Virus record (IMG/VR): IMGVR_UViG_2651869781_000011
Length of the DNA stretch: 34,848 nucleotides
From: a virus
Taxonomy: Duplodnaviria; Heunggongvirae; Uroviricota; Caudoviricetes
Reading direction: 5' to 3' (one strand)
Part shown: piece by piece, positions 1-34,848 of the stretch
Layout of the letters: the number at the start of each line of letters is the position of its first letter
Numbering within the stretch: the stretch's first letter is position 1
Notes under the pieces: generated by a model
Seen by the model: the letters and a program-made list of their open reading frames with translations, nothing else
Databases searched by the model: none
What the model was told of the DNA's origin: nothing
Program-made: the position numbers and the translations under genes

Positions 1-528
1 CGGGCGCGGCGGCAGGTTACCCACCACTACCGAGGCCAGATACTGCGAGGTGGTTTTGCCCTTAATGGTGATGTCTTTTTCCGTCACCCAGCCACCGTTA
101 CGCTGTATCTGAACCAGCAGGCGAACTTCCGACGGATTCCGGTCCCCCTTTGAAGTGGTTTCCACCAGTGCCTGCACACCGAAGGTAAAGCGCAGACGGT
201 CGATGTTTGCCGACGTGATGGTCCGGGTGAGCGGATTGTCATATTTTAATTCTGCACCGATAACGGTTTCTGAACCGGAGGATTCAAATCCCTCCGGCGG
301 TGTCTGCTCCTGCTCACCTGCCCGGAACACCACCGTGACACCGGAGATATTGGTATTCCCCTCACTGTCCAGCACTGGCGTACTGTTCAGCAGCACACTT
401 TTTAATCCATCCACCGGACCTTCAATCGGCCCTTCACTGATGGCGTCTATCACGCTCAGCAGCTGGGATGATTTCAGGTTGTCCTTCGCTTCGCGCGGGG
501 TATGCCCCTTACTGCTGCCTTTACCCAT
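1..528 (-). CDS. J: Tail tip / host-specificity protein J, N-terminal part (gene continues past window start)
   Basis: Minus-strand ATG at 528-526; translation MGKGSSKGHTPREAKDNLKS... matches the lambda gpJ N-terminus as recalled; lies directly after I. The + ORF 155-544 in the track is antisense to it. Confidence 0.85.
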   Translation of the reverse strand, partial: MGKGSSKGHTPREAKDNLKSSQLLSVIDAISEGPIEGPVDGLKSVLLNSTPVLDSEGNTNISGVTVVFRAGEQEQTPPEGFESSGSETVIGAELKYDNPLTRTITSANIDRLRFTFGVQALVETTSKGDRNPSEVRLLVQIQRNGGWVTEKDITIKGKTTSQYLASVVVGNLPPRP

Positions 529-588
529 TCCTCACGCTCCATAAACGACAAAACCGCCCTGAGGCGGTTTCACATAAAACGTTTTTCA

Positions 589-1236
589 TCAACGACCAAT
601 CACCACAACCTGACCACCGTCCCCCTCGTCTGCCGTGCTAATCTCCTGAGAGACAACACGTGACCCCACGCGCATTTCACCGTACAGAACAGGCAGAACA
701 TTGCCCTGGGCAACCATGTTGTCCAGTGACGAGAAATACGTGTTCTGCTTACCGTTATCCGTTGTTTGTGTGCGGGGAGTTCTGGGTTTAGGGGCCAGCA
801 TCTGGGCCACACCGCCCAGGATCATACTGGCTCCTGCCGCATACATGCCCGATAAAGCCGCAGCACCCAGCCAGCCTGCAGGGTTCCACCATGCCACCGC
901 AATCAGCGCCGCCCCCAGCACAGCCTGAAATACGCCGCCACTTTTAGCCCCCGCCAGGCGCGGTACGATGTGGATCACGGCACCATTTGCCAGCGGCTCA
1001 TTAAGACGGGCAGATAATTCGGTTTCACCTGCATCACGCCCGGCAATGCGCACCTGATACCAGCCGTCATTCAGTTTCTGACGAAACGCCGGGACCTGTG
1101 TGGACAGTGCGCGGATGGCTTCAGCCCCCGTTTTCACACGAAGGTCGATGCGGCGGCCAAATCGTTGCAAATCCCCGTAAAGGCAGATGCGTGCCATGCC
1201 CGGTGACGCCAGAGGGAGTGTGTGCGTCGCTGCCAT
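589..1236 (-). CDS. I: Tail assembly protein I
   Basis: 215 aa, MAATHTLPLASPGMARICLYGDLQRFGRR..., lambda gpI-like; start overlaps the 3' end of K as in lambda. Confidence 0.9.
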   Translation of the reverse strand: MAATHTLPLASPGMARICLYGDLQRFGRRIDLRVKTGAEAIRALSTQVPAFRQKLNDGWYQVRIAGRDAGETELSARLNEPLANGAVIHIVPRLAGAKSGGVFQAVLGAALIAVAWWNPAGWLGAAALSGMYAAGASMILGGVAQMLAPKPRTPRTQTTDNGKQNTYFSSLDNMVAQGNVLPVLYGEMRVGSRVVSQEISTADEGDGGQVVVIGR

Positions 1237-1877
1237 TTGTCGGTATACCTCTCTCGTTTGCTCAGTTGTTCAGGAATATGGTGCAACAGCTCGCCGTCGC
1301 CGCAGTAAATGGCGGCATGATTCGGCACCGATGAACCAAAACAGCACAGCAGCACATCGCCCGGTTGTGCTGATGACAACGGCACCTGATACAGCCCTGT
1401 GGCCTCCAGATTATCCAAATAGAGATTCTGACCGTGACGCCACCAGTCATCCTCGCGATGAAAATCCGGCATCTCAATCCCCGCCAGATGATAAGCATCC
1501 CGGAACAGCGTGTAACAGTCCGTCACCCCGTGCTCAAAGCGCCGCCCGGTGAGATGCGGCACACAGCGGAACTTATGAATCGTCACCCGGCAGACCAGCC
1601 ACCACGGCAAATCACTCTGCACCTGCAGCCGCCGGTCGGCCTCACTCAGCCAGGGCAGACCACCGGGGTGGCTGTGGACCAGCGCCACAATCTCACCGTG
1701 CAGTGTTGCCTGCAGCCAGTCCTCCGGCGACATCCGGAAATAATCTTCCGGCTCACCGGAGATATTCACGCAGGGGAAATATCTTTTCCCCTCCGACGTT
1801 CTCACCACGAAGCCGCACGACTCCGCTGGCGCACATCGCCGGGCGTGCGCCAGAATCGCTGATTCTGTCTCTGTCAT
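1134..1877 (-). CDS. K: Tail assembly protein K (NlpC/P60 + JAB/MPN-like)
   Basis: 247 aa, ...HSHPGGLPWLSEADRR... and ...TDCYTLFRDAYH... motifs; sits between L and I. Confidence 0.9.
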   Translation of the reverse strand: MTETESAILAHARRCAPAESCGFVVRTSEGKRYFPCVNISGEPEDYFRMSPEDWLQATLHGEIVALVHSHPGGLPWLSEADRRLQVQSDLPWWLVCRVTIHKFRCVPHLTGRRFEHGVTDCYTLFRDAYHLAGIEMPDFHREDDWWRHGQNLYLDNLEATGLYQVPLSSAQPGDVLLCCFGSSVPNHAAIYCGDGELLHHIPEQLSKRERYTDKWQRRTHSLWRHRAWHASAFTGICNDLAAASTFV

Positions 1878-1882
1878 GGGAT

Positions 1883-2581
1883 TTACTGCGAAAGTTTGTT
1901 AATGGAAAGGAAGCCGCCAAAGTTGCCGACGTTATTGCGAAACTTACAGCCACTCAGGCATTTGCTACATTTATCCTTCGTGATATCGGACGTCGGCTGG
2001 TCATATTCATCCGCGACAGCCGGACCATTATAACCGCACTCATCACCGCGATAGGTCCAGGTGCAGGTGTTGGCCAGCATGATGCGCCCCGGAAAAACGG
2101 CACCATCCGTTTCCGTCGGTGTGGACAACACAAAGGAGGCACTGACCGCGCTCAGTTCGCTGCACTGCTCGACGCGCCAGCGGCTGATCACCTCCTGCTC
2201 CGGATCGGCGTCACTGTTTCCGTTGACGAAGTTCACCGCATCCAGAAAACGGGCGTAAACCTTACGCCTGACCACCGTTCCGCCGACCAGACTTTGCAGG
2301 TCTTCCGCCATCCCGGTGACCATGCCGTGCAGGTTAGAGACTTTCAGCGTTGGTCTTGCACTGGCTCCTTTGCCGTTCATCTCAAAGCCGCTTCCCTGAA
2401 TAGGGTACGCCTGATACTGTCGCCCCTGCCAGGTGACTGACTCACCTTTTTCGTTCTGCTCATTACAGAAAAAATAACGCTCGCCACCGACTTCGGTCAG
2501 ATCGACTTCCCAGAGCACGACCAGTGCGGATTGCTCCGCTTTTGTACACTCATTCAGTGTTTCCTGTTGTATATCCTGCAT
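1883..2581 (-). CDS. L: Minor tail protein L
   Basis: 232 aa with Cys-rich C-terminus (CSKCLSGCKF), lambda gpL-like; conserved M-L-K-I-J order. Confidence 0.9.
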   Translation of the reverse strand: MQDIQQETLNECTKAEQSALVVLWEVDLTEVGGERYFFCNEQNEKGESVTWQGRQYQAYPIQGSGFEMNGKGASARPTLKVSNLHGMVTGMAEDLQSLVGGTVVRRKVYARFLDAVNFVNGNSDADPEQEVISRWRVEQCSELSAVSASFVLSTPTETDGAVFPGRIMLANTCTWTYRGDECGYNGPAVADEYDQPTSDITKDKCSKCLSGCKFRNNVGNFGGFLSINKLSQ

Positions 2582-2880
2582 CAGTGAGTGACCTCTTCAA
2601 AGGTACAGTTAAAATCGGTATACATGGCATTATCCGAAGTACTCCACTCCCTGCAGACAACCCTGACAGTCCTGTTGTGTTTTGGCGGGCGCCACAAAAA
2701 AGCACGCATCCCGGCATGACGGGATAAAAAACTGTCCAGCGCGGCGCGGGAATATTCATCTGTGACACGAAATACCGGTTTAAAGGTTTTCAGATCCGCA
2801 TTCAGACCACCAGCCCGTCGCTGTTCATATCCGTCACCGAACTTTACTGTAATAACAGATGGCTTTCGTGTCGTCTCCAT
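2581..2880 (-). CDS. M: Minor tail protein M
   Basis: Track ORF 2581-2967; likely true start is ATG at 2880 (METTRKP...), preceded by a GAGGGG SD and lying after the H stop; lambda gpM-like (FGDGYEQR). Confidence 0.85.
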   Translation of the reverse strand: METTRKPSVITVKFGDGYEQRRAGGLNADLKTFKPVFRVTDEYSRAALDSFLSRHAGMRAFLWRPPKHNRTVRVVCREWSTSDNAMYTDFNCTFEEVTH

Positions 2881-2914
2881 CCCCTCGCGGGGGATCCAGT
2901 TAAAAACTTCAGAC

Positions 2915-5900
2915 TCAGGCACTGCATAATCCTCCGTCCCGACGTGATGACTGCATAATTGACACAACCCTGCTGTCGATCAGATCCACCAGCCCCCTGG
3001 CTGACTGCGTATCTATCTCGCCATTGCTCCCTTTATTCTGAATACTGATGTGATACACGGGAGAATAAACAAATCCCCCGCCACCATTCACATTGCCAAT
3101 GGCTCTGACCCCAAGAGAGCCGTCCGCTGCCCGTGTCAGTGGCATGATAGCTTCAGGCCCGGCCTCGCCCATCAGCCCGGCACCTTTCGCAAAAGCAAAA
3201 TACGTCGGTGTATCCACAATAGTGTTACTGTAAGCACTCAGATTTGCCGATGTGTAAACACCACCTTTTGCGTTTGCCACTGCACCGGAAAGCCAGTCGC
3301 CGACCGTACCAAGCCATCCTCCGGCACCGGACATGCTTTTGGAAAGTGACTTCAGCCCGTTAACGATGGCAGCGTTCATCAGAATTTTTGAAACTTCCTG
3401 GAGGATTGAACTCCCCCAGTTTCGCCAGTCCACAACATTTCCGGCCAGTGCATCGGAAATATTTGATACCAGCCCGTCCATAGTGGAAACGACAGCATCT
3501 GCCGCCTGCGAAGCATAATCGGTGGCACTGTCTGCCCAGTTCGTCAGCCCCTCCTGGAGTCCGGCATTCCAGTCACTGCGTAAAGCATCAGCCTTTGCAT
3601 AATAATCCTGCTGATCGCTGAGACGCTCTTCCAGATATTTTTCATTCAGCGATTTTTCCTGTTTCCACAGGGCTTCTTCAATTTCTCCGGCCTGATACTG
3701 TCTCAGCAGCTCGTTATTTTTCTGCTCAAACGCCTGCCGGATACTCCACATTTCCTGGAGTCGTTCACGCATCCGTGAGCCTTCACCATATCCCAGCAAC
3801 TGCGCGTCGTCAGATGCCCGGGCGCTGGCATTACTGTCCGCCAGACTGCTTTCATACGCGGCAAGCTGCTCACGAATCTTTTTCTGGTCGATGAGTGCCG
3901 CATTCTGTAAAAGCGTTTTTTTCTGCGCTTCTGACAGGGTTGATAATTCGCCCTGACTGACCTGATATTTCATCTTAGCCAGTTCAGTATTCTGACCTGC
4001 CAGTGCTATTTGTTCTTTTTGCTGTTTAATCAGCCGTTTATAAATATCTTCTGTTTTTTCCGCTTCGGTCTTTTTATGCGCTTTGGGTTTATTTGCCTGG
4101 TTATTTCGCCAGGCATCCAGTGAGTTATTGATATAATTCTGTCTGGCTGTCTGATACGCCTCTCCCACAAAGCCGAGATCATCCGCAGCATAACCCAGTC
4201 GGGCACGCTCACGGGCTTCCCCCTTCAGGCGGGACAGAGCCAGTTCGCGCTCGCTGTTATTCAGTGCGGTCTGCTGTTTATCATCCAGGGTGGCCTGTGG
4301 CAGCCGTAACGGTACATTCACCAGCCCCTGTCGCTGCTGAAGTAATTCATTACCAAGCCCGAGAAGGCGATTAAACTCGGTATGCTGCCCATTCATGATC
4401 AACATGGACTGATACGCTTTGTTTTGTTCCGCTGCCTGTTGACGGATCAACGCAACCCGCCGCTCCTCCAGCCCGGCAAGCACATCCTGAATGGATTGCG
4501 CTTTGTCCTGCATTTGAGTGAGGCGAGACTGTTCAACTGCCAGTTGATTTGTTGCTTCTGCAAGCCCTTCTGTGACAGTTTTTACCGACGTCATGTGGTT
4601 AATCATAAAACCGTTATCGGTTGTCCAGCCCGGGTTTGCCAGCACATACTGATAGCCAGCAATTTTTTCCTGTAAGGATTTAATCTTACTTTTCTGCTCG
4701 TCAATTAACCTGTTCTGCTCCTTCAGTGCCTGCCGCGTCTTTTCCTCATTATCTGACGCTTCAGGAAGCGACATTGCCGACGTTTTCTGGCGAATTTCGT
4801 CGATTGTTGCGGCATACTGGCGTGCAGATTCTCTGGCCTGCTCCTGATTCTGATACATCGTGTACCAGGCCGTCGCCCCCAGCATGACGAGTCCCGGCAC
4901 ACCACCAACCAACCCCAGCGCACCACTTAACAGACGACTCCCCACTGACGTGACAGTATTCAGCGTTGTCTGTGCCGCTGTTCTGGCCGTAATATTACGG
5001 GTAAGTGACGCCTGGGCAGCTGTCAGCTTCGCTTCTGCGGCTGCCTGCCTTTCGGTACCGCGAGCAGCAACAACCGCCTGTTGCGCACGATAAACCGCCG
5101 CACGCGCCCTGGCGGTTGCTATCTGTGTCCCCCGAAGTTGCGCTTCAGCAAGAGCCACTTCGTTTCTGGCTGCAGTAATTAATCCGGCAGTTGCAGATCC
5201 AGCAGAAGACGCCATATTGCCAAAATATCGGGCTACCCCGACGGCAACCAGAGCACCGGCAGCGGTTGCCACAGTGTCAATATTGCCTGCAATACCATTC
5301 AGCACACCAGAGAGCGTCTTTGTCACTCCGCTTGCCTCGTTCGCACCACCAACCCAGGCCATAAAGGCGTTTTCAACTTTGGTTGCAGAGGATGAAACCG
5401 TATCAGGCATTGCTGCATATTCATCACGCAACGCCCCAAGCTGACTAATCAGTGCAGGGACAACCTTATCGGCAGTCAGTTTTCCGTTATCCGCCATGGC
5501 CTTCAGATCCTTACGGGCAACACCCATTCCCGCAGCCAGCGCACGAATAACACGATCGCCGTTCTCATTCACAGAGTTAAATTCTTCACCACGCAGCACT
5601 CCCTGCGCCAGTGCCTGACTGAACTGCGTGATCACCGAACTGGCTTCTGCTGTACTGGCACCGGATAATTTCAGGCCCGTGGAGATCGCCTCGGTGACTT
5701 TCAGTACCTCCTCAGAACTGTAGCCATACTCCCGCATGGAAGCTGCAGAACGGGCAAAAAGGCTGGCGTTATCAGAAAACGCCGTCCCCGTTCTCTGGCT
5801 GATCGCCATTAATTCACGCTGTGATGCCTGAAAATCATCACTGGACTGTGAGGCCTGCTTCAGACGGGCATTTACTGAATTCCACTCATCGGCGAGAGAA

Positions 5901-6160
5901 ATAAGATGACCGGTAGCAAAAGCCCCGGCAAATGCCCCCGCCATATTCAGTGCCGAAGATTTAGCTGTATTTATCTGATCCGTCACTTCTGCCAGTGCAC
6001 GCCGCATTTCACGGGATGCAGCAGCGGACTGCCGGCCTCCGTTCTGCATGGTACGGTAGTAATCCTGCCCCATACGCGAAGCCCGGGAGATCTCTGACTG
6101 GAATGACCGGGAATTTGCCGAGATTTTAATAATCAGTTCACGTAATGTCGCCACACTCAT
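2915..6160 (-). CDS. H: Tail tape measure protein H
   Basis: 1081 aa, Ala/Gln-rich coiled-coil-like sequence with Gly-rich C-terminal part; located between T and M. Confidence 0.9.
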   Translation of the reverse strand: MSVATLRELIIKISANSRSFQSEISRASRMGQDYYRTMQNGGRQSAAASREMRRALAEVTDQINTAKSSALNMAGAFAGAFATGHLISLADEWNSVNARLKQASQSSDDFQASQRELMAISQRTGTAFSDNASLFARSAASMREYGYSSEEVLKVTEAISTGLKLSGASTAEASSVITQFSQALAQGVLRGEEFNSVNENGDRVIRALAAGMGVARKDLKAMADNGKLTADKVVPALISQLGALRDEYAAMPDTVSSSATKVENAFMAWVGGANEASGVTKTLSGVLNGIAGNIDTVATAAGALVAVGVARYFGNMASSAGSATAGLITAARNEVALAEAQLRGTQIATARARAAVYRAQQAVVAARGTERQAAAEAKLTAAQASLTRNITARTAAQTTLNTVTSVGSRLLSGALGLVGGVPGLVMLGATAWYTMYQNQEQARESARQYAATIDEIRQKTSAMSLPEASDNEEKTRQALKEQNRLIDEQKSKIKSLQEKIAGYQYVLANPGWTTDNGFMINHMTSVKTVTEGLAEATNQLAVEQSRLTQMQDKAQSIQDVLAGLEERRVALIRQQAAEQNKAYQSMLIMNGQHTEFNRLLGLGNELLQQRQGLVNVPLRLPQATLDDKQQTALNNSERELALSRLKGEARERARLGYAADDLGFVGEAYQTARQNYINNSLDAWRNNQANKPKAHKKTEAEKTEDIYKRLIKQQKEQIALAGQNTELAKMKYQVSQGELSTLSEAQKKTLLQNAALIDQKKIREQLAAYESSLADSNASARASDDAQLLGYGEGSRMRERLQEMWSIRQAFEQKNNELLRQYQAGEIEEALWKQEKSLNEKYLEERLSDQQDYYAKADALRSDWNAGLQEGLTNWADSATDYASQAADAVVSTMDGLVSNISDALAGNVVDWRNWGSSILQEVSKILMNAAIVNGLKSLSKSMSGAGGWLGTVGDWLSGAVANAKGGVYTSANLSAYSNTIVDTPTYFAFAKGAGLMGEAGPEAIMPLTRAADGSLGVRAIGNVNGGGGFVYSPVYHISIQNKGSNGEIDTQSARGLVDLIDSRVVSIMQSSRRDGGLCSA

Positions 6161-6199
6161 TCTCCGGACGAAAAAAACCGCCGAAGCGGTTATGTTGAC

Positions 6200-6511
6200 T
6201 CACTGAGACACTATTAAAAGCGCGTTTTCCAGTCCGGCAAATGGATCTGAGGCGCCTTCTGTCTGCTCTTGTTCCCACTGAAGAAGCGCATCATTCAGTG
6301 GTACTTTGACACCCTGCGCACCGTAAACCGCAGAAACTATCTGGGCAGCCCGGATATCAGCCCGCTCATCACCCAGCGGGCTGAACCTGTCAAATTCTGC
6401 CCACATCATGATTTCTGATGCGGACATTTCCCGGCGTAACTCTGACAATGTGCGCCCCATCCTGAGCGCCAGCATCATCAGAAAACGCATCCCCGGAAGC
6501 GCTACTTTTTT
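6200..6511 (-). CDS. T: T portion of the G-T tail assembly chaperone, reached by -1 frameshift from G
   Basis: ORF 6200-6490 is in the -1 frame relative to G; slippery heptamer A_AAA_AAG (minus strand, 6511-6505) ends the G frame just before its TAG. Confidence 0.75.
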   Translation of the reverse strand, partial: KKVALPGMRFLMMLALRMGRTLSELRREMSASEIMMWAEFDRFSPLGDERADIRAAQIVSAVYGAQGVKVPLNDALLQWEQEQTEGASDPFAGLENALLIVSQ

Positions 6512-6888
6512 TTAACCTCGCCGGCATCACTGATCAGTTCCAGAGACTGCCGAAGAAGCCGCGCATGCACCGGGCCATACACGGCAATCACCTGTTCACG
6601 ATCATCCTCTGAAAATACAGGTTGCAGTCCGGTATCACACAGAACATCAATGAACAGTTCAACATCTGCCTCCAGATTTCGGCGGGCGCGCTCCGCAACG
6701 GATAACGGTGTCTCATCATCTTTTGCTTTAACGATCTCCTGCCAGCGCAACCAGGCTTCTGCAGAAGGTTCCCGTAATACAACCGTTGCCCCTTCCCATT
6801 CAGGCACATCAACGGTTTTATGGCGAAACCCCGACATCGTTGCCAGTGCCAGATTACGGATATTTTTAGTCATCACATCTATCCTCAT
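6502..6888 (-). CDS. G: Tail assembly chaperone G
   Basis: 128 aa ending ...GEVKKK* on the slippery site; position between major tail gene and T. Confidence 0.85.
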   Translation of the reverse strand: MRIDVMTKNIRNLALATMSGFRHKTVDVPEWEGATVVLREPSAEAWLRWQEIVKAKDDETPLSVAERARRNLEADVELFIDVLCDTGLQPVFSEDDREQVIAVYGPVHARLLRQSLELISDAGEVKKK

Positions 6889-7592
6889 TAACTGACGGTA
6901 ACAGTGCAGGAAGTGGAGGTCACCTTGCTAACCGGGCTTGCTGAATCAGAAATCTCGCAGGTATACGCACCGGCATCACCGGATACTGCGGATGCCTTAC
7001 TGAACGTTGCCGCCGTCTGTCCGGAAACAGGAGAACCACCTTTCTTCCAGACATAAGAATAAGGCGGCACACCACCGGCAGCCTCAACCACCATTTCGAG
7101 TTTCGCTCCGGCAGAAACCTGCAGCGTGCTGTTTAAATCGACCTTCACTTTCAGTGGCTCTGTCGTCAGTACAGGTTTACCTTTCAGGCGCAGGGAAAAC
7201 GTTGCAGCCACAACTCCATTGGTTCCTGCAGACCAGGTATGCTGACGCACCTCTGCCATAAAGGTAAATCCGTTGCCTGACGGAAAAATAACTTTAAAGC
7301 CATACGTGGTGTCATTGTCATAGGCACTGCGCAACGCGTTCTGGGCAGCATTCAGATAAAAGTTGCCTGACATGGAAATCTCTGACGCGGCACCAAGACC
7401 GTTAATATTTTCCTGCTCAACAGAACACAGCGTGGTGACATCAATATCCTGTTTCTGCCCGGCGGTAAACTGAACCTCTTTAATCGTACAGCTCAGTTCA
7501 AGAAAACTGGCAGAACTCAGCGTTTCTGCCGTTACCGGTGCAGACGAGATCATGACTTTGGTCTGCTGAGAACGTTCAAAATTAGAGGACAT
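6888..7592 (-). CDS. V: Major tail protein with C-terminal Ig-like domain
   Basis: 234 aa; SD AGGAG upstream of ATG 7592; C-terminal Ig/Big_2-like segment (...GVPPYSYVWKKGG...GAYTCEISD...). Confidence 0.8.
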   Translation of the reverse strand: MSSNFERSQQTKVMISSAPVTAETLSSASFLELSCTIKEVQFTAGQKQDIDVTTLCSVEQENINGLGAASEISMSGNFYLNAAQNALRSAYDNDTTYGFKVIFPSGNGFTFMAEVRQHTWSAGTNGVVAATFSLRLKGKPVLTTEPLKVKVDLNSTLQVSAGAKLEMVVEAAGGVPPYSYVWKKGGSPVSGQTAATFSKASAVSGDAGAYTCEISDSASPVSKVTSTSCTVTVS

Positions 7593-7605
7593 ACTCGTCT
7601 CCTGA

Positions 7606-7632
7606 AAATAAAAAAACCCGCCAGCGGCGGGT
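7606..7632 (-). terminator. Hairpin plus T-run immediately upstream of the major tail gene
   Basis: CCCGCC-agc-GGCGGG stem followed on the minus strand by TTTTTTATTTT. Confidence 0.4.
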
Positions 7633-7652
7633 GGGTAAAATCATTAACGACC

Positions 7653-7997
7653 TCAGGCTATTACCTGAAATTCAAGCGTGGCTCTGCTCAGACGGGAATC
7701 AGGATCATAACCCTGCGTTTTAGAAATAACGGAGGGTGCCAGTTGCCTTACCGCATCAAGCGCCTGCTCACGGATATCATCTGCGTCATCAGGTACTGTC
7801 GCCCAGACATCGATCTGCACGGTAATTCTGGATTCAGCCTGACCATCAAGCACATCAGATGCCGTGTCAGACACCACAGAAAACACCAGCCACGGCGGAG
7901 ATACCGCAGGCTTTCCCTCCGTCAGCAGGACCACATAAGGATAAACCTGTCCTCCGGCCAGTTGAGACAGCAGGGAATACAGTGTGGCCTCTCTCAT
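7653..7997 (-). CDS. Tail terminator / tail completion protein (DUF3168-like)
   Basis: 114 aa directly upstream of the major tail gene; family assignment from recall. Confidence 0.55.
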   Translation of the reverse strand: MREATLYSLLSQLAGGQVYPYVVLLTEGKPAVSPPWLVFSVVSDTASDVLDGQAESRITVQIDVWATVPDDADDIREQALDAVRQLAPSVISKTQGYDPDSRLSRATLEFQVIA

Positions 7998-8443
7998 TTA
8001 CTTAAGACCTCATCAATAGCCTGATTCATTCGCTGTATGGCAATCTGTGCTGCCAGTTCCTCTGTCGTATCGAAAGCCGGGCGAATGAACGGATGCGCGG
8101 GCATGTTTATCGTTCCCAGCTCCACAAAGCGCCAGTAAAACGCATTTCGGGGATCACTGGCTTTCATGCTGTTATCACTGTTTCCGGTTCGCAGGCTCCG
8201 TCCGCGAATGTGGACACCCGAGATAATTTCCCCCCGACGCTTTGAACGCTGAGTGAGAACAACCACATTTTTTTTCAGTTTTCCGGTTCGCTCCGGCGCA
8301 CGTTCAACAACAGCATCCCGCATAACTTCAGCACCGGCACGGGTGGCATCGCGCAGTACCTTATTATTTTCTGCCCTGCTGAGCGTCTCCAGATCCCGTG
8401 CAATATCCGCCAGACCTGAAAAATCAAGACTGAAATCCATCAC
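7994..8443 (-). CDS. HK97 gp10-family tail component
   Basis: 149 aa; position and sequence character consistent with HK97 gp10-like proteins. Confidence 0.6.
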   Translation of the reverse strand: MMDFSLDFSGLADIARDLETLSRAENNKVLRDATRAGAEVMRDAVVERAPERTGKLKKNVVVLTQRSKRRGEIISGVHIRGRSLRTGNSDNSMKASDPRNAFYWRFVELGTINMPAHPFIRPAFDTTEELAAQIAIQRMNQAIDEVLSK

Positions 8444-8778
8444 ACATTCCCCTTCTGAGAACAGAGTATCTCAAGCCGGGTGGCACGGGCATCCGGTATC
8501 GGCGGACCGTCTATACTCAGAATCGCGCCTTTGAATGCACCAGTCAGCACTTTCAGACATGAAGTTGCTGTCACATCTCGCCGGAATCTCATCCAGACCC
8601 TCACTGTAGCCTGAGCAGTTTCTGCGCCTCCGGATATTCTCTCCCTGCCACTGATCCCCTTAACTTCTGCCCATATGGTTGCCCCCTCCGTCATTGTTTC
8701 CACAGGGTGCCCTGATGGAGACCGAACGGTGGTGGCATTCAGAATAACCACACGATCACGTAATCTTCCTGCCTGCAT
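8440..8778 (-). CDS. Head-tail adaptor / head closure protein
   Basis: 112 aa; 4-nt overlap with the next gene; position in connector gene set. Confidence 0.55.
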   Translation of the reverse strand: MQAGRLRDRVVILNATTVRSPSGHPVETMTEGATIWAEVKGISGRERISGGAETAQATVRVWMRFRRDVTATSCLKVLTGAFKGAILSIDGPPIPDARATRLEILCSQKGNV

Positions 8779-8786
8779 GAATCCTC

Positions 8787-9092
8787 CTATGTTCCGGGAT
8801 GAAACCGATACATCCGCAGTCCGGTATAGAAAAAATCAGGCACTGCATCCTGCATTTCCCTGTTCTCGTACCAGTAGCCAACCAGTTGCATAAGACGCAG
8901 CTTTATCAGAGGTGTTATTACAAGCCCGGTCGTATCCTGCTCAGAAACAGTTTCATCGTAAAGCGTCCGGTTTAAAAACTTTTCAGCCTCTTCCCTGGCA
9001 GCAGCCAGATACATCATAAGAAGAGAATTCTCCTGTTCATTGTCATCATCAATCCGGCACTGAACACGAAGCTCTTCCAGAGTGGGCATCAT
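8787..9092 (-). CDS. Head-tail connector protein (gp6-like)
   Basis: 101 aa, acidic N-terminus; position after capsid gene. Confidence 0.55.
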   Translation of the reverse strand: MMPTLEELRVQCRIDDDNEQENSLLMMYLAAAREEAEKFLNRTLYDETVSEQDTTGLVITPLIKLRLMQLVGYWYENREMQDAVPDFFYTGLRMYRFHPGT

Positions 9093-9103
9093 TTGGGCAA
9101 CCT

Positions 9104-9292
9104 CTATGAATGCTGTTTTTTAGACTTATCAGCCCCCCGCGCAACAGGTGTTCTCTTATCAGAGACAATCCCAGCTGCAGTGGCAATTTCGCGTACCCGT
9201 TCGGGTAATTCTTTATCTTCATACTCACCGGCCCGAATAATCTCAACACGCATACCGTCCGGTGACCATTTCAGATCTTGTTTCAGGATCAT
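9104..9292 (-). CDS. Hypothetical small protein (62 aa)
   Basis: ATG with AGGTGA SD; lies between major capsid and connector genes. Confidence 0.4.
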   Translation of the reverse strand: MILKQDLKWSPDGMRVEIIRAGEYEDKELPERVREIATAAGIVSDKRTPVARGADKSKKQHS

Positions 9293-9342
9293 GATTCTTT
9301 CACCTGTCAGAACAGGGGCGCACTTCTGCGCCCCCTGAATGA

Positions 9343-10548
9343 TTACGCCGCTGCAATCTTCAGCAGTTTGATGGCCTGCGAATCGACCAGCATGCCGCCG
9401 GTGCGCTTGGTGGTATAAAAACCGACAAACGGTTTATTGGTGTACGGGTCACGCAGAATGCGGGTACCGATACGGTCAACGATGGTGTAACCCCGTTTGA
9501 AGTTACCAAATGCAATGGCTTTCGCATCAGCGGCGATATCCGGCATCTGTTCGTTTTCAGCGATACCGTAACCCGCCAGAGAGGACGGCTGCCCCAGTTC
9601 CAACCCCGGACGCCACAGATAGTTACCCTCGCTGTCTTTAAGCAGACGGATGGCAAACAGGCTGTTGTTGTTCATCATGAACTTCGCGCCAGTGCGGTGT
9701 GCCTTACGCAGCGTGTAAATCAGTTTGATAATGGCGTCTGCGGTCACCGCCGTCGCTTCGCCGGATACAATATGCTGAAGTTTGCCGAACGCCCGGACCT
9801 TATCGGTTTCATCAGTGGATTCATACGCCAGGAACCCTTTCGGCTTCTTGGTACCATCGCCGGTGGTAAAGGCAATTTCTTCCTGTTCGGCAAATTCGGT
9901 TGCCAGCTCGCTGTTGATCCAGGCCTCCACGTTGAAAAAGGCATCATCCAGCATTTTCTGGGTGGCCTGCGGGTTACCGTAGATTTCCCCCATGAAAGGT
10001 TCAATCAGGCCCAGTTTTGAGGTGGCAGTCTGGGAGCGCGCGTCAGTCTCGCCAACCCATCCGGAAGCCGTGCCGCCCAGATTCACCAGTTTTTTGTAGT
10101 CGGAACCACCAACGGTGATCACCGTGGCTTCCTGGCGCATCACCACTTCATCTTTCAGCAGGGTGAGAATGTTGCGATCCAGTGCTTCCGGCACGGCATA
10201 GCCGCCGTCTTCATCGGTGCCCACCTGCAATGCCTTACGCTCCAGATCGCGCAGACCGTCTTCACGGCCTTTACGCAGGAAGCCCACAAACGCCTCTTTA
10301 TGCTCGGTGGCCAGTTTATTTTGCGCACCACCTGCCGGACGTTTCAGCTCAAGCAGCTCTTTTTCAAGATCGCTTTTGAGGTTTTCCAGCTCGCTGAGTT
10401 TCCCGTTCAGGGTTTCCACCTGCCCGGCAAGTTTGCCTTTTTCCTGCTCAATCGCATCCACGCGCTTGTCGTTCTTTGCTTTGAAGTCGTCAAACTTCTG
10501 CTGCAGCTCCTGCGCGACCTGTTCGACATCTTTAATATCAACCGCCAT
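9343..10548 (-). CDS. Major capsid protein, HK97 fold, with N-terminal scaffolding delta domain
   Basis: 401 aa; coiled-coil N-terminal ~100 aa then capsid body; follows prohead protease. Confidence 0.9.
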   Translation of the reverse strand: MAVDIKDVEQVAQELQQKFDDFKAKNDKRVDAIEQEKGKLAGQVETLNGKLSELENLKSDLEKELLELKRPAGGAQNKLATEHKEAFVGFLRKGREDGLRDLERKALQVGTDEDGGYAVPEALDRNILTLLKDEVVMRQEATVITVGGSDYKKLVNLGGTASGWVGETDARSQTATSKLGLIEPFMGEIYGNPQATQKMLDDAFFNVEAWINSELATEFAEQEEIAFTTGDGTKKPKGFLAYESTDETDKVRAFGKLQHIVSGEATAVTADAIIKLIYTLRKAHRTGAKFMMNNNSLFAIRLLKDSEGNYLWRPGLELGQPSSLAGYGIAENEQMPDIAADAKAIAFGNFKRGYTIVDRIGTRILRDPYTNKPFVGFYTTKRTGGMLVDSQAIKLLKIAAA

Positions 10549-10562
10549 CGTATTTCTCCTGA

Positions 10563-11213
10563 TTAGAAGTTCAGATTTTTCAGTGCATTCAGTGCAGAGC
10601 CCACATCCTCAGCGTCGCGCAGGGACAGTGCGCCATAGCCCCCGGCCATGAATGCTTTGGCCTGGGTACGGGAGAGTCCGACATCACGCAGGACTCTTTC
10701 GATTTTTTTCTGTTCGGGGATTTCCCCGCGGGCCAGCGCGTTCTTGACGTCGCTGATCCGCGCCTCGTCGTTAGACGGAAACGTCACCAGACTGACTTCC
10801 CAGAGGTCGATTTCTTTCAGCAGAAAGGCTTCTTTCGTCCGGTCGTATTCCCAGTCCTTCAGGACGTACCCAATAGAAAGGCCGGTTAACGAACCGGCCT
10901 TCATGTGTGCATGTGCGCGTTTTGCCAGAGGATCATCATCAATGAGCAACCGCCCCCTGACGTAAAGCCCGACATCGTCTTCCTTCATTTCGGTGTAAAC
11001 ACCGATGGGCTCATCCATGCGGTGCTGCCAGAGCAGCGCAGGTAACGCTTTTCTGTCACTCCACGCCCGCAGGGAAGCAGCAAATGCCCCGGACATCACC
11101 ACATCATCGTGGCTGTCCTTTACACCAAAGACGGAGCCATACCCTTCAAACTCACCGGAGTCACTGACAGATTTCAGACTCAGCGGTACATCAAGACGTT
11201 GTTTCGTCTGCAT
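10563..11213 (-). CDS. Prohead maturation protease (HK97 gp4-like)
   Basis: Track ORF 10563-11249; ATG at 11213 has a GAAGGA SD; lies between portal and capsid. Confidence 0.8.
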   Translation of the reverse strand: MQTKQRLDVPLSLKSVSDSGEFEGYGSVFGVKDSHDDVVMSGAFAASLRAWSDRKALPALLWQHRMDEPIGVYTEMKEDDVGLYVRGRLLIDDDPLAKRAHAHMKAGSLTGLSIGYVLKDWEYDRTKEAFLLKEIDLWEVSLVTFPSNDEARISDVKNALARGEIPEQKKIERVLRDVGLSRTQAKAFMAGGYGALSLRDAEDVGSALNALKNLNF

Positions 11214-12432
11214 TGGCGTTATCCTTCTGCTTACCGGCTTTACTGCCATCGGAGGGTTTCGTGGTCATGTTCATCGGTGTGAGATAGACATCCCCACCGG
11301 GACGCGGATTCATATCTTCCAGGTCGCGGCAGTCATTGGGAGAGTAAATTCCCCAGTTAATCCCGGTGGCGTAGGCTTCAAAACGGGACTTCATATCCCC
11401 GCGCAGTAACGCCCCGGCGTTAAATTTGGCGTAATAAACGCCCTGCTTACTTTTTCGTACCAGTCCGGTGTTGATCCGCTGTTCGATGCGGGTCAGATAC
11501 GGCACCAGTGAATAGTTGATAAATCCGAGCCCCAGTTCTTCGATATTGTTGAAGGTGGCGCGATCGGTGTTCTGCACCATGTGCAACGGTACCCGGAACA
11601 GACGACAGATTTCTTCAAGCTGAAACTTGCGGGTTTCCAGGAACTGGCTGTCCTCGGCATTCAGCGCCATCGACTTCCAGTCCAGCCCCATCTCAAGGAT
11701 CATCGGGCGGTGAGCATTGCCAAGCCCGGTGTGACGCTCCTCAAAATCTTTCTTCAGGCGCTCATAAGCATCATCCGACAGCGTCTGCTCTGTACGCAGC
11801 ACACCCGACGTCACCGCGCCATTGCCGAACAGTCTGGCCCCGTGCTCTTCGGTCGCTGCCGCCAGCGATATTGCCTCGCGGGCATAGGCGACGGGATTCA
11901 GCCCTACCAGTCCGTCCAGCGTCAGCGTGCGCACATGCCAGATATCTTCCTGGCTCAGTACATCCGTGGAGCCGTCCGGGAATGTGACCTGATAGACCGG
12001 CTCCCAGCGACTGTTAAGCTTCGGTACCACACAACCGGGGTCGACGGGCAGCAGTTCAGCCACTTCGCCAAATGCTTTCACTTTGTAGGCGTAAAAGTTT
12101 CCCCGCAGGCACAGACAGGTGACCACCAGCTCCCAGAACTCCTGCGGCGTCATATAGCCATTGGGATGCGAGGAGATCAGCTTATGCAGACGTTCGCCGG
12201 TCGCTCTCTGTTTCAGGCTGCCGTTCAGGCGATACAGATTGCAGGGCAACATCCCGACCGACTCTGCCAGCACCCTGACGCAGGAAAAAACCGCCGTCAG
12301 TCGCATGGCCCGCTGGCTGCTGATCTGCTTTCCGGTATAGGTGTCATATGACAGCCCGATAGCATCTGCCAGCTCTGCTGGCGTGGTCACCGGCGCGTCA
12401 CTTTTTCGTTGAAATAATCCCGAAAAGAACAC
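11191..12432 (-). CDS. Portal protein (HK97 family)
   Basis: 413 aa; apparent GTG start overlapping the stop of the small upstream ORF; follows TerL. Confidence 0.85.
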   Translation of the reverse strand: MFFSGLFQRKSDAPVTTPAELADAIGLSYDTYTGKQISSQRAMRLTAVFSCVRVLAESVGMLPCNLYRLNGSLKQRATGERLHKLISSHPNGYMTPQEFWELVVTCLCLRGNFYAYKVKAFGEVAELLPVDPGCVVPKLNSRWEPVYQVTFPDGSTDVLSQEDIWHVRTLTLDGLVGLNPVAYAREAISLAAATEEHGARLFGNGAVTSGVLRTEQTLSDDAYERLKKDFEERHTGLGNAHRPMILEMGLDWKSMALNAEDSQFLETRKFQLEEICRLFRVPLHMVQNTDRATFNNIEELGLGFINYSLVPYLTRIEQRINTGLVRKSKQGVYYAKFNAGALLRGDMKSRFEAYATGINWGIYSPNDCRDLEDMNPRPGGDVYLTPMNMTTKPSDGSKAGKQKDNANADETTS

Positions 12433-12614
12433 TATTTACCTCCGCTGACAGACGGCAATGTACGGTCGAGATATCGCGCCACCAGCCACGACCAGAACAG
12501 GCACAGCCCCCCGGCAACAACAAAACCCGCAGGGGGATAAATCAGCCAGGCACCATACGCCAGCAAAAGCGCACCCAGCACGCCCACCAGTGGCGCGAGA
12601 ATTATCAGAAACAT
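12432..12614 (-). CDS. Small hydrophobic protein (60 aa, predicted 2 TM helices)
   Basis: [49 protein letters not shown]...; GAGG SD; starts 12 nt after TerL stop, stop overlaps portal start. Confidence 0.4.
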
Positions 12615-12625
12615 AATGACCTCGG

Positions 12626-14383
12626 TTAAAGCGAGCGGATGCCCACGCTGACCAAATGTTCAGACAGATCCGGCTCCGGTTCACCACCATTGACCAGCAT
12701 CCGGCTCATTGCTGTAAACATCGCAACAGGGCCATCGATTTTGGCTTCCGGCGTGGATTTATTCGGGAAGATATTGTCGTTTTTGTCCGGTTTTACCGTA
12801 ACGTTAGACATCATCCAGTTCATGACCGGATGATTGCTGTGATGGAAACGCCCGGCATAGACCAGTGATTCCGTTTCCTTCATGGCCTCTGACAGATTGC
12901 GGACCGTCTGCGGAACCTCCACCAGAGGTATCCCTTCTTCAGCCAGTGCAAGGCTGAACTGCATCGCGCTCCACGGGTCAAATCCCAGCTCCCTGAGGTT
13001 TTCACCACCAATCCATTCCAGTAAATCACTTTTTATCTGAGCATGATCGATAACATCACCATCCGTCAGGATAAGCTTATCCATCTCCGCCCATTTCCGG
13101 TAAAGCTCCGCCATCTGCCGCGAGCACCGCTCCAGCCGTCCTTCCGGAAGCCAGAATTTAAAATCGGCATGAACATGTCCGTTATCGGTTCGCCAGAGTT
13201 TTGCCGCCGCACAGATATCAATCTTATGAGCAAGGTCTACACCGACCCACATGGGATATGTTTTCAGCTCATGCTGTGGAGCAATGTATTCGCACATCTC
13301 CCACTTAATCATGTCCATCCAGGCAGATTCGGCAGTGACCCACACATTCATGTGTTTCGTGAAAAAATTCACCCGCGCCGAGACCTGCTCCTTCGCCTTT
13401 TTCGCCAGACGACGCAGATCATCCCAGCGCTTACAGATGCCCAGGCCCGGATTCGCTTTCTGCCAGACCGTTTCATCAAACGGATCATCTCCCTCATCGA
13501 GGGTGTAAATAATCGCAAAGTAGGAATCGTCTTTTACCGCGCCCTCCACGTCGCTGTTATATCCTCGCAATACCTTGATGGCGTAATCGCGTTGCTCGTA
13601 ACAAATCCCTTCCTTGTTAAAGCCAGCCGTGGTGATACCAAATAAAAGGGACTGCAGACGGGCACCGGTTGCCGTTTCCAGAACGTCCCACACGTCGCGG
13701 GTTTTATGTGCATGCAGCTCATCAATAATGGCGCAGTGGATGTTCAGACCGTCCAGGTTGTTTGCATCCGAGGAAAGCGGTTCAAATTTTGATGCGCTCT
13801 GCTCCTGGTAAATCGCCAGCTTGTTGAAATCAAACAACCGCCCGAGTGTCGACCGGGCTTTTCTGACCATATTTTTGGCGTCTTCAAACACGATTCTGGC
13901 CTGGTCACGCGTGGTTGCGGCTGAATACACCTCAGCACCGCCTTCACCATCTGCCCCCGTCATATAAAGACCGATACCCGATGACAGGGTTGATTTTGCG
14001 TTTTTACGGGCGACTTCGTTGTACGCCGTCCGGAACCGGCGCACCATCACCGGGCGTCCGCTGCCATCGCTGCGCATGACAACTTCCCCGGTCTCTTCAT
14101 TCACCAGCGGAATGACAAAACCAAAAATATTAATGAGGATAAATACATGCCAGTCCATCAACTCAATGGGCTGGCCTGCCAGCGCCCCTTTTACATGAGG
14201 CACAAATTTATAGAAATTCAGGATGTGTTGTGCACGGGGTTCACTGAAATAAATCCCCCGCTCTTCGCCGTACTTCAGATCATCAAGAAAACGCTGGCAG
14301 GCCAGACGGACAAATTCGCCAGCAACAATTTCTCCTGCAACAACACGTTCGGCGTAGCGGATCCCGTCAGCCACTTTTGCCAT
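12626..14383 (-). CDS. Terminase large subunit
   Basis: 585 aa; TerL-like sequence; start overlaps TerS end. Confidence 0.9.
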
Positions 14384-14865
14384 CAGTCTCTCGCTTTTAA
14401 AAGCTCTGCCAGTGGATCAACATCATCCGGTCCGGCGGTATTTACTTTCGCCCGGCTTGCCGGTGACATACCAAACTCTGCAAGCATCGCCCGGATCCGC
14501 TTCCAGGCATCCGCCTTCATCGCCGCAGCCGGATGTGCCTTGATCATCACATCGCCATTCTGCGTTTCCGTGCGGTAGGTATAACCCTCAACATCGAGTG
14601 TTTCGCAGTGATGTCGGTATTCGGTGTAGGCTTCCACCAGTAACTCGAGTGCACGCGCATCAAGCTGAGAAATGATCCCTTCCGCATTCAATTCTTCCGC
14701 CATTCGCCTGAACCAGTACTTCCCCTGTGCCCCTAAATGTTGCGGAATTTTAGGGAGACCTTTTTCATCCTTTTTAGCGGTTTTTTTGGGGTCTTTAACG
14801 GGGCGCTTTGAGGGGTTGCCTCGTATCAAATGCAGGCGTGGCGGGGTTTTCGGGGGTCCTGACAT
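14383..14865 (-). CDS. Terminase small subunit
   Basis: 160 aa, basic N-terminus (PKTPPRLHLIRGNPSKRP...); immediately upstream of TerL. Confidence 0.8.
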   Translation of the reverse strand: MSGPPKTPPRLHLIRGNPSKRPVKDPKKTAKKDEKGLPKIPQHLGAQGKYWFRRMAEELNAEGIISQLDARALELLVEAYTEYRHHCETLDVEGYTYRTETQNGDVMIKAHPAAAMKADAWKRIRAMLAEFGMSPASRAKVNTAGPDDVDPLAELLKARD

Positions 14866-15011
14866 AATCGGTCTTACCTATCAATCGTTTGTTCACATTT
14901 CCAAAAAAGTTTTCGAACCTGCGGCGATGCGAGGAAAGGTCAGGCGGCGGTCCTGAGCAGCCTGGGTTGCAGAGATTTGACCCGCCCCTCCCCCACAGAT
15001 GAGAACAGTTA

Positions 15012-15362
15012 TCAGTTGATGCGTTCGCGCGCTGTTTTTGCTTTATGGCAGGACCAGCACAGACTCTGCAGGTTACTGTCTGCATCCGTGCCACCATGAG
15101 CTTTCGGAATGATGTGGTCCACAGTTCTGGCTTCAACGGCTCTCCCATTGCGCAGGCAGTTCTGACACAGATGATTATCACGCTTCAGTATGCGCGCACG
15201 TATGGTATCCCATTTCGAACCATATCCACGCTGGTGGCGGCTCAGTCCGCGTTGATGCTGTACCCATCCTTCGCCACGATGTGTATCACAGTAACCAGAA
15301 CTGTCTGTGGTTGTATCTGCACATCCACGCTTACGACAGGCGCGTGGGATTCGTGATGGCAT
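15012..15362 (-). CDS. HNH endonuclease (packaging-associated)
   Basis: 116 aa, Cys-rich with ...HIIPKAHGGTDADSNLQSLCWSCH...; sits just upstream of terminase as in HK97-like cos phages. Confidence 0.85.
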   Translation of the reverse strand: MPSRIPRACRKRGCADTTTDSSGYCDTHRGEGWVQHQRGLSRHQRGYGSKWDTIRARILKRDNHLCQNCLRNGRAVEARTVDHIIPKAHGGTDADSNLQSLCWSCHKAKTARERIN

Positions 15363-15382
15363 GGAATTTCGTTCTCCGGCTA

Positions 15383-15679
15383 TTAAAGCGCTTGTCCCTC
15401 GGGGAGGATACAGATCACCCCCAACCCCGCAGCCACGGCGTACTGATTATGTTCATCGACAAGATTTATTGTGCTATCAAGTAACTCACGACAGTGGCTT
15501 ACATTCGTTTCAATGCTCAACACCAGTGAATAAGCACTATTCAACTCCTGACCTGATAAGAACGGAGAATCAGCAGAAACAATTTCCGATTTTATTTTTC
15601 GCAGAGCGCAAAGATTTTCTTCAATGCATTTTCTCAGGACAACGCAACGCCCAATCGCCTCATAGTTTTGCTCAGACAT
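15383..15679 (-). CDS. Hypothetical protein (98 aa)
   Basis: Track ORF begins at a TTG; first ATG at 15679 (MSEQNYEAIG...); no signal peptide; between Rz and HNH. Confidence 0.4.
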   Translation of the reverse strand: MSEQNYEAIGRCVVLRKCIEENLCALRKIKSEIVSADSPFLSGQELNSAYSLVLSIETNVSHCRELLDSTINLVDEHNQYAVAAGLGVICILPEGQAL

Positions 15680-15704
15680 TTCACCCACCTGTTTCAAAAG
15701 TACT

Positions 15705-16169
15705 CTACTTAATGCACTGATCGCGGATATATTCCTGCAATCCCCTGATCATTTTTTCGCTGGTTGCAGCTCGCTCTCTGAGGATGAAATAATCCCGTTG
15801 AGCGGAGTCAGTAAGTCCGGGGCTGGCTGCATCATCCACGCCGGAGGAGGCGGTGGCTTCACGCACGGCTGGACAGACTGCTCTGATGCGCAACCGACGA
15901 CGACCAGCGGCAATATCATCACGCAGAGCATCATTTTCAGCTTTCGCATCAGCTAATTCCTTTGAATATTTTGCATCGAGTGCAGCAACGTCACGCTGGC
16001 GCACCTGCATATCAGTAATGATCGCCTCTGCCAGTTTCAGCTCTCTGGCATTGTCATCGCGTTGTGTTTTGTAGGTAATGGCGTTATCGCGGTAATGCTC
16101 TGTTGCCAGCCACAGAGCACTACAGACCATCAGCAGGACAATAATCACGCCATACAGAATTCGGTTCAT
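15705..16169 (-). CDS. Rz: Rz i-spanin
   Basis: From ATG 16169: MNRILYGVIIVLLMVCSALWLATEHYRDNAITYK...; close to lambda Rz as recalled; N-terminal TM anchor. Confidence 0.85.
   Translation of the reverse strand: MNRILYGVIIVLLMVCSALWLATEHYRDNAITYKTQRDDNARELKLAEAIITDMQVRQRDVAALDAKYSKELADAKAENDALRDDIAAGRRRLRIRAVCPAVREATASSGVDDAASPGLTDSAQRDYFILRERAATSEKMIRGLQEYIRDQCIK
15749..15949 (-). CDS. Rz1: Rz1 o-spanin lipoprotein, embedded in Rz in another frame
   Basis: 66 aa MRKLKMMLCVMILPLVVVGCASEQ...PPPPPAWMMQP...; lipobox VVGC, Pro-rich; fully inside Rz. Confidence 0.8.
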   Translation of the reverse strand: MRKLKMMLCVMILPLVVVGCASEQSVQPCVKPPPPPAWMMQPAPDLLTPLNGIISSSESELQPAKK

Positions 16170-16343
16170 TTCACCACCAGCGTATCTGACCGATGAAATA
16201 ACCGGAGCCCATAACCACAAACACCAGCCAGATAAGGATGAACTTCCAGATGGATAATTTTTCAGCCATCACTCGAATCTCCAGAATCAGTTTGCTAAAA
16301 TCAAACACGTTTTCTCCTTTAGCTTTCCCATGGGCAGAAAACA

Positions 16344-16380
16344 AAACCCCGCTTGCTGCCAACAAACGGGGTTTTTGCTT
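16344..16380. terminator. Bidirectional stem-loop with flanking T/A runs between endolysin and Rz
   Basis: AAACCCCG...CGGGGTTT stem followed by TTTTGCTTTTATT on +, and by a T-run on the minus strand. Confidence 0.35.
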
Positions 16381-16465
16381 TTATTCACTTACCTTTTGCC
16401 AGTTTGCAGAATATCGTGCTATCCGCTTGTGTGAGCAAACGGCATTTTTCAGCAAAATATTCTGC

Positions 16466-16999
16466 TTATCTGTCGATCCCCCAGCACACCAGCGCACTCT
16501 CCTGGTCACGACGAATAACCTGACCGTAACAGTTATTTGAACGAATGCGGCAATCACGGCCACCGTCCTTAATCCACCAGCGAATCGCCTCGCATGCGCC
16601 TTTGCGATCACCGGCATTCAGCCGCTTATAAAACGTCGACGGGAAACACTTACCGGGGCCAATGTTATAGGGACAAAATGACGCAATACCTGCTTTTTGT
16701 GGTTCGGTCAGTGGTACTTTTATATTGCGATCCACCCATGCCAGCGCCTTATCACGTTCAATAGCGTTAACCTGGTCGCATTTTTCCTTCGACAGCTTCA
16801 TTCCCGGTATGACGGGCTTACCATCCACCATTGTGGCACCACGACAGATGGTCCATATGCCAGAACCATCACGGTATGCCGTTGTGTGGTTACCTTCTTT
16901 TTCATCCAGAAACTGGTCAAGTATTTGAGGAGCAGACGCGCCTGCAGCAATCAGCGCCAGAACGGCAGCTGACAGGCCGTATTTGATTTTTGCGTTCAT
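16466..16999 (-). CDS. R: SAR endolysin (T4-lysozyme-like, GH24)
   Basis: 177 aa; N-terminal Ala/Gly-rich signal-anchor-release segment (YGLSAAVLALIAAGASAP); resembles Stx-phage-type endolysins as recalled. Confidence 0.9.
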   Translation of the reverse strand: MNAKIKYGLSAAVLALIAAGASAPQILDQFLDEKEGNHTTAYRDGSGIWTICRGATMVDGKPVIPGMKLSKEKCDQVNAIERDKALAWVDRNIKVPLTEPQKAGIASFCPYNIGPGKCFPSTFYKRLNAGDRKGACEAIRWWIKDGGRDCRIRSNNCYGQVIRRDQESALVCWGIDR

Positions 17000-17062
17000 G
17001 GATATTTATCAGAATTTACCGGTTTCTGCCCATGGACAGGTTTATCTGTTCCGGTCAGTGGC

Positions 17063-17413
17063 TTAAGGTTGCGATTCCGGAGGAGTCTTCAGAGAACAAG
17101 TAATTCTTCCCGGTAGCTTTCCTTTGTAGGTTACCCACACATTCTGCGCCTCAAAAATTATGGGGCGTTTTTCTGGCGACGGCTCATCCCATTCACATAA
17201 CCTGGCAGCAACATCCAGAAATACCTGTCTGATTCTCCTTCTGGCTGCTGCCTCATAAAACTCCAGCGCAGCACCTTCAACACGGTCCATGGTGATGTCC
17301 AGGTCAAAAATTTCACCGTCAAAGCGTTCTTTGTTCCGTAAGGCTAAAGTTACCGCAACTTTATTCTCAAAATTGCGGACTCCCTTAACAACCAGTTCAT
17401 AGTTTTGAGTCAT
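17063..17413 (-). CDS. Hypothetical cytoplasmic protein (116 aa) inserted between holin and endolysin
   Basis: ATG 17413 lies 4 nt after the holin stop with a GGGAGAG SD; no TM segment or signal peptide. Confidence 0.55.
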   Translation of the reverse strand: MTQNYELVVKGVRNFENKVAVTLALRNKERFDGEIFDLDITMDRVEGAALEFYEAAARRRIRQVFLDVAARLCEWDEPSPEKRPIIFEAQNVWVTYKGKLPGRITCSLKTPPESQP

Positions 17414-17417
17414 TAAA

Positions 17418-17633
17418 TTACTCTCCCCGCGCAGCCTTACGCTTGTCTTCTCTGATTTTGAAGTACAGATTTGTCAGATAAGTCAGGAAGCCCAGAACCA
17501 GACTCCCCAGCACACCAATCGCAGCCCACTGTGACGGACTGACCTGATCAAGCCACTGTAAAAACCAGTAGCCAGCACTGCCTGCGGAGGTGCCGTAGGC
17601 AATGCCAGTTGAAATTTTGTCCATGGATTTCAT
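17418..17633 (-). CDS. S: Pinholin (phage 21 S-type holin)
   Basis: 71 aa [27 protein letters not shown]...; near-identical to S21 as recalled; pairs with the SAR endolysin. Confidence 0.85.
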
Positions 17634-17689
17634 AGCCTCACCTCCGCAAATAACGGATGGCGTAGTTTTACACTGAGAGATGAAAGGGA

Positions 17690-17720
17690 TTTGAAAAGAA
17701 AAGCCCGCAAAAGCGGGCGA
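17690..17720 (-). terminator. Hairpin plus T-run between the tRNAs and the holin gene
   Basis: GCCCGC-aaaa-GCGGGC stem; minus strand continues TTTTCTTTTC. Confidence 0.4.
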
Positions 17721-17924
17721 AATTGGATCTACAGTCAGGAAAGCACTCTATCCAACAAACCACCCACAGTTAATCGGAATAAAAGCAGAGTGCTTATGAA
17801 TGATCGCCTGCCCGAAGGTTGTTATTCCTGCACAGCAATTTTGCAAAAAAGACGCTCATTCATAACCCAAACGTCTTTCAGTCACTCCGGGCTTTCCCAT
17901 CATCGCAGACTGAAAGACTCTAAC

Positions 17925-17999
<75 letters not shown>

Positions 18000-18002
18000 A
18001 TA

Positions 18003-18078
<76 letters not shown>

Positions 18079-18268
18079 ATTGGTTCTTCGGGTGTGAATG
18101 AGATGCCCGGATACATAATTTACCCTTCCCTCGGAACCGCAGAGATAATACAAATAAATAACCAGAATTCAATATTTGCTTATTCGTCTGTCGAAAAAAC
18201 CAGCAAGATGAAAGAACCGTATTCGCAACCACCAGCGTGTTTAATGTACCGTACCGCTTTTCGGGCAT

Positions 18269-18296
18269 AAAAAAACCCGCTTGGAGGCGGGCTGTA
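18269..18296 (-). terminator. tR'-like intrinsic terminator downstream of Q
   Basis: CCCGC-ctccaa-GCGGG stem followed by T7 on the minus strand, about 80 nt after the Q stop. Confidence 0.5.
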
Positions 18297-18341
18297 AAAA
18301 TTCTTCTAACGTCAGGCACAAAACGCCCATCGTTAGATGCA

Positions 18342-18369
18342 AATTTACCACAGATTCGGGAAAAATCAA
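18342..18369 (-). promoter_or_regulatory. Candidate late promoter PR' (TTGATT-N16-TAAATT) with presumed Q-utilisation region
   Basis: Sigma70-like hexamers on the minus strand just after the Q stop and before the terminator. Confidence 0.35.
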
Positions 18370-18374
18370 CAACA

Positions 18375-19196
18375 CTATCGCGTTACCCTTTTTAACTGCC
18401 GCTCCGCCCATGCCTCTTCAATGTCAAACCGAACCACCAACGTATCGTAAAAGCGTTTCACTGATTTTTTCCACGTATCAAGCGTGATAGCACTCGTCAC
18501 TTTGCATATGGCATTAAATGCCTCCGTTGATGGCAGTCTTTCATAGCCCCGACCACCACAACGCTGGCAGTTCCTGATTACAGGCATACCCTGTTTTTCC
18601 GACTCTTTACGATGAATGGCAACACCACGCCCACGGCAGTCTTTACAGGCAGTGGAAATCTCCCCCTTCCCTTTACATTCAGGACAGGAAACTTTCACCA
18701 CCTCCCGGATTTTTTTCCATTCTTCCCAGTAAGACGGATACACACCCTTCGTACACTTTGCCCATACTGGCGGCTTGCCATCCGGATACTGAACCTTGTT
18801 TGTAAAAACTTCGCTTTCAATAAATTTTTCCCCATGGCAACAAGGGCACTGCTTTTTACTCGCTGCGCTGCGGGCATAATCCTCAAAAGCATACGAAGCC
18901 ATAATGCGCATCACTGCCGGTTTTATTTCTGCCGGAAGTTTTCTTAACGCCGCCACGCGATCGCACTGACTTAATGCATAATCTGCCAATAATTCTGTTG
19001 CCCGCGCCCTGTCATTCATACTAATGCCCATTTTCCCCAGGAACGCAGAAAATCCCATCTCAGCCCGGTTTTGTGTCATACCCTGCGCAGCCATCACATC
19101 AGTGATACTCAGCGCATCTTTTGACGTCGAGACGGATGCATCAGTCAGGCCAGGCGATTTTGGGGAGTAGTATTTCGGTAAATCTTCCAGCTTCAT
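18375..19196 (-). CDS. Q: Late antiterminator Q (lambda Q family, Zn-binding)
   Basis: 273 aa; shares HSPKSP, DVMAAxGM, Cys clusters and C-terminal ...YDxLVV... with lambda Q as recalled; precedes PR'/tRNAs/lysis genes. Confidence 0.8.
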   Translation of the reverse strand: MKLEDLPKYYSPKSPGLTDASVSTSKDALSITDVMAAQGMTQNRAEMGFSAFLGKMGISMNDRARATELLADYALSQCDRVAALRKLPAEIKPAVMRIMASYAFEDYARSAASKKQCPCCHGEKFIESEVFTNKVQYPDGKPPVWAKCTKGVYPSYWEEWKKIREVVKVSCPECKGKGEISTACKDCRGRGVAIHRKESEKQGMPVIRNCQRCGGRGYERLPSTEAFNAICKVTSAITLDTWKKSVKRFYDTLVVRFDIEEAWAERQLKRVTR

Positions 19197-19573
19197 TTGT
19201 TGGCCTGCCCGTCATGCATTATTTCGTAAATCTTCACGCCCAGTCGCCCACCAGGAACGAGCTGACCGCGCACTATATTGATTTCATCAAACTGCTCATC
19301 GTCGATAAGCAGTCCTGCATGTGTCAGTGCATCCAGTGGTGCCTTCAGGATATTGTCCAGGTCGCGGCGGCGATTATCCGGTGGCTCTGCAATAATCCTG
19401 ATTGCCAACCTACCGGACAGATTTAATTTCAGTCGCTGCTGGCGAACAATAAGCTCCACATCATGGCGATAACGCTCACCAGCTTTTGATACAAAATATG
19501 TACTACCACGACGGCGCCAGTAGGTGTTCACCGTCGGCGGGTAAGGCAAAACAAACTCTATGCATTCTGTCAT
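19193..19573 (-). CDS. rusA: Holliday junction resolvase RusA
   Basis: 126 aa MTECIEFVLPYPPTVNTYWRRRG...; typical RusA N-terminus; nin-region position. Confidence 0.85.
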   Translation of the reverse strand: MTECIEFVLPYPPTVNTYWRRRGSTYFVSKAGERYRHDVELIVRQQRLKLNLSGRLAIRIIAEPPDNRRRDLDNILKAPLDALTHAGLLIDDEQFDEINIVRGQLVPGGRLGVKIYEIMHDGQANK

Positions 19574-20629
19574 TTATGCTTTCCACTTCAGGACGCCCGA
19601 ATTTCTCGCGTGCATTAAAAAACGAATCAGCAACAACAACTGGCTACCGTGTTTGTCTTCAAAATCTTTTACTCCGGCGTGTAGTTCGTTATGGCATTTA
19701 CGACACAGCGGAATAACAAACAAATCATCAGCCTTTGTTCCCATTCCTCCCAGTCCATGACCAATGATGTGATGCGGATCATCTGCCTGATTACCGCACG
19801 TCATGCATTTCTGCGTTTTTACCCAGCGCGTGTATACAGGCATCTCTTCCCGTTGTGGTTTCTGGCGCTGGAGATACTGAGCCGGTGACTCCGGATCAAC
19901 GGCAATGCTGACCACCGTCTTTTCCTGTGGCGGGTTTTGCTGGTGGGCGTGAGGCAGCGGCGCAAGATTTTTTGTGCGCTGCTTCAGTATGCTGGTGGCG
20001 GTCTGCTCTCCCGGTACGATGTCGCTTTCGCGGTACACCGAGCGGATTTTTTCCGCACGCAATCCCAGAGAACGACGTAATACTGCCTCCGGCAATACGT
20101 CCGCTACCTGATTGCAGACCGCCCACCAGGATAATTCAGCCAGCGATAACTCCCGCTCCTGTGTACCGTTTATTGCGTGGCGGATGACGTCAATCATCCA
20201 GGATGTCAGGTTTTGTTGAGCAAGTTGCCCGAGTGATTCTGAAGTCTGGTCGCGTAACTGATTATCACAGTGCCAGCACAATACCATCGCGCCGGTACCG
20301 TAACGATGTATGACGGTTTCACTGTGGTGGTAGTCACCATGAGGCCACTGGCAGGATTTAACATGGCGTAACAGCCAGTCAGACAATGCGCCAGCGCCGC
20401 CAGCAGCACGAATCACCCGCTCATCGCTGAAAAATGGCAGTAATGATTTATCTTCCGCGAGCGGCTGGCGCACGGCAGGAACAGCTCCTGACGGCAGACC
20501 GCGCATGCTTTTCGGTTCCGGCTCCACCAGCACCCGGGGATTATGAAATGCCTGCATGGATTCACGGCCCGGCTTAAGGACCACCAGCCCGAGTTCCGGT
20601 ACCAGAACAGGTCGAAGTAATACCCGCAC
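19574..20629 (-). CDS. DUF968 / YdfU-like protein with C-terminal HNH-like Cys/His motif
   Basis: 351 aa, GTG start; C-terminus CMTCGNQADDPHHIIGHG...CRKCHNELH; same position as ydfU in Qin (recall). Confidence 0.55.
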   Translation of the reverse strand: MRVLLRPVLVPELGLVVLKPGRESMQAFHNPRVLVEPEPKSMRGLPSGAVPAVRQPLAEDKSLLPFFSDERVIRAAGGAGALSDWLLRHVKSCQWPHGDYHHSETVIHRYGTGAMVLCWHCDNQLRDQTSESLGQLAQQNLTSWMIDVIRHAINGTQERELSLAELSWWAVCNQVADVLPEAVLRRSLGLRAEKIRSVYRESDIVPGEQTATSILKQRTKNLAPLPHAHQQNPPQEKTVVSIAVDPESPAQYLQRQKPQREEMPVYTRWVKTQKCMTCGNQADDPHHIIGHGLGGMGTKADDLFVIPLCRKCHNELHAGVKDFEDKHGSQLLLLIRFLMHARNSGVLKWKA

Positions 20630-20630
20630 G

Positions 20631-20909
20631 TTACCTCCAGATACGCTGCTGGAATGTGCGGGACGGACGCGGTGGGCGTTCAGAGTAAGGCAGTCTGACT
20701 GAGATTATCCAGTGTCGGAAGTCGAAGCTGAGGTCTTTCTGAAACTCGTAACCACGTCTGCGGTAGTTCTGAATTAGCCACTCTGCCTGCTCTTCAGTAC
20801 ATGGATCATGCTGGAACCAGTCAGATTTGAATGCATGAGAACGCCGCCCGTGCCTGCTGGCAAAGACGGCTGAATTATCAGAATTGTGTTGTCTGGAATT
20901 TTGCGCCAT
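20631..20909 (-). CDS. Hypothetical protein (92 aa)
   Basis: Stop abuts the DUF968 start; no recognisable motifs. Confidence 0.4.
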   Translation of the reverse strand: MAQNSRQHNSDNSAVFASRHGRRSHAFKSDWFQHDPCTEEQAEWLIQNYRRRGYEFQKDLSFDFRHWIISVRLPYSERPPRPSRTFQQRIWR

Positions 20910-20975
20910 CGGCTTTCTCCGGTGGCACAGTGTTACTCAACAGGGGTTCAGCCCTACGCTGAATTGTAGATGAAT

Positions 20976-21233
20976 TCACTCATCTTCAAAAGCAGAAAAA
21001 CCAGCCTTAATCCCAGCTTCTTTCAGAGACGGCAACGATGTGACAAATTCATTTGCACGCAAAATAAAACCATCCGTCACAAGCCCATCCACCAAATGAA
21101 TTAACGCAGCTCCACTCTTCCTTTGTTGAGACTGTAAACATTTAATACGGCAGTGGCTGACAATAGCGCCATTCTCAACGCGCACAGTATAGAGGCCATC
21201 CTCACTAAAAATTTCACGTAATTCTTCGATTTT
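20976..21233 (-). CDS. Hypothetical protein (85 aa from ATG 21233)
   Basis: Track ORF 20976-21284; ATG with GGAAGGA SD at 21233; AT-rich; candidate TTGAAG-N18-TAGAAT promoter upstream. Confidence 0.4.
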   Translation of the reverse strand, partial: KIEELREIFSEDGLYTVRVENGAIVSHCRIKCLQSQQRKSGAALIHLVDGLVTDGFILRANEFVTSLPSLKEAGIKAGFSAFEDE

Positions 21234-21360
21234 CATCAACAGAATCCTTCCAGATAAATAGCACTCCCCCTGTTCGGGGTCCATCCCTCTTCTCCCTGCG
21301 CGCTACTTAAGTATTTTTGATTCTATTCTGGCACCGTCCAAAACTTCAAACACGTTGAAA

Positions 21361-21390
21361 ATAAAAACAAAAAACCCGCCGAAGCGGGTA
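21361..21390 (-). terminator. Intrinsic terminator after the HTH-peptidase gene
   Basis: CCCGC-cgaa-GCGGG stem followed on the minus strand by TTTTTTGTTTTTATTTT, 4 nt after the stop. Confidence 0.55.
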
Positions 21391-21393
21391 TAC

Positions 21394-22500
21394 TCAAACA
21401 ATCTGGAAAATATTTCTTGGATTTGTAATAGGTCTGTTGATGGAGAACAACTCACGAATTAAATCTTGGCTCAAGCCAGTTTTCATAAGAATTCTTAGCC
21501 AGGTTGCATCATCCAGCATTTCAATCGCCTCGGCCAGCATGCCGGGTTCTTCAGGGCGCAAAAGTTCATCACCAGGTTCAACTCTCGTATACCCTCTGGA
21601 ATTAAGATGCATATAGCCAGTTCTTGCCTGTTCCTGGGTCAATAAGCCTAATGCGCTGGCTCGATAAATACACATTTTAAGGCTGATTTTCCATCTAAGT
21701 TTAAATTCAACCAGAGCATTCCAGTCGAATTGCTTACCTCGTATTCGAGGAAATTCTTTAATGAAAGATAACCTGGGAACTAATAAGGCGCTCGAAAAGT
21801 GATCGGCTTGTGATTCCGTAAGTTTATCACCTGTCGTTATGCCCTCATGCATTACTAAATGCCCTAATTCATGACCTAAATCAGAGCGAAATCTACATAT
21901 GCTTTTTTTAACATTGTTCCTGATGATAACAGGCCTGTTATTGTGAACAGTAAAAGCATCAACACGATCATCGACTCCCGTAACATGCGCAACGATTACC
22001 CCTAAACTCTCCGCCAATTTAACCATTGATGATATAGGGCCAAGACCTAAATTCCAGGCACGGCGACAATCTTCTGCCACTCGCTCAATATCATTCGGAG
22101 TAAGTAATTCAGCCCCTGGGTGCTCCGGTATGTTAACGTCAGGAAATTCGATTTCACCTTCAACAGCAGAAATTATAATATTAAGAATCTCAGCCCTGGC
22201 CAATACACTATTAGTCAGCGTTTGAGTCCTGGACTTCTTACTCCGAAAATGGCAGACATCACTTTCCAGAGCGTATTTTCGTTCAGTAAAAAGAAAACTG
22301 GACTTAATCATAAGCGCTGAAGATATTAACTCAAGACATTGCTCCGATGGCCTGCACCCCTTCTCCAGTTTGCTAACGAATTGCTTTGTCTTGCCAATTT
22401 TTTCGGCTAACTCTTCACAAGAAAGCCCAACAGCCATTCTCGCTAGTTTGAGCTTATCACCCCGATACTCAGTGAAGTTATTCACCTGATGTTCCATCAC
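21394..22500 (-). CDS. XRE-family HTH fused to ImmA/IrrE-type zinc metallopeptidase (COG2856-like)
   Basis: 368 aa; N-terminal HTH (KLKLARMAVGLSCEELAEKIGKTKQFVSKLEKG); HEXXH motif HELGHLVMHE; AT-rich; start overlaps upstream gene by ~20 nt. Confidence 0.75.
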   Translation of the reverse strand: MMEHQVNNFTEYRGDKLKLARMAVGLSCEELAEKIGKTKQFVSKLEKGCRPSEQCLELISSALMIKSSFLFTERKYALESDVCHFRSKKSRTQTLTNSVLARAEILNIIISAVEGEIEFPDVNIPEHPGAELLTPNDIERVAEDCRRAWNLGLGPISSMVKLAESLGVIVAHVTGVDDRVDAFTVHNNRPVIIRNNVKKSICRFRSDLGHELGHLVMHEGITTGDKLTESQADHFSSALLVPRLSFIKEFPRIRGKQFDWNALVEFKLRWKISLKMCIYRASALGLLTQEQARTGYMHLNSRGYTRVEPGDELLRPEEPGMLAEAIEMLDDATWLRILMKTGLSQDLIRELFSINRPITNPRNIFQIV

Positions 22501-23128
22501 TGCTCACATCCAAATCTTTATCCTTCGTACGCCGACGAAGAGGCACCTTATTAATCTCCGCTTCGTCAGGGAGTGTGTTATAATCAAGAGGCATAAGCGG
22601 CATCGATGCTGTAGATTGATGAGAAACTATACTAATCTGAGCACCATAAGTATTAAATCCAACAAGAGCTACCTCCCAACGAGGCAGTGTGGACTCTAAT
22701 TCACCATCGCCCTCTTCGGATAAAAAAGGCTCAGCTATGACTCGCCATGTAATATCTTGCTCAGCCTCAACATCACCAAACAATGAGAGCTGCTCATACT
22801 CTACTTTATTTCGACGCAGACGATGTTTCTTTTTGGGGTTATTAATGCAATCTTTGGTAAATTGTAGCGGAACTTTATTTAAAGCAACTACATAGTCCAA
22901 CCCCTTGGAAATCATCTCAAGGCCAGGAATTGCATCTTCATTTTGAATAAGATGATTTCTGACCCAATCATAAGCCCTTACACCTTCAGACCAGTTGCTG
23001 TCTAATGCGTGCTTATGATAGTACAGCTGCTCAAGTACGTTAGCGATCTCCGCCAACAAGTGGCGAACATAGTTTTCAGCAAGATAAGGTTGAAATTCCC
23101 AACAAGGAGCTAACTGATTTTCATTCAT
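22478..23128 (-). CDS. Unknown protein (216 aa), first gene of the two-gene cassette
   Basis: ATG at 23128; acidic, probably disordered C-terminus; no motif I recognise; AT-rich. Confidence 0.6.
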   Translation of the reverse strand: MNENQLAPCWEFQPYLAENYVRHLLAEIANVLEQLYYHKHALDSNWSEGVRAYDWVRNHLIQNEDAIPGLEMISKGLDYVVALNKVPLQFTKDCINNPKKKHRLRRNKVEYEQLSLFGDVEAEQDITWRVIAEPFLSEEGDGELESTLPRWEVALVGFNTYGAQISIVSHQSTASMPLMPLDYNTLPDEAEINKVPLRRRTKDKDLDVSSDGTSGE

Positions 23129-23202
23129 TTCAAGTTTCGCTTTTTTTAGAATTCGTAAACCACATATTTTCGCATTTTTCTATTTTTGTCAACCAGACTA
23201 AT

Positions 23203-23225
23203 GCAAAAACCCGCCGAAGCGGGTT
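23203..23225 (-). terminator. Terminator hairpin downstream of hok
   Basis: CCCGC-cgaa-GCGGG stem followed on the minus strand by TTTTTGC. Confidence 0.5.
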
Positions 23226-23293
23226 AAGTGCGGGTGCGTTGAGGATGCCTGGCACATCAGAGGTGGCGGGAGATTACTCCCCCGCCGGGTCTC

Positions 23294-23449
23294 TTACTCC
23301 TCAGGTTCGTAAGCTGTGAAGACAGCGACCTCCGTCTGGCCGGTTCGGATTCGTACCTCGCAGAGGTCTTTCCTCGTTACCAGTGCCGTCACTATGACGG
23401 TTAAACAGATGACGATCAGGGCGATTAACATCGCCTTTTGCTGCTTCAT
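23294..23449 (-). CDS. hok: Hok/Gef-family type I toxin (HokD/RelF-like)
   Basis: 51 aa MKQQKAMLIALIVICLTVIVTALVTRKDLCEVRIRTGQTEVAVFTAYEPEE, checked codon by codon; below the 60-aa cutoff of the ORF track; AAGGAG SD. Confidence 0.85.
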   Translation of the reverse strand: MKQQKAMLIALIVICLTVIVTALVTRKDLCEVRIRTGQTEVAVFTAYEPEE

Positions 23450-23738
23450 AGCCTGCTTCTCCTTGACCTTTCGGTCCGTAAGAGGCTAATCTCTATGTGT
23501 CGCATAGATATGGCCTCAGATTAATGTTAAGCGTCTTGCAGGACGCGTAATGTTAACTGGGGCTTTTCTCTATCTGCCGTTGGTGTTCATGCCTGAGGCA
23601 GATAGCCTCAAGCACCCGCAGCAATTCTACTTAACTCTCCTTTTCCCGCAAATCGTTTTTATCCCCAGCGGCAAATCGAATACACCACCAGCGCCACCGC
23701 CATTGCAATTCCCATCGTTGCGAATGCTTCAGGCCAGG

Positions 23739-24404
23739 TCATTGACTCACCTCCAGCGGCGGTTCTGGTAGCGGCATCCAGTGAGTTACTTGCCCAAGGT
23801 CATTACCCGGACTAACTGCTATACCTCCGCGTCGGAACGTGTCTCCGATATAGCGTGCGGAATATATTAATGGCCCAGCCTCGCTGTCGATATTCACCGA
23901 AATAAGCACGTTCTGGCTCTTTTCAGGCATTCGCTCACTGCAGCTTATCCAACTATCCGGAGCTCCCGGAGAGTTGCCCGACAGCTCGTTCAACTTGTAA
24001 GTCTGGCTTACAGGCTCGTCACCATTAAGCATGGCGTTGCTCCGCTCTATACCATCCAGCGCGATTCGCAGTGCCTGAATTGTGGTAGTGCTATCGTTTG
24101 GGGCTATTCCATATCGCTCGAATACAGCGATATGACCGCGCATAATCTCAGGTGTAAGTTCTTTGTAAGCATAAGCAAGAGACGCTGATGCATTATCCGG
24201 CACAACCGACGCAGGCGCGGCAGCATAAACAGGAATAACGTCCGCTTGCTCTTTATTGCTTTCATCCGTTAAAGCCCAGAATAATTTCCCGGCTGGATGT
24301 TTGAAAATATAAGCAATTGGTTCTGCTTCCAGCGATGCCAGAGCAATTTTGAATAACTCACCCTCTACTCGTGCCCCCCCCTGAATTGGGGTGGCATTTC
24401 GCAA
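23739..24404 (-). CDS. Hypothetical phage protein; likely N-terminally split by a C8 homopolymer frameshift
   Basis: Track ORF starts at a TTG; an ATG at 24459 opens a 33-codon ORF that would fuse in frame if the 24374-24381 C-run were 7 rather than 8. Confidence 0.5.
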   Translation of the reverse strand: MRNATPIQGGARVEGELFKIALASLEAEPIAYIFKHPAGKLFWALTDESNKEQADVIPVYAAAPASVVPDNASASLAYAYKELTPEIMRGHIAVFERYGIAPNDSTTTIQALRIALDGIERSNAMLNGDEPVSQTYKLNELSGNSPGAPDSWISCSERMPEKSQNVLISVNIDSEAGPLIYSARYIGDTFRRGGIAVSPGNDLGQVTHWMPLPEPPLEVSQ

Positions 24405-24617
24405 TCGCTATTTTTAATTTAGCTTCTTCGATTAATTGCTCTTTTGTTAATTCAGTCATTTTTCATTACCGCCCTTTCGGGCGGCCTCCTGATGTTTTGA
24501 GGGGGCAGGAATCCCTCCTGTTAAGGATTAAATTTTATTTACAGTGCTGAGATTAATTATTCAGATTTGGATTATGTTTTCTCTTTCACTTCACGCAGTC
24601 CTGATTGTTAATTTGGC

Positions 24618-25034
24618 TCACAGTATCACCTCCTGCAAACTTCCCTTCCAGAAAGCCAGCACCCGTTGCATAGCTTCGCTCTGGCGGCACTCGCGACAAA
24701 TTATGTTCTGTCGTCTGTTGTAGCGACGTATTTCGCCATCTGGCAATGAATAAATCAGGTCAGGGTCGCTCTTCTTTTTCACTGCCGCTCTCGACATTTT
24801 TTTGCAGGCTTTTATCCAGTCCTTACGAGCCTGCTTCGAAGGAAATATTCCATGTCCTGAACCATATACTGCGCCACTAACTACCAGCTCTTTCGCCAGA
24901 ACTTCTATCAGGTGCCTCGTTGCTCCGGTTTCATCCTCCAGTTGCTTACGTGTTTTCCGCCCATCCCGCTGTACCAGCTCCACAATGCGCGCCTTCAGTT
25001 GCTTCCTGTATTCAGGTGTAAAAACGTTTCCCAT
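24618..25034 (-). CDS. Hypothetical phage protein (138 aa from ATG 25034)
   Basis: Track ORF 24618-25091; first ATG (MGNVFTPEYRKQ...) avoids overlap with the upstream gene; basic, Cys motif CRECRQ. Confidence 0.45.
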   Translation of the reverse strand: MGNVFTPEYRKQLKARIVELVQRDGRKTRKQLEDETGATRHLIEVLAKELVVSGAVYGSGHGIFPSKQARKDWIKACKKMSRAAVKKKSDPDLIYSLPDGEIRRYNRRQNIICRECRQSEAMQRVLAFWKGSLQEVIL

Positions 25035-25041
25035 AAACGCC

Positions 25042-25731
25042 TCACTTTTCCGATACAACGCGACTGGTGGAATCGACAATCTGTCGGACAATATCCCGGT
25101 GTTTATTCAGCTCCCGCAGTGCTGCGCAGACGCGCTCCCACTTCTGGACACGGTTTTTTGCCCGGCGCAGTTCGCGGTTTGCCAGATGCAGCGATGGTAA
25201 AGTCAGGTCATCGGCTCGCGTTTTGGTGAACGATGGCAACGACTGCACAATGTCCGCCACAGTTTCTGTTTTAATTTCTTCCTGTATTGCAGCTTTCGGC
25301 TCTGCTGGTAAATTATCGTCCGGCATGCAGTAACGAAATTTACCGTTCTGATTTACGCGAATCAGGCGACCTTTGCTGATTGCCTGAGCCAGCGTTGAAG
25401 CCACTTTGCGTGATGTGGTACCGAACAACGTAGCCAGTTCATCCGCCGTTTGTGGTCCGCGTTGTTCAATCGTCGCGGTTAAATCGCACTCTGAGATTTT
25501 CGCTACTGTTGCTGTGGTGGTTTCTTCCGGCAGTTCTGCCTGCGCTGGCTGTTCCTGCTGAACGTTGTTATCAGCCACACGCCAGGTGTACGCGCTTTTA
25601 TCAACAAAACCAGCATTTTTCAGTTCCCATAGTTCGTTAAGCACTTCTTCACGACTGATATCAAGTCGCGCCGCAAGTTCTATGGATGTGGCTTTTCCCA
25701 TTGCTTTCAGTGCGTCAAAAACAGTCTCCAT
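25042..25731 (-). CDS. Hypothetical protein with probable N-terminal winged-helix domain
   Basis: Track ORF 25042-25782; likely start [30 protein letters not shown]...; downstream of the DnaC-like gene. Confidence 0.45.
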
Positions 25732-25753
25732 TAAATTTTTCTCCCGGTAAAAA

Positions 25754-26500
25754 TCACTTCGTGATTCCTGGCTGGACGACATTCGGGCGCCAGCTTTCCC
25801 AGTTAAAATTCACCCAGCGTCCGCCGTTCATGGTCATGCGATCCATAATCCGCTCACCGAGCAATGTTTTCATGGCCTCATAGTTCAGGTTTGTCAGCAT
25901 TCCCACGCTACGCATCGACGCTGTCCGTCGATCAATAATCTGGTGCAGTACCACCTGCTCGTTTTTCGTCTCACGCTGAATGCCAATTTCATCAAGAACC
26001 AGCAGATCCACTTCGCACAGTTCCTGCAAAAATTTTTCGCCTGACTGCCCGTCGTCATAGCTGGCGTGCAGGGCACTCATAACATCAGCCACAGTAACCA
26101 CTATCACTGTCTGGCCGTCTTTCAGCAGGCGATTTCCGATAGCCGCCGCCAGATGGTTTTTCCCGGTACCAGGTTTTCCACTGAACGCGAAATTTGTACA
26201 CCCGGTCATCAGTTCATCGGCGATGGATTTTGCCTGGCTTAACGCGTATCGCTGACCGTCGTTCTGCACCTGGTAATTCGCAAACGAACATTTGCGGTGC
26301 AACGGCTGGATGCCTGAGCGATTCAGAATTTTTTCCACCCGCAACTGACGATTCAGGCGGTTGATCTCCTCGCTACGTTTCTGGCCTTCGGCAAGCTGCC
26401 ACTCGCGCCACTCCGCCACCGTTCTGTATGGAGCGGTTACATGTGGCGGGGTCAGTCTGCGGAGGCGTTCCAGAACACCACCTGTCGCAATATTTTTCAC
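25754..26500 (-). CDS. DnaC-like replicative helicase loader (IstB-like AAA+)
   Basis: 248 aa; Walker [14 protein letters not shown], Walker B LLVLDEIG; follows the O-like gene. Confidence 0.85.
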
Positions 26501-26506
26501 AGTTCG

Positions 26507-27472
26507 TTACCCCCTGAACCCCGGCGGAATTTCGGTGTCCGGTTCAGAAATGTGATTCACACAACGCTGTACAGGCGAACGCCCCAGACGGATAACCAGC
26601 TCATCCCATTTTTCGCGAAGCTTTGACGGGCTCATGACGTTTTTTACCCAGAATGGATCCCGCTGTACCCGACCAAACATTTCGCAAATTTGCCTGTGAG
26701 TTCTGCCATCCAGCATCCGCATTGTGCGCACGTCATTGGCCCACACGGTCCAGTTTGGTTCTTTCGGTCGCATGATCTCGCCATCATCGCTGGCAGCCTG
26801 CTCGTAAAGACTCACGATTCGTCCCCAGATCCACTGCGCACAAGCTAAATCTTCCTGGCTACCCCACTGGCGTTTTTTCGCACTGAACACAACCGCGTCA
26901 GGGTGTCGGGTTAAAAAATCCTGTTCAGCCGTCTGCATGTCCGGTTGCGAAGCTTCCGGACGAGAAGTGTTTTTATTCTCTGTAGTAATCTCTGTTGTAT
27001 TCTCTGTAAGATCATCGGGCCATTTTGACCCGATGACATTGGGTCGTTTTGAACCAATGGAGCGTGCCATTTTGACCTCTTCCATCGTGTCATTTTGACC
27101 TGATGGAGCGGCGCATTTTGACCTGATGGATTCGCTCACTTTGCCACCATCTAAAAGCTCACTCTCGTAATTAATCGTGTAAAAATTAGTCATGTCACGC
27201 TTTGATTTGTTGAGCTTTTCGCAACGCAAAAGCCCCAGCGTTTTCAGACTTGCAAATGCGCGTTTTAACGTTGACTCTGACCAGAACGGGAACTGTTCCA
27301 GCCATTGTTCTGTTGTGTTATAAATCCAGCGAACCCCGTTACATTCCATGCCGGAATTAGTATCTCTCAACCAGTAATGCAGCTGCTGCAGTACAATGGC
27401 TTCATTCAGGCCAATTTTCATCGCCAGCTGCGTGTTAATAACCAGTGGGCGTTCAGCAAAAAGAAGACTCAT
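26507..27472 (-). CDS. Replication initiator (lambda O-like), ori iterons inside the gene
   Basis: Track ORF to 27526 begins at TTG; ATGs at 27514 and 27472; N-terminal DNA-binding-like region, acidic repeat linker, C-terminal domain; contains the iteron array. Confidence 0.75.
   Translation of the reverse strand: MSLLFAERPLVINTQLAMKIGLNEAIVLQQLHYWLRDTNSGMECNGVRWIYNTTEQWLEQFPFWSESTLKRAFASLKTLGLLRCEKLNKSKRDMTNFYTINYESELLDGGKVSESIRSKCAAPSGQNDTMEEVKMARSIGSKRPNVIGSKWPDDLTENTTEITTENKNTSRPEASQPDMQTAEQDFLTRHPDAVVFSAKKRQWGSQEDLACAQWIWGRIVSLYEQAASDDGEIMRPKEPNWTVWANDVRTMRMLDGRTHRQICEMFGRVQRDPFWVKNVMSPSKLREKWDELVIRLGRSPVQRCVNHISEPDTEIPPGFRG
27021..27147. repeat. Origin iterons: CATTTTGACC-type repeats at ~23-bp spacing
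   Basis: Four exact CATTTTGACC copies (27021, 27068, 27091, 27114) plus two degenerate ones; three 12-bp TCTCTGT-containing repeats just upstream (26974-27009); AT-richer stretch follows. Confidence 0.7.
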
Positions 27473-27974
27473 AATTCCATCCGGCTTTTTGTTGATATTG
27501 CTGACGATACGCATGCTTGAAAGCAATAGCTTTTTCTATAAGCTCGTCAGTCTCACGCTCCACAACAGCGGGATCTGCCAAAAGCAGACCGGACTCCACC
27601 ACATCGCCATATTCTTTGTTTAACCCGGCGATCATGTACGTAATGCTTTTTCCGTCAGTAATTTCACAATACAACCTGAAATCGCTGATCCGGATAGCCT
27701 CCATAATTGCCGGAATCAGCGCCGTGAATTTTTCCCGCTTATCCCTGGTGTCGATAGCTTTCCAGCGTTCGAATATCTTCACCCGGTTAACGCCCAACGC
27801 CCGTTGATCAACCTCGCCATCATTAAACGTGACGCGTTGAACATCGATGTTCGGGCGTTCTTTCAGAGCCCAGAATGCTTCCGTGATTAATATCGTCGCC
27901 TGCTCCTGTGTCATTCCTGGTCGGCATACCCAGGCATCCAGAGCCTCACAAACCTGTTCAGGGGTGATTTTCAT
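27453..27974 (-). CDS. Hypothetical protein at the cII position (possibly YdaT-like)
   Basis: 173 aa between the Cro-like gene and the O-like gene; family assignment uncertain. Confidence 0.35.
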   Translation of the reverse strand: MKITPEQVCEALDAWVCRPGMTQEQATILITEAFWALKERPNIDVQRVTFNDGEVDQRALGVNRVKIFERWKAIDTRDKREKFTALIPAIMEAIRISDFRLYCEITDGKSITYMIAGLNKEYGDVVESGLLLADPAVVERETDELIEKAIAFKHAYRQQYQQKAGWNYESSFC

Positions 27975-28185
27975 TGTTCAACCGCCCCGCCCGCTTTGCC
28001 TTACGATATTCGTCATAAACTTTGGGGTCGTACTGAAGTTCCCCGCCGGATGCCTCTTGCAGGCGCATCGCGCGACCTTCAGGAACCAGTTCCCCCCATT
28101 GAGAAACAGCAGATGGATCAACACCAGCAGCTTTCGCTACTTTGGCTTTCGTCCCATAAAAATTAATTACGTCTGATTTAAACAT
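27958..28185 (-). CDS. dicC: Cro-like regulator (DicC/YdaS family)
   Basis: 75 aa from ATG 28185 with GGAGGGG SD; divergent from the repressor gene; HTH-like N-terminus. Confidence 0.7.
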   Translation of the reverse strand: MFKSDVINFYGTKAKVAKAAGVDPSAVSQWGELVPEGRAMRLQEASGGELQYDPKVYDEYRKAKRAGRLNNENHP

Positions 28186-28262
28186 CACCCCTCCAAAGTT
28201 GAGTTTTCTCAATAGTAATCACTCAAGGAATCTCAAGTCAAGGGTTATTAAGATATCTAAAT
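28186..28262. promoter_or_regulatory. Divergent promoter/operator region between dicC-like and dicA-like genes
   Basis: TTGAGTTTTCTCA at 28199-28211, CTCAAG direct repeats at 28222-28237; candidate minus-strand promoter TTGACT-N18-TACTAT; no SD before the dicA ATG. Confidence 0.5.
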
Positions 28263-28670
28263 ATGAACGAGAAAACTTTAGGTCAACGAATTAGAGAAAG
28301 ACGCAAACAGGTTGGTTTAAGTCAAAACGATTTAAGCAAAGCCGCTGGCGTATCTGGCTCATCAATTTCACTATGGGAAAGCGACCATACAGCCCCGCGC
28401 GGGCAAAATTTGCATCGCCTGGCTGAGGTATTGCAATGTTCACCAACTTGGATACTGTTTGGTGACGAGGATAAAACACCAGATCCACCAGTTGCACTCA
28501 ACAGCGCCTTAGACTTATCGGAAGATGAGTTGGAGATGTTGCGATTGTATCGCGCACTTCCAAAATCAGAGCAGCAAGCACAAATCAGCGAACTCCGTGC
28601 CCGCGTTGAGAATTTTAATCGCCTATTCACCGAGCTACTAGAAGCTCGCAAACGTAACAAACATCAGTAA
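28263..28670 (+). CDS. dicA: XRE-family repressor (DicA-like, CI analogue)
   Basis: 135 aa; HTH LSQNDLSKAAGVSGSSISLWE; ...VLQCSPTWILFGDEDK... matches DicA as recalled. Confidence 0.8.
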   Translation: MNEKTLGQRIRERRKQVGLSQNDLSKAAGVSGSSISLWESDHTAPRGQNLHRLAEVLQCSPTWILFGDEDKTPDPPVALNSALDLSEDELEMLRLYRALPKSEQQAQISELRARVENFNRLFTELLEARKRNKHQ

Positions 28671-28731
28671 CCCCCTTCACAAATTTTAAAGCCTTACATT
28701 TCAATGTATTGGCTTTATTTTGCATTAATTA

Positions 28732-28783
28732 TTGAGTTTTCTCATTAAAAACACTTGACCAATATTCATGAGAAAACTAAATT
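28732..28783 (+). promoter_or_regulatory. Candidate repressor-controlled promoter for the ydfA-dicF-dicB operon
   Basis: TTGACC-N17-TAAATT (28755-28783) flanked by TTGAGTTTTCTCA (28732-28744, identical to the 28199 site) and an inverted near-copy at 28769-28780. Confidence 0.45.
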
Positions 28784-28860
28784 ACCACCCATCAAGACAC
28801 CGCACGGTGTTCTCAGCAAACAGTTCCGCTACCCCGGCGTTAAGGGGAAATGAGGTCAAC

Positions 28861-29016
28861 ATGGATACTATCGATCTTGGCAACAACGAATCTCTGGTGT
28901 ACGGCGTGTTTCCCAACCAGGACGGCACATTCACCGCGATGACGTATACCAAAAGAAAAACGTTTAAAACCGAAAATGGTGCCCGTCGCTGGCTGGAAAG
29001 AAACTCAGGTGAGTGA
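28861..29016 (+). CDS. ydfA: YdfA-like small protein (51 aa)
   Basis: ATG 28861 with GAGG SD; same size and position as Qin ydfA (recall). Confidence 0.55.
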   Translation: MDTIDLGNNESLVYGVFPNQDGTFTAMTYTKRKTFKTENGARRWLERNSGE

Positions 29017-29017
29017 T

Positions 29018-29146
29018 ATGGATTTCGACACAATCATGGAAAAGGCTTACGAAGAATACTTCGAAGGCCTTGCCGAAGGCGAAGAAGCTCTCAGCTTCAG
29101 TGAGTTTAAACAGGCGCTTTCCAGCTCGGCAAAATCTAACGGCTGA
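29018..29146 (+). CDS. ydfB: YdfB-like small acidic protein (42 aa)
   Basis: MDFDTIMEKAYEEYFEGLAEGEEALSFSEFKQALSSSAKSNG; starts 1 nt after the previous stop; below the ORF-track cutoff. Confidence 0.5.
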   Translation: MDFDTIMEKAYEEYFEGLAEGEEALSFSEFKQALSSSAKSNG

Positions 29147-29175
29147 TAAGCGAAGCAGCACCGCGAGGAATCAGT

Positions 29176-29394
29176 ATGCAGAAACGAGAACCCGTCATCA
29201 TCGCGCCAGACTATACCGATGATGAACTTTATGAGTGGATGCACCAGAAAATTAATGCAGCGCAGGATCTGAAATGGGCCAATGAAGCCAGGGCTAAGCA
29301 GGCTGAAAATCTGTCCGCTCTGGAGCAGGATATCACCAATCTGGAAAAAGCAGCGGCATTAAGCATTGCCAGAATGATTACATACCCGCGTTAA
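29176..29394 (+). CDS. ydfC: YdfC-like protein (72 aa)
   Basis: 72 aa; same size and position as Qin ydfC (recall). Confidence 0.5.
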   Translation: MQKREPVIIAPDYTDDELYEWMHQKINAAQDLKWANEARAKQAENLSALEQDITNLEKAAALSIARMITYPR

Positions 29395-29416
29395 TAGCTA
29401 ACCAACGAGGCTAATA

Positions 29417-29824
29417 ATGGAATTTAAAGATTTACCAAAAGAAATCCAGACAATTGCTGCAACGACTCTCGGTGATAGTCTGGTGAAAATTGACCCGGCA
29501 TACACCAAAAAAGAAACCATCGATAATATGGTTCGTAATGTGCGCAATGCTTTTTCTGGGCTATATGGTTCTGATAATCAAAAGCAGGAAAGCGATGTTA
29601 ATAAACGGGTAATTTCTGTTTGCGTGAATGGCCATGTTCTTTCATCAATCAAAACAGAAACGGCGACAGTCTTCGATTGCCTTTGCATTGTACAGAGCCT
29701 TGTTGATGCCCTGTTTCGTTCAGTGAATTTAGAAAATGATGCAAATCTGCGAGGGCGCACAATAGCACATCCATATGCACATACTTTAGGCTCTGTGGAT
29801 ATCAAAGATCCCACAAATCTTTAA
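29417..29824 (+). CDS. Hypothetical protein (135 aa), AT-rich
   Basis: ATG 29417 with GAGG SD at 6-nt spacing; no recognisable motif. Confidence 0.5.
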   Translation: MEFKDLPKEIQTIAATTLGDSLVKIDPAYTKKETIDNMVRNVRNAFSGLYGSDNQKQESDVNKRVISVCVNGHVLSSIKTETATVFDCLCIVQSLVDALFRSVNLENDANLRGRTIAHPYAHTLGSVDIKDPTNL

Positions 29825-30035
29825 TGAAATAGTTAACGCGAATTGTACTTGCTCTTTCAGTTGCTTTCAGAATACGCGTTGAAACTGCTGGCGGTAATTT
29901 GGTATTCCATTTATTAAAATCATGCCCGGGAAAGTACTCTTCGAAAATACTTTTAACTGCAGACTCGCCTATTGAAATGCTGCTTACCATGCGATTTTGA
30001 TAAAGGCATTTAGCAATAAGAGTTGATTTTAACAT
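29802..30035 (-). CDS. Hypothetical protein (77 aa), convergent with the 135-aa ORF
   Basis: ATG 30035 with strong AGGAGG SD; 3' end overlaps the 135-aa ORF by 23 bp; AT-rich. Confidence 0.5.
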   Translation of the reverse strand: MLKSTLIAKCLYQNRMVSSISIGESAVKSIFEEYFPGHDFNKWNTKLPPAVSTRILKATERASTIRVNYFIKDLWDL

Positions 30036-30368
30036 TCACCCTCCTGAGGGTTGGTAATTAAGGAGTTCTCCACGGGTGAAATGGAGTGCGTGCGCCGGAC
30101 ACGGGTGAACATCCGGCACTGACAGTTTACTGAAAGGATATTTCTCTGAAAAGTCAGAGCATAACGCGAAAGCGCACGGCGAGGTTGCTGGTTCATAGAT
30201 AGCCTGTCGTTAAATTTTCGTCGACCGTGCGCTTCCGGTTGTGGCACTCCGCGAAATGGCGCGGCGGTAAGTATGGCGGGGTTATTCCTTCCCCCGTTGA
30301 GGACACCGGGTTGTCAGGTTGACCATACGCTTAAGTGACAACCCCGCTGCAACGCCCTCTGTTATCAA

Positions 30369-30425
30369 TTTTCTGTGACGTTTGGCGGCATCTGTTTGCC
30401 CATGAACTGATGTCCGCCCTTTTTA
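30369..30425 (+). ncRNA. dicF: DicF-like small RNA with intrinsic terminator
   Basis: TTTTCTGTGACGTTTGGCGG...CCGCCCTTTTT resembles Qin DicF as recalled; GGCGGCATC/GATGTCCGCC stem then T5; immediately upstream of dicB. Confidence 0.65.
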
Positions 30426-30593
30426 AAGTGAATTTTGTGATGCGGTGAATGCGGCTAAGCGCACGCGGAACAGTTAAAGCTAAAAACAGTGTTATGGGTG
30501 GATTCTCTGTATCCGGCGTTAATTGTTAACTGGTTAACGTCACCTGGAGGCACCAGGCACCGCATCACAAAACTCATTGTTGAGGACGCGATA

Positions 30594-30782
30594 ATGAAAA
30601 CGTTATTACCAAACGTTAATACGTCTGAAGGTTGTTTTGAAATTGGTGTCACTATCAGCAATCAGATATTTACTGAAGATGCCATTAATAAAAGAAAACA
30701 CGAACAGGAACTGCTAAATAAAATATGCATTGTTTCGATGCTGGCCCGTTTACGTCTGATGCAAACAGGATGCAGGCAATGA
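30594..30782 (+). CDS. dicB: Cell division inhibitor DicB
   Basis: 62 aa MKTLLPNVNTSEGCFEIGVTISN...ICIVSMLARLRLMQTGCRQ; GAGGA SD; matches DicB as recalled. Confidence 0.85.
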   Translation: MKTLLPNVNTSEGCFEIGVTISNQIFTEDAINKRKHEQELLNKICIVSMLARLRLMQTGCRQ

Positions 30783-30969
30783 ATACGGCATTTGTACTCG
30801 TTCTGACTGTTTTTTTGTTTCTGGTGAACCGATTGATCTTGTTATTGACATACATGACTCAATGGAAGAATGCATGACTGCCGCGGCAGAGCAAAAAATT
30901 CCCGGGAACTGTTATCCTGTCGACAAAATTATTCGCATGAACAATAACGAAATCCCGGCAGGCCTTTAA
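30779..30969 (+). pseudogene. ydfD: ydfD-like gene interrupted by a frameshift at a T7 tract
   Basis: ATG overlaps the dicB stop; frame stops after 32 codons; one extra T in the 30810-30816 run would give a continuous 63-codon ORF. Confidence 0.5.
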
Positions 30970-31061
30970 AACAGCCCCATAATAAATATCCGGTTTTATT
31001 TTTATATGTCAGCAATGGCAGGGATTTGTCCACCCTTAAATCTGTAATGAGGTAAAACAAA

Positions 31062-33542
31062 ATGAGTAAAGTCTTTATTTGCGCCGCCATTCCGGACGAA
31101 CAGGCAACAGCAGAAGGCGCCAAACCTGTGGCCACTGCCATTGAAGCAGGCGACGAACGCCGGGCAAGAGCCAAATTTAGCTGGTTATTTCTGGAACAAT
31201 ACCCGGAAGCTCAGGACTGTGCTTATAAATTTCTTGTCTGCGAGGATAAACCCGGCATGGCCCGCCCTGCTCTCGATTCCTGGGATTCCGAATATATGCA
31301 GGAAAACCGCTGGAATGAGGAGTCGGCTTCCTTTGTTCCGGTCGACCCTGAACCGGACGCAGAAATTGTTAACTTTAATCAGTTATCTGACGACAAGCGG
31401 GCTGCTGTCCTTGTCAGGTTCGGTACACATGAAAACATCACCGTGGATATGGTCATCAATGCAAGCGGGCTTCTCGGCGATGACGAGATGACGACTTTTG
31501 ATGGACACCTCGCTGAAGCAATTATCCGGACCAGAGAAATTAACGCCATGTATCCAGAGCGTCAGATTGAGTACATCAACGATGCCAGACGTGATTTAAA
31601 ACCAACAGCCAAATGGCCCGACGTTCAGGCGTATTTTCTCGAACGTAAAAAACGCATGGAAAAGGAGCGCAAAGAAGGTGGCGCATATAATTCCGTCGTC
31701 GATCTTGCCCGCGCCAGAGTCAACCGGCAAGGCACTGAAAACTCTGCAGGAAAAACTGACTCCGTAACTGCTGTCATTCGTCGCGAATACAGGCAGACAT
31801 GGAAAACACTGGATGAAGAACTGGCCTACGCTTTCTGGCCTGGTGATATTGATGCCGGAAACATTGACGGCAGCATCCATCGCTGGGCAAAAAATGAAGT
31901 TATCGACAAAGATCGCGAAGACTGGAAGCGTATTTCCGCATCAATGCGCAAACAACCTGATGCCGTTCGCTACGACCGTCAGACTATTTTTGGCCTTGTC
32001 CGTGAGCGTCCGATCGACATTCACAAAGATCCCGTGGCGCTGAACAAATACATCACTGAATACCTGGCGACAAAGGGCGTGTTTGAGGATGAAGAAACAG
32101 ACCAGAGCACTGCTGATATTCTCCAGCCGTCAGCAGCACAAACTGATGCAGTGGAAACTGAAGTATCTGATACCCAAAAAAATGAAAGCGCGCTGGAAAC
32201 TGAACCATCTGTAGAGCGTGAGGGGCCGTTCTACTTCCTCTTCACCGATAAGGATGGCGAAAAATATGGTCGTGCAAACAAACTTTCTGGTCTGAATAAG
32301 GCGCTGGCTGCCGGGGCTACTGAAATCACGAAAGAAGAATATTTTGCCCGTAAAAACGGCACGTACTCAGGTTCACAACAAAATACTGGTGCATCTGACA
32401 CGACCGCACAACCAGAGCCGGTAAAAGTTACCGCTGACGAAGTAAACAAAATTATGCAGGCAGCCAATATCAGCCAGCCTGACGCCGATAAGTTGCTTGC
32501 TGCCTCTCGCGGAGAATTTGTTGCAGGGATTAGCGACCCGAATGATCCGAAATGGGTGAAGGGGATTGAAACCCGCGATTCTGTAAACCAGAACCAGCAA
32601 GAATCGGAACAGAACGACCAGAAAGCGGAACAAAACAGCCAAAATGCGTTACAAAACGAGCCAGAAACGAAACAACCTGAGGCAGTAGCGCAACAGGAAC
32701 CGGAAAAAGTCTGCACCGCCTGCGGTCAGAGCGGTGGCGGCAACTGCCCTGATTGTGGCGCGGTGATGGGCGACGCAACATACCAGGAAACATTCGATGA
32801 AGAGAATCAGGTTGAAGTTCAGGAAAATGATCCGGAGGAAATGGAAGGCGCTGAACATCCACACAAGGAGAATGCTGGCAGCGCTCAGGACCACGCCAGC
32901 GATAATGAAACTGGTGAGACGGCAGATCCCTTAATTGTGGTGAACGGTCATCACGTTATCACATCCACCAGCAGAGTGTGGTACCACCTGATGATCGACC
33001 TTGAAACAATGGGAACCAACACCAATGCGCCCATCGTGGTTATTGGTGCGGTTTTCTTCGACCCACAAACAGGGGAAATCGGGCCAGTATTTTATATCGT
33101 TATCAGTCTGACTGACGCAATGAATACAGGGGCTGCTCCTGACGGTGGAACCATCAAATGGTGGCTGAAGCAGTCCAGTGAAGCCAGAGCTGCCATTTTA
33201 ACAGACCAGGTAAAACTGAAGGATGCCCTTTCGCGGTTTCGGGAGTTCATCAACGAATACTCAGATGAAAAATTCGTTCAGGTATGGGGTAATGGTGCAA
33301 CTTTCGATAACGCAATTTTGCGCACCTCATACGAACGTCTGGACATCCCCTGCCCGTGGCGCTACCACAACGATCGCGATGTACGCACAATCGTTGAGCT
33401 GGGAAAAACAATCGACTTTGATGCTAGAACCGTTATTCCATTCGAAGGCGTTCGCCACAATGCACTGGATGACGCCCGTCACCAGGCAAAATACGTTTCA
33501 GCAATCTGGCAAAAACTGATCCCGAATCCGGTTGATTTTTAA
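31062..33542 (+). CDS. RecE-like large protein with C-terminal DEDDh 3'-5' exonuclease domain
   Basis: 826 aa; GAGG SD; C-terminal motifs MIDLETMG, WGNGATFDNAIL, HNALDDARH; central ...KLLAASRGEFVAGISDPNDPKWVKG... recalls RecE; Cys cluster CTACGQSGGGNCPDCG. Confidence 0.8.
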   Translation: MSKVFICAAIPDEQATAEGAKPVATAIEAGDERRARAKFSWLFLEQYPEAQDCAYKFLVCEDKPGMARPALDSWDSEYMQENRWNEESASFVPVDPEPDAEIVNFNQLSDDKRAAVLVRFGTHENITVDMVINASGLLGDDEMTTFDGHLAEAIIRTREINAMYPERQIEYINDARRDLKPTAKWPDVQAYFLERKKRMEKERKEGGAYNSVVDLARARVNRQGTENSAGKTDSVTAVIRREYRQTWKTLDEELAYAFWPGDIDAGNIDGSIHRWAKNEVIDKDREDWKRISASMRKQPDAVRYDRQTIFGLVRERPIDIHKDPVALNKYITEYLATKGVFEDEETDQSTADILQPSAAQTDAVETEVSDTQKNESALETEPSVEREGPFYFLFTDKDGEKYGRANKLSGLNKALAAGATEITKEEYFARKNGTYSGSQQNTGASDTTAQPEPVKVTADEVNKIMQAANISQPDADKLLAASRGEFVAGISDPNDPKWVKGIETRDSVNQNQQESEQNDQKAEQNSQNALQNEPETKQPEAVAQQEPEKVCTACGQSGGGNCPDCGAVMGDATYQETFDEENQVEVQENDPEEMEGAEHPHKENAGSAQDHASDNETGETADPLIVVNGHHVITSTSRVWYHLMIDLETMGTNTNAPIVVIGAVFFDPQTGEIGPVFYIVISLTDAMNTGAAPDGGTIKWWLKQSSEARAAILTDQVKLKDALSRFREFINEYSDEKFVQVWGNGATFDNAILRTSYERLDIPCPWRYHNDRDVRTIVELGKTIDFDARTVIPFEGVRHNALDDARHQAKYVSAIWQKLIPNPVDF

Positions 33543-33608
33543 TGTTCAACCCTGATCGCCGTCTCCGAATTATATTGGCGGCGGTCATGCTGTAAGGCAC
33601 GTGACCAC

Positions 33609-33860
33609 ATGTACGAATTAACTCTATCGCCAGCAGAGATTCAAGAGATCACGAAATACGAGCGATACACAAAACAGCAACACCAGTTAAGGCTGCACGG
33701 TATCCCATTTGTAATCGGTCCTAAAAACGAACCAATAGTTCTTCGCAGGGATATTCCACACGGACTGACTACGATGCCAAAAGCACCTGAACTGGTTTCC
33801 GCTGAACCCGATTTTGAGGCGCTGAACAATGGGAAGACCAAGAAAAAACAAAAAAGATAA
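33609..33860 (+). CDS. xis: Excisionase (lambda Xis-like)
   Basis: 83 aa MYELTLSPAEIQEI... with basic tail; 3' end overlaps the integrase start. Confidence 0.55.
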   Translation: MYELTLSPAEIQEITKYERYTKQQHQLRLHGIPFVIGPKNEPIVLRRDIPHGLTTMPKAPELVSAEPDFEALNNGKTKKKQKR

Positions 33861-34848
33861 TGCACTACCACCGCGTGTTAGATCGAATGGTTACAGTTAC
33901 GTGTGGAAACCCGAAGGAAGCACAAGAACTATAGGGCTCGGAAGAGTACGGGAAACCAGCGTAGCTAAAGTCTGGCAAAATTATGAACTGGAAAAAGCAA
34001 AACTCCACAACATAATGACCGTCGCTAAATTATGGCACATGTTTATGGACTCCCCTGCATTTACAGAACTGGCACCCCGAACCCAAAAAGATTATCGACA
34101 ACATCAGAGGGCGTTGCTGGCGGTATTCGGTAAAGTGCTTGCTGATAATGTAAAAATTGAGCAAGTAAGAATTTTCATGGATAAGCGGGGACTTGAGAGC
34201 AAGACCCAGGCAAACCATGAGCTGGCAAGCCTGAGTCGCGTATACGGATGGGGATATGAGCGTGGGTATGTGAAAAATAATCCATGCAAAGGCGTCAGAA
34301 AATTCACGCTTAAAGCCCGCACTGTTTACATAACCGATGAACAGTATGCGGCGATATACGCGGAAGCAATTCCACAGTTACGCATTGCAATGGAGATTTC
34401 CTATCTTTGTGCGGCAAGGCTCGGTGATGTTCTCGAGCTGAAATGGCAGGATATTATGGATAAAGGGATCTACATTGAGCAAAACAAAACAGGCACCAAA
34501 CAAATCAAGGAATGGTCTCCGCGATTACGTACGGCGATCCAGTTAGCCCGAAATGTATCTTCCGGCATATGCGAGTATGTGATCAGCACAACCAAAGGCG
34601 GGAAAGTCATCGCTAAAACGCTGAACAACTGGTGGAATCAGGCTAAACGCGCAGCCGAGCAAAAAGCAGGCGTTCCGTTCGGATGTAATTTTCATGACAT
34701 AAAAGCCAAAGGGATTTCAGATTATGAAGGCAGCAGCCGCGACAAACAAATTTTCAGTGGGCATAAAACAGAAAACCAGGTGTTGATTTATGATCGCAAA
34801 ACAAAAATCACCCCAACACTGGATTTGCCGCTTGTGGTCAGTAAGTAG
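33829..34848 (+). CDS. int: Tyrosine integrase (lambda Int family), complete
   Basis: 339 aa MGRPRKNKKDNALPPRVRSNGYSYVW...; C-terminal ...GHKTENQVLIYDRK with catalytic Tyr; stop at the last base of the window. Confidence 0.9.
   Translation: MGRPRKNKKDNALPPRVRSNGYSYVWKPEGSTRTIGLGRVRETSVAKVWQNYELEKAKLHNIMTVAKLWHMFMDSPAFTELAPRTQKDYRQHQRALLAVFGKVLADNVKIEQVRIFMDKRGLESKTQANHELASLSRVYGWGYERGYVKNNPCKGVRKFTLKARTVYITDEQYAAIYAEAIPQLRIAMEISYLCAARLGDVLELKWQDIMDKGIYIEQNKTGTKQIKEWSPRLRTAIQLARNVSSGICEYVISTTKGGKVIAKTLNNWWNQAKRAAEQKAGVPFGCNFHDIKAKGISDYEGSSRDKQIFSGHKTENQVLIYDRKTKITPTLDLPLVVSK

Follow-up and report, generated by a model that had tools for sequence, protein, structure and literature searches.

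A mosaic lambdoid prophage of Escherichia coli with a dic-type immunity module, HK97-family head genes and a lambda-like tail tip

Integration, immunity and replication genes

The window, the whole stretch of 34,848 nucleotides analysed here, very probably represents about four-fifths of a lambdoid temperate E. coli prophage, from the int end to the start of the tail tip gene J. Read from right to left, its gene order is int, xis, a dicBF-type early-left operon, a DicA/DicC switch, an O gene with five iterons, a DnaC-like loader, hok/sok, Rem, Q, two tRNA genes, a lysis cassette, an HK97-family head, the tail and the start of J. Outside the window lie the remainder of J, the genes for the tail fibres and the second att site. 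The rightmost features are as follows (coordinates, strand, identity):

33829-34848, plus: tyrosine integrase gene int (339 aa, PF00589), its stop codon on the last base of the window
33609-33860, plus: excisionase-like xis (DUF4224, PF13986)
31062-33542, plus: YdfE-type exonuclease with a C-terminal DEDDh domain (PF16473)
28861..30969, plus: dicBF-type early-left operon (tblastn against Qin)
30779-30969, plus: ydfD, frameshifted by a 1-nt deletion
30594-30782, plus: dicB (DicB 89% aa identical to Qin)
30370-30419, plus: dicF (E 8e-7; 41 bits, below the Rfam cut-off of 48 bits)
29417-29824, plus: orf135, in the dicBF-type operon

As in lambdoid phages generally, int and xis lie at one end (33609-34848) next to an att site, here beyond the window. 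Two annotated prophages located beside yccA encode full-length integrases with the same amino acid sequence as that of the window (100% identity); the integrase of phage Evi is 99% identical, whereas identity to intQ and lambda Int is only 24%. In these two prophages and in Evi the 3′ end of a tRNA-Ser gene starts about 180 bp past the int stop, and homology between attP and the prophage junction ends right after the CCA end of the tRNA. Because the integrase is identical to that of prophages adjoining yccA, we infer that att is the 3′ end of this tRNA-Ser gene, about 180 bp beyond the window, where the integrase would recombine. The earlier note had the integrase stop at the last base and att just past the right edge; the former is correct and the latter holds in the relatives.

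All members of the operon ydfABC-dicF-dicB-ydfD are present in order under a leftward promoter, dicF as a sub-threshold match and ydfD as a frameshifted gene. A 635-bp segment of the operon, comprising orf135 and its antisense ORF, has no counterpart in Qin but is present in Evi and in the CAU16175 prophage. The ydfD frameshift shows some decay; we know of no requirement for ydfD in phage growth. Leftward transcription would cover ydfABC, dicF, dicB, the exonuclease gene, xis and int.

Further to the left lie the immunity, replication and accessory genes:

28200..28780, plus: immunity core (HTH only by Pfam; operators from sequence)
28733-28744 and 28769-28780: two leftward-promoter operators, flanking a PL-like -35 element TTGACC at 28755
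28263-28670, plus: DicA-like repressor (135 aa, HTH_3, without S24 domain)
28200-28211: operator between dicC and dicA
27958-28185, minus: DicC, Cro analogue (PF14549, P22_Cro)
27453-27974, minus: CII-like/YdaT-family protein (phrog_163, PF06254)
25754..27472, minus: replication module, loader plus initiator
26507-27472, minus: O-like initiator (phrog_391, E 1e-95)
27013-27128: five 23-bp iterons of the origin inside O, with AT-rich 12-mers at 26974-27009
25754-26500, minus: DnaC-like helicase loader (PF01695, E 3e-20; phrog_50, E 9e-84)
23739..25782, minus: nin-like accessory genes (Pfam and PHROG matches)
25042-25782, minus: DUF1627
24618-25091, minus: DUF977/Ren-like
23739-24404, minus: DUF551
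23447-23617, minus: sok/mok leader region (Rfam sok, 102.9 bits, E 1.7e-22)
23294-23449, minus: hokD (HokD 100% aa identical to K-12, Qin)
21394..23128, minus: RosmerTA-type toxin-antitoxin/defence pair (PADLOC)
22478-23128, minus: RmrT, toxin (PADLOC, E 4.6e-25)
21394-22500, minus: RmrA, antitoxin (PADLOC, E 6.2e-105; HTH_3 and Peptidase_M78)
20976..21236, minus: Rem homologue, candidate antirepressor (86 aa, 70% aa identical to Qin Rem)
20631-20909, minus: 92-aa ORF
19574-20629, minus: DUF968/YdfU-like protein (PF06147; 81% aa identical to YdfU)
19193-19573, minus: RusA (PF05866)
18375-19196, minus: Q antiterminator (PF03589)

The initiator gene carries its own iteron origin and is followed by the helicase loader gene, the lambdoid arrangement. 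All exact matches to CATTTTGACC in the window (4/4) fall within one 103-bp iteron stretch, and the O gene of phage mEp460_ev081, whose product is 95% identical, carries an identical set of five at matching positions. O would be expected to bind these iterons inside its own gene. RmrT and the adjacent RmrA, which combines an HTH with an ImmA/M78 peptidase, are encoded by genes of low GC content (0.42-0.43) that overlap by 23 bp; the RosmerTA family is described in PMC10440598. Q lies upstream of a lysis/head/tail late operon, as in lambdoid phages, with all late genes co-oriented and terminator-like hairpins at 18293-18274 and 17718-17703. Rightward transcription is predicted to run through dicC, the CII-like gene, O, the loader gene, the accessory genes and Q.

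Lysis, packaging, head and tail genes

The late region comprises the following features:

17925..18078, minus: tRNA-Gly(TCC) and tRNA-Thr(TGT), between Q and the holin gene (ARAGORN; Rfam, 65 and 74 bits)
15705..17633, minus: lysis cassette
17418-17633, minus: class II holin (holin PHROGs)
17063-17413, minus: DUF1327 protein (PF07041)
16466-16999, minus: SAR endolysin (PF00959), N-terminus AAVLALIAAGASA, a hydrophobic signal-anchor-like stretch
15705-16169, minus: Rz (68% aa identical to lambda Rz)
15749-15949, minus: embedded Rz1 lipoprotein (lipobox VVGC)
12626..15362, minus: DNA packaging genes
15012-15362, minus: HNH endonuclease (PF01844; 38% aa identical to HK97 HNH)
14383-14865, minus: TerS, P27 family (PF05119)
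12626-14383, minus: TerL (PF20441/PF03354)
9343..12614, minus: head genes
12432-12614, minus: YmfR-like 60-aa protein
11191-12432, minus: portal (PF04860)
10563-11249, minus: S78 prohead protease (PF04586)
9343-10548, minus: major capsid protein with N-terminal delta domain (PF05065, E 1e-79, domain from aa 115)
6888..9292, minus: tail/joining block (Pfam matches)
9104-9292, minus: 62-aa ORF
8787-9092, minus: head-tail connector
8440-8778, minus: head closure protein (63% aa identical to HK97)
7994-8443, minus: gp10-like protein (79% to HK97)
7653-7997, minus: tail completion protein (50% to HK97)
6888-7592, minus: major tail protein V (71% to HK97)
6200..6888, minus: tail assembly chaperones G (6502-6888) and G-T (PF06222)
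2915..6160, minus: tape measure protein (1081 aa; PF06120 HK97_TLTM, TMP_3, Tape_meas_lam_C)
589..2922, minus: tail tip assembly block (I, K, L, M)
2581-2922, minus: M (Phage_min_tail; 40% aa identical to lambda)
1883-2581, minus: L (Phage_tail_L; 94% to lambda)
1134-1877, minus: K (JAB and NlpC/P60; 86% to lambda)
589-1236, minus: I (Lambda_tail_I; 79% to lambda)
1..528, minus: start of the tail tip gene J, truncated by the window edge after 176 codons

The window encodes a portal, an S78 protease and a PF05065 capsid protein with a delta domain, and it lacks any separate gene for a scaffold or decoration protein; the protease gene and the capsid gene that follows it are 14 bp apart. An HNH gene adjoins the terminase genes in the same arrangement as in HK97, where it lies at the right end of the genome. 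The order HNH-TerS-TerL-portal-protease-capsid is thus shared with HK97. The capsid, protease and portal proteins, however, are 26, 36 and 31% identical to those of HK97, compared with 96-99.5% to those of phage phi467, and no window DNA was at least 80% identical to HK97, so that the element does not belong to the same genus. In HK97 gp5 the crosslinking residues are Lys169, Asn356 and Glu363. In a weak alignment (22% identity) of the two capsid proteins, Ala stands opposite Lys169 and a gap opposite Asn356.

The joining and shaft genes are closer to HK97, at about 50-79% identity, except that the connector and the 62-aa ORF had no HK97 match. All genes between 6888 and 9292 are full-length and 96-100% identical to prophage or phage relatives. 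A slippery heptamer (A AAA AAG) lies at the end of G, with the T frame continuing in -1, and G/G-T are 64% identical to HK97 gp13/14. The tape measure protein is 55% identical to HK97 gp16 and 99% identical to its counterparts in phi467 and Evi. L, K and I resemble lambda (79-94%), while lambda head, shaft, immunity and recombination genes are absent from the window. The J fragment, which we take to be lambda-like, corresponds to the start of gpJ in CAU16175, and relatives carry J, lom, stf and tfa past the point of J codon 176. Together, these matches suggest a siphovirus-type tail whose shaft resembles that of HK97 and whose tip resembles that of lambda.

In late transcription, antitermination by Q would carry transcription past the two tRNA genes, through the lysis genes (holin, endolysin and spanins) and on through the HNH, terminase, HK97-family head and siphovirus tail genes.

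Much of the gene content proposed in the earlier note is real: the element is a mosaic lambdoid prophage, and the O-like initiator with iterons, the DnaC-like loader, Q and a full lysis cassette (holin, SAR endolysin, Rz/Rz1) were all recovered. Other proposals stood in part. The "HK97-type" head is of the HK97 family but distant from HK97 itself; the "lambda-type" tail is so for L, K and I, but M is only 40% identical and V, G, T, H and the joining genes are HK97-like; and of the "complete" head and tail modules, the head genes are full-length but the tail is cut within J.

Immunity specificity and comparison with Qin

The DicA-like and DicC genes are divergent and 77 bp apart, and three TGAGAAAACTCA-type sites (TGAG-N4-CT(C/A)A) are present, one between dicC and dicA and two at the leftward promoter. 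This is the divergent repressor/Cro pair with repeated operators of lambdoid phages. An XRE-type repressor of only about 135 aa that lacks an S24 domain, a P22-Cro-like DicC and, on the same element, a Rem homologue predicted to act on this repressor are the components of a Qin (dic)-type module. The class assignment made in the earlier note stood, but the specificity is not that of Qin. The repressor is 54-56% identical to Qin DicA (42% in the HTH part, 62% in the C-terminal half) and DicC about 70% identical to its Qin counterpart; Qin DNA alignment is absent over 28096-28789, which contains the dicC N-terminus, the operators and dicA; and the operators are of the TGAGAAAACTCA type as opposed to the TTAG...CTAA type in Qin. 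Because repressor and operators differ from those of Qin, the element is probably heteroimmune to it. The immunity core is 95-96% identical to that of mEp460_ev081 (repressor 96% aa, DicC 95%), with the same three operators.

During lysogeny the DicA-family repressor would bind the three operators. Since it lacks the self-cleaving S24 domain, RecA-stimulated self-cleavage should not be possible, and derepression would therefore follow another route, likely the Rem-type antirepressor encoded 7 kb away, spontaneous DicA/DicC flipping, or both. Rem lifts DicA repression (PMC10448788). In the window, rem has its own promoter-like site after a terminator; no LexA box was found upstream of it, and no trigger for its expression was identifiable.

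The two Rem alleles are 70% identical to each other, and the two DicA alleles 54%, with different operators. All four Rem/DicA combinations occur in nature, in Qin, mEp460_ev081, the window and a prophage in CP022664. Rem antirepressors may conceivably act across immunity types, although we consider this rather doubtful. If Rem docks on the more conserved C-terminal half of DicA, a dic-type prophage might induce other, heteroimmune dic-type prophages that share its cell, a situation similar to the cross-induction that has been reported among Gifsy prophages of Salmonella.

The cryptic K-12 prophage Qin has several features in common with the window: the dicBF layout, the divergent DicA/DicC switch and its three operators (one plus two), hokD, Rem and YdfU, a lysis gene pair of the S/R type and an exonuclease of the YdfE type. 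It differs in lacking replication, head and tail genes, in its own repressor specificity, Q, integrase and chromosomal site, and in carrying relBE, csp genes and pinQ, which the window lacks. An early-left match to Qin had been noted, and it is close for ydfA/B/C (96-99% aa), DicB and hokD, but ydfD is frameshifted. These likenesses, together with RrrQ (93% identical to the endolysin), YdfU (81%), the exonuclease and Rem (70%), could be read as those of an intact form of Qin, of the same lineage and differing only by Qin's deletions. Whole alignment contradicts this: just 16.5% of the window is covered by Qin DNA, a share that falls to 4.1% when at least 90% identity is required. DicA is 54% identical with different operators, Q is 40% identical to Qin YdfT, the integrase is 24% identical to intQ, and the related prophages adjoin yccA rather than lying in ydfJ. 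Moreover, mEp460_ev081 is closer to Qin, its Rem being 96% identical to Qin Rem and 71% to that of the window, and, in common with the annotation of Qin, it has genes for a serine recombinase and of the GnsB and Csp types. An intact Qin is thus extremely improbable, and the earlier view of a relative of Qin specifically is not upheld.

Mosaic make-up and intactness

Three sequenced phage genomes, those of phi467, Evi and mEp460_ev081, between them match about 80% of the window at 85% identity or higher. Window positions 1799-18200 are 97% identical in nucleotide sequence to phi467 (LN997803), an Stx2f-converting phage which shares the head, tail, packaging and holin genes (92-100% aa) and the tRNA-Thr/tRNA-Gly pair. 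In phi467 the interval from Q to the tRNAs contains stx2f; the corresponding interval of the window is only about 300 bp long and free of toxin genes. The early region, the endolysin and the integrase of phi467 are unrelated to those of the window. Evi (LR597642), a temperate phage from a faecal virome, matches the tail genes (96.6% nt), terminase (96.4%), ydfC-dicF stretch (98%) and exonuclease-xis-int (90%), and has an attP with the tRNA-Ser 3′ end; its portal, protease and capsid are another set (26-29% aa), and its repressor and replication genes are unrelated. mEp460_ev081 (LR597641), a functional, plaque-forming temperate coliphage from infant faeces, shares the immunity core, CII-like protein (91% aa), O and its iterons, dicB, a YdfE-type exonuclease, hok and rem. 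It differs in having a 1281-bp integrase gene, no annotated DnaC-like loader and no HK97-type head match found, its record annotating a major head protein gene of 1959 bp. According to PMC6969025, Evi and mEp460_ev081 are isolates of infectious temperate phages, and the latter has been cited as a live phage with dicAC, dicBF and rem (PMC10448788, 2023). The novelty implied by the earlier note was thus anticipated: the prophage is a routine addition to a well-known lambdoid group, its blocks already seen in isolated E. coli phages.

The exact module combination was found in none of 5,426 complete E. coli genomes, among which the best single genomic place covered 76% of a 24.8-kb query (window positions 10001-34848). 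The best-matching genome changes near 15363, 20930 and 28823, and the number of matching places per E. coli genome has a median of 4 and a maximum of 18. This pattern might arise if shared repeats had led an assembly to fuse pieces of at least two lambdoid prophages from a single genome. The switch points, however, sit at gene-module borders, as in natural lambdoid recombination; the gene order is normal, with no function duplicated or missing; and every junction type also occurs in other complete genomes. Such an artefact is very unlikely, and we consider the prophage probably a natural mosaic of modules circulating among E. coli prophages.

Disruption of essential genes elsewhere had been named as evidence against an intact element. 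All essential genes visible in the window are full-length and none is interrupted, so that the prophage is apparently intact within the window, intactness here meaning gene length, a measure to which inactivating point mutations that do not shorten a gene would be invisible. The J-distal end could be damaged. A cryptic prophage like Qin, forming no infectious particles through damage outside the window or inactivating substitutions, is therefore a less likely but serious alternative. The frameshifted ydfD and the position of the J side beyond the window are compatible with it, and in PS1Thumoskin9, the closest early-region relative, whose late region is a different one, the portal gene is frameshifted, indicating that prophages of this group decay. 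A productive element is nevertheless favoured by several observations. Truncation affects none of the essential genes in the window; the late genes equal their phi467 counterparts in length and are full-length relative to phi467, Evi or annotated prophages, at 92-100% aa identity (most at least 95%); and the immunity and origin motifs are kept exactly as in the functional phage mEp460_ev081.

Organization and module sources of the prophage

The window carries a single lambdoid prophage, oriented from the tail end to the integrase end, with a GC content of 0.52-0.57 in the structural genes and down to 0.42-0.43 at 21-23 kb.

Features of the prophage (coordinates, strand, identity and basis)
1 to about 19200, minus: late genes (ORF calls)
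17925-18078: tRNA genes Gly-TCC and Thr-TGT
19200-28200, minus: early-right genes (ORF calls)
20976-21236, minus: Rem homologue, 70% identical to Qin Rem
21394-23128, minus: RosmerTA pair, RmrT (216 aa) and RmrA (368 aa; HTH and M78 peptidase) (model matches)
26507-27472, minus: O-like initiator (phrog_391, E 1e-95)
28200 and 28733: putative operators TGAGTTTTCTCA (sequence inspection)
28263-34848, plus: repressor and early-left operon (ORF calls)
28769: putative operator TGAGAAAACTAA (sequence inspection)
30370-30419, plus: dicF (Rfam DicF, E 8e-7, 41 bits against a 48-bit cut-off)
30779-30969, plus: ydfD, with a frameshift from the loss of 1 nt in a T run near 30815
31062-33542, plus: 826-aa exonuclease (DEDDh 3′-5′ exonuclease domain at the C-terminus)
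33829-34848, plus: integrase (PF00589)

The integrase coordinates confirm that the gene stops at the final base of the window; upstream of it lie the exonuclease gene and a DUF4224 excisionase-like gene. An att site had been proposed just beyond this edge, and the proposal is supported, by homology only. About 240 bp of the integrase 3′ flank are conserved across the prophages of E. coli strains CAU16175 and PS1Thumoskin9 and the temperate phage Evi, and the conserved flank terminates in a tRNA-Ser 3′ segment of ~60 bases that spans the anticodon loop through CCA. Since this segment begins about 180 bp past the integrase stop in all three, it supports the att placement. Past the CCA, homology between phage and chromosome ends, and the chromosomal side leads into yccA.

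The earlier note had proposed that the element, if intact, would be an inducible relative of the cryptic K-12 prophage Qin. The share of the window that aligned to Qin DNA was 16.5%, or 4.1% when at least 90% identity was required, in blocks corresponding to rrrQ/ydfR/essQ, ydfU-rem, hokD, ydfX with the C-terminal part of dicC, ydfABC, and dicF-dicB-ydfD-ydfE. With DicA at 54% identity, Q at 40% and the integrase at 24%, a specific relationship was not upheld; as judged by these alignments, the link to Qin is modular.

Positions 1799-18200, including the tRNA pair, were 97% identical to the Stx2f-converting phage phi467. In phi467, stx2f lies in the Q-tRNA interval; the corresponding interval of the window (18079-18374) is only about 300 bp long and has no toxin genes, so the element is related to a Shiga-toxin phage but lacks the toxin. 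The tail, the terminase, the ydfC-dicF stretch and the exonuclease-xis-int segment were 90-98% identical to Evi, and the immunity core, a CII-like gene and O were 90% identical in nucleotides (91-96% in amino acids) to the coliphage mEp460_ev081 and to phage HannyBb. At an identity threshold of 85%, the combined coverage of the window by phi467, Evi and mEp460_ev081 is 80%. Among prophages, that of PS1Thumoskin9 was 100% identical over 20930-28830, with a different late region and a site adjoining yccA, and that of CAU16175, likewise beside yccA, was 99.6% identical over 28823-34848. The whole combination of modules occurred in none of 5,426 complete E. coli genomes. Searches for the exact tape measure protein and for exact 45-mers in species-representative genomes gave no match, and those with protein I and RmrT gave only relatives, either about 97% identical in nucleotides or differing in their neighbouring genes. 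Records named vB_Eco...R were excluded as evidence of function because one of them, ON470580, is incomplete and contains host genes as well.

Within the window the element looks intact, as no IS element and no truncated essential gene were seen there. This part of the original reading stands, together with the nearby att site; its novelty as a live Qin relative does not. The gene content listed in the earlier note was, with corrections, mostly confirmed. Evi and mEp460_ev081 were isolated when infant-gut coliphages were surveyed by culture; that study also describes the phi467-type structural module as frequent among E. coli prophages (PMC6969025). Given that frequency, and the 14,129 sequence-collection blocks in which the window's exact RmrT protein is indexed, the group is abundant and already described, and the window is a new mosaic within it. 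This mosaic combines late genes from a toxin-less Stx2f phage, the immunity region and origin from a temperate phage of the infant gut, and an integration module from a third phage. Its discovery value is small, and it is useful chiefly as a clean case of lambdoid modular exchange. It also reveals what is gone from Qin: the genes for replication, head and tail, and an unbroken copy of ydfE.

The dic-type switch and the early-left operon

The 135-aa repressor was 54% identical to Qin DicA overall, divided between 42% in the DNA-binding part and 62% from VLQCSPTW onward, and DicC was ~70% identical to its Qin counterpart. The region in which Qin DNA did not align (28096-28789) comprises the dicC N-terminus, the intergenic operators and dicA. 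Here the three putative DicA-like operators are of the TGAGAAAACTCA type, and those at 28733 and 28769 bracket a TTGACC -35 element; in Qin, by contrast, the equivalent sites hold TTAG...CTAA-type palindromes. The immunity layout is shared with Qin, almost certainly with a different specificity.

In Qin, DicA works with DicC as a bistable switch and lacks a site for RecA-dependent cleavage; its repression is lifted by the Rem antirepressor and, independently of Rem and RecA, by urea or heat (PMC10448788). A Pfam search of the window repressor found no S24 domain. The gene for the Rem homologue is preceded by a promoter-like site and, before it, a strong terminator. In Gifsy phages the antirepressor is under LexA control. 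A LexA-box scan of the window returned only two CTGT-N8-ACAG sites, both within coding sequence and neither upstream of rem, so that comparable SOS control is unsupported. Induction would best be ascribed to Rem, to flipping of the DicA/DicC switch, or to both.

An HTH-M78 protein encoded nearby was considered as an ImmA-like protease that would act on the repressor during induction. This candidate was rejected: RmrA models matched the protein (E 1e-105), and its gene forms a pair with that of RmrT, so a RosmerTA cassette is the better explanation. The cassette is low in GC and lies between hok and rem. In eight of the eight places shown, RmrT was flanked by hok on one side and by Rem, DUF968, RusA and Q on the other, in dic-type prophages.

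All four combinations of Rem and DicA alleles were found.

Combinations of Rem and DicA alleles
Qin: Rem Qin-type; DicA Qin-type
mEp460_ev081: Rem Qin-type; DicA window-type
Window: Rem window-type (20976-21236); DicA window-type (28263-28670)
CP022664 prophage: the window's exact Rem; DicA 99% Qin-type, with Qin-type operators

The alleles reassort freely, with the dic-type switch existing in at least two apparent specificities, and the distribution suggests that Rem is not paired with the DNA-binding specificity of the repressor. Such reassortment would be expected if Rem binds the conserved C-terminal half of DicA, in which case dic-type prophages could cross-induce. For research on DicA, DicB, DicF and Rem, the source strain would offer an additional natural host with the module in what is probably a live phage.

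The earlier note matched the immunity and early-left region to that of Qin. The match held for ydfABC, dicF, dicB and hokD, and failed over the unaligned immunity core; ydfD is present but frameshifted. YdfA, YdfB and YdfC were 96-99% identical to their Qin counterparts, dicB was 89% identical, and HokD was 100% identical to K-12 HokD, with a full sok/mok leader (Rfam, 102.9 bits). Two differences set dicF apart from the K-12 copy, the loss of a single G from the 5′ single-stranded region and an altered hairpin loop; the variant folds as a strong terminator hairpin (-17.3 kcal/mol, z-score -3.9). The ydfD reading frame, which in Qin encodes a lysis protein, shifts after about 12 codons, and its counterpart is likewise annotated by PGAP as frameshifted in two related prophages. 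The operon also includes a 135-aa ORF and an antisense ORF, neither of which was found in Qin. Separately, the dicF-dicB spacer (30431-30571, plus strand) gave a sub-threshold match to the Salmonella sRNA family STnc100 (Rfam, 38.7 bits against a 47-bit cut-off, E 3.6e-6).

The exonuclease is a full-length homologue of ydfE (66% amino acid identity over the first 256 residues), which in Qin is a pseudogene truncated by IS2. Its assignment as RecE (exonuclease VIII) was rejected, as the RecE model matched the central region only, far under cut-off; the DEDDh C-terminal domain also opposes a RecE-type nuclease.

Replication and late genes

The proposed O-like initiator with iterons was correct: the O gene contains five 23-bp repeats (27013-27128), each internally palindromic and centred on GGTCAAAATG, and a 103-bp stretch of this array contains every exact copy of the 10-mer core that the window has, four in total. 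Three AT-rich 12-mers follow the iterons. The plaque-forming phage mEp460_ev081 shares all five repeats, identically placed in an O gene 95% identical to that of the window. The gene after O encodes a DnaC/IstB-type ATPase (PF01695, E 3e-20; phrog_50, E 9e-84), in agreement with the suggested DnaC-like loader.

Downstream of Q (PF03589) come a class II holin, a DUF1327 protein, a lysozyme with a hydrophobic, anchor-like N-terminal stretch, and Rz with an embedded, lipobox-bearing Rz1, all of the expected lysis proteins and Q being full-length. The packaging and head genes run HNH endonuclease, TerS, TerL, portal, S78 protease and PF05065 capsid protein, the domain of the last beginning at residue 115. 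The tail genes comprise connector proteins, the major tail protein, G and G-T with the slippery site A AAA AAG, the tape measure, M, L, K, I and a J fragment. All expected late functions are represented, and each gene is full-length except J, of which the window holds the first 176 codons; complete head and tail modules were accordingly found for the head, with the tail cut within J. The late proteins were 92-100% identical (most at least 95%) to counterparts in phi467, Evi or annotated prophages.

The label of HK97-type head and lambda-type tail required revision. The head shares the architecture and Pfam families of HK97, yet its proteins are only 26-36% identical to those of HK97. The capsid alignment was too weak for the gp5 crosslink residues to be used. 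Proteins of the tail shaft and the joining region match HK97 at 50-79% identity and nothing in lambda. Close similarity to lambda is confined to L, K and I (79-94%), M being at 40%, and the J fragment presumably resembles the N-terminus of lambda J. The label that fits is "HK97-like head and shaft with a lambda-like tip".

Between the chaperone gene T and the tape measure gene, the window has just 40 bp (6160-6200), where its close relatives L011-L015 hold a 113-aa zinc-ribbon gene (about 4693-5034). The least familiar part of the window, 15364-16455 on the minus strand, was at most 89% identical to anything in the 5,426 complete genomes. It contains a 104-aa ORF (phrog_4827), Rz/Rz1 and a roughly 300-bp endolysin-Rz spacer with a small hydrophobic ORF, and its genes were all assigned to known phage families.

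Follow-up and report, generated by a model that had tools for sequence, protein, structure and literature searches.

Evidence for a lambda-type G/G-T programmed −1 ribosomal frameshift at an A_AAA_AAG heptamer in a phi467-like tail module

The window analysed here, a stretch of 34,848 nucleotides of viral DNA (IMGVR_UViG_2651869781_000011), carries a tail module in which all genes lie on the minus strand in the order gp17-like tail completion/terminator, major tail, G, T and tape measure. The order major tail–G–T–tape measure is canonical for a G/G-T pair. For long-tailed phages the G/G-T frameshift is textbook knowledge, and the −1 frameshift of their G/G-T chaperones was reportedly treated by Levin in 1993 and by Xu, Hendrix and Duda in 2004. 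The features of the locus are as follows.

6888..7592, minus strand: major tail tube protein (V analogue) with a C-terminal Ig-like domain, directly upstream of G
6502..6873, minus strand: G, predicted tail assembly chaperone, 123 amino acids plus TAG (PF06222, PDB 2OB9, SD)
6512..6514, minus strand: TAA, stop codon of the −1 (T) frame, adjoining the heptamer on its 5′ side and bounding the shift window upstream
6506..6513, minus strand: run of eight A (A8) enclosing the heptamer, possible secondary site of RNA polymerase slippage
6505..6511, minus strand: slippery heptamer A_AAA_AAG in the G frame, its final codon being the last sense codon of G
6502..6504, minus strand: TAG, stop codon of G, adjoining the heptamer on its 3′ side and bounding the shift window downstream
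6200..6505, minus strand: T segment of 101 codons read in the −1 frame, then TGA (PF06223; phrog_14766; phrog_337)
6170..6191, minus strand: terminator-like hairpin, AACCGCTTCGGCGGTT with a T run after it, located past the T stop and before the tape-measure start
2915..6154, minus strand: tape measure protein (H analogue), by analogy the expected binding partner of G and G-T

The genes on either side of the pair were assigned by profile searches. The V analogue matched the major tail protein family phrog_158 (2.2e-108) together with Pfam Ig_2/Ig_3 and tail-tube families, and the H analogue matched Pfam Phage_HK97_TLTM (1.7e-93, HK97-type) as well as TMP_3 and Tape_meas_lam_C. The longest tape-measure ORF starts at ATG 6160, yet a GGAGA abuts that ATG; GTG 6154 has proper SD spacing and the corresponding position is the start in public annotations, indicating that translation probably begins there. 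A second terminator-like GC hairpin with a T run lies at 7632-7616 (minus strand), between the tail-terminator and major tail genes, so that the hairpins at 7632-7616 and 6191-6176 (minus strand) flank the V-G-T block. Six terminator-like sites were found in 5900-7700 against 2.0 expected, and annotated rho-independent terminators occupy comparable places in phage HK446, ahead of G and ahead of the tape-measure gene. Within the late operon, the hairpins flanking V-G-T may serve to stabilise or to attenuate the mRNA.

The product of G aligned with PF06222 (Phage_TAC_1) at 195.7 bits (2.8e-58) over profile positions 1-124 of 124, far above the gathering threshold of 25 bits, and with the ‘tail assembly chaperone’ of PDB entry 2OB9 at 4.7e-49; judged by these sequence matches, G is an HK97-type tail assembly chaperone. 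Translation of the −1 frame yielded a T segment matching PF06223 (Phage_tail_T) at 71.2 bits (1e-19; gathering threshold 25.9 bits) over profile positions 1-69 of 73. A single family, phrog_14766, spans both: of its 224 positions, 1-121 match G and 126-220 match the T segment, indicating that fused G-T proteins of the same family and length are already on record.

The start codons of both reading frames had to be revised. The region given in the preliminary description reaches to 6888, and ATG 6888 does open the longest G ORF, but it lacks an SD sequence (+1.2 kcal/mol) and the PF06222 alignment begins only at residue 6 of that long ORF. The better start is ATG 6873, which is preceded 8 nt upstream by a GAGGA SD (−6.1 kcal/mol), agrees with the Pfam alignment and is the codon from which G is called in near-identical public records; on these grounds it is most likely the true start of G. 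The ATG at 6490 that opens the T ORF proved not to be a conserved start either. It has no SD, and close relatives carry ATA, ATT or GTG in its place, a pattern that suits an internal Met/Ile codon rather than a start. The ATG at 6478, located 24 nt past the G stop, is invariant in the close clade and follows, at a distance of about 11 nt, a weak SD-like GGGG (−5.7 kcal/mol), a value matched by 18% of random 17-mers.

The junction between the two genes reads GAT GCC GGC GAG GTT AAA AAA AAG TAG CGC TTC CGG GGA TGC G on the minus strand. Re-reading of this strand bore out the anatomy given in the preliminary description: G ends with GTT AAA AAA AAG TAG, a canonical slippery heptamer A_AAA_AAG is present at 6505-6511 (minus strand), and T lies in the −1 frame directly after G. 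The heptamer, an efficient slippery sequence in E. coli, stands in the X_XXY_YYZ register of the G frame, and translation of the T frame from 6505 to 6200 is open for 101 codons. This translation runs VALPGMRFLMMLALRMGRTLSEL...LLIVSQ and ends at TGA 6202-6200. The T frame is open from 6511, which gives a G/T overlap of 7 nt and leaves 100 codons past the G stop. Because the heptamer fills exactly the 7 nt between TAA and TAG, it is the sole place at which a −1 shift could join G to T. The predicted G-T protein, join(6873..6505, 6505..6200) on the minus strand, would be 224 amino acids long, and the junction foreseen earlier, EVKKK followed by VALPGMRF, is the one that a −1 shift would produce. 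Any slip inside the A run would give the identical protein, and the informative G-T peptide of a tryptic digest is VALPGMR, whose codons lie ahead of all start codons in the T frame.

The bare heptamer is not enriched in the window (nine copies, with 9.1 expected from shuffles), and the case accordingly rests on register and position. When open frames of at least 100 codons on both strands of the whole window were scanned, 76 in-frame X_XXY_YYZ heptamers were recovered, and among these A_AAA_AAG occurred in a single copy, that at 6511-6505. Two other heptamers from elsewhere in the window can be mentioned here. The slip heptamer of lambda, G_GGA_AAG, occurs in frame at 7917-7911 (minus strand) within the gp17-like tail completion gene; slipping by −1 at this place would lead to a stop after 14 codons, and the heptamer is therefore probably incidental. 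T_TTA_AAA occurs in frame at 14401-14395 (minus strand), three codons before the stop of the small terminase gene, with the large terminase in the −1 frame. Since TerL has its own ATG (14383) overlapping the small terminase stop, this looks like an ordinary gene overlap, not recoding.

Conservation of the junction was examined in close relatives by scanning IMG/VR with a six-sequence alignment as the query, which returned 80 relatives. The arrangement ...TTAAAAAAAAG TAG, with A_AAA_AAG, is retained in 67 of the 80, while a further two carry A_AAA_AAA TAG (A9), which is still slippery, and nine are of the HK97 type. The remaining two (L053 and L073) have A7 instead of A8 and a broken frame: here G continues for about 38 codons in the +1 frame, and reaching T would take a +1 shift. 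Either a homopolymer sequencing error or decay of the prophages would account for the A7. A variant in which A9G fuses the two genes in frame was found at none of the 80 loci. Among 57 unique close-clade sequences, 36.5% of the G-T columns are variable, and the sole substitution within 6515-6502 is G6505 to A, which keeps the slippery site; the stop codon of G, TAG at 6504-6502, is invariant. The chance of observing at most one variable column in 14 is about 0.016, calculated as a binomial from the variable fraction for sites and lineages that are not in fact independent. Longer invariant runs than the 6515-6502 core exist in T and, the core not being the longest invariant run in G-T, conservation within the close clade is by itself only modest evidence.

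Diverged homologues extend the comparison. A tblastn search with the conceptual G-T fusion returned 226 phage records, nearly all of them matching as two pieces in different frames, with identities reaching down to about 36% (Burkholderia phages). The junctions of nine diverged loci were inspected, and in each of them T occupies the −1 frame and the 3′ end of G contains a lysine slip site in frame, as listed below.

Phage 2851, Stx2_EH1910 and Sakai ECs1801: A_AAA_AAG, directly before TAG
phi1026b: A_AAA_AAG, ten codons before the stop
KS9: A_AAA_AAA, 5′ of the stop
LMessi: the heptamer of lambda, G_GGA_AAG, one codon before the stop
HK446: G_GAA_AAG at 763-769, five codons before the stop
Cronobacter ENT39118: G_GAA_AAG at 772-778, one codon before the stop
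Klebsiella P7641: A_GCA_AAG (non-canonical), directly before TAA, in the junction at 796-812

The HK446 and KS9 records, both curated by phage laboratories, annotate a joined, frameshifted G-T CDS. The site of the HK97-type homologues HK446 and ENT39118 (CGG GAA AAG) departs from the canonical G_GGA_AAG, and the tRNA-Glu in the P site would have to pair anew with GGA through a central G-U. In P7641 the shift window is again 7 nt and an ATG lies 2 nt past the stop (AAG TAA AA ATG); this locus may use single-tRNA slippage on A_AAG at the stop, or termination-reinitiation.

Taken with the anatomy of the junction, these comparisons make it very probable that the pair is expressed through a lambda-type G/G-T programmed −1 ribosomal frameshift at A_AAA_AAG. 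The homopolymer that encloses the heptamer nevertheless raises the question of RNA polymerase slippage, by which an extra A added on A8 (6513-6506) would place G and T in frame in the transcript itself. Such an A9 transcript would read GTT AAA AAA AAA GTA and encode EVKKKV, as does the ribosomal product, and the junction peptide therefore cannot tell the ribosomal from the transcriptional route. Transcriptional slippage usually involves an A/T run of at least 9, or of 8 in some cases, and the run in the window is A8; productive slippage on 8-9 A is known in some systems, and An runs with n>7 are slippage-prone (PMC1088944; PMC3711429). Within the close clade the run keeps its length of A8, and two relatives have A9. 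On the other hand, in many bacterial genomes selection against slippage-prone runs is evident only at 9 nt (PMC1088944), and A_AAA_AAG is already the ribosomal shift heptamer of E. coli dnaX (PMC3711429). Moreover, the long homopolymer is not shared by the family: the site is AGAAAAAAG (A6) in 2851 and ECs1801 and GCAAAAAAG in phi1026b, and the same G/T layout is built on GGGAAAG in LMessi and GGAAAAG in HK446. Since homologues with the same layout lack long homopolymers, the family-wide mechanism must be ribosomal. It is thus very unlikely that RNA polymerase slippage is the main route to G-T, and more likely that it makes a minor additive contribution.

A combination of the two processes can also be envisaged, in which the A8 run set between the −1-frame stop and the G stop would constitute a minimal dual-level recoding signal in the phi467-like clade. 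G-T would then have two sources: −1 slippage of the ribosome, aided by the slow decoding of the TAG next to the site, and insertion of an extra A by RNA polymerase. We give this reading little chance. If it were true, the G:G-T ratio would differ from lambda's 30:1 and would possibly be tunable.

The annotation of T in public records points to a different alternative, namely that a free T protein of 92-96 amino acids is made by initiation or termination-reinitiation at ATG 6478 (or 6490), the heptamer being incidental. PGAP and other annotations start T at ATG 6478, and this codon has in its favour its invariance, its position 24 nt past the G stop and the weak GGGG element; the non-canonical A_GCA_AAG of P7641, with its nearby ATG, points the same way. 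The comparative data are against it, however. ATG 6490 is not conserved, the SD-like GGGG is missing in 2851, ECs1801 and HK446, and at the FLM position KS9 lacks an ATG. The T-frame residues that precede the first conserved ATG (V/A-x-x-P-G/E-x-R/K-F-L-M) are kept while the DNA differs, and in-frame slippery lysine sites are kept at the 3′ end of G across the family. Fused G-T proteins are on record in phrog_14766, and lambda T has been found only as G-T, the fusion and the ratio both being required (PMC5009743). That T is made solely as a separately initiated protein, with an incidental heptamer, is therefore extremely improbable, and a programmed −1 shift remains the preferred reading, although ATG 6478 may yield some free T.

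Stimulatory elements were sought on both sides of the heptamer. The downstream 50 nt folded no better than shuffles (z +0.99), and although a value of z −1.9 was obtained for the downstream 85 nt, the main stem there begins about 21 nt from the site. A consensus fold of eight homologues reached only −2.94 kcal/mol and contained just a 6-bp hairpin, which lies inside the conserved ALRxGR coding motif. A downstream RNA structure as a conserved stimulator was accordingly rejected, given the shuffle-level fold, the distant stem and the weak consensus, which agrees with Table S8 of Sharma et al. (ddG 0.02). An upstream GAGG was likewise rejected as an SD-like stimulator: its distance of 4 nt from the heptamer is wrong for stimulating a −1 shift, and the element is variable within the close clade and missing from the homologues. 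With no conserved stimulatory structure or SD, the efficiency of shifting is expected to be low, and A_AAA_AAG by itself probably supports shifting at a low level, by analogy with lambda.

What was observed directly is the anatomy of the sequence, its homologies, the order of the genes and the conservation, in evolution, of a two-frame layout with its slip site; from these we infer slippage in this phage, with an efficiency of probably a few per cent. According to the proposed mechanism, most ribosomes translating G (6873 to 6502) would terminate at TAG and release the 123-amino-acid chaperone, while a small fraction would slip back by one base on A_AAA_AAG (6511-6505). The slip would take place with two tRNA-Lys on AAA and AAG or, alternatively, with a peptidyl-tRNA-Lys on AAG and the slowly decoded TAG in the A site. 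Slipped ribosomes would then read GTA GCG CTT... in the −1 frame for 101 further codons, generating the 224-amino-acid fusion ...EVKKK-VALPGMRFLMMLALRMGRTL.... In lambda, the binding partner of G is the tape measure and that of T the major tail protein (PMC5009743), and the functions of G and G-T are assigned here by analogy: G and the G part of G-T would coat the tape measure protein, the T part would recruit the major tail protein and so start tube polymerisation, and both proteins would be absent from the final virion. By the same analogy, the efficiency of slippage would set the G:G-T ratio.

The locus is widespread and, in the records that we examined, annotated in a different way. Over 6100-7000 the window shares 99.9% identity with Escherichia phage phi467 (LN997803) and 97-99% with ten further coliphage records, and the segment occurs in 902 of 5,426 complete E. 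coli genomes. A slippage annotation is absent from all three near-identical records examined (vB_EcoM-606R7, E. coli 2015C-4136CT1 and phi467), and no near-identical record that we looked at includes the 224-amino-acid G-T fusion. Instead, PGAP and the phi467 record give T as a separate 92-amino-acid gene starting at the internal ATG 6478. It is labelled ‘phage tail assembly protein T’ or ‘hypothetical protein’ (NZ_CP027550, LN997803) and, in another near-identical E. coli record, ‘DUF4035 domain-containing protein’; the phage record ON470580 cuts the region into three short ‘tail assembly chaperone’ CDSs.

Outside this segment the window is a mosaic. The tail module is phi467-like (99.9%; an Stx2f phage), but the Q-to-lysis region is not, and 15000-20000 is covered to 52-64% by other coliphages at about 88-94% identity. 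The interval between Q (18375-19196) and the lysis genes holds no ORF of Shiga-toxin size; it contains instead genes for tRNA-Gly(tcc) and tRNA-Thr(tgt), at 17925-17999 and 18003-18078 (minus strand). The Stx2f genes carried by phi467 were found in none of the ten large ORFs scanned for them (TerS/TerL, capsid, Q, the 19.5-23.1 kb block and 31062-33542).

The kind of signal described here is already known, and the gene family is already catalogued for the G/G-T frameshift. For the biology of recoding the locus offers nothing new, the same heptamer being listed at the same position in a homologue that is 68% identical. Its value lies mainly in annotation, since T is given as a separate small gene in a common E. 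coli prophage tail module; a corrected annotation would supply the right protein for studies of tail assembly and for proteomics databases.

Four known systems can be set beside the locus. The E. coli dnaX gene (tau/gamma) shares the identical slippery heptamer A_AAA_AAG. Its signal comprises an upstream SD-like stimulator and a downstream stem-loop, with about 50% shifting and a shorter product. A stimulated signal of the dnaX type was looked for in the window, and here the heptamer is present whereas a conserved SD-like element and a stem-loop 5-9 nt away were not found; unlike in dnaX, moreover, the product of the shift would be the longer one.

A close counterpart is the ECs1801/ECs1802 pair of Sakai prophage Sp9 (E. 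coli O157:H7), whose G is the 68% identical one. ECs1801 and gp53/gp52 of the Stx phage 2851 resemble the window in having A_AAA_AAG followed by TAG, T in the −1 frame and the same gene order. They differ from it in several details: ECs1801 ends AGA AAA AAG TAG, with a run of A6 as against A8, the −1 frame in ECs1801 and 2851 is open for 22 nt upstream of the stop as against 7 nt, and the sequence of their T-frame linker is different. Sharma et al. (2014) placed cluster A_AAA_AAG_25, which contains ECs1801 as a tail assembly chaperone, among the expected true cases (PMC4066793). This cluster has no conserved SD, and its downstream hairpin is of background stability (ddG 0.020 ± 0.023; Sharma Table S8, PMC4066793).

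HK97 gp13/gp14 (PDB 2OB9) was compared through HK446, whose record cites the HK97 proteins. PF06222 is shared with the window at 61-64% identity, the pair again lies between the major tail and tape-measure genes, and in HK446 a joined −1 CDS is annotated. The slip site differs, being G_GAA_AAG five codons before the stop and within an overlap of 49 nt, compared with 7 nt in the window; HK446 also has an extra small ORF between T and the tape-measure gene, and its terminator is upstream of G, not of V. In the HK97-like tail assembly chaperone cluster, Antonov et al. (2013) measured two genes and reported 6% and 7% frameshifting (PMC3711429).

Lambda G/G-T is the founding case, in which a ratio of about 30:1 is critical (review PMC5009743). 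The preliminary description had taken the pair to be as in lambda, which holds for the mechanism, the gene position and the T domain but fails for the G domain, this being HK97-type and not of the lambda gpG type. Lambda gpG belongs to PF06894 (Phage_TAC_2) and the G of the window to PF06222, and a Pfam profile search gave no match to PF06894 in the latter. Direct similarity to the lambda proteins was not significant by BLASTP (E 4.9 for G, 0.23 for T), only the profile family of T being common to both; PF06223 is matched by lambda T at 54.1 bits (2.1e-14). The lambda site is G_GGA_AAG and lies five codons before the G stop. Common to lambda and the window are the class of mechanism, the position of the genes, the lack of a required RNA structure and a shift on the lysine codon AAG.

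Follow-up and report, generated by a model that had tools for sequence, protein, structure and literature searches.

Assembly and DNA packaging of HK97-like phage heads are regarded as purely cytoplasmic processes. Among described phages, a very small gene situated between terminase (TerL) and portal is already known: it is annotated as phrog_502 'membrane protein' and has been deposited for phiP27, ST64B and SfII. Its closest described products, namely Sb3 of ST64B, the 'putative integral membrane protein' of phiP27, SfII_03 and their counterparts in SfI and phi467, are 86-95% identical to the protein considered here, which is encoded in a stretch of 34,848 nucleotides from a virus of the Caudoviricetes (IMG/VR record IMGVR_UViG_2651869781_000011; hereafter the window). 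They share with it the slot, the spacer, a length of 60 amino acids and an overlap of the stop codon with the portal start, and the window allele differs at a few residues (G36, L53, S57). A protein identical to that of the window is already present in databases (P0001). An earlier note had called a membrane protein unexpected inside a packaging/head operon; that judgment has to be revised, as the family is common, long annotated and always found in this slot, a recurrent if unexplained arrangement. The literature consulted, including the SPP1 genome, Microbacterium phage, Paenibacillus phage and SfIV papers, contains no functional statement on the gene, and no experimental, proteomic, Ribo-seq or structural record was found for any family member.

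In the window, which represents a prophage, the hairpin gene, as it is called here after the predicted shape of its product, occupies 12614..12432 on the minus strand. This 183-nt ORF comprises 60 codons plus a TAG, with the ATG at 12614-12612 and the stop at 12434-12432. Upstream lies TerL (12626..14383, minus strand; Pfam matches PF03354 and PF20441), whose TAA stop at 12628-12626 is separated from the hairpin ATG by an 11-nt spacer (12615..12625) containing a GAGG at 12623-12620, 5 nt ahead of the start codon. Downstream follows an HK97-family portal gene (11191..12432, minus strand; PF04860). The position between terminase and portal is thereby borne out by Pfam matches on both sides and by conserved synteny. 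The hairpin TAG and the portal GTG share a single base, G 12432, within a TAGTG at 12430..12434, and the corresponding junction in an Enterobacter relative whose protein is 58% identical reads TGATG. The Shine-Dalgarno sequence of the portal gene, GGAGG at 12439..12443, ends 6 nt before the GTG and consists of the codons for Gly58 and Gly59. These two C-terminal glycines, invariant in the alignment of relatives, are apparently fixed because their codons form the portal ribosome-binding signal. Translational coupling had been proposed on both sides of the gene; the downstream half of that proposal stands at the level of gene architecture, given the conserved stop/start overlap and the embedded Shine-Dalgarno sequence, whereas the upstream half amounts to close spacing and a Shine-Dalgarno sequence of the gene's own. 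By GC content at each codon position, the hairpin gene resembles the portal gene and not TerL.

The conservation pattern indicates that 12614..12432(-) is a protein-coding gene under purifying selection, in agreement with its original identification as a real gene. Across 47 distinct alleles, the pooled Nei-Gojobori dN/dS is 0.38 for the whole hairpin frame and 0.26 for codons 1-47, compared with 0.58-1.69 for the other five frames over the same alleles, and an independent Reyranella-type clade gives 0.235. The 183-nt ORF is intact in all 84 loci found through protein similarity, with the same spacer and stop/start overlap. Absence or disruption in close relatives would speak against the gene, and neither is seen among relatives chosen by their portals: an intact 60-aa ORF ending at the portal start was present in 80/80 loci fetched by portal similarity, bringing the count of intact close loci to 164/164. 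The single frameshifted copy seen belongs to a second Shigella flexneri prophage (L095). The gene is widespread, being present in 1345 of 5426 complete E. coli genomes (25%). That the ORF is a chance reading frame in a spacer, or that the true feature lies on the other strand or in another frame, is a highly improbable reading. It draws on the shortness of the ORF and on its lack of annotation in some records (SfIV, PY54), and it is contradicted by the frame-specific selection, the unbroken set of close loci, the preserved length, a profile family that crosses phyla and the lack of a supported RNA structure at the locus (RNA folding, z=0.68); conservation had in effect already ruled it out. 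Two alternative ORFs overlap the gene, one of 84 aa at 12436..12690(-) and one of 52 aa at 12458..12616(+).

The encoded protein is strongly hydrophobic (GRAVY 1.30), with two hydrophobic stretches separated by IYPPAG and not one charged side chain in residues 1-46. AlphaFold2 models it as a helical hairpin of residues 2-25 and 27-52 with a pLDDT of 76, so that hydropathy and structure prediction agree on the small two-helix membrane protein first proposed for this ORF. The first predicted transmembrane helix, delimited by hydropathy, the model and conservation, covers codons 2-25 (12540..12611, minus strand) and keeps the small residues G11, G14 and G21. It runs into a turn signature, W-L-I-Y-P-P-A-G-F, at codons 23-31 (12522..12548, minus strand). 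The second helix, at codons 27-47 (12474..12536, minus strand), carries G30, G35, C38 and W41-S42-W43 and ends at a conserved basic residue, R47. A short predicted cytoplasmic tail, codons 48-60 (12435..12473, minus strand), is near-neutral (dN/dS 0.89) except for the terminal Gly-Gly. The mean net charge in 137 representatives is +1.07 at the N-terminus, +0.05 in the loop and +1.05 at the C-terminus, from which, by the positive-inside rule, we infer an inner-membrane hairpin whose two termini face the cytoplasm and whose YPPAG turn projects to the outer (periplasmic) side. Such a topology would leave just Met1 and the 13-aa tail in the cytoplasm, where portal and terminase reside, and would place the best-conserved motif on the outside. 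A Foldseek search of the model against BFVD returned uncharacterised small phage proteins alone, none at E<=0.001, a two-helix model being too simple for such a comparison.

Homology searches place this protein in an extensive family. It gives a full-length match to the phrog_502 HMM (E=2.8e-25; residues 1-54 aligned with positions 3-56 of a 58-position profile), and shares with that family its length of about 60 aa and its two helices joined by a tight turn. There are 161 clusters at 90% identity, nearly all of exactly 60 aa. A profile search widened this to 376 clusters, those listed measuring 26-122 aa and mostly 45-100, and on this basis the protein can be assigned to a large superfamily of roughly 45-120 aa proteins from Proteobacteria and Ruminococcaceae, marked by the signature G-x6-G-A-W-x-I-Y-P-P-A-G-F-x3-G. 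In the 137 representatives, G14 is conserved at 97%, G21 at 99%, W23 at 85%, P28 at 84%, G30 at 88%, G35 at 96% and R/K47 at 72%; the window protein has every signature residue (G14, G21, W23, Y26-P-P-A-G30, G35 and a basic residue 47) and, like the superfamily, sits between TerL (PF03354/PF20441) and a PF04860 portal whose start it overlaps. Among the listed matches are tandem fusions of two hairpins (P0151, P0165, P0174, P0202), one of which (P0165) was modelled by AlphaFold2 from its single sequence with a low pLDDT of 62, which is uninformative on oligomer geometry. The superfamily as defined here spans phrog_502, 7105, 4810 and 1142, the HMMs of these slot proteins cross-matching. The sister slot families, phrog_7105 (phage Evi), phrog_4810 (Pseudomonas D3-like FBPa47, Vibrio pVa-7) and phrog_1142 (Bacillus phi4I1), with which phiKO2 gp3 and the PY54 region are grouped, likewise consist of 50-70-aa two-helix proteins in the TerL-portal slot, but their turn motif is degenerate (AGLPAS in Evi) and BLAST detects no similarity. 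Their homology to the window protein is weakly indicated by profile cross-matches that could be inflated by hydrophobic composition. A Pfam scan of the hairpin protein found 0 families at E<=0.01 and an NCBIfam scan no match, while 43 diverse relatives gave sub-threshold generic transmembrane families alone (DUF1206 in 9/43, best E 0.002). A sequence search of the PDB with two profiles gave nothing meaningful and no chain of a phage particle.

The most constant property of the family is its place. Every intact locus examined has the hairpin gene between TerL (PF03354/PF20441) and an HK97-family portal (PF04860), and none was found outside this slot in about 130 loci. In 30 of 32 genome loci, drawn from Enterobacterales, Alpha-, Beta- and Gammaproteobacteria and Ruminococcaceae, it lies directly upstream of a portal homologue, the two exceptions being decayed remnants. 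Of 7 distant profile matches picked at random, 6 have a PF04860 portal as the next gene downstream; the seventh, the fusion P0165, precedes a truncated gene that tblastn aligns to the window portal at 39% identity. An upstream TerL was seen for 3/7, the remaining contigs being too short. As judged from sequence identities, the gene is co-inherited with the portal and not with TerL: hairpins 86-97% identical accompany portals 97-99% identical, with a TerL that is either 99% or 36% identical. Conversely, phage Evi combines a TerL 99% identical with a portal 29% identical and a hairpin of a different family, and the mosaic junction with other TerL types falls within the last ~20-60 nt of the TerL gene. 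The presence of the gene is independent of tail type, sipho- and myovirus alike: the window encodes a siphovirus tail, and SfII, ST64B and another hairpin-bearing locus (L004) encode sheathed tails. In some other phages, the slot can hold toxin-antitoxin genes, and in others TerL and portal are joined directly by an overlap. The slot is empty in HK97 and mEpX1, as it is in 7 of 14 HK97-type modules that were sampled, so the hairpin is not a general requirement for assembly. The N-termini of portals show no feature that separates modules with and without the hairpin gene. Over long range, the aligned hairpin core is 45-61% identical and the portals 28-39%; this greater conservation of the core appears more in keeping with a constraint from universal host factors or lipids than with portal co-evolution. 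The strict synteny could in part be a frozen accident, because the portal Shine-Dalgarno sequence and start are embedded in the hairpin gene.

The hairpin might instead be a late membrane effector aimed at the host and simply carried along with the portal module, a possible though doubtful reading. By binding the bilayer as such or a universal target in the inner membrane, such an effector could tune the timing of lysis in the manner of an antiholin or holin modulator, alter permeability or membrane potential, block the entry of superinfecting DNA or blunt a membrane-acting defence. An essentially all-transmembrane protein with its most conserved motif predicted outward would suit this, as would a core motif common to phages of Gram-negative bacteria and of Ruminococcaceae whose portals and TerL are 22-39% identical; phrog_502 is classed in PHROG as 'moron, auxiliary metabolic gene and host takeover', the slot accepts true morons in the form of the toxin-antitoxin genes mentioned above, and HK97 manages without the gene. 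A moron has a promoter and a terminator to itself, is distributed patchily among related phages and is expressed in the prophage state, and the superinfection-exclusion moron gp15 of HK97 lies in a structural operon. The hairpin resembles such structural-operon morons in being a small inner-membrane protein encoded within a morphogenesis operon, but differs in lacking signals of its own, in its constancy among relatives and in its single slot across phyla. A consensus scan found neither promoter nor terminator of its own beyond shuffle expectation, and a promoter-like site at 12629..12601(-) is within chance and has its -10 hexamer inside the ORF. A 'putative rho-independent terminator' annotated in the 5' end of SfII_03 likewise receives no support from a terminator scan or from RNA folding (z=0.68). 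The gene thus appears to have no expression signals of its own, which makes expression from a repressed prophage unlikely. With signals at or below shuffle expectation, presence in all 80 portal-selected relatives and a portal-like GC content, it was rejected as a classical moron, and its confinement to one slot weighs against the wider effector reading as well. Class II holins and the pinholin S21 are also small, two-helix, Gly-rich late membrane proteins, but the hairpin gene, unlike theirs, does not adjoin an endolysin gene. A complete lysis cassette, made up of an S21-type pinholin, a SAR lysozyme and Rz, is already present in the window at 15705-17633, away from the hairpin gene, with the pinholin at 17418-17633 on the minus strand; no holin family matches the window protein, and relatives give 2/43 matches at E~0.09. 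The hairpin as this phage's holin was rejected on these grounds. A role in superinfection exclusion, which the earlier note had put forward for testing, gains no specific support: the protein matches 0 families at E<=1 in PADLOC-DB, which includes few superinfection-exclusion proteins, and in its behaviour the gene is a component of the portal module, unlike a moron.

Three further readings concern translation and the virion. The ORF might mainly be a translational device, its peptide having little or no function, that sets the number of ribosomes at the portal start (the portal is needed at just 12 copies per head) or brings the late mRNA to the membrane. The stop/start overlap and internal Shine-Dalgarno sequence conserved in all loci, the Gly-Gly invariance that the latter explains, the near-neutral tail and the direct TerL-portal overlaps of other phages are all compatible with this. 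It is nonetheless quite unlikely, since the frame is clearly favoured in two independent clades (dN/dS 0.26 and 0.235), several residues are 84-99% conserved in the divergent representatives at a length held near 60 aa, and a pure spacer needs no Gly-packed hairpin with an invariant turn. Less probable still is a peptide carried in the virion with the portal, either as a channel plug or as a pilot that enters the membrane of the next host with the DNA. Coupling would imply portal-level stoichiometry, the link to the portal persists with either type of tail, and PRD1 has small membrane proteins, P20/P22, at its packaging vertex. Against this, a protein with 46 uncharged residues and such hydropathy would not easily stay in solution inside the lipid-free head of a tailed phage, no phage-particle chain in the PDB matches, and the well-studied HK97 virions have no such component, nor HK97 such a gene. 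Several GenBank records name the product a head-tail joining (head completion) protein of the lambda gpW type. Lambda gpW is a soluble head-completion protein whose gene lies between A and B, and the position of the hairpin mirrors that A-W-B order at similar size. This identity has next to no chance of being right: there is no Pfam match, PF02831 included, a hydrophobic hairpin replaces the soluble fold, and the module already has HK97-type head completion genes, namely one at 8440-8778 (PF05521) in the window and Phage_connect_1 in the sheathed-tail locus L004. The sequence refutes it, and the 'head-tail joining protein W' labels are positional artefacts.

Our best guess, a tentative one, is that the hairpin serves the portal/head-packaging module as a dispensable accessory and would work in the membrane. 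It would be made only from the late polycistronic mRNA, and a ribosome ending at its TAG could restart at the overlapping portal GTG by way of the GGAGG in the last two glycine codons, so that when, where and how much portal is made would depend on the hairpin. Packed through its conserved glycines in the cytoplasmic membrane, it probably self-associates, given that natural two-hairpin fusions exist. Most plausibly, it would provide a membrane site for portal-initiated procapsid assembly or packaging, or recruit a universal membrane chaperone. For example, an oligomeric, perhaps 12-fold, hairpin ring made in cis with the portal in the inner membrane could act as nucleus or anchor for the portal dodecamer, or could draw in YidC-like machinery. 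That head assembly or DNA packaging of the HK97 type would thereby include a membrane step so far unrecognised is, on its own terms, unlikely. Several points speak against the accessory reading: the scant cytoplasmic portion and outward motif of the predicted topology, the slot left empty in HK97 and other modules, the long-range identities, the portal N-termini, the lack of similarity to T4 gp40 and the chance that synteny is partly a frozen accident. The significance lies in the pattern, in which phages from Proteobacteria to Ruminococcaceae keep so small a membrane hairpin, its turn nearly invariant, locked between terminase and portal. A conserved membrane protein in the head module would point either to a membrane-linked step that has been overlooked or to a membrane effector that hitch-hikes with great success. 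The family deserves a Pfam or NCBIfam model, and the gpW labels need correction.

Only for T4 is it established that a tailed-phage portal is put together at the inner membrane with help from a small protein of the phage; there, gp40 and host YidC act as a membrane-associated chaperone for the assembly of the portal gp20 (PMC4493910). The two systems differ in several respects: gp40 has 114 aa and is largely hydrophilic, its gene does not adjoin the portal gene, and the T4 gene order is not that of an HK97-type TerL/portal module. Homology of the hairpin to gp40 was rejected at an hhalign probability of 0.3%. T4 gp40 is favoured here as a functional analogy; were it to apply, the building or filling of heads at the membrane, as in T4, would extend to many temperate phages of different bacterial phyla.

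The gene of the 60-aa hydrophobic protein between terminase and portal (the hairpin gene; 12614..12432, minus strand) is a conserved coding gene that is linked to the portal, carries no autonomous signals and is laid out for translation coupled to the portal. It belongs to a block ordered HNH, TerS, TerL, small ORF, portal, S78 protease and HK97-fold capsid, in which the HNH endonuclease gene (15012-15362, minus strand) lies directly upstream of TerS, an order characteristic of HK97-like cos packaging modules. The large terminase gene TerL (14383..12626, minus strand; PF03354 and PF20441) ends with a TAA at 12628-12626, followed by an 11-nt spacer and the ATG at 12614, with GAGG 5 nt ahead of the latter. 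At the other end, the last base of the TAG stop (12434-12432) is the first base of the GTG of the HK97-family portal gene (12432..11191, minus strand; PF04860), and the portal-side GGAGG, 6 nt ahead of this GTG, is formed by hairpin codons Gly58-Gly59. The product has a GRAVY of 1.30 and two hydrophobic stretches divided by IYPPAG, and AlphaFold2, given a 31-sequence alignment, models it as a helical hairpin (residues 2-25 and 27-52) with a disordered tail (pLDDT 76). Hydropathy, this model and the flanking Pfam matches bear out the earlier note's two-helix membrane protein between terminase and portal; that description was correct in content but left the strand, minus, unstated.

Selection acts on the encoded protein. 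The 94 loci whose copy has 60 codons comprise 47 distinct alleles and show no indels, and pooled Nei-Gojobori dN/dS in the annotated frame is 0.38 over all codons (0.26 for codons 1-47 and 0.89 for codons 48-60) against 0.58-1.69 in the five alternative frames; these figures are rough because allele pairs are non-independent, but the annotated frame is clearly favoured over the others. For a distinct 67-aa clade, found in Reyranella-type prophages, the value is 0.235. Spacer, Shine-Dalgarno (SD) sequence and stop/start overlap are kept in all 84 loci retrieved through similarity to the small protein, and the 183-nt gene occurs at ≥90% identity in 1345 of 5426 complete E. coli genomes. The earlier note had held that an absent or disrupted frame in close relatives would speak against the gene; in 80/80 loci retrieved independently through portal similarity, the 60-aa ORF is intact and runs up to the portal start. 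The sole disrupted copy seen, the second of two prophage copies in Shigella flexneri SFBU0723 (CP182557.1; L095:3001-3179), has a 1-nt deletion that shifts the frame after codon ~27. RNA folding revealed no significant structure in the hairpin region (z=0.68), and promoter-like and terminator-like sites at the gene do not exceed chance level. The 'putative rho-independent terminator' of the SfII record (L001:2370-2419, equivalent to window ~12606-12557 at the 5' end of the gene) is unsupported in the window by terminator scan and RNA folding.

Neither the gene nor its family is new as an object: databases list both as an uncharacterised membrane protein. The homology search returned phrog_502 'membrane protein' (E=2.8e-25) from PHROGs and no match in Pfam, NCBIfam, PADLOC or PDB. 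The phiP27 record calls the product a 'putative integral membrane protein', and the gene is also annotated in ST64B (sb3), SfII (SfII_03), SfI and phi467, while it goes unannotated in SfIV (KC814930.1 2376-2483) and PY54 (AJ564013.1 ~2382-2444). Four records (ON470580.1, ON470584.1, ON470603.1 and PQ793804.1; L002:2787-2969) name the 60-aa hydrophobic ORF 'head-tail joining protein W'. We reject this identity for a membrane hairpin that has no gpW match; what it shares with lambda gpW is position in the A-W-B order, without sequence support, and the label is likely a propagating misannotation. Clustered at 90% identity, the matches of a word-indexed search form 161 groups from across Enterobacterales, almost all of them with a length of exactly 60 aa. 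Two records under Gram-positive names, OR844959.1 ('Enterococcus phage Efm 3-10', 1764 bp) and JAEWTL010000102.1 ('MAG: Bacillota bacterium', L087), are 94-98% identical to the Escherichia/Shigella phage module and probably reflect contamination or mis-binning rather than true hosts.

Invariant positions in a 31-member alignment (58-93% identity) are M1, P8, G11, G14, L17, L18, G21, W23, I25, Y26, P27, G30, G35, C38, L39, W41, S42, G58 and G59, of which the last two reflect nucleotide-level constraint, their codons being the portal SD. Searching 1.84 billion representatives with a profile extended the family to 376 proteins at E<=1e-3; the matches listed span 26-122 aa, mostly 45-100 aa, and include four tandem two-hairpin fusions of 102-122 aa (P0151, P0165, P0174 and P0202; such fusions are noted at L135:64-399). 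Across 137 superfamily representatives, G14 (97%), G21 (99%), W23 (85%), Y26 (72%), P28 (84%), A29 (77%), G30 (88%), G35 (96%) and R/K47 (72%) recur, and the N-terminus, the loop and the segment after helix 2 carry mean net charges of +1.07, +0.05 and +1.05, respectively. Under the positive-inside rule, such a charge pattern predicts an N-in/C-in orientation with the YPPAG turn outside. We infer a hairpin in the membrane whose two termini lie inside and which is packed through its conserved glycines; it probably self-associates, given the natural tandem fusions, which hint that it works as an oligomer.

One-genome-per-species contigs place relatives in enterobacteria (Shigella, Escherichia, Edwardsiella, Mangrovibacter, Scandinavium, Citrobacter), Alphaproteobacteria (Reyranella, Shinella, Enhydrobacter), Rhodoferax, Lysobacterales and Ruminococcaceae MAGs. 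A portal homologue lies immediately 3' of the relative in 30/32 of these loci, the other two being decayed remnants. Of seven arbitrarily picked distant profile matches, six stand directly 5' of a PF04860 portal, mostly overlapping or a few nt apart, and the seventh, the fusion P0165, directly precedes a truncated portal-like gene whose tblastn identity to the window portal is 39%. Three of the seven have a TerL called upstream, the remaining contigs being too short to reach its position, and the protease varies between S78 and S49. Among the loci examined, no copy was seen away from this position.

The hairpin gene is also inherited with the portal. Hairpin (86-97%) and portal (97-99%) remain paired at these identities both where TerL is 99% identical and where it drops to ~36%, and homology breaks 17-19 nt ahead of the TerL stop, at a mosaic junction in the TerL 3' end (12644-12684). 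One phage set has only hairpin and portal in common with the window, with homology from ~12644 and a ~36% identical TerL; another has only TerL, with homology ending at ~12684. In phage Evi, TerL is 99% and the portal 29% identical, and a different 53-aa two-helix ORF (phrog_7105, weakly cross-matching phrog_502) fills the slot, that is, the TerL-portal junction. The gene's constancy with the portal despite TerL swaps, together with Evi's different ORF, indicates exchange of hairpin and portal as a unit; its GC profile is likewise portal-like rather than TerL-like. Tail type varies independently of the gene, the tail being HK97/lambda-like and non-contractile in the window but sheathed in SfII, ST64B and an Enterobacter relative. 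Literature searches found no description of the signature shared across the superfamily, of the strict synteny with TerL and portal in different phyla or of the co-inheritance with the portal; these make the gene a reasonable, cheaply testable lead.

Our preferred reading, held tentatively, is that the hairpin would be a membrane-acting accessory of the portal/head-packaging module. Against it, the protein has almost no cytoplasmic part, its 13-aa tail is nearly neutral, the motif under the strongest conservation is predicted to lie on the outer side, and HK97 manages without the gene. Moreover, between distant relatives the aligned core (51-70% of length) is 45-61% identical where portals are 28-39%, a pattern suggestive of a universal constraint from host or lipid; this applies to the core motif only, since among closer relatives the protein as a whole has diverged more than the portal (59-65% versus 80-83%). 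These counter-arguments make a late host-directed membrane effector, fixed within the portal module, the strongest rival, possible though on balance unlikely. That the ORF is a pure coupling spacer is improbable in view of the protein-level constraint, and a virion or pilot peptide is very unlikely given the extreme hydrophobicity and lack of a structural record. A role as the window phage's holin is rejected, because a complete phage-21-type lysis cassette (15705-17633, minus strand) comprises an S21-type pinholin (17418-17633), a DUF1327 ORF (17063-17413), a SAR-type lysozyme (16466-16999) and Rz (15705-16220); tRNA-Gly(TCC) and tRNA-Thr(TGT) genes (17925-18078) stand ahead of it, all on the minus strand. 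Returning to the accessory reading, the hairpin could mark a membrane-linked step in HK97-type head assembly, although we consider this doubtful.

Sixteen phages, taken at even steps down the tblastn ranking of portal homologues for host diversity, show how variable the slot is. TerL lies just upstream of the portal in 14/16. Of these 14, four hold a 53-68-aa two-helix ORF (Vibrio K304, Vibrio pVa-7, Pseudomonas FBPa47 and Bacillus phi4I1), assigned to phrog_7105, 4810 and 1142, which cross-match one another and phrog_502; these cross-matches may come partly from hydrophobic composition. The unannotated phi4I1 ORF (KT967075.1, L124:1017-1178; 53 aa, phrog_1142, E=1.6e-14) extends the feature to a phage of a Gram-positive host. 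Seven have no room for a gene (Acutalibacteraceae phage NatCom_11578, Acinetobacter fLi-Aba02, Komagataeibacter phiKM1, Moraxella Mcat28, Burkholderia vB_E175, mEpX1 and Vibrio 11E33.1). Three carry other inserts: a DinJ/RelE-like toxin-antitoxin pair in Streptococcus Javan92 (L121:129-736), MazF in Campylobacter CJIE4-2 (L126:517-951) and a hydrophilic ORF in Agathobacter phage NatCom_13861. Toxin-antitoxin genes in other HK97-type modules indicate that the junction is also a landing site for true morons. Among known systems, T4 gp40 has no homology to the hairpin protein. In HK97 the TerL and portal genes overlap with no slot gene, whereas in the window the hairpin gene lies between them; together with the survey, this makes a hairpin in the slot a recurrent but facultative feature.

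What the first reader, a model, noticed from the sequence alone, without database searches (positions are those of the whole stretch)
16170..16465. Unusual ~290-bp spacer between endolysin and Rz with a small TM ORF and a bidirectional terminator
R and Rz are usually adjacent. Here the gap contains a strong stem-loop with T-runs on both strands (16344-16380) and a possible 32-codon hydrophobic ORF (ATG 16269, MAEKLSIWKFILIWLVFVVMGSGYFIGQIRWW) whose stop is 1 nt from the Rz start.
Basis: seen in the sequence. Interest (0 to 1): 0.35.

Follow-up and report, generated by a model that had tools for sequence, protein, structure and literature searches.

The report
Mobile small membrane-protein gene cassette
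The gap between the phage endolysin and Rz genes holds a small mobile gene unit, made of a terminator hairpin, a partly hidden ribosome-binding site and a 45-codon membrane-protein gene of unknown function, which also turns up at other places in the late operons of many temperate phages.

Summary
It is a 296-nt R–Rz gap (16465..16170, genes on the minus strand) with a strong hairpin and a hydrophobic ORF ending 1 nt before the Rz ATG. The gap has two parts.

- **Trailer (16465..16376):** a variable stretch that travels with R.
- **Cassette (~16381..16171):** an intrinsic-terminator hairpin, an SD, and a 45-codon ORF starting at GTG 16308.

The ORF is a real gene. Start and SD are conserved, pN/pS is about 0.1–0.4, and it matches PHROG 6632 ('unknown function'). 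About 40 representative homologs conserve the N-terminal 13 residues.

The same unit sits between R and Rz in H-19B and other Stx phages and in SPN3UB. It also sits between baseplate genes (Rac-SA53, SEN34, a Yersinia prophage) and after gpK, portal or terminase genes elsewhere. It is always co-oriented with the upstream late gene, and 933W carries an ant cassette in its exact place.

Across 27 diverse copies the terminator and an SD-occluding stem show covariation. All 34 variants examined keep an internal ATG (30 with an SD-like motif before it), so a dual start is possible.

Best reading: a promoter-less late-operon moron for a tightly restrained tail-anchored membrane peptide. Its function is unknown, the antisense (type I toxin) reading is unsupported, and interest is moderate.

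The parts
16466..16999 (-). R: SAR-type phage lysozyme (177 aa). This is the upstream neighbour of the cassette, not part of it.
   Evidence: ORF list. Pfam PF00959, E = 1.2e-24.
16376..16465 (-). Trailer linked to R. It is variable non-coding sequence shared with phages that carry a different cassette (933W). In this lineage only, 16465..16406 forms a 60-nt hairpin.
   Evidence: Homology with 933W runs from R to window 16373 and then stops. Variable sites are 33-50% among 47 distinct relatives. The hairpin has z = -6.1 here but about -1 in the E. coli relatives.
16343..16375 (-). Intrinsic-terminator-type hairpin. It is the 5' element of the cassette, with an A-tract upstream (16376..16388) and a U-tract downstream (16342..16333).
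   Evidence: Terminator scan. The sense strand folds at -23.9 kcal/mol and the antisense at -16.9. By eye it is present upstream of the ORF in 34 of 35 distinct family variants. Covariation on 27 leaders: 13 pairs, 82% of cells paired, 8 pairs changed on both sides.
16309..16342 (-). Leader: U-tract, short spacer and Shine-Dalgarno AAAGGAG (16320..16314), 5 nt before the GTG. In most relatives the 3' arm of a 5-bp stem overlaps the SD. In this window that stem is weak (3 of 5 pairs), and the predicted fold pairs the U-tract GUUUUCU with AGAAAAC at the SD instead.
   Evidence: Sequence. MFE structure. Helix 2 on A8: 82% of cells paired, 3 of 5 pairs changed on both sides. An SD motif precedes the first start in 34/34 variants.
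16171..16308 (-). Small gene: 45 codons plus TGA, GTG start. Product: MFDFSKLILEIRVMAEKLSIWKFILIWLVFVVMGSGYFIGQIRWW. It has an N-terminal amphipathic helix (predicted cytoplasmic), one transmembrane helix and a 3-residue C-terminal tail.
   Evidence: Translation. PGAP annotates the E. coli homolog as WP_000459345.1. phrog_6632 matches full length, E = 1e-26. For codons 15-45, pS is 0.5-0.9 and pN is 0.04-0.3. 40 representatives in 1.8 billion proteins. AF2 gives helices 4-17 and 20-44, pLDDT 85. Charge and hydropathy.
16171..16269 (-). An SD-like GGAG lies at 16282..16279. This is a possible second start site.
   Evidence: An internal ATG at residue 13-15 is present in 34/34 distinct variants. 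GGAG, GAGG or a similar motif lies within 4-16 nt upstream in 30/34. The G before GAG is kept across Arg, Leu, Met and Lys codons. Synonymous change is suppressed in codons 2-14, pS 0-0.3.
15705..16169 (-). Rz (i-spanin), the downstream neighbour. Its ATG lies 1 nt after the small ORF's TGA (TGGTGGTGAAATG). Rz1 is embedded at 15949..15749.
   Evidence: ORF list. Pfam PF03245, E = 5.4e-46. The junction is invariant in the E. coli relatives.

Best explanation
Window ~16381..16171 (minus strand) is a self-contained mobile accessory-gene unit, a moron in the broad sense, that has no promoter of its own. It has four parts in order:
1. an intrinsic-terminator hairpin with a U-tract;
2. a short leader in which the Shine-Dalgarno sequence is partly sequestered;
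3. a weak GTG start;
4. a 45-codon gene for a tail-anchored inner-membrane peptide, with a cytoplasmic amphipathic helix, one transmembrane helix and a tiny periplasmic end.

The unit inserts, always co-oriented, between genes of the late operons of temperate phages. Here it sits at the R/Rz junction, a hot spot where other phages carry an ant cassette or other small membrane ORFs.

Inferred mechanism:
- The leading terminator blocks ordinary read-through, so the gene is transcribed only by terminator-resistant (Q-modified) late transcription.
- SD occlusion and the non-ATG start then keep translation low.
- The RWW-stop end (UGGUGGUGA) sits right before the next start codon, so translation can pass on to Rz.

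The peptide is therefore made late and in small amounts in the inner membrane. The most likely role is a dispensable modulator of the cell envelope at the end of infection (lysis timing or a related membrane step). The biochemical function is unknown.

Shown: the anatomy, the coding status, the mobility and the conserved leader structure. Inferred: Q-dependence, low expression, toxicity and any role in lysis.
For: **Coding**
- E. coli vs Yersinia: 10 synonymous and 5 conservative codon changes, with 0 second-position and 12 third-position differences.
- pN/pS is about 0.1-0.4 for codons 15-45 across 7 lineages.
- GTG and SD are invariant in those lineages.
- Distant homologs keep the N-terminal motif xSK[LI]I[RK]E[ILV]R[ILV]MxE[KR]LxxW[KR]F.

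**Unit boundaries and mobility**
- The Yersinia similis and Rac-SA53 copies match only window 16381..16171.
- In 933W, homology stops at 16373 and resumes at 16172, and an ant cassette lies in between.
- Among 106 non-redundant flanks, 64 have R upstream and/or Rz downstream (58 with both), 24 lie between baseplate genes and 4 follow gpK. Single cases follow a portal, a terminase, a tape-measure gene, and sit at an endolysin/lipoprotein junction in a distant phage.
- Wherever an upstream neighbour was identified, it is co-oriented with the unit.
- The cassette's GC is 0.445, against 0.509 for R and 0.514 for Rz.

**Leader**
- The hairpin and U-tract are seen upstream in 34 of 35 distinct variants, including high-GC contigs.
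- Covariation score is 0.301 against 0.112 in shuffles (0 of 500 reach it); slid controls are 0.086 or lower. Both helices have about 82% of cells paired.
- The first start is GTG or TTG in 28 of 34 variants.
- No sigma-70-like promoter is found in window 15600..17800 on either strand, and none is consistently placed in three other loci.

**Protein**
- AF2 predicts helix, break, helix at pLDDT 85.
- The N-side has 4-5 K/R and the C-side one.
Against: - No expression data exist for this family. Nothing shows that the hairpin terminates, that Q-modified polymerase reads through it, or that the peptide is made, toxic, or involved in lysis.
- A classical moron has its own promoter and a downstream terminator. 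Here the terminator is upstream and no promoter was found.
- About 40% of the non-redundant copies lie outside lysis cassettes, so a lysis-specific role is not required by the data.
- In this window the SD-occluding stem is weak (3 of 5 pairs).
- Not every host phage was shown to use Q-type antitermination.
- The loci were collected with the protein as bait. The hairpin-ORF linkage is well sampled, but hairpins without the ORF were not searched for.
Confidence: 0.6

Rival explanations
1. Type I toxin-antitoxin-like module. The hydrophobic peptide is a membrane toxin. The hairpin serves on the opposite (plus) strand as the terminator of a cis-antisense RNA that starts inside the ORF, covers its start and SD, and represses translation.
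For: - The peptide is small and hydrophobic, with a sequestered SD and a non-ATG start.
- The hairpin has an A-tract upstream that gives a U-tract on the plus strand, conserved even in high-GC copies.
- Synonymous change is unusually low in codons 2-14.
- In E. coli relatives the ORF is the least variable part of the region: 8-9% variable sites against 23% in R and 37% in Rz.
- The best Rfam hit, below threshold, is ohsC, the antitoxin RNA of the shoB toxin: 22.9 bits, E = 0.71.
Against: - The ohsC hit is far below the gathering score of 50 and rests mainly on the generic terminator.
- The scan finds no promoter-like site on the plus strand of the window. The only -10-like hexamer I found by eye (GATAAT, 16253-16258) has a poor -35 and becomes GGTAAT in SEN34 and SPN3UB (alignment). 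The antisense site found in SEN34 is not conserved in position.
- G·U pairs make the hairpin more stable on the sense strand in 6 of 7 lineages.
- The toxin gene has no promoter of its own, which type I systems have.
- The low synonymous rate in codons 2-14 can be explained by the internal SD and ATG.
Confidence: 0.1
2. Dedicated lysis regulator with a dual start. The 45-aa and 32-aa products from GTG 16308 and ATG 16269 act as an effector/inhibitor pair, by analogy with holin/antiholin. They would tune pinholin triggering, SAR-endolysin release or spanin action.
For: - The unit sits between the endolysin and the spanin in most copies sampled, and again in a distant high-GC phage.
- An invariant internal ATG with an SD-like motif gives two in-frame starts in 34/34 and 30/34 variants.
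- The endolysin here is an SAR type and the holin an S21-type pinholin.
- A second, unrelated small TM ORF sits in the same position in 933W and Sakai Sp15, and the authors of a RIBOseq study class it as a real gene.
Against: - 24 of 106 non-redundant copies lie between baseplate genes, and others follow gpK, portal, terminase or tape-measure genes.
- Many phages with the same R and Rz lack the unit (Qin; 933W), so it is dispensable for lysis.
- There is no similarity to holin families or to the Mu releasin DUF2730.
- The predicted topology (N-in, tiny C-out end) is unlike holins, which have charged cytoplasmic C-termini. It is opposite to releasin, which is N-out, C-in and 99 aa (PMC9239132).
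- Met14 lies on the hydrophobic face of the helix and could be conserved for structure.
Confidence: 0.2
3. Non-functional spacer. The hairpin is simply the terminator or mRNA-stabilising 3' end of R. The ORF is a chance reading frame or only a coupling leader whose peptide does not matter, as reported for orf45 of the Gifsy-1 isrK locus.
For: - The stop lies 1 nt from the Rz ATG and the RWW-stop end gives an SD-like GGUGGUGA before it.
- A published precedent exists: a 45-codon ORF after an sRNA terminator, whose translation activates the downstream gene and whose amino-acid sequence is not conserved (PMC4825925).
Against: - The amino-acid sequence is conserved under purifying selection across genera.
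- The hairpin travels with the ORF, not with R.
- In L100-L102 the unit is followed by a terminator and a convergent gene, with nothing downstream to couple to.
- Rfam finds no isrK match in the window, in the spacer at E up to 10, or in 8 related loci.
Confidence: 0.05

Closest known systems
Morons of lambdoid phages (Juhala et al. 2000; examples are lambda bor and lom, the HK97 gp15 moron in the tail genes, and the ant gene between R and Rz of 933W)
   Same: - It is an extra gene present in some phages and absent or replaced at the same junction in close relatives.
- It occurs in late operons, including tail-gene clusters.
- It has lower GC than its neighbours.
- It encodes a small membrane protein, like HK97 gp15 (the gp15 comparison is from my own knowledge, not tested here).
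   Different: - No promoter of its own was found.
- The terminator lies upstream of the gene, not downstream.
- Expression is therefore expected only from the host late operon, not from the prophage.
PHROG phrog_6632 / RefSeq WP_000459345.1 ('hypothetical protein', 45 aa)
   Same: The window protein matches the whole 45-position profile at E = 1e-26. It is about 89% identical to WP_000459345.1, which is annotated right before Rz in E. coli prophages.
   Different: These are catalogue entries with no function, no described leader and no described mobility. Many records leave the ORF unannotated, and the H-19B record runs Rz across it.
Gifsy-1 isrK-orf45-anrP locus (Hershko-Shalev et al. 2016, PMC4825925)
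   Same: - A Rho-independent terminator is read through into a 45-codon ORF.
- The ORF's ribosome-binding site is sequestered.
- The ORF has two in-frame starts.
- Its stop abuts the next gene's start.
   Different: - There the upstream element is a promoter-driven sRNA that acts in trans, and the orf45 peptide sequence is not conserved.
- Here no promoter or sRNA body precedes the hairpin, the peptide is conserved, and Rfam finds no isrK match.
Type I toxins (Hok, ShoB, Ibs, TisB, ZorO)
   Same: - It is a small hydrophobic single-helix peptide.
- It has a structured leader that hides the SD.
- Expression looks tightly restrained.
   Different: - No antisense or divergent RNA gene and no toxin promoter were found.
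- It lies inside phage late operons.
- It has a conserved 20-residue cytoplasmic amphipathic helix.
Small TM ORF before Rz in 933W and Sakai Sp15 (ECs_5741 = XECs191; M(M)GWLMISDKLITLVK...)
   Same: - It occupies the same position, immediately upstream of Rz, and has a similar size with one TM helix.
- Its N-terminal MISDKLIT resembles MAEKLST at Met14 of the window peptide.
- The authors of a RIBOseq study in Sakai class it as 'real'.
   Different: - The sequence family differs.
- It follows ant with an overlapping stop and start, and has no terminator leader.

Membership tests
Moron (Juhala et al. 2000 sense) | An extra gene lies between two genes that are adjacent in related phages. | tested here: met
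   R and Rz overlap in Qin. The unit is replaced by ant in 933W, with breakpoints at 16373 and 16172. The same unit lies between baseplate genes elsewhere.
Moron (Juhala et al. 2000 sense) | It has its own promoter upstream and a factor-independent terminator downstream. | tested here: not met
   No promoter-like site was found in 15600..17800, and none is consistently placed in L008, L091 or L100. The terminator is upstream of the ORF in 34 of 35 variants.
Moron (Juhala et al. 2000 sense) | Its base composition differs from that of its neighbours. | tested here: met
   GC is 0.445 for the cassette, 0.509 for R and 0.514 for Rz. The difference is modest and the sequence is short.
PHROG 6632 small protein family | The protein matches the family profile over its full length. 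| tested here: met
   E = 1e-26, residues 1-45 on profile positions 1-45 of 45.
Type I toxin-antitoxin | The toxin is a small hydrophobic peptide under 60 aa. | tested here: met
   45 aa, with a TM helix at about residues 24-42. Toxicity itself cannot be tested here.
Type I toxin-antitoxin | An antisense or divergent antitoxin RNA with its own promoter overlaps the toxin mRNA. | tested here: inconclusive
   No conserved plus-strand promoter was found. The hairpin is usable on both strands but favours the sense strand in 6 of 7 lineages. No transcript data exist.
Type I toxin-antitoxin | The toxin gene has its own promoter. | tested here: not met
   Only 34 nt lie between the U-tract and the start, and they hold no promoter-like site.
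Holin / antiholin | The protein matches a holin family, or has a holin-like build: one or more TM domains plus a charged cytoplasmic C-terminus. | tested here: not met
   There is no Pfam hit. The C-terminal side is only RWW, and the charged segment is N-terminal. The cassette already has an S21-type holin at 17633..17418.
Holin / antiholin | A dual-start motif gives two products. | tested here: inconclusive
   Two in-frame starts, each with an SD-like motif, are conserved. They lie 13 codons apart rather than 2-3, and translation is untested.
Mu gp25 releasin (DUF2730) | The protein has the DUF2730 domain, is about 99 aa, and has an N-out/C-in topology with an acidic cytoplasmic domain (PMC9239132). 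| tested here: not met
   No DUF2730 hit. The protein is 45 aa, its predicted topology is N-in/C-out, and its N-terminal segment is basic.
isrK-orf45 type sRNA/leader-ORF switch | An isrK-family sRNA with its own promoter lies upstream of the ORF. | tested here: not met
   No isrK match at gathering threshold in the window, at E up to 10 in 15900..16800, or in 8 related loci. The segment upstream of the hairpin is variable and belongs to R.
Intrinsic (Rho-independent) terminator | A GC-rich stem-loop is followed by a U-tract. | tested here: met
   15 pairs with 6 GC, loop 3, tail GTTTTCTGCC. The feature is conserved with compensatory changes. Termination activity cannot be tested here.

The most novel reading that the evidence does not exclude
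The unit is a portable 'late-only' expression cassette of a kind not yet described. An upstream terminator makes the gene depend on antiterminated late transcription wherever it lands. An anti-SD stem and a weak first start throttle translation. Two conserved in-frame starts would yield a 45-aa and a 32-aa membrane peptide, with and without the cytoplasmic amphipathic helix, that act as an antagonistic pair. That pair would control a membrane event at the end of infection, such as lysis timing, membrane depolarisation or blocking of secondary infection.
Probability: 0.2. Interest if true: 0.65.

Novelty: new variant of a known kind. Interest (0 to 1): 0.42.

Why it matters
- **Annotation.** A conserved gene in Shiga-toxin phages such as H-19B and in about one in six complete E. 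coli genomes is often left unannotated. The H-19B record runs Rz across it.
- **Biology.** The family pairs an uncharacterised tail-anchored membrane peptide with a conserved two-stem leader, and it moves between unrelated late-operon sites.
  - If the leading terminator makes expression depend on antitermination, that is a simple, portable way for an accessory gene to be strictly late without a promoter.
  - The R/Rz junction carries at least three alternative inserts: this unit, ant plus another small TM ORF, and a triple small-ORF array. This makes it a tractable place to ask what small membrane peptides add to the canonical holin-endolysin-spanin pathway.
- **Limits.** No phenotype is known and the gene is clearly dispensable for lysis, so the finding is of moderate interest rather than a surprise.

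Tried and rejected
1. **sRNA from the 3' UTR of R.** The 60-nt hairpin right after the R stop (16465..16406), an A/U-rich linker and the terminator look like an Hfq-type sRNA. The hairpin is specific to this lineage, though. In 17 other sequence variants from E. coli relatives the same stretch folds no better than shuffles (z about -0.4 to -1.6), and it is the most variable part of the spacer.
2. **Known EHEC prophage sRNAs AgvB and AsxR.** These map to the moron site downstream of pR', not to the R/Rz junction (PMC4104026). There is no Rfam hit.
3. **IsrK.** No Rfam match.
4. **Antisense promoter.** Nothing conserved was found.
5. **Extra RNA structure in the 5' coding region** to explain its low synonymous rate. 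RNAalifold gave only invariant, uninformative pairs there. The internal SD and ATG explain it better.
6. **Remote homology.** No hit in Pfam, NCBIfam, PADLOC or PDB sequences.
7. **Plus-strand ORF 16238..16540** (100 aa, annotated as hypothetical in CP-1639). I treat it as spurious. It is antisense to the conserved gene, terminator and trailer and spans the variable trailer. This was not tested separately.
8. **Literature search for the peptide sequence or accession.** No paper found.
9. **Metagenome scan with the broad alignment.** I used subfamily alignments on viral contigs instead.
Full report
**1. What is in the window**

The lysis cassette lies on the minus strand:
- S21-type holin, 17633..17418 (PF04971).
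- A DUF1327/YdfR gene, 17413..17063.
- SAR-type lysozyme R, 16999..16466 (PF00959).
- Rz from ATG 16169 (PF03245), with Rz1 embedded.

The R–Rz gap is 16465..16170, 296 nt. The terminator scan finds one strong site in it, on the minus strand at 16375..16343: 15 pairs, loop 3, tail GTTTTCTGCC. The minus-strand RNA of the gap folds better than shuffles (z = -3.97). The plus strand does not (z = -1.18).

The window is nearly identical to IMG/VR prophage contigs, and its small protein is closest to Escherichia albertii entries.

**2. The gene is 45 codons, not 32**

PGAP annotates a 45-aa 'hypothetical protein' (WP_000459345.1) at the homologous place in some E. coli genomes. It starts at a GTG that corresponds to window 16308. 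I compared seven diverged copies: the window, two E. coli copies, Yersinia similis, Rac-SA53, SEN34 and SPN3UB.
- The GTG and an (A/G)GGAG SD 5-7 nt upstream are invariant in all seven.
- E. coli vs Yersinia shows 10 synonymous and 5 conservative codon changes. No second-position and 12 third-position differences occur.
- Across all pairs, codons 15-45 have pS of 0.5-0.9 and pN of 0.04-0.3.

A profile search of 1.84 billion representative proteins found 40 relatives of 32-86 aa. The full-length distant members retrieved are mostly 42-54 aa. They conserve the N-terminal motif xSK[LI]I[RK]E[ILV]R[ILV]MxE[KR]LxxW[KR]F, while the membrane helix and C-terminus vary. The first 13 residues are therefore translated.

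The protein matches phrog_6632 ('unknown function') over its full length. It has no Pfam, NCBIfam, PADLOC or PDB-sequence match.

AlphaFold2 gives helix 4-17, a break at 18-19, and helix 20-44, with pLDDT 85. The N-side carries 4-5 K/R and the C-side one, so the predicted topology is N-in, C-out: a tail-anchored peptide with a cytoplasmic amphipathic helix.

**3. The gap has two parts, and one is a mobile unit**

BLAST of the region against the fetched loci shows the following.
- The Yersinia similis and Rac-SA53 copies match only window 16381..16171. That stretch is the hairpin, leader and ORF. In those genomes it lies between a baseplate-V-like gene and a W-like gene, not in a lysis cassette. 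SEN34 has the same arrangement.
- In 933W, homology with the window runs from R to 16373, stops, and resumes at 16172. An ant cassette of about 900 bp lies in between.

So 16465..16376 is a variable trailer that belongs with R. The unit proper is ~16381..16171.

Among 106 non-redundant flanks:
- 58 are R|Rz, and 6 more have R or Rz on one side only.
- 24 are baseplate|baseplate.
- 4 follow gpK, next to a convergent Bro-N gene.
- 10 have neighbours I could not classify.

Single cases follow a portal, a terminase large subunit or a tape-measure gene. One sits between an endolysin and a lipoprotein in a distant high-GC phage.

Wherever an upstream neighbour was identified, it is co-oriented with the unit. 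The cassette's GC is 0.445, against about 0.51 for R and Rz. The spacer is common: 871 of 5426 complete E. coli genomes hold at least 80% of a 421-nt query spanning the spacer, as do H-19B and many Stx1 and Stx2 phages.

**4. The hairpin belongs to the gene, and the leader is conserved as structure**

By eye, 34 of 35 distinct protein variants have a hairpin of the form AAAA(C/G)CCCG…CGGG(G/C)TTTT plus a U-rich tail upstream of the ORF, about 25-45 nt before the start where measured (the automatic hairpin finder missed some). This holds in high-GC contigs and in unrelated contexts. The exception has a replaced 5' end.

I aligned 27 diverse leaders (A8) and counted pairs.

| Helix | Pairs | Cells paired | Pairs changed on both sides |
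|---|---|---|---|
| Terminator | 13 | 82% | 8 |
| Second stem (3' arm overlaps the SD) | 5 | 82% | 3 |

- In the terminator, one position is GC in 13 sequences, AU in 9 and CG in 4.
- The second stem occurs as CCTTG/CAAGG, CCTTA/TAAGG, CCTAT/ATAGG and CGTTA/TAACG.
- The overall covariation score is 0.301 against 0.112 in shuffles (0 of 500 reach it). Slid controls score 0.086 or less.

Two caveats apply. I proposed the structure after looking at these sequences. In the window itself the second stem is weak (3 of 5 pairs), and the predicted fold instead pairs the U-tract with AGAAAAC at the SD.

The hairpin is more stable on the sense strand in 6 of 7 lineages.

**5. A possible second start**

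All 34 variants examined have an SD before the first start, which is GTG in 23, TTG in 5 and ATG in 6. All 34 also keep an internal ATG at residue 13-15. In 30 of them a GGAG or GAGG-type motif lies within 4-16 nt upstream, about 9 nt in the window. The G before GAG is retained across Arg, Leu, Met and Lys codons.

This explains why synonymous change is suppressed in codons 2-14 (pS 0-0.3 against 0.5-0.9 downstream). It also explains why, among E. coli relatives, the ORF is the least variable part of the region. This is untested.

**6. How it most likely works**

Shown: a promoter-less unit of terminator, occluded SD, weak start and a conserved membrane-peptide gene. It inserts co-oriented into the late operons of temperate phages.

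Inferred:
- The leading terminator stops ordinary read-through, so only terminator-resistant late transcription (Q-modified in lambdoid phages) reaches the gene.
- Translation is kept low.
- The RWW-stop end (UGGUGGUGA) lies just before the next start codon, so the insert need not be polar on Rz.

Such layered restraint suggests a product that is harmful if made early. The bias towards the endolysin/spanin junction suggests an accessory role at the envelope late in infection. The gene is dispensable for lysis, because Qin and 933W lack it, and 40% of copies lie elsewhere. I put 0.6 on the cassette model as a whole and much less on any specific function.

**7. Rivals**

- *Type I toxin with a cis-antisense RNA ending at the hairpin.* This is attractive because of the peptide type, the flanking A and U tracts and the low synonymous rate. 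But no conserved plus-strand promoter was found, the hairpin favours the sense strand, there is no toxin promoter, and the ohsC hit is only 22.9 bits against a gathering score of 50. Confidence 0.1.
- *Dedicated dual-start lysis regulator.* The position bias and the two starts fit. The tail and head contexts, the topology and the lack of any holin or releasin similarity do not. Confidence 0.2.
- *Mere spacer or coupling leader, like Gifsy-1 orf45.* Purifying selection on the peptide contradicts this. So do copies with nothing downstream to couple to. Confidence 0.05.

**8. Comparison with what is known**

The unit behaves like a moron: an extra gene at a junction that is closed or differently filled in relatives. 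It fails the classical promoter–gene–terminator layout.

The protein family is catalogued (PHROG 6632, WP_000459345.1) without a function. No paper in the searchable library holds its sequence or accession.

The architecture resembles the isrK-orf45-anrP switch of Gifsy-1 (PMC4825925), but it lacks the sRNA and its promoter, and here the peptide is conserved.

A different small TM ORF occupies the same spot before Rz in 933W and Sakai Sp15 (ECs_5741 = XECs191). A RIBOseq-based study of Sakai classes it as 'real'. Small membrane peptides at this junction are therefore recurrent.

**9. Verdict**

The feature is real and conserved. What is there is a widespread, mobile, uncharacterised small-gene cassette with a conserved two-stem leader. 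I class it as a new variant of a known kind (moron or accessory small membrane protein), with moderate interest (0.42).

Noticed in passing
window 23447-23617 (-): There is a full-length match to the Rfam sok antitoxin RNA (RF01794, 102.9 bits against a gathering score of 59). It implies a hok/sok-type type I toxin-antitoxin locus in the early region of this prophage.
   Followed up: no
window 17925-18078 (-): Two tRNA genes (Gly-TCC and Thr-TGT) lie just upstream of the holin. A terminator-like hairpin lies at 17718..17703 between them and the holin. This is the place where Stx phages carry tRNAs and stx; no toxin gene is present here.
   Followed up: no
L092 (933W) about 2926-3070; L188 (Sakai Sp15) 14749-14895 (-), ECs_5741: A second, unrelated small one-TM ORF (M(M)GWLMISDKLITLVKSLCVLVGISFLVMLVAIFFSTAWRVLTLSGLVG) lies between ant and Rz. 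Its start overlaps the ant stop. It is unannotated in the 933W record. It equals XECs191, which a RIBOseq-based study of Sakai classes as 'real' (PMC5597208 supplement).
   Followed up: partly
L006 (phage vB_EcoS-569R3) 1554-2117 (-): This phage has three small hydrophobic ORFs in tandem between R and Rz. The first is a diverged member of the family studied here with a different C-terminal half. The second is a homolog of the 933W-type ORF. In a third frame (1554..1727), an internal Met gives a 28-aa peptide that ends in AIRWW right before Rz.
   Followed up: partly
L089 1496-1579 (+) and L100 4130-4218 (-): Rfam sRNA-Xcc1 (RF02221) matches at 78 and 63 bits against a gathering score of 53. 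The matches lie immediately upstream of the ant and Bro-N genes, which sit next to the cassette on the opposite strand in Rac-SA53 and in a lambda-like prophage.
   Followed up: no
window 16406-16465 (-): A 60-nt near-perfect hairpin lies directly after the R stop codon (-25.4 kcal/mol, z = -6.1). It exists only in this lineage. A single base change in the closest relatives weakens it, and E. coli relatives lack it. Its role, if any, is unknown.
   Followed up: yes
L093 (H-19B, AF034975.3) 101-673 (-): The GenBank Rz CDS of H-19B is 573 nt, against 468 nt in relatives. It was extended upstream across the small ORF in another frame, and the small ORF itself is not annotated.
   Followed up: partly
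window 16171-16182 (-) and homologs: The C-terminal RWW followed by a stop codon (CGC TGG TGG TGA) is kept in many otherwise diverged members and contexts. It places an SD-like GGUGGUGA just before the start of the next gene, 1 nt away here and 5-7 nt in other contexts. The amino-acid conservation may partly reflect this RNA role.
   Followed up: partly
window 15383-15697 (-): A 104-aa ORF lies between Rz and the HNH/terminase genes. It has no Pfam match and was not examined further.
   Followed up: no
L090 (SPN3UB) 1953-2069 (-): In SPN3UB, another short hydrophobic ORF (38 aa, TTG start, MTMSKRDVSALCFLMAAAVAISGNDGWGWLIFAGIIIL) overlaps the end of the endolysin gene, upstream of the trailer and the cassette. 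It may be chance.
   Followed up: no

Follow-up and report, generated by a model that had tools for sequence, protein, structure and literature searches.

The 116-aa open reading frame between the pinholin and endolysin genes of the prophage analyzed here is, judged from its sequence, near certainly a member of the YdfR/DUF1327 family, and its presence in a lysis cassette is ordinary. In Escherichia and Shigella lambdoid prophages, the site flanked by an S21-type holin and an RrrQ/933W-type endolysin has YdfR as its usual, optional occupant, and Pfam, RefSeq, and the annotation of E. coli K-12 already record the gene, the name of its family, and its place in the lysis cassette. The explanation that we favor is that YdfR would be a dispensable, late cytoplasmic accessory protein outside the holin–endolysin machinery and would act on host RNA metabolism. 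The parts of this explanation concerning identity and expression are near certain; taken as a whole, and including a mechanism that dominates the judgment, it falls somewhat short of probable.

The window, by which we mean the whole stretch of 34,848 nucleotides, is an HK97-like lambdoid prophage whose late genes are on the minus strand. Besides the lysis cassette and tRNAs, it encodes an integrase, Q, HNH, TerS/TerL, a capsid protein, and a tape-measure protein. The features of the locus, listed along the minus strand, are:

18375-19196, minus strand: Q antiterminator, 273 aa, with an Antiterm domain (PF03589) and a DnaJ-type CXXCXGXG zinc-finger region
18003-18078, minus strand: tRNA-Thr(tgt), between Q and the holin
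17925-17999, minus strand: tRNA-Gly(tcc), between Q and the holin
17418-17633, minus strand: S21-type class II holin (pinholin), 71 aa (PF04971, E 1.4e-35), with a Met1/Met4 dual start for antiholin and holin forms
17421-17428, minus strand: Shine–Dalgarno sequence GGGGAGAG for ydfR, inside the last codons of the holin, read from the sequence
17418-17420, minus strand: holin stop codon TAA
17414-17417, minus strand: 4-nt spacer TTTA
17411-17413, minus strand: ATG of ydfR
17063-17413, minus strand: ydfR open reading frame, 116 aa, DUF1327 (PF07041)
17192-17413, minus strand: conserved DUF1327 core, ydfR codons 1-74, a predicted soluble beta-beta-beta-alpha domain (PF07041; AF2)
17063-17191, minus strand: variable C-terminal module SPEKRPIIFEAQNVWVTYKGKLPGRITCSLKTPPESQP, ydfR codons 75-116 and stop, delimited from alignments
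17000-17062, minus strand: ydfR–endolysin spacer, 63 nt
16466-16999, minus strand: endolysin (phage lysozyme) of the RrrQ/933W-R type, 177 aa (PF00959, E 1.2e-24)
15705-16220, minus strand: Rz i-spanin (PF03245, E 7.6e-46), its true start likely being an internal ATG at about 16172
15749-15949, minus strand: Rz1 o-spanin open reading frame embedded in Rz, 66 aa, with a lipobox-like LVVVGC

The open reading frame scored 139.8 bits with the Pfam DUF1327 profile, whose cut-off is 25 (E 3.4e-41), in a match that spans positions 1-92 of the 93 in the profile, and it matched five PHROGs, each of them labeled "unknown function." The databases contain a protein of 100% identity, called "YdfR family protein," on 224 contigs; the DNA has an identical copy in E. 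coli strain AMSHJX01, and the RefSeq protein is WP_052931675.1. In pairwise comparison with homologs, codons 1-74 gave dN/dS values of 0.21-0.41 and the tail gave 0.28-0.61, which shows purifying selection on the coding sequence. Given the Pfam match, the identical database copies, and the dN/dS of 0.21-0.41, the reading frame is a real gene and not a chance one. The maximum Kyte–Doolittle mean over 19 residues was 0.78 in YdfR versus 1.72 in the holin, the pI of the whole protein is 6.3 and that of its mildly acidic N-terminal domain 5.5, and a hydropathy scan found no membrane segment or signal-like N terminus. The original prediction of a real and soluble protein was thus borne out.

The same is true of the junction that it described. 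Read on the minus strand this runs ...GCGCGGGGAGAG TAA TTTA ATG ACT, with the gene starting 4 nt after the holin stop and having a Shine–Dalgarno sequence of its own within the holin gene. The holin is 98.6% identical to S21 of phage 21 and keeps the MKSM dual start, the Met1 and Met4 products being annotated in the phage 21 record as the S21-71 antipinholin and the S21-68 pinholin. Downstream, the endolysin is 92% identical to R of VT2-Sakai and 93% to RrrQ of K-12, and just 34% to R21; its N terminus contains an Ala/Gly-rich hydrophobic segment (aa 9-27, KD 1.78) that would fit a putative SAR or signal-anchor domain. Of five ydfR-bearing cassettes compared, four (the window, L009, L011, and L026) have the AU-rich CTGATAAATATCC as the final 13 nt before the endolysin ATG (17000-17012, minus strand, in the window), and K-12 has CATCATAAATATCT there. 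In none of the five does a Shine–Dalgarno sequence precede this ATG, and the predicted RNA fold of the ydfR–R spacer of the window showed no significant structure (z -1.17). Possible routes to translation of R in ydfR-bearing cassettes are S1-dependent initiation and re-initiation after ydfR.

A scan of the S–ydfR interval gave no promoter-like site, and the interval from ydfR to R has no terminator on the sense strand. During normal growth of K-12, RNA-seq picks up hardly any ydfR reads (PMC13232886). With the 4-nt gap, the missing promoter, and this near silence, the anatomy of the locus indicates that ydfR is read from the Q-dependent late transcript, translated via the holin-embedded Shine–Dalgarno sequence, and made with the holin in the late phase only, in agreement with the late, holin-coupled expression originally predicted. 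The base composition of ydfR is 45.9% GC (GC3 42.7%) versus 50.9% in each neighbor. In the classical definition, a moron is inserted between phage genes and forms a transcription unit of its own. Tested against this, ydfR lacks a flanking promoter and terminator of its own, and it does show the presence and absence between collinear genes, the deviant GC content, and the differing slots; having no promoter or terminator, it is therefore moron-like in distribution and not in transcriptional autonomy.

The occurrence of the gene in Escherichia shows how common the arrangement is. The Qin prophage of K-12 has the order essQ-ydfR-rrrQ with an identical 4-nt junction, and the order S-ydfR-R and the same junction are found in BP-4795 (ORF47), phage Evi, mEp460 (gp55), and vB_EcoS-689R5. 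The placement of ydfR was the same in 15 of 15 Escherichia/Shigella-type loci compared, a set that includes two MAG contigs labeled Veillonella and Bacillota: in each, the stop of an S21-type holin is followed after 4 nt by the start of DUF1327, and an RrrQ-type lysozyme (92-98% identical) lies downstream at a variable distance. Across 5426 complete E. coli genomes, ydfR-like DNA is present in 4349 (~80%), at 8614 places and up to 10 per genome, and the S-ydfR-R stretch matches 4910, with 2562 of them matching over at least 80% of its length. In phage records, 438 match the S21-type holin and 101, or about a quarter, match the 116-aa protein; the DUF1327-bearing records include BP-4795, mEp460, H-19B, and many Stx1a and Stx2c phages, the H-19B and Stx1a/Stx2c cases being a protein match alone to an open reading frame that is unannotated in those records. 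The gene is missing at the same junction from phage 21 and VT2-Sakai, where the holin or endolysin is near-identical. In VT2-Sakai it is R that starts 4 nt after S, served by the same holin-embedded GGGGAGAG, and the junction with its embedded Shine–Dalgarno sequence has the same architecture in K-12, BP-4795, and VT2-Sakai.

These counts alter the original prediction in two respects. Its starting point, that the two lysis genes normally lie side by side, describes phage 21 and VT2-Sakai but not the quarter of holin-type phage records that carry ydfR, and its view of the gene as an unusual insertion has to be given up for a named family that occupies the same slot in K-12 Qin, BP-4795, mEp460, Evi, and 689R5. 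The family comes halfway to being a well-characterized housekeeping family always found in this slot, the finding that the prediction had named as speaking against it: it is well known and very common there, but it is not well characterized and is missing from phage 21 and the Stx2a phages.

Comparison with the closest known relatives separates a constant from a variable part of the protein. K-12 YdfR (b1555, P76160) belongs to the same Pfam family, occupies the same slot after an S21-type holin with the same 4-nt junction, is 82% identical in its N-terminal 74 residues, and is followed by a lysozyme of the same type. It differs in being 103 aa long, in its unrelated helical tail, and in overlapping rrrQ by 4 nt, whereas the window protein has 116 aa, a SPEKRP...KGKLPGRIT tail, and a 63-nt gap before the endolysin. 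The "putative YdfR family protein" of 689R5 matches that of the window in its 116-aa architecture and in the 63-nt spacer that follows its gene. BP-4795 ORF47, mEp460 gp55, and the 689R5 protein share the gene order and junction of the window; among the phage homologs, whole-protein identity is 50-88%, and the mEp460 tail differs. Phage Evi has the 72-aa core alone, followed by a convergent open reading frame. Alleles are also reshuffled, the holins of the window and 689R5 being 100% identical and their YdfR N-terminal domains 88% identical.

The AF2 model of the core, computed with remote homologs in the alignment, has a pLDDT of 90.5 and consists of antiparallel strands at residues 5-14, 18-27, and 34-43 and a long helix at residues 50-73. 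At the start of the helix lies the signature EGxxLEFYE (EG-x-x-L-E-F-Y-E-x-x-A); the columns E46, G47, A48, L50, E51, F52, Y53, E54, and A57 are invariant in our alignment (A1), and Y53 and E54, the YE motif, are still invariant once members at ~25% identity join the alignment. For the window tail, AF2 confidence is below 50. After residue 74, the DUF1327 family has at least five alternative continuations:

SPEKRP...KGKLPGRIT module: the window protein, 116 aa
the window module plus a coiled-coil extension of 60-70 residues: proteins of 176 or 183 aa (P0015/P0032)
an unrelated 30-residue tail: mEp460
the helical tail of K-12, alone or extended further: proteins of 103 or 206 aa
no tail: phage Evi, 72 aa

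The conserved unit of the family is thus the 74-residue core, and the tail is exchangeable. The C-terminal module of the window is also present without the DUF1327 N-terminal domain, in a 112-aa protein (P0153). The module EKRPIILEAQ.VWITYKGKLPGRITGSLKTPP and the coiled-coil module occur in varying order, also without the core (P0153, 112 aa; P0015/P0032, 176/183 aa; P0127, 287 aa). The varying order and the occurrence of a module without the core indicate domain shuffling within the S-R junction.

A one-genome-per-species scan found the gene confined to Escherichia and Shigella, plus two contigs in MAGs labeled Veillonella and Bacillota, which in our view are Escherichia sequence that was mis-binned. 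Searching 1.84 billion representative proteins with a profile returned just 89 DUF1327 members; by this measure, the core is conserved across Enterobacterales and down to ~25% identity in other genera, and family members are found also in Yersinia bercovieri and Cronobacter (P0215, P0207). The genes in other genera are stand-alone DUF1327 genes of 72-94 aa, plus one tandem two-domain protein of 176 aa, and their surroundings vary. The gene adjoins the tail gene L in Sodalis ligni, lies between tail genes L and K in metagenomic prophage contigs, and comes just after tail gene I in Yersinia-type contigs, where it precedes J in the sole contig long enough to tell. The tandem two-domain gene has Q on one side and a holin from a different family on the other, and another DUF1327 gene lies upstream of terminase. 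Its occurrence in tail, pre-holin, and pre-terminase slots makes DUF1327 a mobile accessory gene of late operons that is not intrinsically tied to holin and endolysin.

Directly after many DUF1327 genes, including those of phage Evi and of E. coli and E. ruysiae loci, we observed a convergent open reading frame of ~75-100 aa that appears helix-rich by eye:

locus L018: 942-1232, minus strand
locus L020: 1879-2160, minus strand
locus L021: 4282-4506, minus strand
locus L022: 4560-4811, minus strand
locus L010: 2744-3040, minus strand
locus L001: 4500-4766, minus strand
locus L002: 4311-4589, minus strand

The partners in L018 and L020 are homologous (33% identity, about 1e-12) despite their different prophage positions. 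A single conserved partner family, and with it a general two-gene system, was not supported, as all other pairs had E > 0.02. The convergent frames had no Pfam or PADLOC match and no homolog in the window, which has no frame of this kind after its ydfR. For some family members, DUF1327 and the convergent frame could make up a mobile pair of genes.

The homology and structure searches, which the original prediction had proposed as a check, identified the family and no relative that points to a function. Searching the PDB by sequence with the protein and a 27-member profile gave chance-level matches only (CENP-P, E 0.65; eL18, E 0.23), Foldseek against the BFVD viral structures returned nothing at E <= 1e-3, NCBIfam and PADLOC had no match for the window YdfR, and no lysis-category family in Pfam, PHROGs, or NCBIfam matched it. 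A double-stranded RNA-binding domain, looked for as an alpha-beta-beta-beta-alpha fold together with a dsrm profile match, was rejected, this combination not being found. In the literature, DUF1327 has a passing mention in one paper, a 2024 y-ome survey lists YdfR as uncharacterized (PMC11551758), and a single substantive study deals with ydfR (PMC13232886).

That study (Göpel et al., RNA Biol 2026; PMC13232886) recovered K-12 YdfR from a bacterial two-hybrid screen as interacting with RNase E (Rne 1-597) and found residues 1-72 of YdfR to suffice for the two-hybrid interaction. Rne 1-598 co-eluted with Strep-YdfR from lysates, either directly or by way of RNA, and the Strep-YdfR eluate contained DNase-resistant nucleic acid (PMC13232886). 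With 82% identity to K-12 YdfR over residues 1-74, the window protein most likely shares this RNase E/RNA property. YdfR would then bind RNA, the catalytic N-terminal half of RNase E, or both, and a possible outcome would be an altered stability of phage late or host transcripts. We hold this mechanism, that of a dispensable late accessory protein acting on RNase E and/or RNA, as a tentative first choice. Against it, the link comes from one study of an orthologue, by two-hybrid and lysate co-purification, over-production of K-12 YdfR alters few transcripts and leaves growth unaffected (PMC13232886), and the C-terminal module of the window is unlike the K-12 tail. The position of the gene in Escherichia, always joined to an S21-type holin by an invariant junction, is moreover what a lysis-linked function predicts.

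Small phage proteins that contact RNase E include T4 Srd, T7 gp0.7, and phiKZ Dip. The comparison with YdfR is of the "works like" kind, its YdfR side being the K-12 two-hybrid and co-purification results. In a more specific form of the proposal, YdfR would do in temperate phages what T4 Srd or phiKZ Dip does in its own phage: coupled to the holin and made late, it would bind the catalytic half of RNase E (and RNA) with its core and reprogram the decay of the long late transcript or of host mRNA in the minutes before lysis, the tails setting different specificities; in this detailed form we think it rather unlikely.

The original prediction had, with good reason, left the choice between a lysis regulator and a late-expressed moron open, and the evidence leans to the accessory, moron-like side. 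As a regulator of lysis timing, YdfR would be made stoichiometrically with the pinholin and would modulate holin triggering or the release of the SAR endolysin, for example by binding the basic tail of S21 or delaying membrane depolarization. Such a role is in keeping with the location of ydfR within the lysis cassette, with the junction of Shine–Dalgarno sequence plus 4 nt that is invariant with the S21-type holin in the 15 loci, and with the contrast between a mildly acidic N-terminal domain and a basic, cytoplasmic C-terminal holin tail. It is weakened by a protein that has no membrane segment or signal peptide and matches no lysis-category PHROG or Pfam family, by a holin that retains its own antiholin dual start, by phage 21 and the Stx2a phages lysing without ydfR, by distant members lying in tail clusters or before an unrelated holin family, and by the reshuffling of holin and YdfR alleles between the window and 689R5. 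Known lysis regulators and cassette inserts include T4 RI/RIII, P1 LydB, and P2 LysA/LysC. Along with the S21-71 antiholin and the ant gene that Stx phages have between R and Rz, these resemble YdfR in lying in or near the lysis cassette and being late; YdfR differs in having no homology to them and no membrane or periplasmic targeting, and in having family members outside lysis cassettes. All considered, we regard a timing function as unlikely.

Another explanation gives the weight to the DNA and a secondary part to the protein. By taking the strong Shine–Dalgarno sequence at the end of S, ydfR would place the endolysin 63 nt downstream behind an AU-rich leader lacking such a sequence, and thereby lower or delay synthesis of a SAR endolysin that could be dangerous. 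The use of GGGGAGAG by Sakai R 4 nt after S, next to the CTGATAAATATCC or CATCATAAATATCT leaders of the ydfR-bearing cassettes, is consistent with such an effect. However, the coding sequence is under purifying selection and the N-terminal domain is kept across Enterobacterales in very different contexts, so a mere spacer role is not the whole story; in K-12, moreover, the 4-nt overlap of ydfR with rrrQ could restore translation of R by coupling. As a full account of the gene, a translational spacer seems to us improbable.

An equally improbable reading has ydfR expressed from the resident prophage and helping the host, as a lysogenic-conversion or defense moron acting through superinfection exclusion, stress tolerance, or envelope integrity. 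The gene has a GC content below that of its neighbors and is mobile among moron-type slots, its over-expression raised the streptomycin MIC threefold in a screen (PMC12924614), and the Keio delta-ydfR strain scored as a primary hit in a CPRG envelope-leakage screen (PMC3879167 supplement). In the latter, however, delta-ydfR was one of hundreds and empty wells scored similarly (PMC3879167 supplement); we set aside this weak primary-screen hit as a sign of an envelope role, and the phenotype may come from polarity of the kan cassette on the downstream lysozyme gene rrrQ. A conversion or defense role also sits poorly with a gene 4 nt from the holin that departs from the classical moron definition, is essentially silent in K-12 in normal growth, and has no PADLOC match. 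Finally, a functionless, decaying remnant hitch-hiking with the lysis module, as the many truncated, frameshifted, and fused database variants, the widely varying tails, and the many viable phages without ydfR might suggest, is very improbable for a gene whose N-terminal domain is under purifying selection, folds confidently in AF2, and is conserved in other genera, where its YE motif stays invariant down to ~25% identity; phages that form plaques or can be induced, mEp460 and BP-4795 among them, have also kept the gene.

The question has some reach, as YdfR/DUF1327 is among the commonest E. coli prophage genes. A core with exchangeable tails, movement between late slots, and a Shine–Dalgarno-coupled position that the endolysin holds in Stx2a phages give a frame for a direct test, and with the RNase E data of 2026 the choice between an RNA-decay modulator and a lysis-timing factor becomes testable in Shiga-toxin and other lambdoid phages. 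If the RNase E reading is true, YdfR would be a widespread and overlooked RNase E modulator.

A number of smaller observations concern the window itself. At four positions of alignment A1 that are well conserved in other members, its YdfR allele has a residue other than the consensus (G71R, G75W, L87F, and G106C). An antisense terminator-like hairpin lies within the tail-coding region of ydfR (17146-17168, plus strand) and is probably due to chance, five such sites being found in the region versus 3.7 expected. On the sense strand there are three terminator-like hairpins (17703-17718, 18274-18293, and 16343-16375, all minus strand), of which one directly after Q is a candidate tR', one lies between the tRNAs and the holin, and one is a 15-bp stem in the gap of ~290 nt between endolysin and Rz. 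The early region encodes an 826-aa protein (31062-33542, plus strand) with a large unannotated N-terminal part and a C-terminal Rv2179c-like 3'-5' exoribonuclease/RNase T domain. The Q of the window is of another type than that of phage 21. An Rfam scan over 15000-20000 gave the two tRNAs and nothing else; the corresponding site holds tRNA-Asn and tRNA-Thr in phage 21 and three or four tRNAs in related prophages. H-19B and many Stx phages have an R-Rz spacer with 89-90% identity to that of the window.

Follow-up and report, generated by a model that had tools for sequence, protein, structure and literature searches.

A predicted RosmerTA-type toxin–antitoxin cassette carried as a moron in a lambdoid Escherichia coli prophage, with a candidate sliding clamp-binding motif in its putative toxin

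Two overlapping genes of low GC content lie between terminators in the tailed-virus record IMGVR_UViG_2651869781_000011 (IMG/VR; the window, the whole stretch of DNA analysed here, is 34,848 nucleotides long). The original prediction, made from the nucleotide sequence, described two overlapping genes on the minus strand with a lower GC content than their surroundings. Both ORFs were present, at 22478–23128 (216 aa, ATG start) and at 21394–22500 (368 aa if a GTG start is used). The start originally given for the downstream gene, 22500, is this GTG, but RefSeq and the sequence favoured the ATG at 22497 (367 aa), which makes the two genes overlap by 20 nt. The lower GC content was confirmed, with 41.5% in the cassette compared with 49–50% in the 5-kb flanks; the GC3 of the cassette genes is 0.35–0.38, whereas that of the neighbouring genes is 0.46–0.64. 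The host element is a lambdoid E. coli prophage. In its nin region the cassette directly follows the hokD terminator, and the adjoining hokD is an addiction-type gene. Terminators had been proposed at both ends, and a terminator scan detected both of them on the minus strand: the intrinsic terminator of hokD (23205–23224; stem 23225–23208 and a T run) on the upstream side and a second one (21364–21389; stem 21389–21374 and TTTTTGTTTT) on the downstream side. The second terminator is not the cassette's own, as had been assumed. An exact 20-nt direct repeat brackets the cassette (21370–21389 and 23205–23224); K-12 Qin, in which the site is empty, has a single copy of this hokD terminator repeat. 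The terminator closing the cassette is a duplicated hokD terminator. Both sides are thus bounded by the same terminator sequence, and no effector operon is associated with the cassette.

The downstream gene (rmrA; 21394–22497, minus strand; RefSeq WP_000401168.1) encodes a protein composed of an XRE-type helix-turn-helix (HTH), an M78 zinc peptidase domain and a C-terminal region. The fusion of an XRE HTH with a HEXXH-containing ImmA/IrrE-type peptidase had been predicted correctly. The HTH occupies approximately residues 13–70 (22288–22461), matches Pfam HTH_3 (residues 16–62, E 5e-7) and HTH_31, and also matches the SinR and 434 repressor chains in PDB. The Peptidase_M78 domain (Pfam PF06114, E 6.5e-11) extends over residues 176–281 (21655–21972) and contains an intact HEXXH, HELGH, at residues 209–213 (21859–21873). 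The search of defence-system catalogues that had been recommended as a check was positive for both proteins. The 367-aa protein matched the PADLOC RmrA model PDLC03943 with E 6.2e-105, as well as 13 further RmrA models, and the 216-aa protein matched the RmrT model PDLC03929 with E 4.6e-25 over profile positions 5–195 of 198. RosmerTA (RmrT/RmrA) is an anti-phage toxin–antitoxin system, one verified example of which comes from E. coli OLC-716 (Millman et al. 2022). RmrA of the cassette is 29% identical over 301 aa (E 2e-35) to RmrA of OLC-716, with the ESQAD sequence downstream of HELGH aligning with EQDAD of the verified protein, and it is 47% identical (E 1e-123) to the antitoxin partner in a gene pair of Vibrio fluvialis. 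Its match to the NCBIfam model 'spr1629 family repressor/antitoxin' (E 1.5e-45) was below the model cut-off, and the PADLOC matches to capP (E 1.6e-14) and capH (E 1.5e-4) were weak. The two genes are adjacent and co-oriented, with the toxin gene first and the antitoxin gene second. This order in a two-gene operon, together with an antitoxin of about 370 aa carrying an XRE HTH and an M78 zinc peptidase, is common to the OLC-716 system and the cassette. Judged from the RmrA homology, the membership of the upstream protein in a catalogued RmrT family and the intact HEXXH, the cassette is a RosmerTA-type toxin–antitoxin system, a kind already named and catalogued (Millman et al. 2022). It differs from the OLC-716 system in its setting, a moron in a lambdoid nin region, and in its toxin.

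The putative toxin gene (rmrT-like; 22478–23128, minus strand; RefSeq WP_001004956.1) was less easily assigned. It had been described as encoding a protein of 216 aa with no recognisable motif; this holds for Pfam and NCBIfam, yet the protein matches the RmrT model and PHROG 5786 (E 8e-85). No match was obtained in profile and sequence searches of Pfam, NCBIfam and PDB, no fold match with the AF2 model (pLDDT 84), and no match by tblastn in 50,697 phage records. The protein showed no similarity to the verified RmrT of E. coli OLC-716 (BLASTP E 7, hhalign probability 0.3%). Its family consists of proteins of about 200 aa from Gammaproteobacteria and corresponds to no Pfam family; a search with the family profile did not retrieve named copies of Vmi480, E101_02645 or RipA. 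A possible PD-(D/E)XK-type nuclease, considered because of the conserved residues D43, E110 and E133, was dropped when no match was found in its support. The toxins of RosmerTA systems differ in kind (that of Kita, for example, depolarises membranes), and the family name is therefore no guide to their function. The literature search found the accession numbers of the cassette in no paper and no experiment on the cassette.

We then considered how constant the cassette is at its site. It was detected in 237 of 5426 complete genomes (about 4%), including NCTC86 and O55:H7 CB9615. The site was empty in K-12 Qin, in thousands of other E. coli genomes and in phages HannyBb and mEp460, and in closely related prophages and phages without the cassette the flanks were directly joined. 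The cassette is a true moron, the presence or absence of which is polymorphic at this site. Comparison with syntenic prophages, also proposed as a check on the original prediction, ruled out a routine pair carried by all related prophages. In all eight distinct loci inspected (E. coli, Xenorhabdus, Serratia, Aeromonas, two Vibrio, Shewanella, Pseudomonas and a metagenome) a gene of the toxin family was followed by an HTH–M78 gene. The pair occurs on unrelated phage backbones (lambdoid nin region, Q–holin site and Mu-like phages) and is kept across Gammaproteobacteria at several prophage moron sites and in one defence island, where the toxin-family locus adjoins Thoeris and Mrr. This distribution bears on whether the two genes could be an ordinary regulatory pair, that is, an immunity or anti-repressor module controlling prophage induction. 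Proteins similar to RmrA are annotated as cI-like repressors or DNA-binding proteins in many phage records, and PHROG 2439, matched by the antitoxin, carries the label 'transcriptional regulator'. However, a cI-like HTH repressor region of the prophage itself is found at about 27.4–28.7 kb, close relatives lack the cassette entirely, and the cassette moves among different phage sites. We regard a regulatory pair of this kind as extremely improbable.

Published systems of the same architecture indicate which of the two proteins is likely to be harmful. In the Vmi480/Vmi470 toxin–antitoxin system of the Vibrio mimicus element MGIVmi1, a mobilisable island, the upstream gene (VMD_06480) is lethal, the co-expressed downstream gene neutralises it, and deletion of vmi470 by itself is impossible (Luo et al. 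2015, PMC4671572). A toxin–antitoxin system in a prophage of E. coli E101 (E101_02645/02644; E101_02645 is WP_001179380.1), whose proteins are 33% and 42% identical to the Vmi pair, makes clpP essential (Rousset et al.). Like the cassette, both consist of a toxin of about 200 aa with an unknown domain followed by an HTH–zinc peptidase antitoxin of about 360 aa; the Vmi genes are separated by a 5-bp spacer on a mobilisable island, whereas the cassette genes overlap by 20 nt in a prophage. The V. fluvialis pair has the same protein lengths, 5-bp spacer and upstream resolvase as the published Vmi pair, and its toxin-family member, P0033, is 27% identical to the cassette toxin (E 1e-17). Based on this architecture and the genus, P0033 is a probable orthologue of Vmi480, and the toxin family probably includes this validated Vibrio toxin. 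In RipAB (Spr1630/Spr1629) of Streptococcus pneumoniae, a Rosmer-family system, RipA binds the hydrophobic pocket of DnaN, RipB neutralises RipA in trans, the neutralisation needs ClpX and the system acts in competence signalling (PMC12795458). RipAB resembles the cassette in the XRE and ImmA-like architecture of the antitoxin; it is chromosomal, Gram-positive and competence-linked, whereas the cassette belongs to a prophage.

The region upstream of the toxin gene (23129–23194, minus strand) contains two tandem units of approximately 33 nt, GGTTGACAAAAATAGAAAAATGCGAAAATATGT and GGTTTACGAATTCTAAAAAAAGCGAAACTTGAA, whose role as promoter and operator is proposed on the basis of a layout conserved across genera. 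The TTGACA hexamer that had been noted at 23187–23192 is present as a −35 element (23192–23187), and the conserved position of a putative −10 element, AAATAT (23169–23164), 17 nt downstream of it adds to this observation. AAATAT is a weak −10, and a consensus promoter scan found no canonical −10 and did not call the TTGACA site. In the Aeromonas and Vibrio homologues the −10 reads GATAAT. Upstream of the toxin homologues of Serratia, Aeromonas, Vibrio, Xenorhabdus and Pseudomonas we found GTTGAC followed 32–34 nt further on by GTTTAC or GTTGAC, with the −10 at 17-nt spacing. Because of this positional conservation across genera the promoter was retained in spite of the missing call. The operon is predicted to have its own sigma-70 promoter, which would allow its expression in the lysogen. 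The RmrA HTH may bind the GGTTGAC/GGTTTAC repeats, and through these two repeats, which lie over the −35 element and the transcription start, RmrA probably autoregulates the operon.

Operator-like repeats conserved over the promoter would also be expected if RmrA were only a self-cleaving repressor, derepressing the upstream gene after DNA damage. The ImmA, IrrE and CapP proteases cleave separate HTH repressors, by which other genes are switched on, and RmrA does have its weak capP and capH matches. The original prediction had drawn the comparison with ImmR/ImmA of ICEBs1, DdrO/IrrE of Deinococcus and CapH/CapP of CBASS; it is valid only as an analogy, since an M78/COG2856 metallopeptidase and an XRE HTH occur in all of them, but there the HTH repressor and its protease come from two genes, whereas here both are fused in one protein of 367 aa and the partner is a putative toxin without an HTH. 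A separate HTH substrate and a downstream regulon or effector operon, such as ICE transfer genes, DNA-repair genes or CBASS, which characterise those systems, are both absent from the cassette, and the RmrA models match at about E 1e-105, compared with about E 1e-14 for capP. Nothing that we found supports the DNA damage-triggered protease switch that had been proposed; the published relatives point instead to neutralisation dependent on ClpX or ClpP. The polarity could also be reversed, with the HTH–peptidase being harmful and the upstream protein restraining or sensing it. There is a precedent in PD-lambda-2, in which the Xre–peptidase fusion PD-lambda-2B is toxic and is neutralised by the upstream protein (Vassallo et al. 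2022). PD-lambda-2, however, consists of three genes, with a HigB-like gene first and a P4-antitoxin-like gene third, whereas only two genes lie between the identical terminators of the cassette. Furthermore, it is the upstream gene that is lethal and the downstream one that neutralises in the probably orthologous Vibrio system, where vmi470 is undeletable alone; a Delta-rmrA mutant of the verified RosmerTA was not obtainable; and RipB acts on RipA in trans. We therefore find both the reversed polarity and the self-cleaving repressor very unlikely.

Taken as a whole, the locus is best explained as a RosmerTA-family toxin–antitoxin cassette with an anti-phage role that a lambdoid E. coli prophage carries as a moron in its nin region, and we assign this reading a probability of roughly 75%. 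It agrees with the original proposal of a moron carrying a toxin–antitoxin, abortive-infection or anti-phage module: RosmerTA models match both proteins and the site is polymorphic. By extrapolation from the Vmi480/470, OLC-716, RipAB and E101 systems, RmrT would be toxic and would be continuously neutralised by RmrA, probably with the help of ClpXP. If another phage infected the cell, or if the element were lost, this neutralisation would be lifted, so that growth would stop and the infection would be aborted. The same components could serve mainly for addiction and stabilisation, with the toxin killing or arresting cells in which the element is lost or inactivated, or for stress-responsive growth regulation of the prophage, in either case with no meaningful role against phages. 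The cassette has the architecture of a classical type II-like toxin–antitoxin system, the Vmi480/470 relative is carried on a mobilisable island, the pneumococcal RipAB serves competence signalling and not phage defence, and another addiction-type gene, hokD, lies next to the cassette. However, the verified RosmerTA systems protect against phages, and the family is found in prophage moron slots and in a defence island beside Thoeris and Mrr. Addiction and defence are, moreover, not mutually exclusive, and we consider it unlikely that the cassette has no anti-phage function.

How might the toxin act? The best-conserved motif of the toxin family has the consensus Q-L-S-L-F-[F/G/L] and is followed by a gap-rich acidic linker. 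In the cassette toxin it reads QLSLF (residues 113–117; 22778–22792, minus strand), a candidate beta-clamp-binding motif identified from the family alignment and the published bacterial consensus QL(S/D)LF (PMC9690074). A penta- or hexapeptide resembling clamp-binding motifs, QL(S/D)LF or QLxLx(L/F), is present and conserved in the family: it occurs at this site in 37 of 55 non-redundant members, with a single match elsewhere. In the verified RmrT of OLC-716 the sequence QLKLDL is present. QLSLF lies partly inside a predicted helix (residues 108–115 of the AF2 model) and could be a structural element. The motif suggests that the toxin blocks the DNA sliding clamp, in which case it would most likely occupy the hydrophobic cleft of the beta clamp (DnaN) and stall replication. 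No clamp-binding motif has been reported in RipA (PMC12795458), whereas the cassette toxin bears a canonical motif for the DnaN pocket. A similar logic is known from SocAB of Caulobacter crescentus, in which the toxin blocks replication through a clamp-binding motif in the beta-clamp cleft and its restraint depends on ClpXP (Aakre et al. 2013). With SocAB the cassette shares, by analogy only, this proposed logic; SocA is a small ClpXP adaptor, the cassette antitoxin is an HTH–metallopeptidase, and sequence kinship is not to be expected. We tentatively propose, at somewhat less than even odds, that the toxins of this family, that of the cassette and probably Vmi480 among them, bind the beta-clamp cleft, the QLSLF or QLxLx(L/F) motif plugging DnaN and freezing both host and phage replication, while RmrA together with ClpXP ensures that the toxin stays inactive or is degraded and the GGTTGAC direct repeats serve as the RmrA operator.

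RosmerTA systems are widespread. The system described here is not new. The cassette is a natural example from an E. coli prophage. Its insertion boundaries are clean and K-12 offers an isogenic site without it, so that it is easy to transplant. The new lead is the match of QLSLF to the clamp-binding consensus, which fits the DnaN target and ClpX dependence of RipA and provides a specific and cheap hypothesis for the action of the toxin. It ties together three published observations, namely that RipA targets DnaN, that Rosmer-like toxin–antitoxin systems render ClpX or ClpP essential, and that Vmi480 is lethal when expressed. Should the motif be irrelevant, the cassette would stay an ordinary, catalogued defence or toxin–antitoxin moron. 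If the toxins do bind the clamp, this would account for the clpP essentiality caused by the related E. coli prophage system and would place a widespread RosmerTA subfamily of Gram-negative bacteria beside the pneumococcal RipAB and the Caulobacter SocAB in a convergent class of ClpXP-gated clamp poisons.

The window is a lambdoid prophage of E. coli, and its rightward early operon runs on the minus strand. An ORF scan recovered both minus-strand genes of the original prediction, the rmrT-like toxin gene (22478–23128, 216 aa from an ATG) and rmrA (21394–22500, 368 aa from a GTG). The start of the latter was revised: its 5' end reads GTG ATG GAA, and the RefSeq annotation of an identical copy begins at the ATG at 22497, which gives a protein of 367 aa and a 20-nt overlap with the upstream toxin gene. 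The cassette was also lower in GC than the flanking phage genes, as had been claimed (41.5% versus 49–50% in the 5-kb flanks), with GC3 values of 0.35 and 0.38 against 0.46–0.64 for neighbouring prophage genes. Upstream lie genes for DUF1627, DUF977, DUF551 and HokD; downstream are a rem-like gene, DUF968/HNH, RusA, the antiterminator Q, two tRNAs and the lysis and structural genes, while a cI-like HTH gene and the integrase occupy the other side of the prophage. The tRNAs, tRNA-Gly(TCC) and tRNA-Thr(TGT), follow closely on the Q gene in the late region (17925–18078, minus strand); the corresponding position in the related JNEC-KY173 prophage is taken by two Arg tRNAs and one for Ile.

Terminators had been proposed at both ends of the cassette, and the terminator scan detected minus-strand stems followed by T runs at 23225–23208 (the hokD terminator) and 21389–21374. 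The second had been described as the cassette's own strong terminator. The terminator is present but is not its own: a 20-nt exact direct repeat, AAAAACCCGCCGAAGCGGGT, brackets the insert at 21370–21389 and 23205–23224, so that the downstream terminator is a second copy of that of hokD. At the counterpart site in K-12, between hokD and rem of the Qin prophage, the two flanks abut and there is just one copy of the hokD terminator, and the same empty site occurs in phages HannyBb and mEp460 and in PPompW phages. Of 5426 complete E. coli genomes, 237 contained the cassette interior, and 224 of the copies were at least 99% identical, with both genes annotated intact. A 94% variant was again located after hokD, and an 80% variant lay elsewhere in a nin region. 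In one genome, FDAARGOS_1249, an IS5-family transposase interrupts the cassette (NZ_CP069459.1 1256651–1259677; matches H17 and H47). Comparison of related prophages thus bore out that the cassette is a moron, and one with defined boundaries. This presence/absence polymorphism rules out a routine regulator pair common to all related prophages. Nor can the cassette be a prophage immunity or anti-repressor module, since empty sites exist and it has moved between unrelated phage backbones.

The 367-aa protein proved to be the predicted fusion of an XRE-type HTH and a HEXXH peptidase, with matches to HTH_3 (E = 5e-7) and Peptidase_M78 (E = 6.5e-11) and an intact HEXXH (HELGH, residues 209–213). 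Its 216-aa partner, in which no motif had been recognized, likewise had no match in Pfam or NCBIfam. The search of defence-system catalogues that had been suggested was informative for both. The toxin matched the PADLOC RmrT model PDLC03929 over nearly its full length (E = 4.6e-25), and its partner matched the RmrA model PDLC03943 (E = 6e-105) and 13 more RmrA models, its capP and capH matches being much weaker. In PHROG the cassette proteins matched 5786 (unknown function) and 2439 (transcriptional regulator). Judged by these standard models, the cassette belongs to RosmerTA, a known family. The verified RosmerTA is that of E. coli OLC-716, for which a Delta-rmrA mutant was not obtainable (Millman et al.). 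RmrA of the window is 29% identical to that of OLC-716 (E = 2e-35), and the HEXXH and the downstream E..AD align, whereas the two toxins are unrelated by BLASTP and profile comparison, in keeping with how diverse RmrT partners are known to be. A literature search found no paper mentioning the accessions of the cassette proteins.

Searching 1.84 billion representative proteins with a toxin profile gave only 69 matches at E ≤ 1e-3, nearly all about 200 aa long. Close homologues were confined to Enterobacterales. The named members, every one of them annotated as a hypothetical protein, belong to Aeromonas, Vibrio, Pseudomonas and Shewanella. No Pfam domain was present in any of the 64 members aligned, the toxin had no sequence match in the PDB, and it was encoded by no phage in a collection of 50,697 records; many temperate phages encode RmrA-like proteins, at ≤35% identity. 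In each of the eight distinct loci compared, a gene for an HTH–Peptidase_M78 protein (about 360–376 aa) directly followed the toxin gene and usually overlapped it. The pair occupied the lambdoid nin region in E. coli and Xenorhabdus, the Q–holin moron slot in Serratia, the Mor–endolysin junction of a Mu-like prophage in Aeromonas, an integrase island with a retron-like RT in Vibrio fluvialis, and an island adjoining Thoeris and an Mrr-type nuclease in Pseudomonas. In Pseudomonas genome GCA_000263675.2 (L008 4614–5725) the rmrA homologue is split into ORFs of 141 and 309 aa and the toxin ORF is intact, reflecting either a sequencing frameshift or tolerated antitoxin loss; in the near-identical metagenomic locus L009 rmrA is intact (370 aa). 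Both loci have a second gene, with an M78 peptidase domain only, about 700 bp downstream. The C-terminal tail of the toxin (residues ~172–216, window 22481–22612) was predicted with low confidence and is kept in close homologues as LRRRxKDxDLDVxxNGTSGD/E; it may serve as a degron or as a segment that RmrA recognizes or cleaves.

Experimental precedents exist for such pairs. The vmi480 gene of Vibrio mimicus, for a 198-aa protein of unknown domain, is lethal in E. coli; vmi470 (362 aa, HTH and Zn-peptidase), which lies 5 bp downstream and is not deletable alone, neutralizes it. On the other strand, res2 is found some 600 bp upstream (Luo et al., PMC4671572). The V. fluvialis toxin homologue P0033 (199 aa) is followed after exactly 5 bp by a 361-aa HTH–M78 gene, and a resolvase is encoded on the opposite strand, about 570 bp upstream. 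Since lengths, spacer and upstream resolvase agree, P0033 is, by gene layout, a probable Vmi480 orthologue. The window pair is 27% (toxin, E = 1e-17) and 47% (antitoxin, E = 1e-123) identical to the P0033 pair. The antitoxin is thus far better conserved between E. coli and Vibrio (window 21394–23128, L017 6001–7691), the reverse of the usual expectation for toxin–antitoxin pairs, in which toxins are conserved enzymes. For a prophage pair of E. coli with 33% and 42% identity to Vmi480/470, Rousset et al. reported that the toxin makes clpP essential. The Rosmer-family RipAB of S. pneumoniae (Spr1630/1629) acts in a similar way: RipB neutralizes RipA only with intact ClpX, RipA interacts with DnaN, and mutations that suppress its toxicity fall in the hydrophobic pocket of the clamp (PMC12795458). 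By homology, RmrT would be toxic and RmrA would neutralize it, possibly by proteolysis with the help of ClpXP; phage infection would activate the toxin and lead to abortive infection. The genetics of Vmi480/470, RmrA and RipB argue against reversed polarity or a purely transcriptional switch, as in PD-lambda-2 or CapH/CapP. A pure addiction module is possible and would be compatible with a defence role.

A moron needs a promoter of its own for expression in the lysogen. The TTGACA hexamer noted originally is present at 23192–23187, and a generic promoter scan made no call there. The 66 nt preceding rmrT (23129–23194, minus strand) consist of two tandem units of about 33 nt, each GGTTKAC ... 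AAAAAnGCGAAA, the first of which provides the -35. Toxin homologues have a conserved arrangement upstream, in which GGTTGACA is separated by 17 nt from a -10 element and GGTTTAC(A/G) comes 32–34 nt after the first repeat. The -10 reads AAATAT in both E. coli and Serratia; Aeromonas and Vibrio have GATAAT, and a metagenomic member has TATAAT. Xenorhabdus and Pseudomonas have two GGTTGAC copies 33–34 nt apart, and GGTTGAC/GGTTTAC pairs spaced by 32–34 nt recur upstream of distant homologues whose proteins are only ~20–27% identical. From this conservation we infer that the cassette has a real, autonomous sigma-70 promoter, from which it would be transcribed, and that the direct repeats are an operator for the RmrA HTH. 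Only this conserved operator and the lead described below are new elements, both as candidates.

The best-conserved polar positions of the toxin family are D43, R51, E110, Q113, R129 and E133, and residues 113–117 read QLSLF. In bacteria the consensus motif for binding the beta clamp is QL(S/D)LF (PMC9690074). Across the family alignment the site begins with Q (81%) and continues L, S, L (77%, with F or M as alternatives), F and F/G/L, with a gap-rich acidic linker after it; variants include QLSLPL, QLSLDL, QLSLAF, QLNLAF, QLTLF and QMSLL. The hexapeptide form, QLxLxL, is known from Hda and Pol IV. A clamp-type penta- or hexapeptide stood at the aligned site in 37 of 55 non-redundant members, which are related, so that the counts are not independent; away from this site there was only one match in 10,553 residues. 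Among shuffled sequences 6.5% contained such a motif anywhere, and the probability that one 216-aa protein has an exact QL[SD]LF by chance is estimated at ~4e-4. The literature searched held no report of the motif for this toxin family. QLSLF falls partly inside a predicted helix (residues 108–115), and its conservation could be structural. The motif, the precedents of RipA–DnaN and SocB, and the ClpX/ClpP dependence of Rosmer-like systems lead to the most specific hypothesis, that RmrT would target DnaN and poison replication by occupying the clamp cleft. The verified RmrT of OLC-716 (Millman Table S2) carries QLKLDL at about residues 143–148, which fits QLxLxL and precedes an acidic stretch. 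This may be chance (an estimated ~1% for a protein of that size), or it may hint at a clamp-binding motif common to several RmrT families.

What the first reader, a model, noticed from the sequence alone, without database searches (positions are those of the whole stretch)
23203..23738. Stand-alone hok toxin with a coupled 19-codon leader ORF and no relBE upstream
In Qin as I recall it, hokD is the third gene of the relB-relE-hokD operon. Here about 290 bp upstream of hok carry no minus-strand ORF of 60 aa or more. A 19-codon ORF (23446-23505, MRHIEISLL...) ends in an ATGA overlap with the hok start, reminiscent of mok-hok coupling. A Sok-like antisense RNA would be expected on the + strand here but I could not pin down its promoter.
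Basis: partly seen in the sequence, partly recalled or inferred. Interest (0 to 1): 0.5.

Follow-up and report, generated by a model that had tools for sequence, protein, structure and literature searches.

The report
Complete prophage hok/sok toxin-antitoxin locus
This is an ordinary, complete hok/sok toxin–antisense-RNA module carried by a lambda-like prophage; the 19-codon ORF is its "mok" leader in a less common reading frame, and the relBE-hokD arrangement of E. coli K-12 is the truncated exception.

Summary
A 51-aa Hok identical to K-12 HokD lies at 23294-23449 (-). A 19-codon ORF (23446-23505) ends in a TGA that overlaps the hok ATG. No RelB or RelE coding sequence occurs anywhere in the window. 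The locus is not a bare toxin. It is a full hok/mok/sok type I toxin-antitoxin module. It has its own promoter and a roughly 413-nt mRNA whose 5' end (tac) pairs with a 3' fbi box. It has ucb and anti-SD elements, a Rfam-recognised leader (102.9 bits), and a convergent Sok gene. Sok has -35 TTGACC, -10 TAATCT, a long hairpin and a U-tail, at about 23499-23571 (+). The closest characterised relative is hokW-sokW of Sakai prophage Sp5, at about 94% nucleotide identity. K-12 keeps only the segment from 14 nt upstream of hok to the terminator, including an orphan fbi, so relBE-hokD is the derived state. Full leaders occur in 4289 of 5426 complete E. coli genomes, this exact leader allele in 813, and the relE-hokD junction in 1201. 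The one mildly new point is frame plasticity. Leader-to-hok spacing is fixed at 56-59 nt across the family, but all three frames occur. ATGA is automatic in the -1 frame because Hok starts Met-Lys.

The parts
23624..23652 (-). hok promoter: -35 TTTGCG (23652-23647), 17-nt spacer, -10 TAGAAT (23629-23624), then 6 nt to the +1 G at 23617
   Evidence: Read from the sequence. The -10 and a TTKGCN -35 at 17-nt spacing are kept in about 40 loci that have at least 6 unrelated upstream flanks. The site falls below the threshold of the simple promoter scan.
23205..23617 (-). Full-length hok mRNA, about 413 nt
   Evidence: The 5' end is set by the start of the Rfam RF01794 match and by homology with R1. 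The 3' end is an intrinsic terminator. The MFE is -172.4 kcal/mol with z -7.1.
23606..23617 (-). tac (translational activator) element GGGUGCUUGAGG at the mRNA 5' end
   Evidence: It is invariant in 55 loci.
23557..23566 (-). ucb (anti-SD of the leader), AAAGCCCCAG
   Evidence: In the full-length fold it pairs with the leader SD. In the isolated 5' 61 nt it pairs with tac instead.
23514..23517 (-). Shine-Dalgarno GAGG of the leader ORF, 8 nt before its ATG
   Evidence: Invariant in the alignment.
23446..23505 (-). 19-codon leader ORF, the mok equivalent, in the -1 frame relative to hok; its TGA overlaps the hok ATG
   Evidence: In R1 only the 19 mok codons upstream of hok are needed (PMC9841398).
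23490..23513 (-). Hypervariable cassette around the leader start, which is the target of the Sok 5' tail
   Evidence: Nucleotide diversity is 0.26 here against 0.006-0.05 in the rest of the locus. There are 13 cassette types among 55 sequences.
23480..23487 (-). AGCCUCUU box: complementary to the leader SD (dcb-like) and to the hok SD (anti-SD); lies inside leader codons 7-9
   Evidence: The local fold pairs CCUCUU with AAGGAG. Invariant in the alignment.
23456..23464 (-). hok Shine-Dalgarno region AAGGAGAAG
   Evidence: K-12 homology starts here, at 23463.
23294..23449 (-). hok (hokD-type) toxin gene, 51 aa
23265..23289 (-). 3' stem-loop, expected to be the protective 3' end of the processed active mRNA
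   Evidence: Variation is GC, GU or AU at two pairs, and pairing is kept in all but 1 of 494 cells (helix 16, 99.8% paired). The role is inferred from R1 (PMC9841398).
23232..23244 (-). fbi (fold-back inhibition) box CCUCAACGCACCC: 12 Watson-Crick pairs with tac and one bulged C
23205..23225 (-). Intrinsic terminator of hok mRNA
23463..23492 (+). sok promoter: -35 TTGACC (23463-23468), 18-nt spacer, -10 TAATCT (23487-23492)
   Evidence: The -10 is positionally homologous to the TAACCT mutated in the sokW promoter-less construct (primers in PMC8621323).
23499..23571 (+). Predicted Sok antisense RNA, about 73 nt: 5' tail GUCGCAUAGAUAU, a long hairpin, and a CUUUUCUCU tail
   Evidence: Fold energy -31.9 kcal/mol with z -5.7. 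It covers the complement of the leader ATG, leader SD and ucb. The ends are inferred, not mapped.

Best explanation
This is a complete hok/mok/sok type I toxin-antitoxin module of the hokD/hokW lineage, sitting in the early-right (nin) region of a lambdoid prophage.

Inferred mechanism, by homology with R1 hok/sok and Sp5 hokW-sokW:
1. A weak promoter of its own makes a stable mRNA of about 413 nt.
2. In the full-length form the 5' tac pairs with the 3' fbi, and ucb sequesters the leader SD, so the mRNA is inert.
3. Slow 3' trimming removes fbi. tac then pairs with ucb, which exposes the leader SD and ATG.
4. While the prophage is quiescent, an unstable convergent Sok RNA of about 73 nt pairs through its 5' tail with the leader initiation region. 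This blocks leader translation and triggers duplex cleavage.
5. When Sok is lost, ribosomes translate the 19-codon leader. They melt the CCUCUU:AAGGAG hairpin that hides the hok SD, terminate at the UGA overlapping the hok AUG, and reinitiate.
6. This produces the 51-aa membrane toxin Hok.

The 19-codon ORF is mok reduced to exactly the part shown to be required in R1. The sequence elements and predicted folds are shown here. Transcription, processing, coupling and toxicity of this allele are inferred.
For: Toxin: Pfam HOK_GEF scores 82.9 bits, and the protein is identical to K-12 HokD.

Leader RNA: the full-length Rfam RF01794 match spans 23617-23447 and ends at the hok AUG, at 102.9 bits against a cut-off of 59.

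Folds: the MFE of the 415-nt transcript pairs tac with fbi and ucb with the leader SD, z -7.1. The first 61 nt alone form the tac/ucb stem, z -4.95. The Sok candidate folds as tail plus long hairpin plus U-tail, z -5.7.

Promoters: the hok -10/-35 is conserved across unrelated flanks. The sok -10 is homologous to the one mutated in the promoter-less sokW construct that lost protection against HokW, and a hok-sense probe over the homologous segment was used to detect sokW RNA (PMC8621323).

Leader ORF: the ATG is invariant inside a hypervariable cassette. Spacing to hok is 56-59 nt in 34 species-level loci. In R1, mok translation up to the hok initiation region is necessary and sufficient (PMC9841398).

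Population: the allele is at least 99% identical in 777 E. coli records. Such conservation across many records argues against a decaying pseudogene.
Against: There are no expression data for this allele. Chromosomal hok loci tested earlier did not mediate post-segregational killing, as summarised in bioRxiv 10.1101/2025.08.07.668861. Covariation support within the family sample is weak, because the sequences are 97% identical; only one pair shows compensatory changes. The MFE of a 3'-trimmed transcript shows a local tac hairpin, not the tac/ucb stem. The sok promoter has an 18-nt spacer and a weak -10, and neither promoter passed the generic scan. Termination-reinitiation at AUGA has not been tested for any hok locus.
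Confidence: 0.8

Rival explanations
1. The locus is a regulatory-dead or attenuated hok locus. The 1-nt-shorter leader (56 nt instead of 57 or 58) would be a frameshift that weakens coupling. Hok would then never be made at toxic levels, and the module would persist only by hitch-hiking in a successful prophage.
For: The window type is the minority. It makes up 13 of 79 leader-bearing HokD loci and 3 of 34 species-level loci. Earlier tests of chromosomal hok loci found no post-segregational killing (cited).
Against: Every element is intact. The allele is at least 99% conserved in 777 E. coli records. Short -1-frame leaders arose independently in Kluyvera and Photorhabdus. In R1, stops placed after the hok start do not affect Hok synthesis.
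Confidence: 0.12
2. The short ORF is not translated or is irrelevant. In this reading, Hok translation is controlled directly by mRNA folding and by Sok pairing or RNase III cleavage, without leader coupling.
For: A 19-codon open frame is expected by chance fairly often. The leader peptide sequence is not conserved between frames.
Against: The ATG is invariant and lies 8 nt after an invariant GAGG, inside a cassette whose diversity is 0.26. Spacing to hok is strictly 56-59 nt across genera. The hok SD is predicted to be paired with leader codons 8-9. In R1, mutations of the mok start codon abolish Hok.
Confidence: 0.06
3. The locus is a relBE-hokD operon that lost relBE, so K-12 would represent the ancestral form and hok would be expressed only by read-through.
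For: K-12 Qin has relB-relE-hokD at the same relative position, upstream of the DUF968 gene (ydfU) and the Q-type antiterminator gene (ydfT).
Against: K-12 keeps an exact fbi box and terminator but has no tac, ucb, leader or sok promoter. An fbi box has no function without tac. The window has no RelB or RelE similarity. Full leaders are 3.5 times more frequent than the relE junction.
Confidence: 0.02

Closest known systems
hokW-sokW of Sakai prophage 5 (Sp5), E. coli O157:H7 (PMC8621323)
   Same: The two loci share about 94% nucleotide identity over 577 nt, including the upstream DUF551 gene and the 27-aa ORF (one search hits H2-H4). They have the same tac, ucb, fbi and terminator, and the sok -10 is at the same position. 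Both sit in a lambdoid prophage. For hokW-sokW, toxicity, antitoxin activity of sokW, and induction-dependent HokW synthesis have been shown experimentally.
   Different: The HokW C-terminus is VDYESEK against TAYEPEE here. The Sp5 leader ATG is 57 nt from hok and in frame, giving a 70-aa open frame, whereas here the spacing is 56 nt and the leader has 19 codons. The Sok-target cassette differs. The sok -35 is TTGCCT with a 17-nt spacer in Sp5, against TTGACC with 18 nt here.
hok/mok/sok (parB) of plasmid R1 and related F-type plasmid loci
   Same: The architecture is the same: tac, ucb, leader SD and ATG, the AGCCUCUUAC box, hok SD, hok, 3' stem-loop, fbi, and a convergent Sok. In both, 19 leader codons precede the hok start.
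   Different: The Hok protein is only about 44% identical (PMC8621323). R1 mok is 58 nt upstream in the +1 frame and runs 70 aa across hok. R1 is on a plasmid, where its role is post-segregational killing.
relB-relE-hokD (relBEF) of the K-12 Qin cryptic prophage
   Same: HokD protein is identical. The DNA is 98.5% identical from 14 nt upstream of hok through the terminator, corresponding to window 23463-23204.
   Different: K-12 lacks the hok promoter, tac, ucb, leader ORF and sok. relBE occupies that position. The K-12 fbi is an orphan.

Membership tests
hok/mok/sok type I toxin-antitoxin family | Small Hok/Gef membrane toxin | tested here: met
   Pfam PF01848 scores 82.9 bits against a cut-off of 22. 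PHROG 251 gives E=2.8e-33.
hok/mok/sok type I toxin-antitoxin family | Structured 5' leader homologous to other hok mRNAs | tested here: met
   Rfam RF01794 matches over model positions 1-157 of 157, at 102.9 bits against a gathering score of 59. The match is on the hok-sense strand and ends at the hok AUG.
hok/mok/sok type I toxin-antitoxin family | Long-range tac (5' end) to fbi (3' UTR) pairing that closes the full-length mRNA | tested here: met
   There are 12 pairs and one bulge, and the MFE fold contains this helix. Pairing holds in 100% of cells across 55 loci, but variation is only GC to GU, so there is no compensatory proof.
hok/mok/sok type I toxin-antitoxin family | ucb sequesters the leader SD, with an alternative tac/ucb stem in the active form | tested here: inconclusive
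   The ucb:SD helix is in the full-length MFE. The tac/ucb stem forms in the isolated 5' 61 nt. It does not appear in the MFE of one arbitrarily trimmed 368-nt transcript.
hok/mok/sok type I toxin-antitoxin family | Leader ORF (mok) with its own SD, translated up to the hok initiation region | tested here: met
   GAGG is followed by 8 nt and then the ATG. Nineteen codons reach the hok ATG. The frame and length differ from R1 mok. Translation itself was not tested.
hok/mok/sok type I toxin-antitoxin family | Convergent antisense Sok gene overlapping the leader initiation region | tested here: met
   Promoter motifs, a hairpin and a U-tail are present on the + strand. The promoter is homologous to the sokW promoter whose -10 was mutated in PMC8621323. 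This is sequence-level evidence only.
hok/mok/sok type I toxin-antitoxin family | Hok toxicity is neutralised by Sok | not testable with these tools
   Shown for hokW-sokW (PMC8621323). The identical HokD CDS is listed among previously characterised toxic homologues used as positive controls (bioRxiv 10.1101/2025.08.07.668861).
relBE-hokD (relBEF) operon | relB and relE immediately upstream of hokD | tested here: not met
   tblastn gives no hit in the window with E below 0.1. Minus-strand ORFs in 23450-23738 are all 27 aa or shorter.

The most novel reading that the evidence does not exclude
The hok leader ORF is frame-free. Across Enterobacterales the leader start sits at a fixed 56-59 nt from hok, yet it occurs naturally in all three frames. 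These are the long overlapping Mok (58 nt), an in-frame version that predicts a 70-aa N-terminally extended Hok (57 nt, the majority of prophage hokD/hokW loci), and a minimal 19-20-codon leader that ends on the hok AUGA (this window). Together with a hypervariable Sok-target cassette in otherwise nearly identical loci, this would mean two things. The Mok peptide has no function of its own. Co-resident prophage hok/sok copies (median 2, up to 8 per genome) are kept orthogonal by diversifying the Sok recognition site. I found no description of this in the papers searched.
Probability: 0.5. Interest if true: 0.4.

Novelty: new member of a known kind. Interest (0 to 1): 0.25.

Why it matters
The main value is corrective. 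The textbook K-12 relB-relE-hokD arrangement is a truncated derivative, and the intact hokD-type hok/sok module is one of the commonest prophage cargo elements in E. coli (79% of complete genomes). For type I toxin-antitoxin specialists, the window allele is a natural experiment. It confirms that only the first 19 mok codons matter. The frame polymorphism and the hypervariable Sok-target cassette give ready-made material to test translational coupling and antitoxin specificity. It does not open a new class of system.

Tried and rejected
- The generic sigma-70 scan found no promoter in 23100-23800. Both promoters have one weak hexamer, so they were identified by homology and by conservation across different flanks instead.
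- Covariation counting on 55 related loci was almost uninformative, because the sequences are 97% identical. Only one pair had compensatory changes. I therefore do not claim covariation support.
- Folding a 3'-trimmed mRNA did not reproduce the tac/ucb active form. Only the isolated 5' domain did.
- A literature search for mokD/mokW names returned only fungal Monascus genes.
- The genome-wide pattern scan returned many chance matches in unrelated phyla, as expected for 19 specified bases with a variable gap. Only the 34 loci with a Hok-like ORF were used.
- I considered that the same junction (…AC|AGGAGAAGCAGG) in K-12 and in L079 might mark a recombination hotspot. In L079 the upstream sequence is an IS transposase. 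I did not pursue this further.

Full report
**Observation.** The minus strand of 23203-23738 contains a 51-aa ORF at 23294-23449. It is identical to K-12 HokD and matches Pfam HOK_GEF at 82.9 bits. The ORF at 23446-23505 translates to MRHIEISLLRTERSRRSRL*, and its TGA overlaps the hok ATG. No minus-strand ORF longer than 27 aa lies between hok and the DUF551 gene that ends at 23739. tblastn with K-12 RelB and RelE finds nothing in the whole window. K-12 itself does have relB-relE-hokD.

**What it is.** Rfam family RF01794 is named 'sok' but is modelled on the hok-sense leader. It matches 23617-23447 (-) over its full length at 102.9 bits, ending exactly at the hok AUG. Reading the sequence against R1 (a database copy) and against the primers and probes of the Sp5 hokW-sokW study gives a complete anatomy:
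- hok promoter: TTTGCG-17-TAGAAT, at 23652-23624
- transcription start: about 23617
- tac: 23617-23606
- ucb: 23566-23557
- leader SD (GAGG): 23517-23514
- leader ORF: 23505-23446
- AGCCUCUU box: 23487-23480
- hok SD: 23464-23456
- hok: 23449-23294
- 3' stem-loop: 23289-23265
- fbi: 23244-23232
- terminator: 23225-23205

On the + strand there is a convergent promoter, TTGACC (23463-23468), an 18-nt spacer, and TAATCT (23487-23492). Its -10 is the positional homologue of the TAACCT that was mutated in the 'pro-less' sokW construct. The predicted Sok RNA runs from about 23499 to 23571. It folds into a 5' single-stranded tail, a long hairpin and a U-rich tail, with z -5.7.

**Folding.** The 415-nt transcript has an MFE of -172.4 kcal/mol, z -7.1. 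In that structure the 12-nt 5' end pairs with the fbi box, and ucb pairs with the leader SD. This is the closed, inert form described for R1 (PMC9841398). The first 61 nt alone form the tac/ucb stem of the open form. Locally, CCUCUU (leader codons 8-9) pairs with the hok SD. A ribosome translating the leader would therefore open the hok SD. One arbitrarily trimmed transcript did not give the open form as its MFE. Covariation in 55 related loci is too sparse to prove any helix, with 97.6% of cells paired and one compensatory pair. The structural argument therefore rests on the Rfam covariance-model hit, on direct complementarity, and on homology.

**Own promoter.** The TAGAAT -10 and a TTKGCN -35 at 17-nt spacing are retained in loci whose upstream flanks belong to at least six unrelated sequence types. 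The module therefore carries its own promoter and does not depend on read-through.

**Relation to K-12.** K-12 homology covers only 23463-23204, at 98.5% identity. That is from 14 nt upstream of hok to the terminator. K-12 keeps an exact fbi and terminator but has no tac. An fbi without tac has no function, so relBE-hokD is the derived, truncated state. Among 5426 complete E. coli genomes:
- 4289 carry the conserved 97-nt leader, with a median of 2 and up to 8 copies;
- 813 carry the window's 66-nt leader/sok-promoter allele, with 777 records at 99% identity or more;
- 1201 carry the relE-hokD junction.

**The 19-codon ORF.** I examined 83 loci encoding the identical HokD: the window, two E. 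coli chromosomal loci and 80 IMG/VR loci. In 66 of them the leader ATG is 57 nt upstream and in frame with hok, giving a 70-aa open frame. In 13, including the window, the spacing is 56 nt and the leader has 19 codons ending in ATGA. Four have no leader: three have relE upstream and one has an IS. R1-type loci have a spacing of 58 nt and a 70-aa overlapping mok. A species-level survey gave 34 usable loci:
- 17 with 58 nt (overlapping mok);
- 14 with 57 nt, of which 13 are in-frame fusions and one is stopped after 12 codons;
- 3 with 56 or 59 nt and a 19-20-codon leader ending on the hok AUGA (Kluyvera, Photorhabdus, and a soil MAG with the window type).

Every Hok begins Met-Lys, so any -1-frame leader must stop at AUGA. 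The overlap is a consequence of the frame, not a separate adaptation. Experiments on R1 show that mok translation is needed only up to the hok initiation region, and that the first 19 codons lie upstream of hok (PMC9841398). The window's leader is a natural 'minimal mok'.

**Hypervariable cassette.** The mRNA is about 97% identical among 55 distinct loci. The exception is a 26-column segment around the leader ATG. Its nucleotide diversity is 0.26, against 0.006 in hok and 0.03-0.05 elsewhere, and it has 13 cassette types. The ATG itself is invariant. This segment is the complement of the predicted Sok 5' tail. The pattern fits diversification of Sok-target specificity among co-resident copies, but that reading is an inference.

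**Mechanism and role.** The likely mechanism is the R1 scheme. A stable, closed hok mRNA is slowly trimmed at its 3' end and refolds. Sok blocks the leader initiation region and marks the duplex for cleavage. When Sok is lost, the leader is translated, the hok SD is exposed, ribosomes terminate and reinitiate at AUGA, and Hok is inserted into the inner membrane. In Sp5, sokW disappears and HokW appears after RecA-dependent induction, and the locus doubles phage release (PMC8621323). Here hok is co-oriented with the early-right genes (DUF551, hok, then the DUF968, RusA and Q genes). Induced read-through could therefore interfere with the convergent sok promoter. That is a hypothesis, not a result.

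**Verdict.** This is a real and well-formed locus, but it is an ordinary member of a well-known family. The only modest novelty is the leader-frame variant and the family-wide frame plasticity it reveals. I found no description of either in the papers searched.

Noticed in passing
window 21394-23128 (-): Immediately downstream of hok lies a two-gene module. The 216-aa protein matches PADLOC RmrT (E=4.6e-25). The 368-aa HTH + Peptidase_M78 protein matches RmrA (E=6e-105). This is a Rosmer-type anti-phage defence/toxin-antitoxin pair. At this position K-12 has rem, and O157 strain 9234 has a NirD/YgiW/YdeI family gene. The slot after hok therefore looks like a cargo hotspot.
   Followed up: partly
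window 23659-23742 (-): A 27-aa hydrophobic ORF, MTWPEAFATMGIAMAVALVVYSICRWG, has a start that overlaps the DUF551 stop as ATGA. It ends just before the hok -35. It is conserved in many related loci and lies inside the cloned hokW-sokW fragment of PMC8621323 (primer YO-432). It has no family match.
   Followed up: partly
L003-L082 and L083 (hokD/hokW loci), leader region: In most prophage hokD/hokW loci the leader ATG is in frame with hok and no stop intervenes. This predicts a 70-aa N-terminally extended Hok, for example MLNTCRLASYVPKGKEKQA-MKQQK… RefSeq annotates only the 51-aa form.
   Followed up: partly
alignment A1 columns 106-131 (window 23490-23513): The Sok-target cassette is hypervariable (diversity 0.26, 13 types) within loci that are otherwise about 97% identical. 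E. coli genomes carry a median of 2 and up to 8 such leaders.
   Followed up: partly
L079 341-1429 and the hok junction at about 1486: An IS-type transposase (362 aa) abuts hok at nearly the same junction (…AC|AGGAGAAGCAGG) as the relE-side junction in K-12. These appear to be independent truncations of the leader at the hok SD.
   Followed up: no
window 23309-23311 (-), Tyr47 codon UAC followed by G: The UACG motif at the C-terminal Tyr codon of HokD is present. hokD mRNA is reported to undergo TadA A-to-I editing that recodes the corresponding Tyr codon to Cys (numbered Cys46 in the source) (bioRxiv 10.1101/2025.08.07.668861).
   Followed up: no
window 17928-18078 (-): Two adjacent tRNA genes were found by Rfam. 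A near-identical prophage has tRNA-Ile and tRNA-Arg downstream of the Q antiterminator gene.
   Followed up: no
Rfam RF01794: The family called 'sok antitoxin' matches the hok-sense strand and ends at the hok AUG. It therefore models the hok mRNA leader, of which Sok is the reverse complement of only a part. Strand calls from this family should be read with that in mind.
   Followed up: yes
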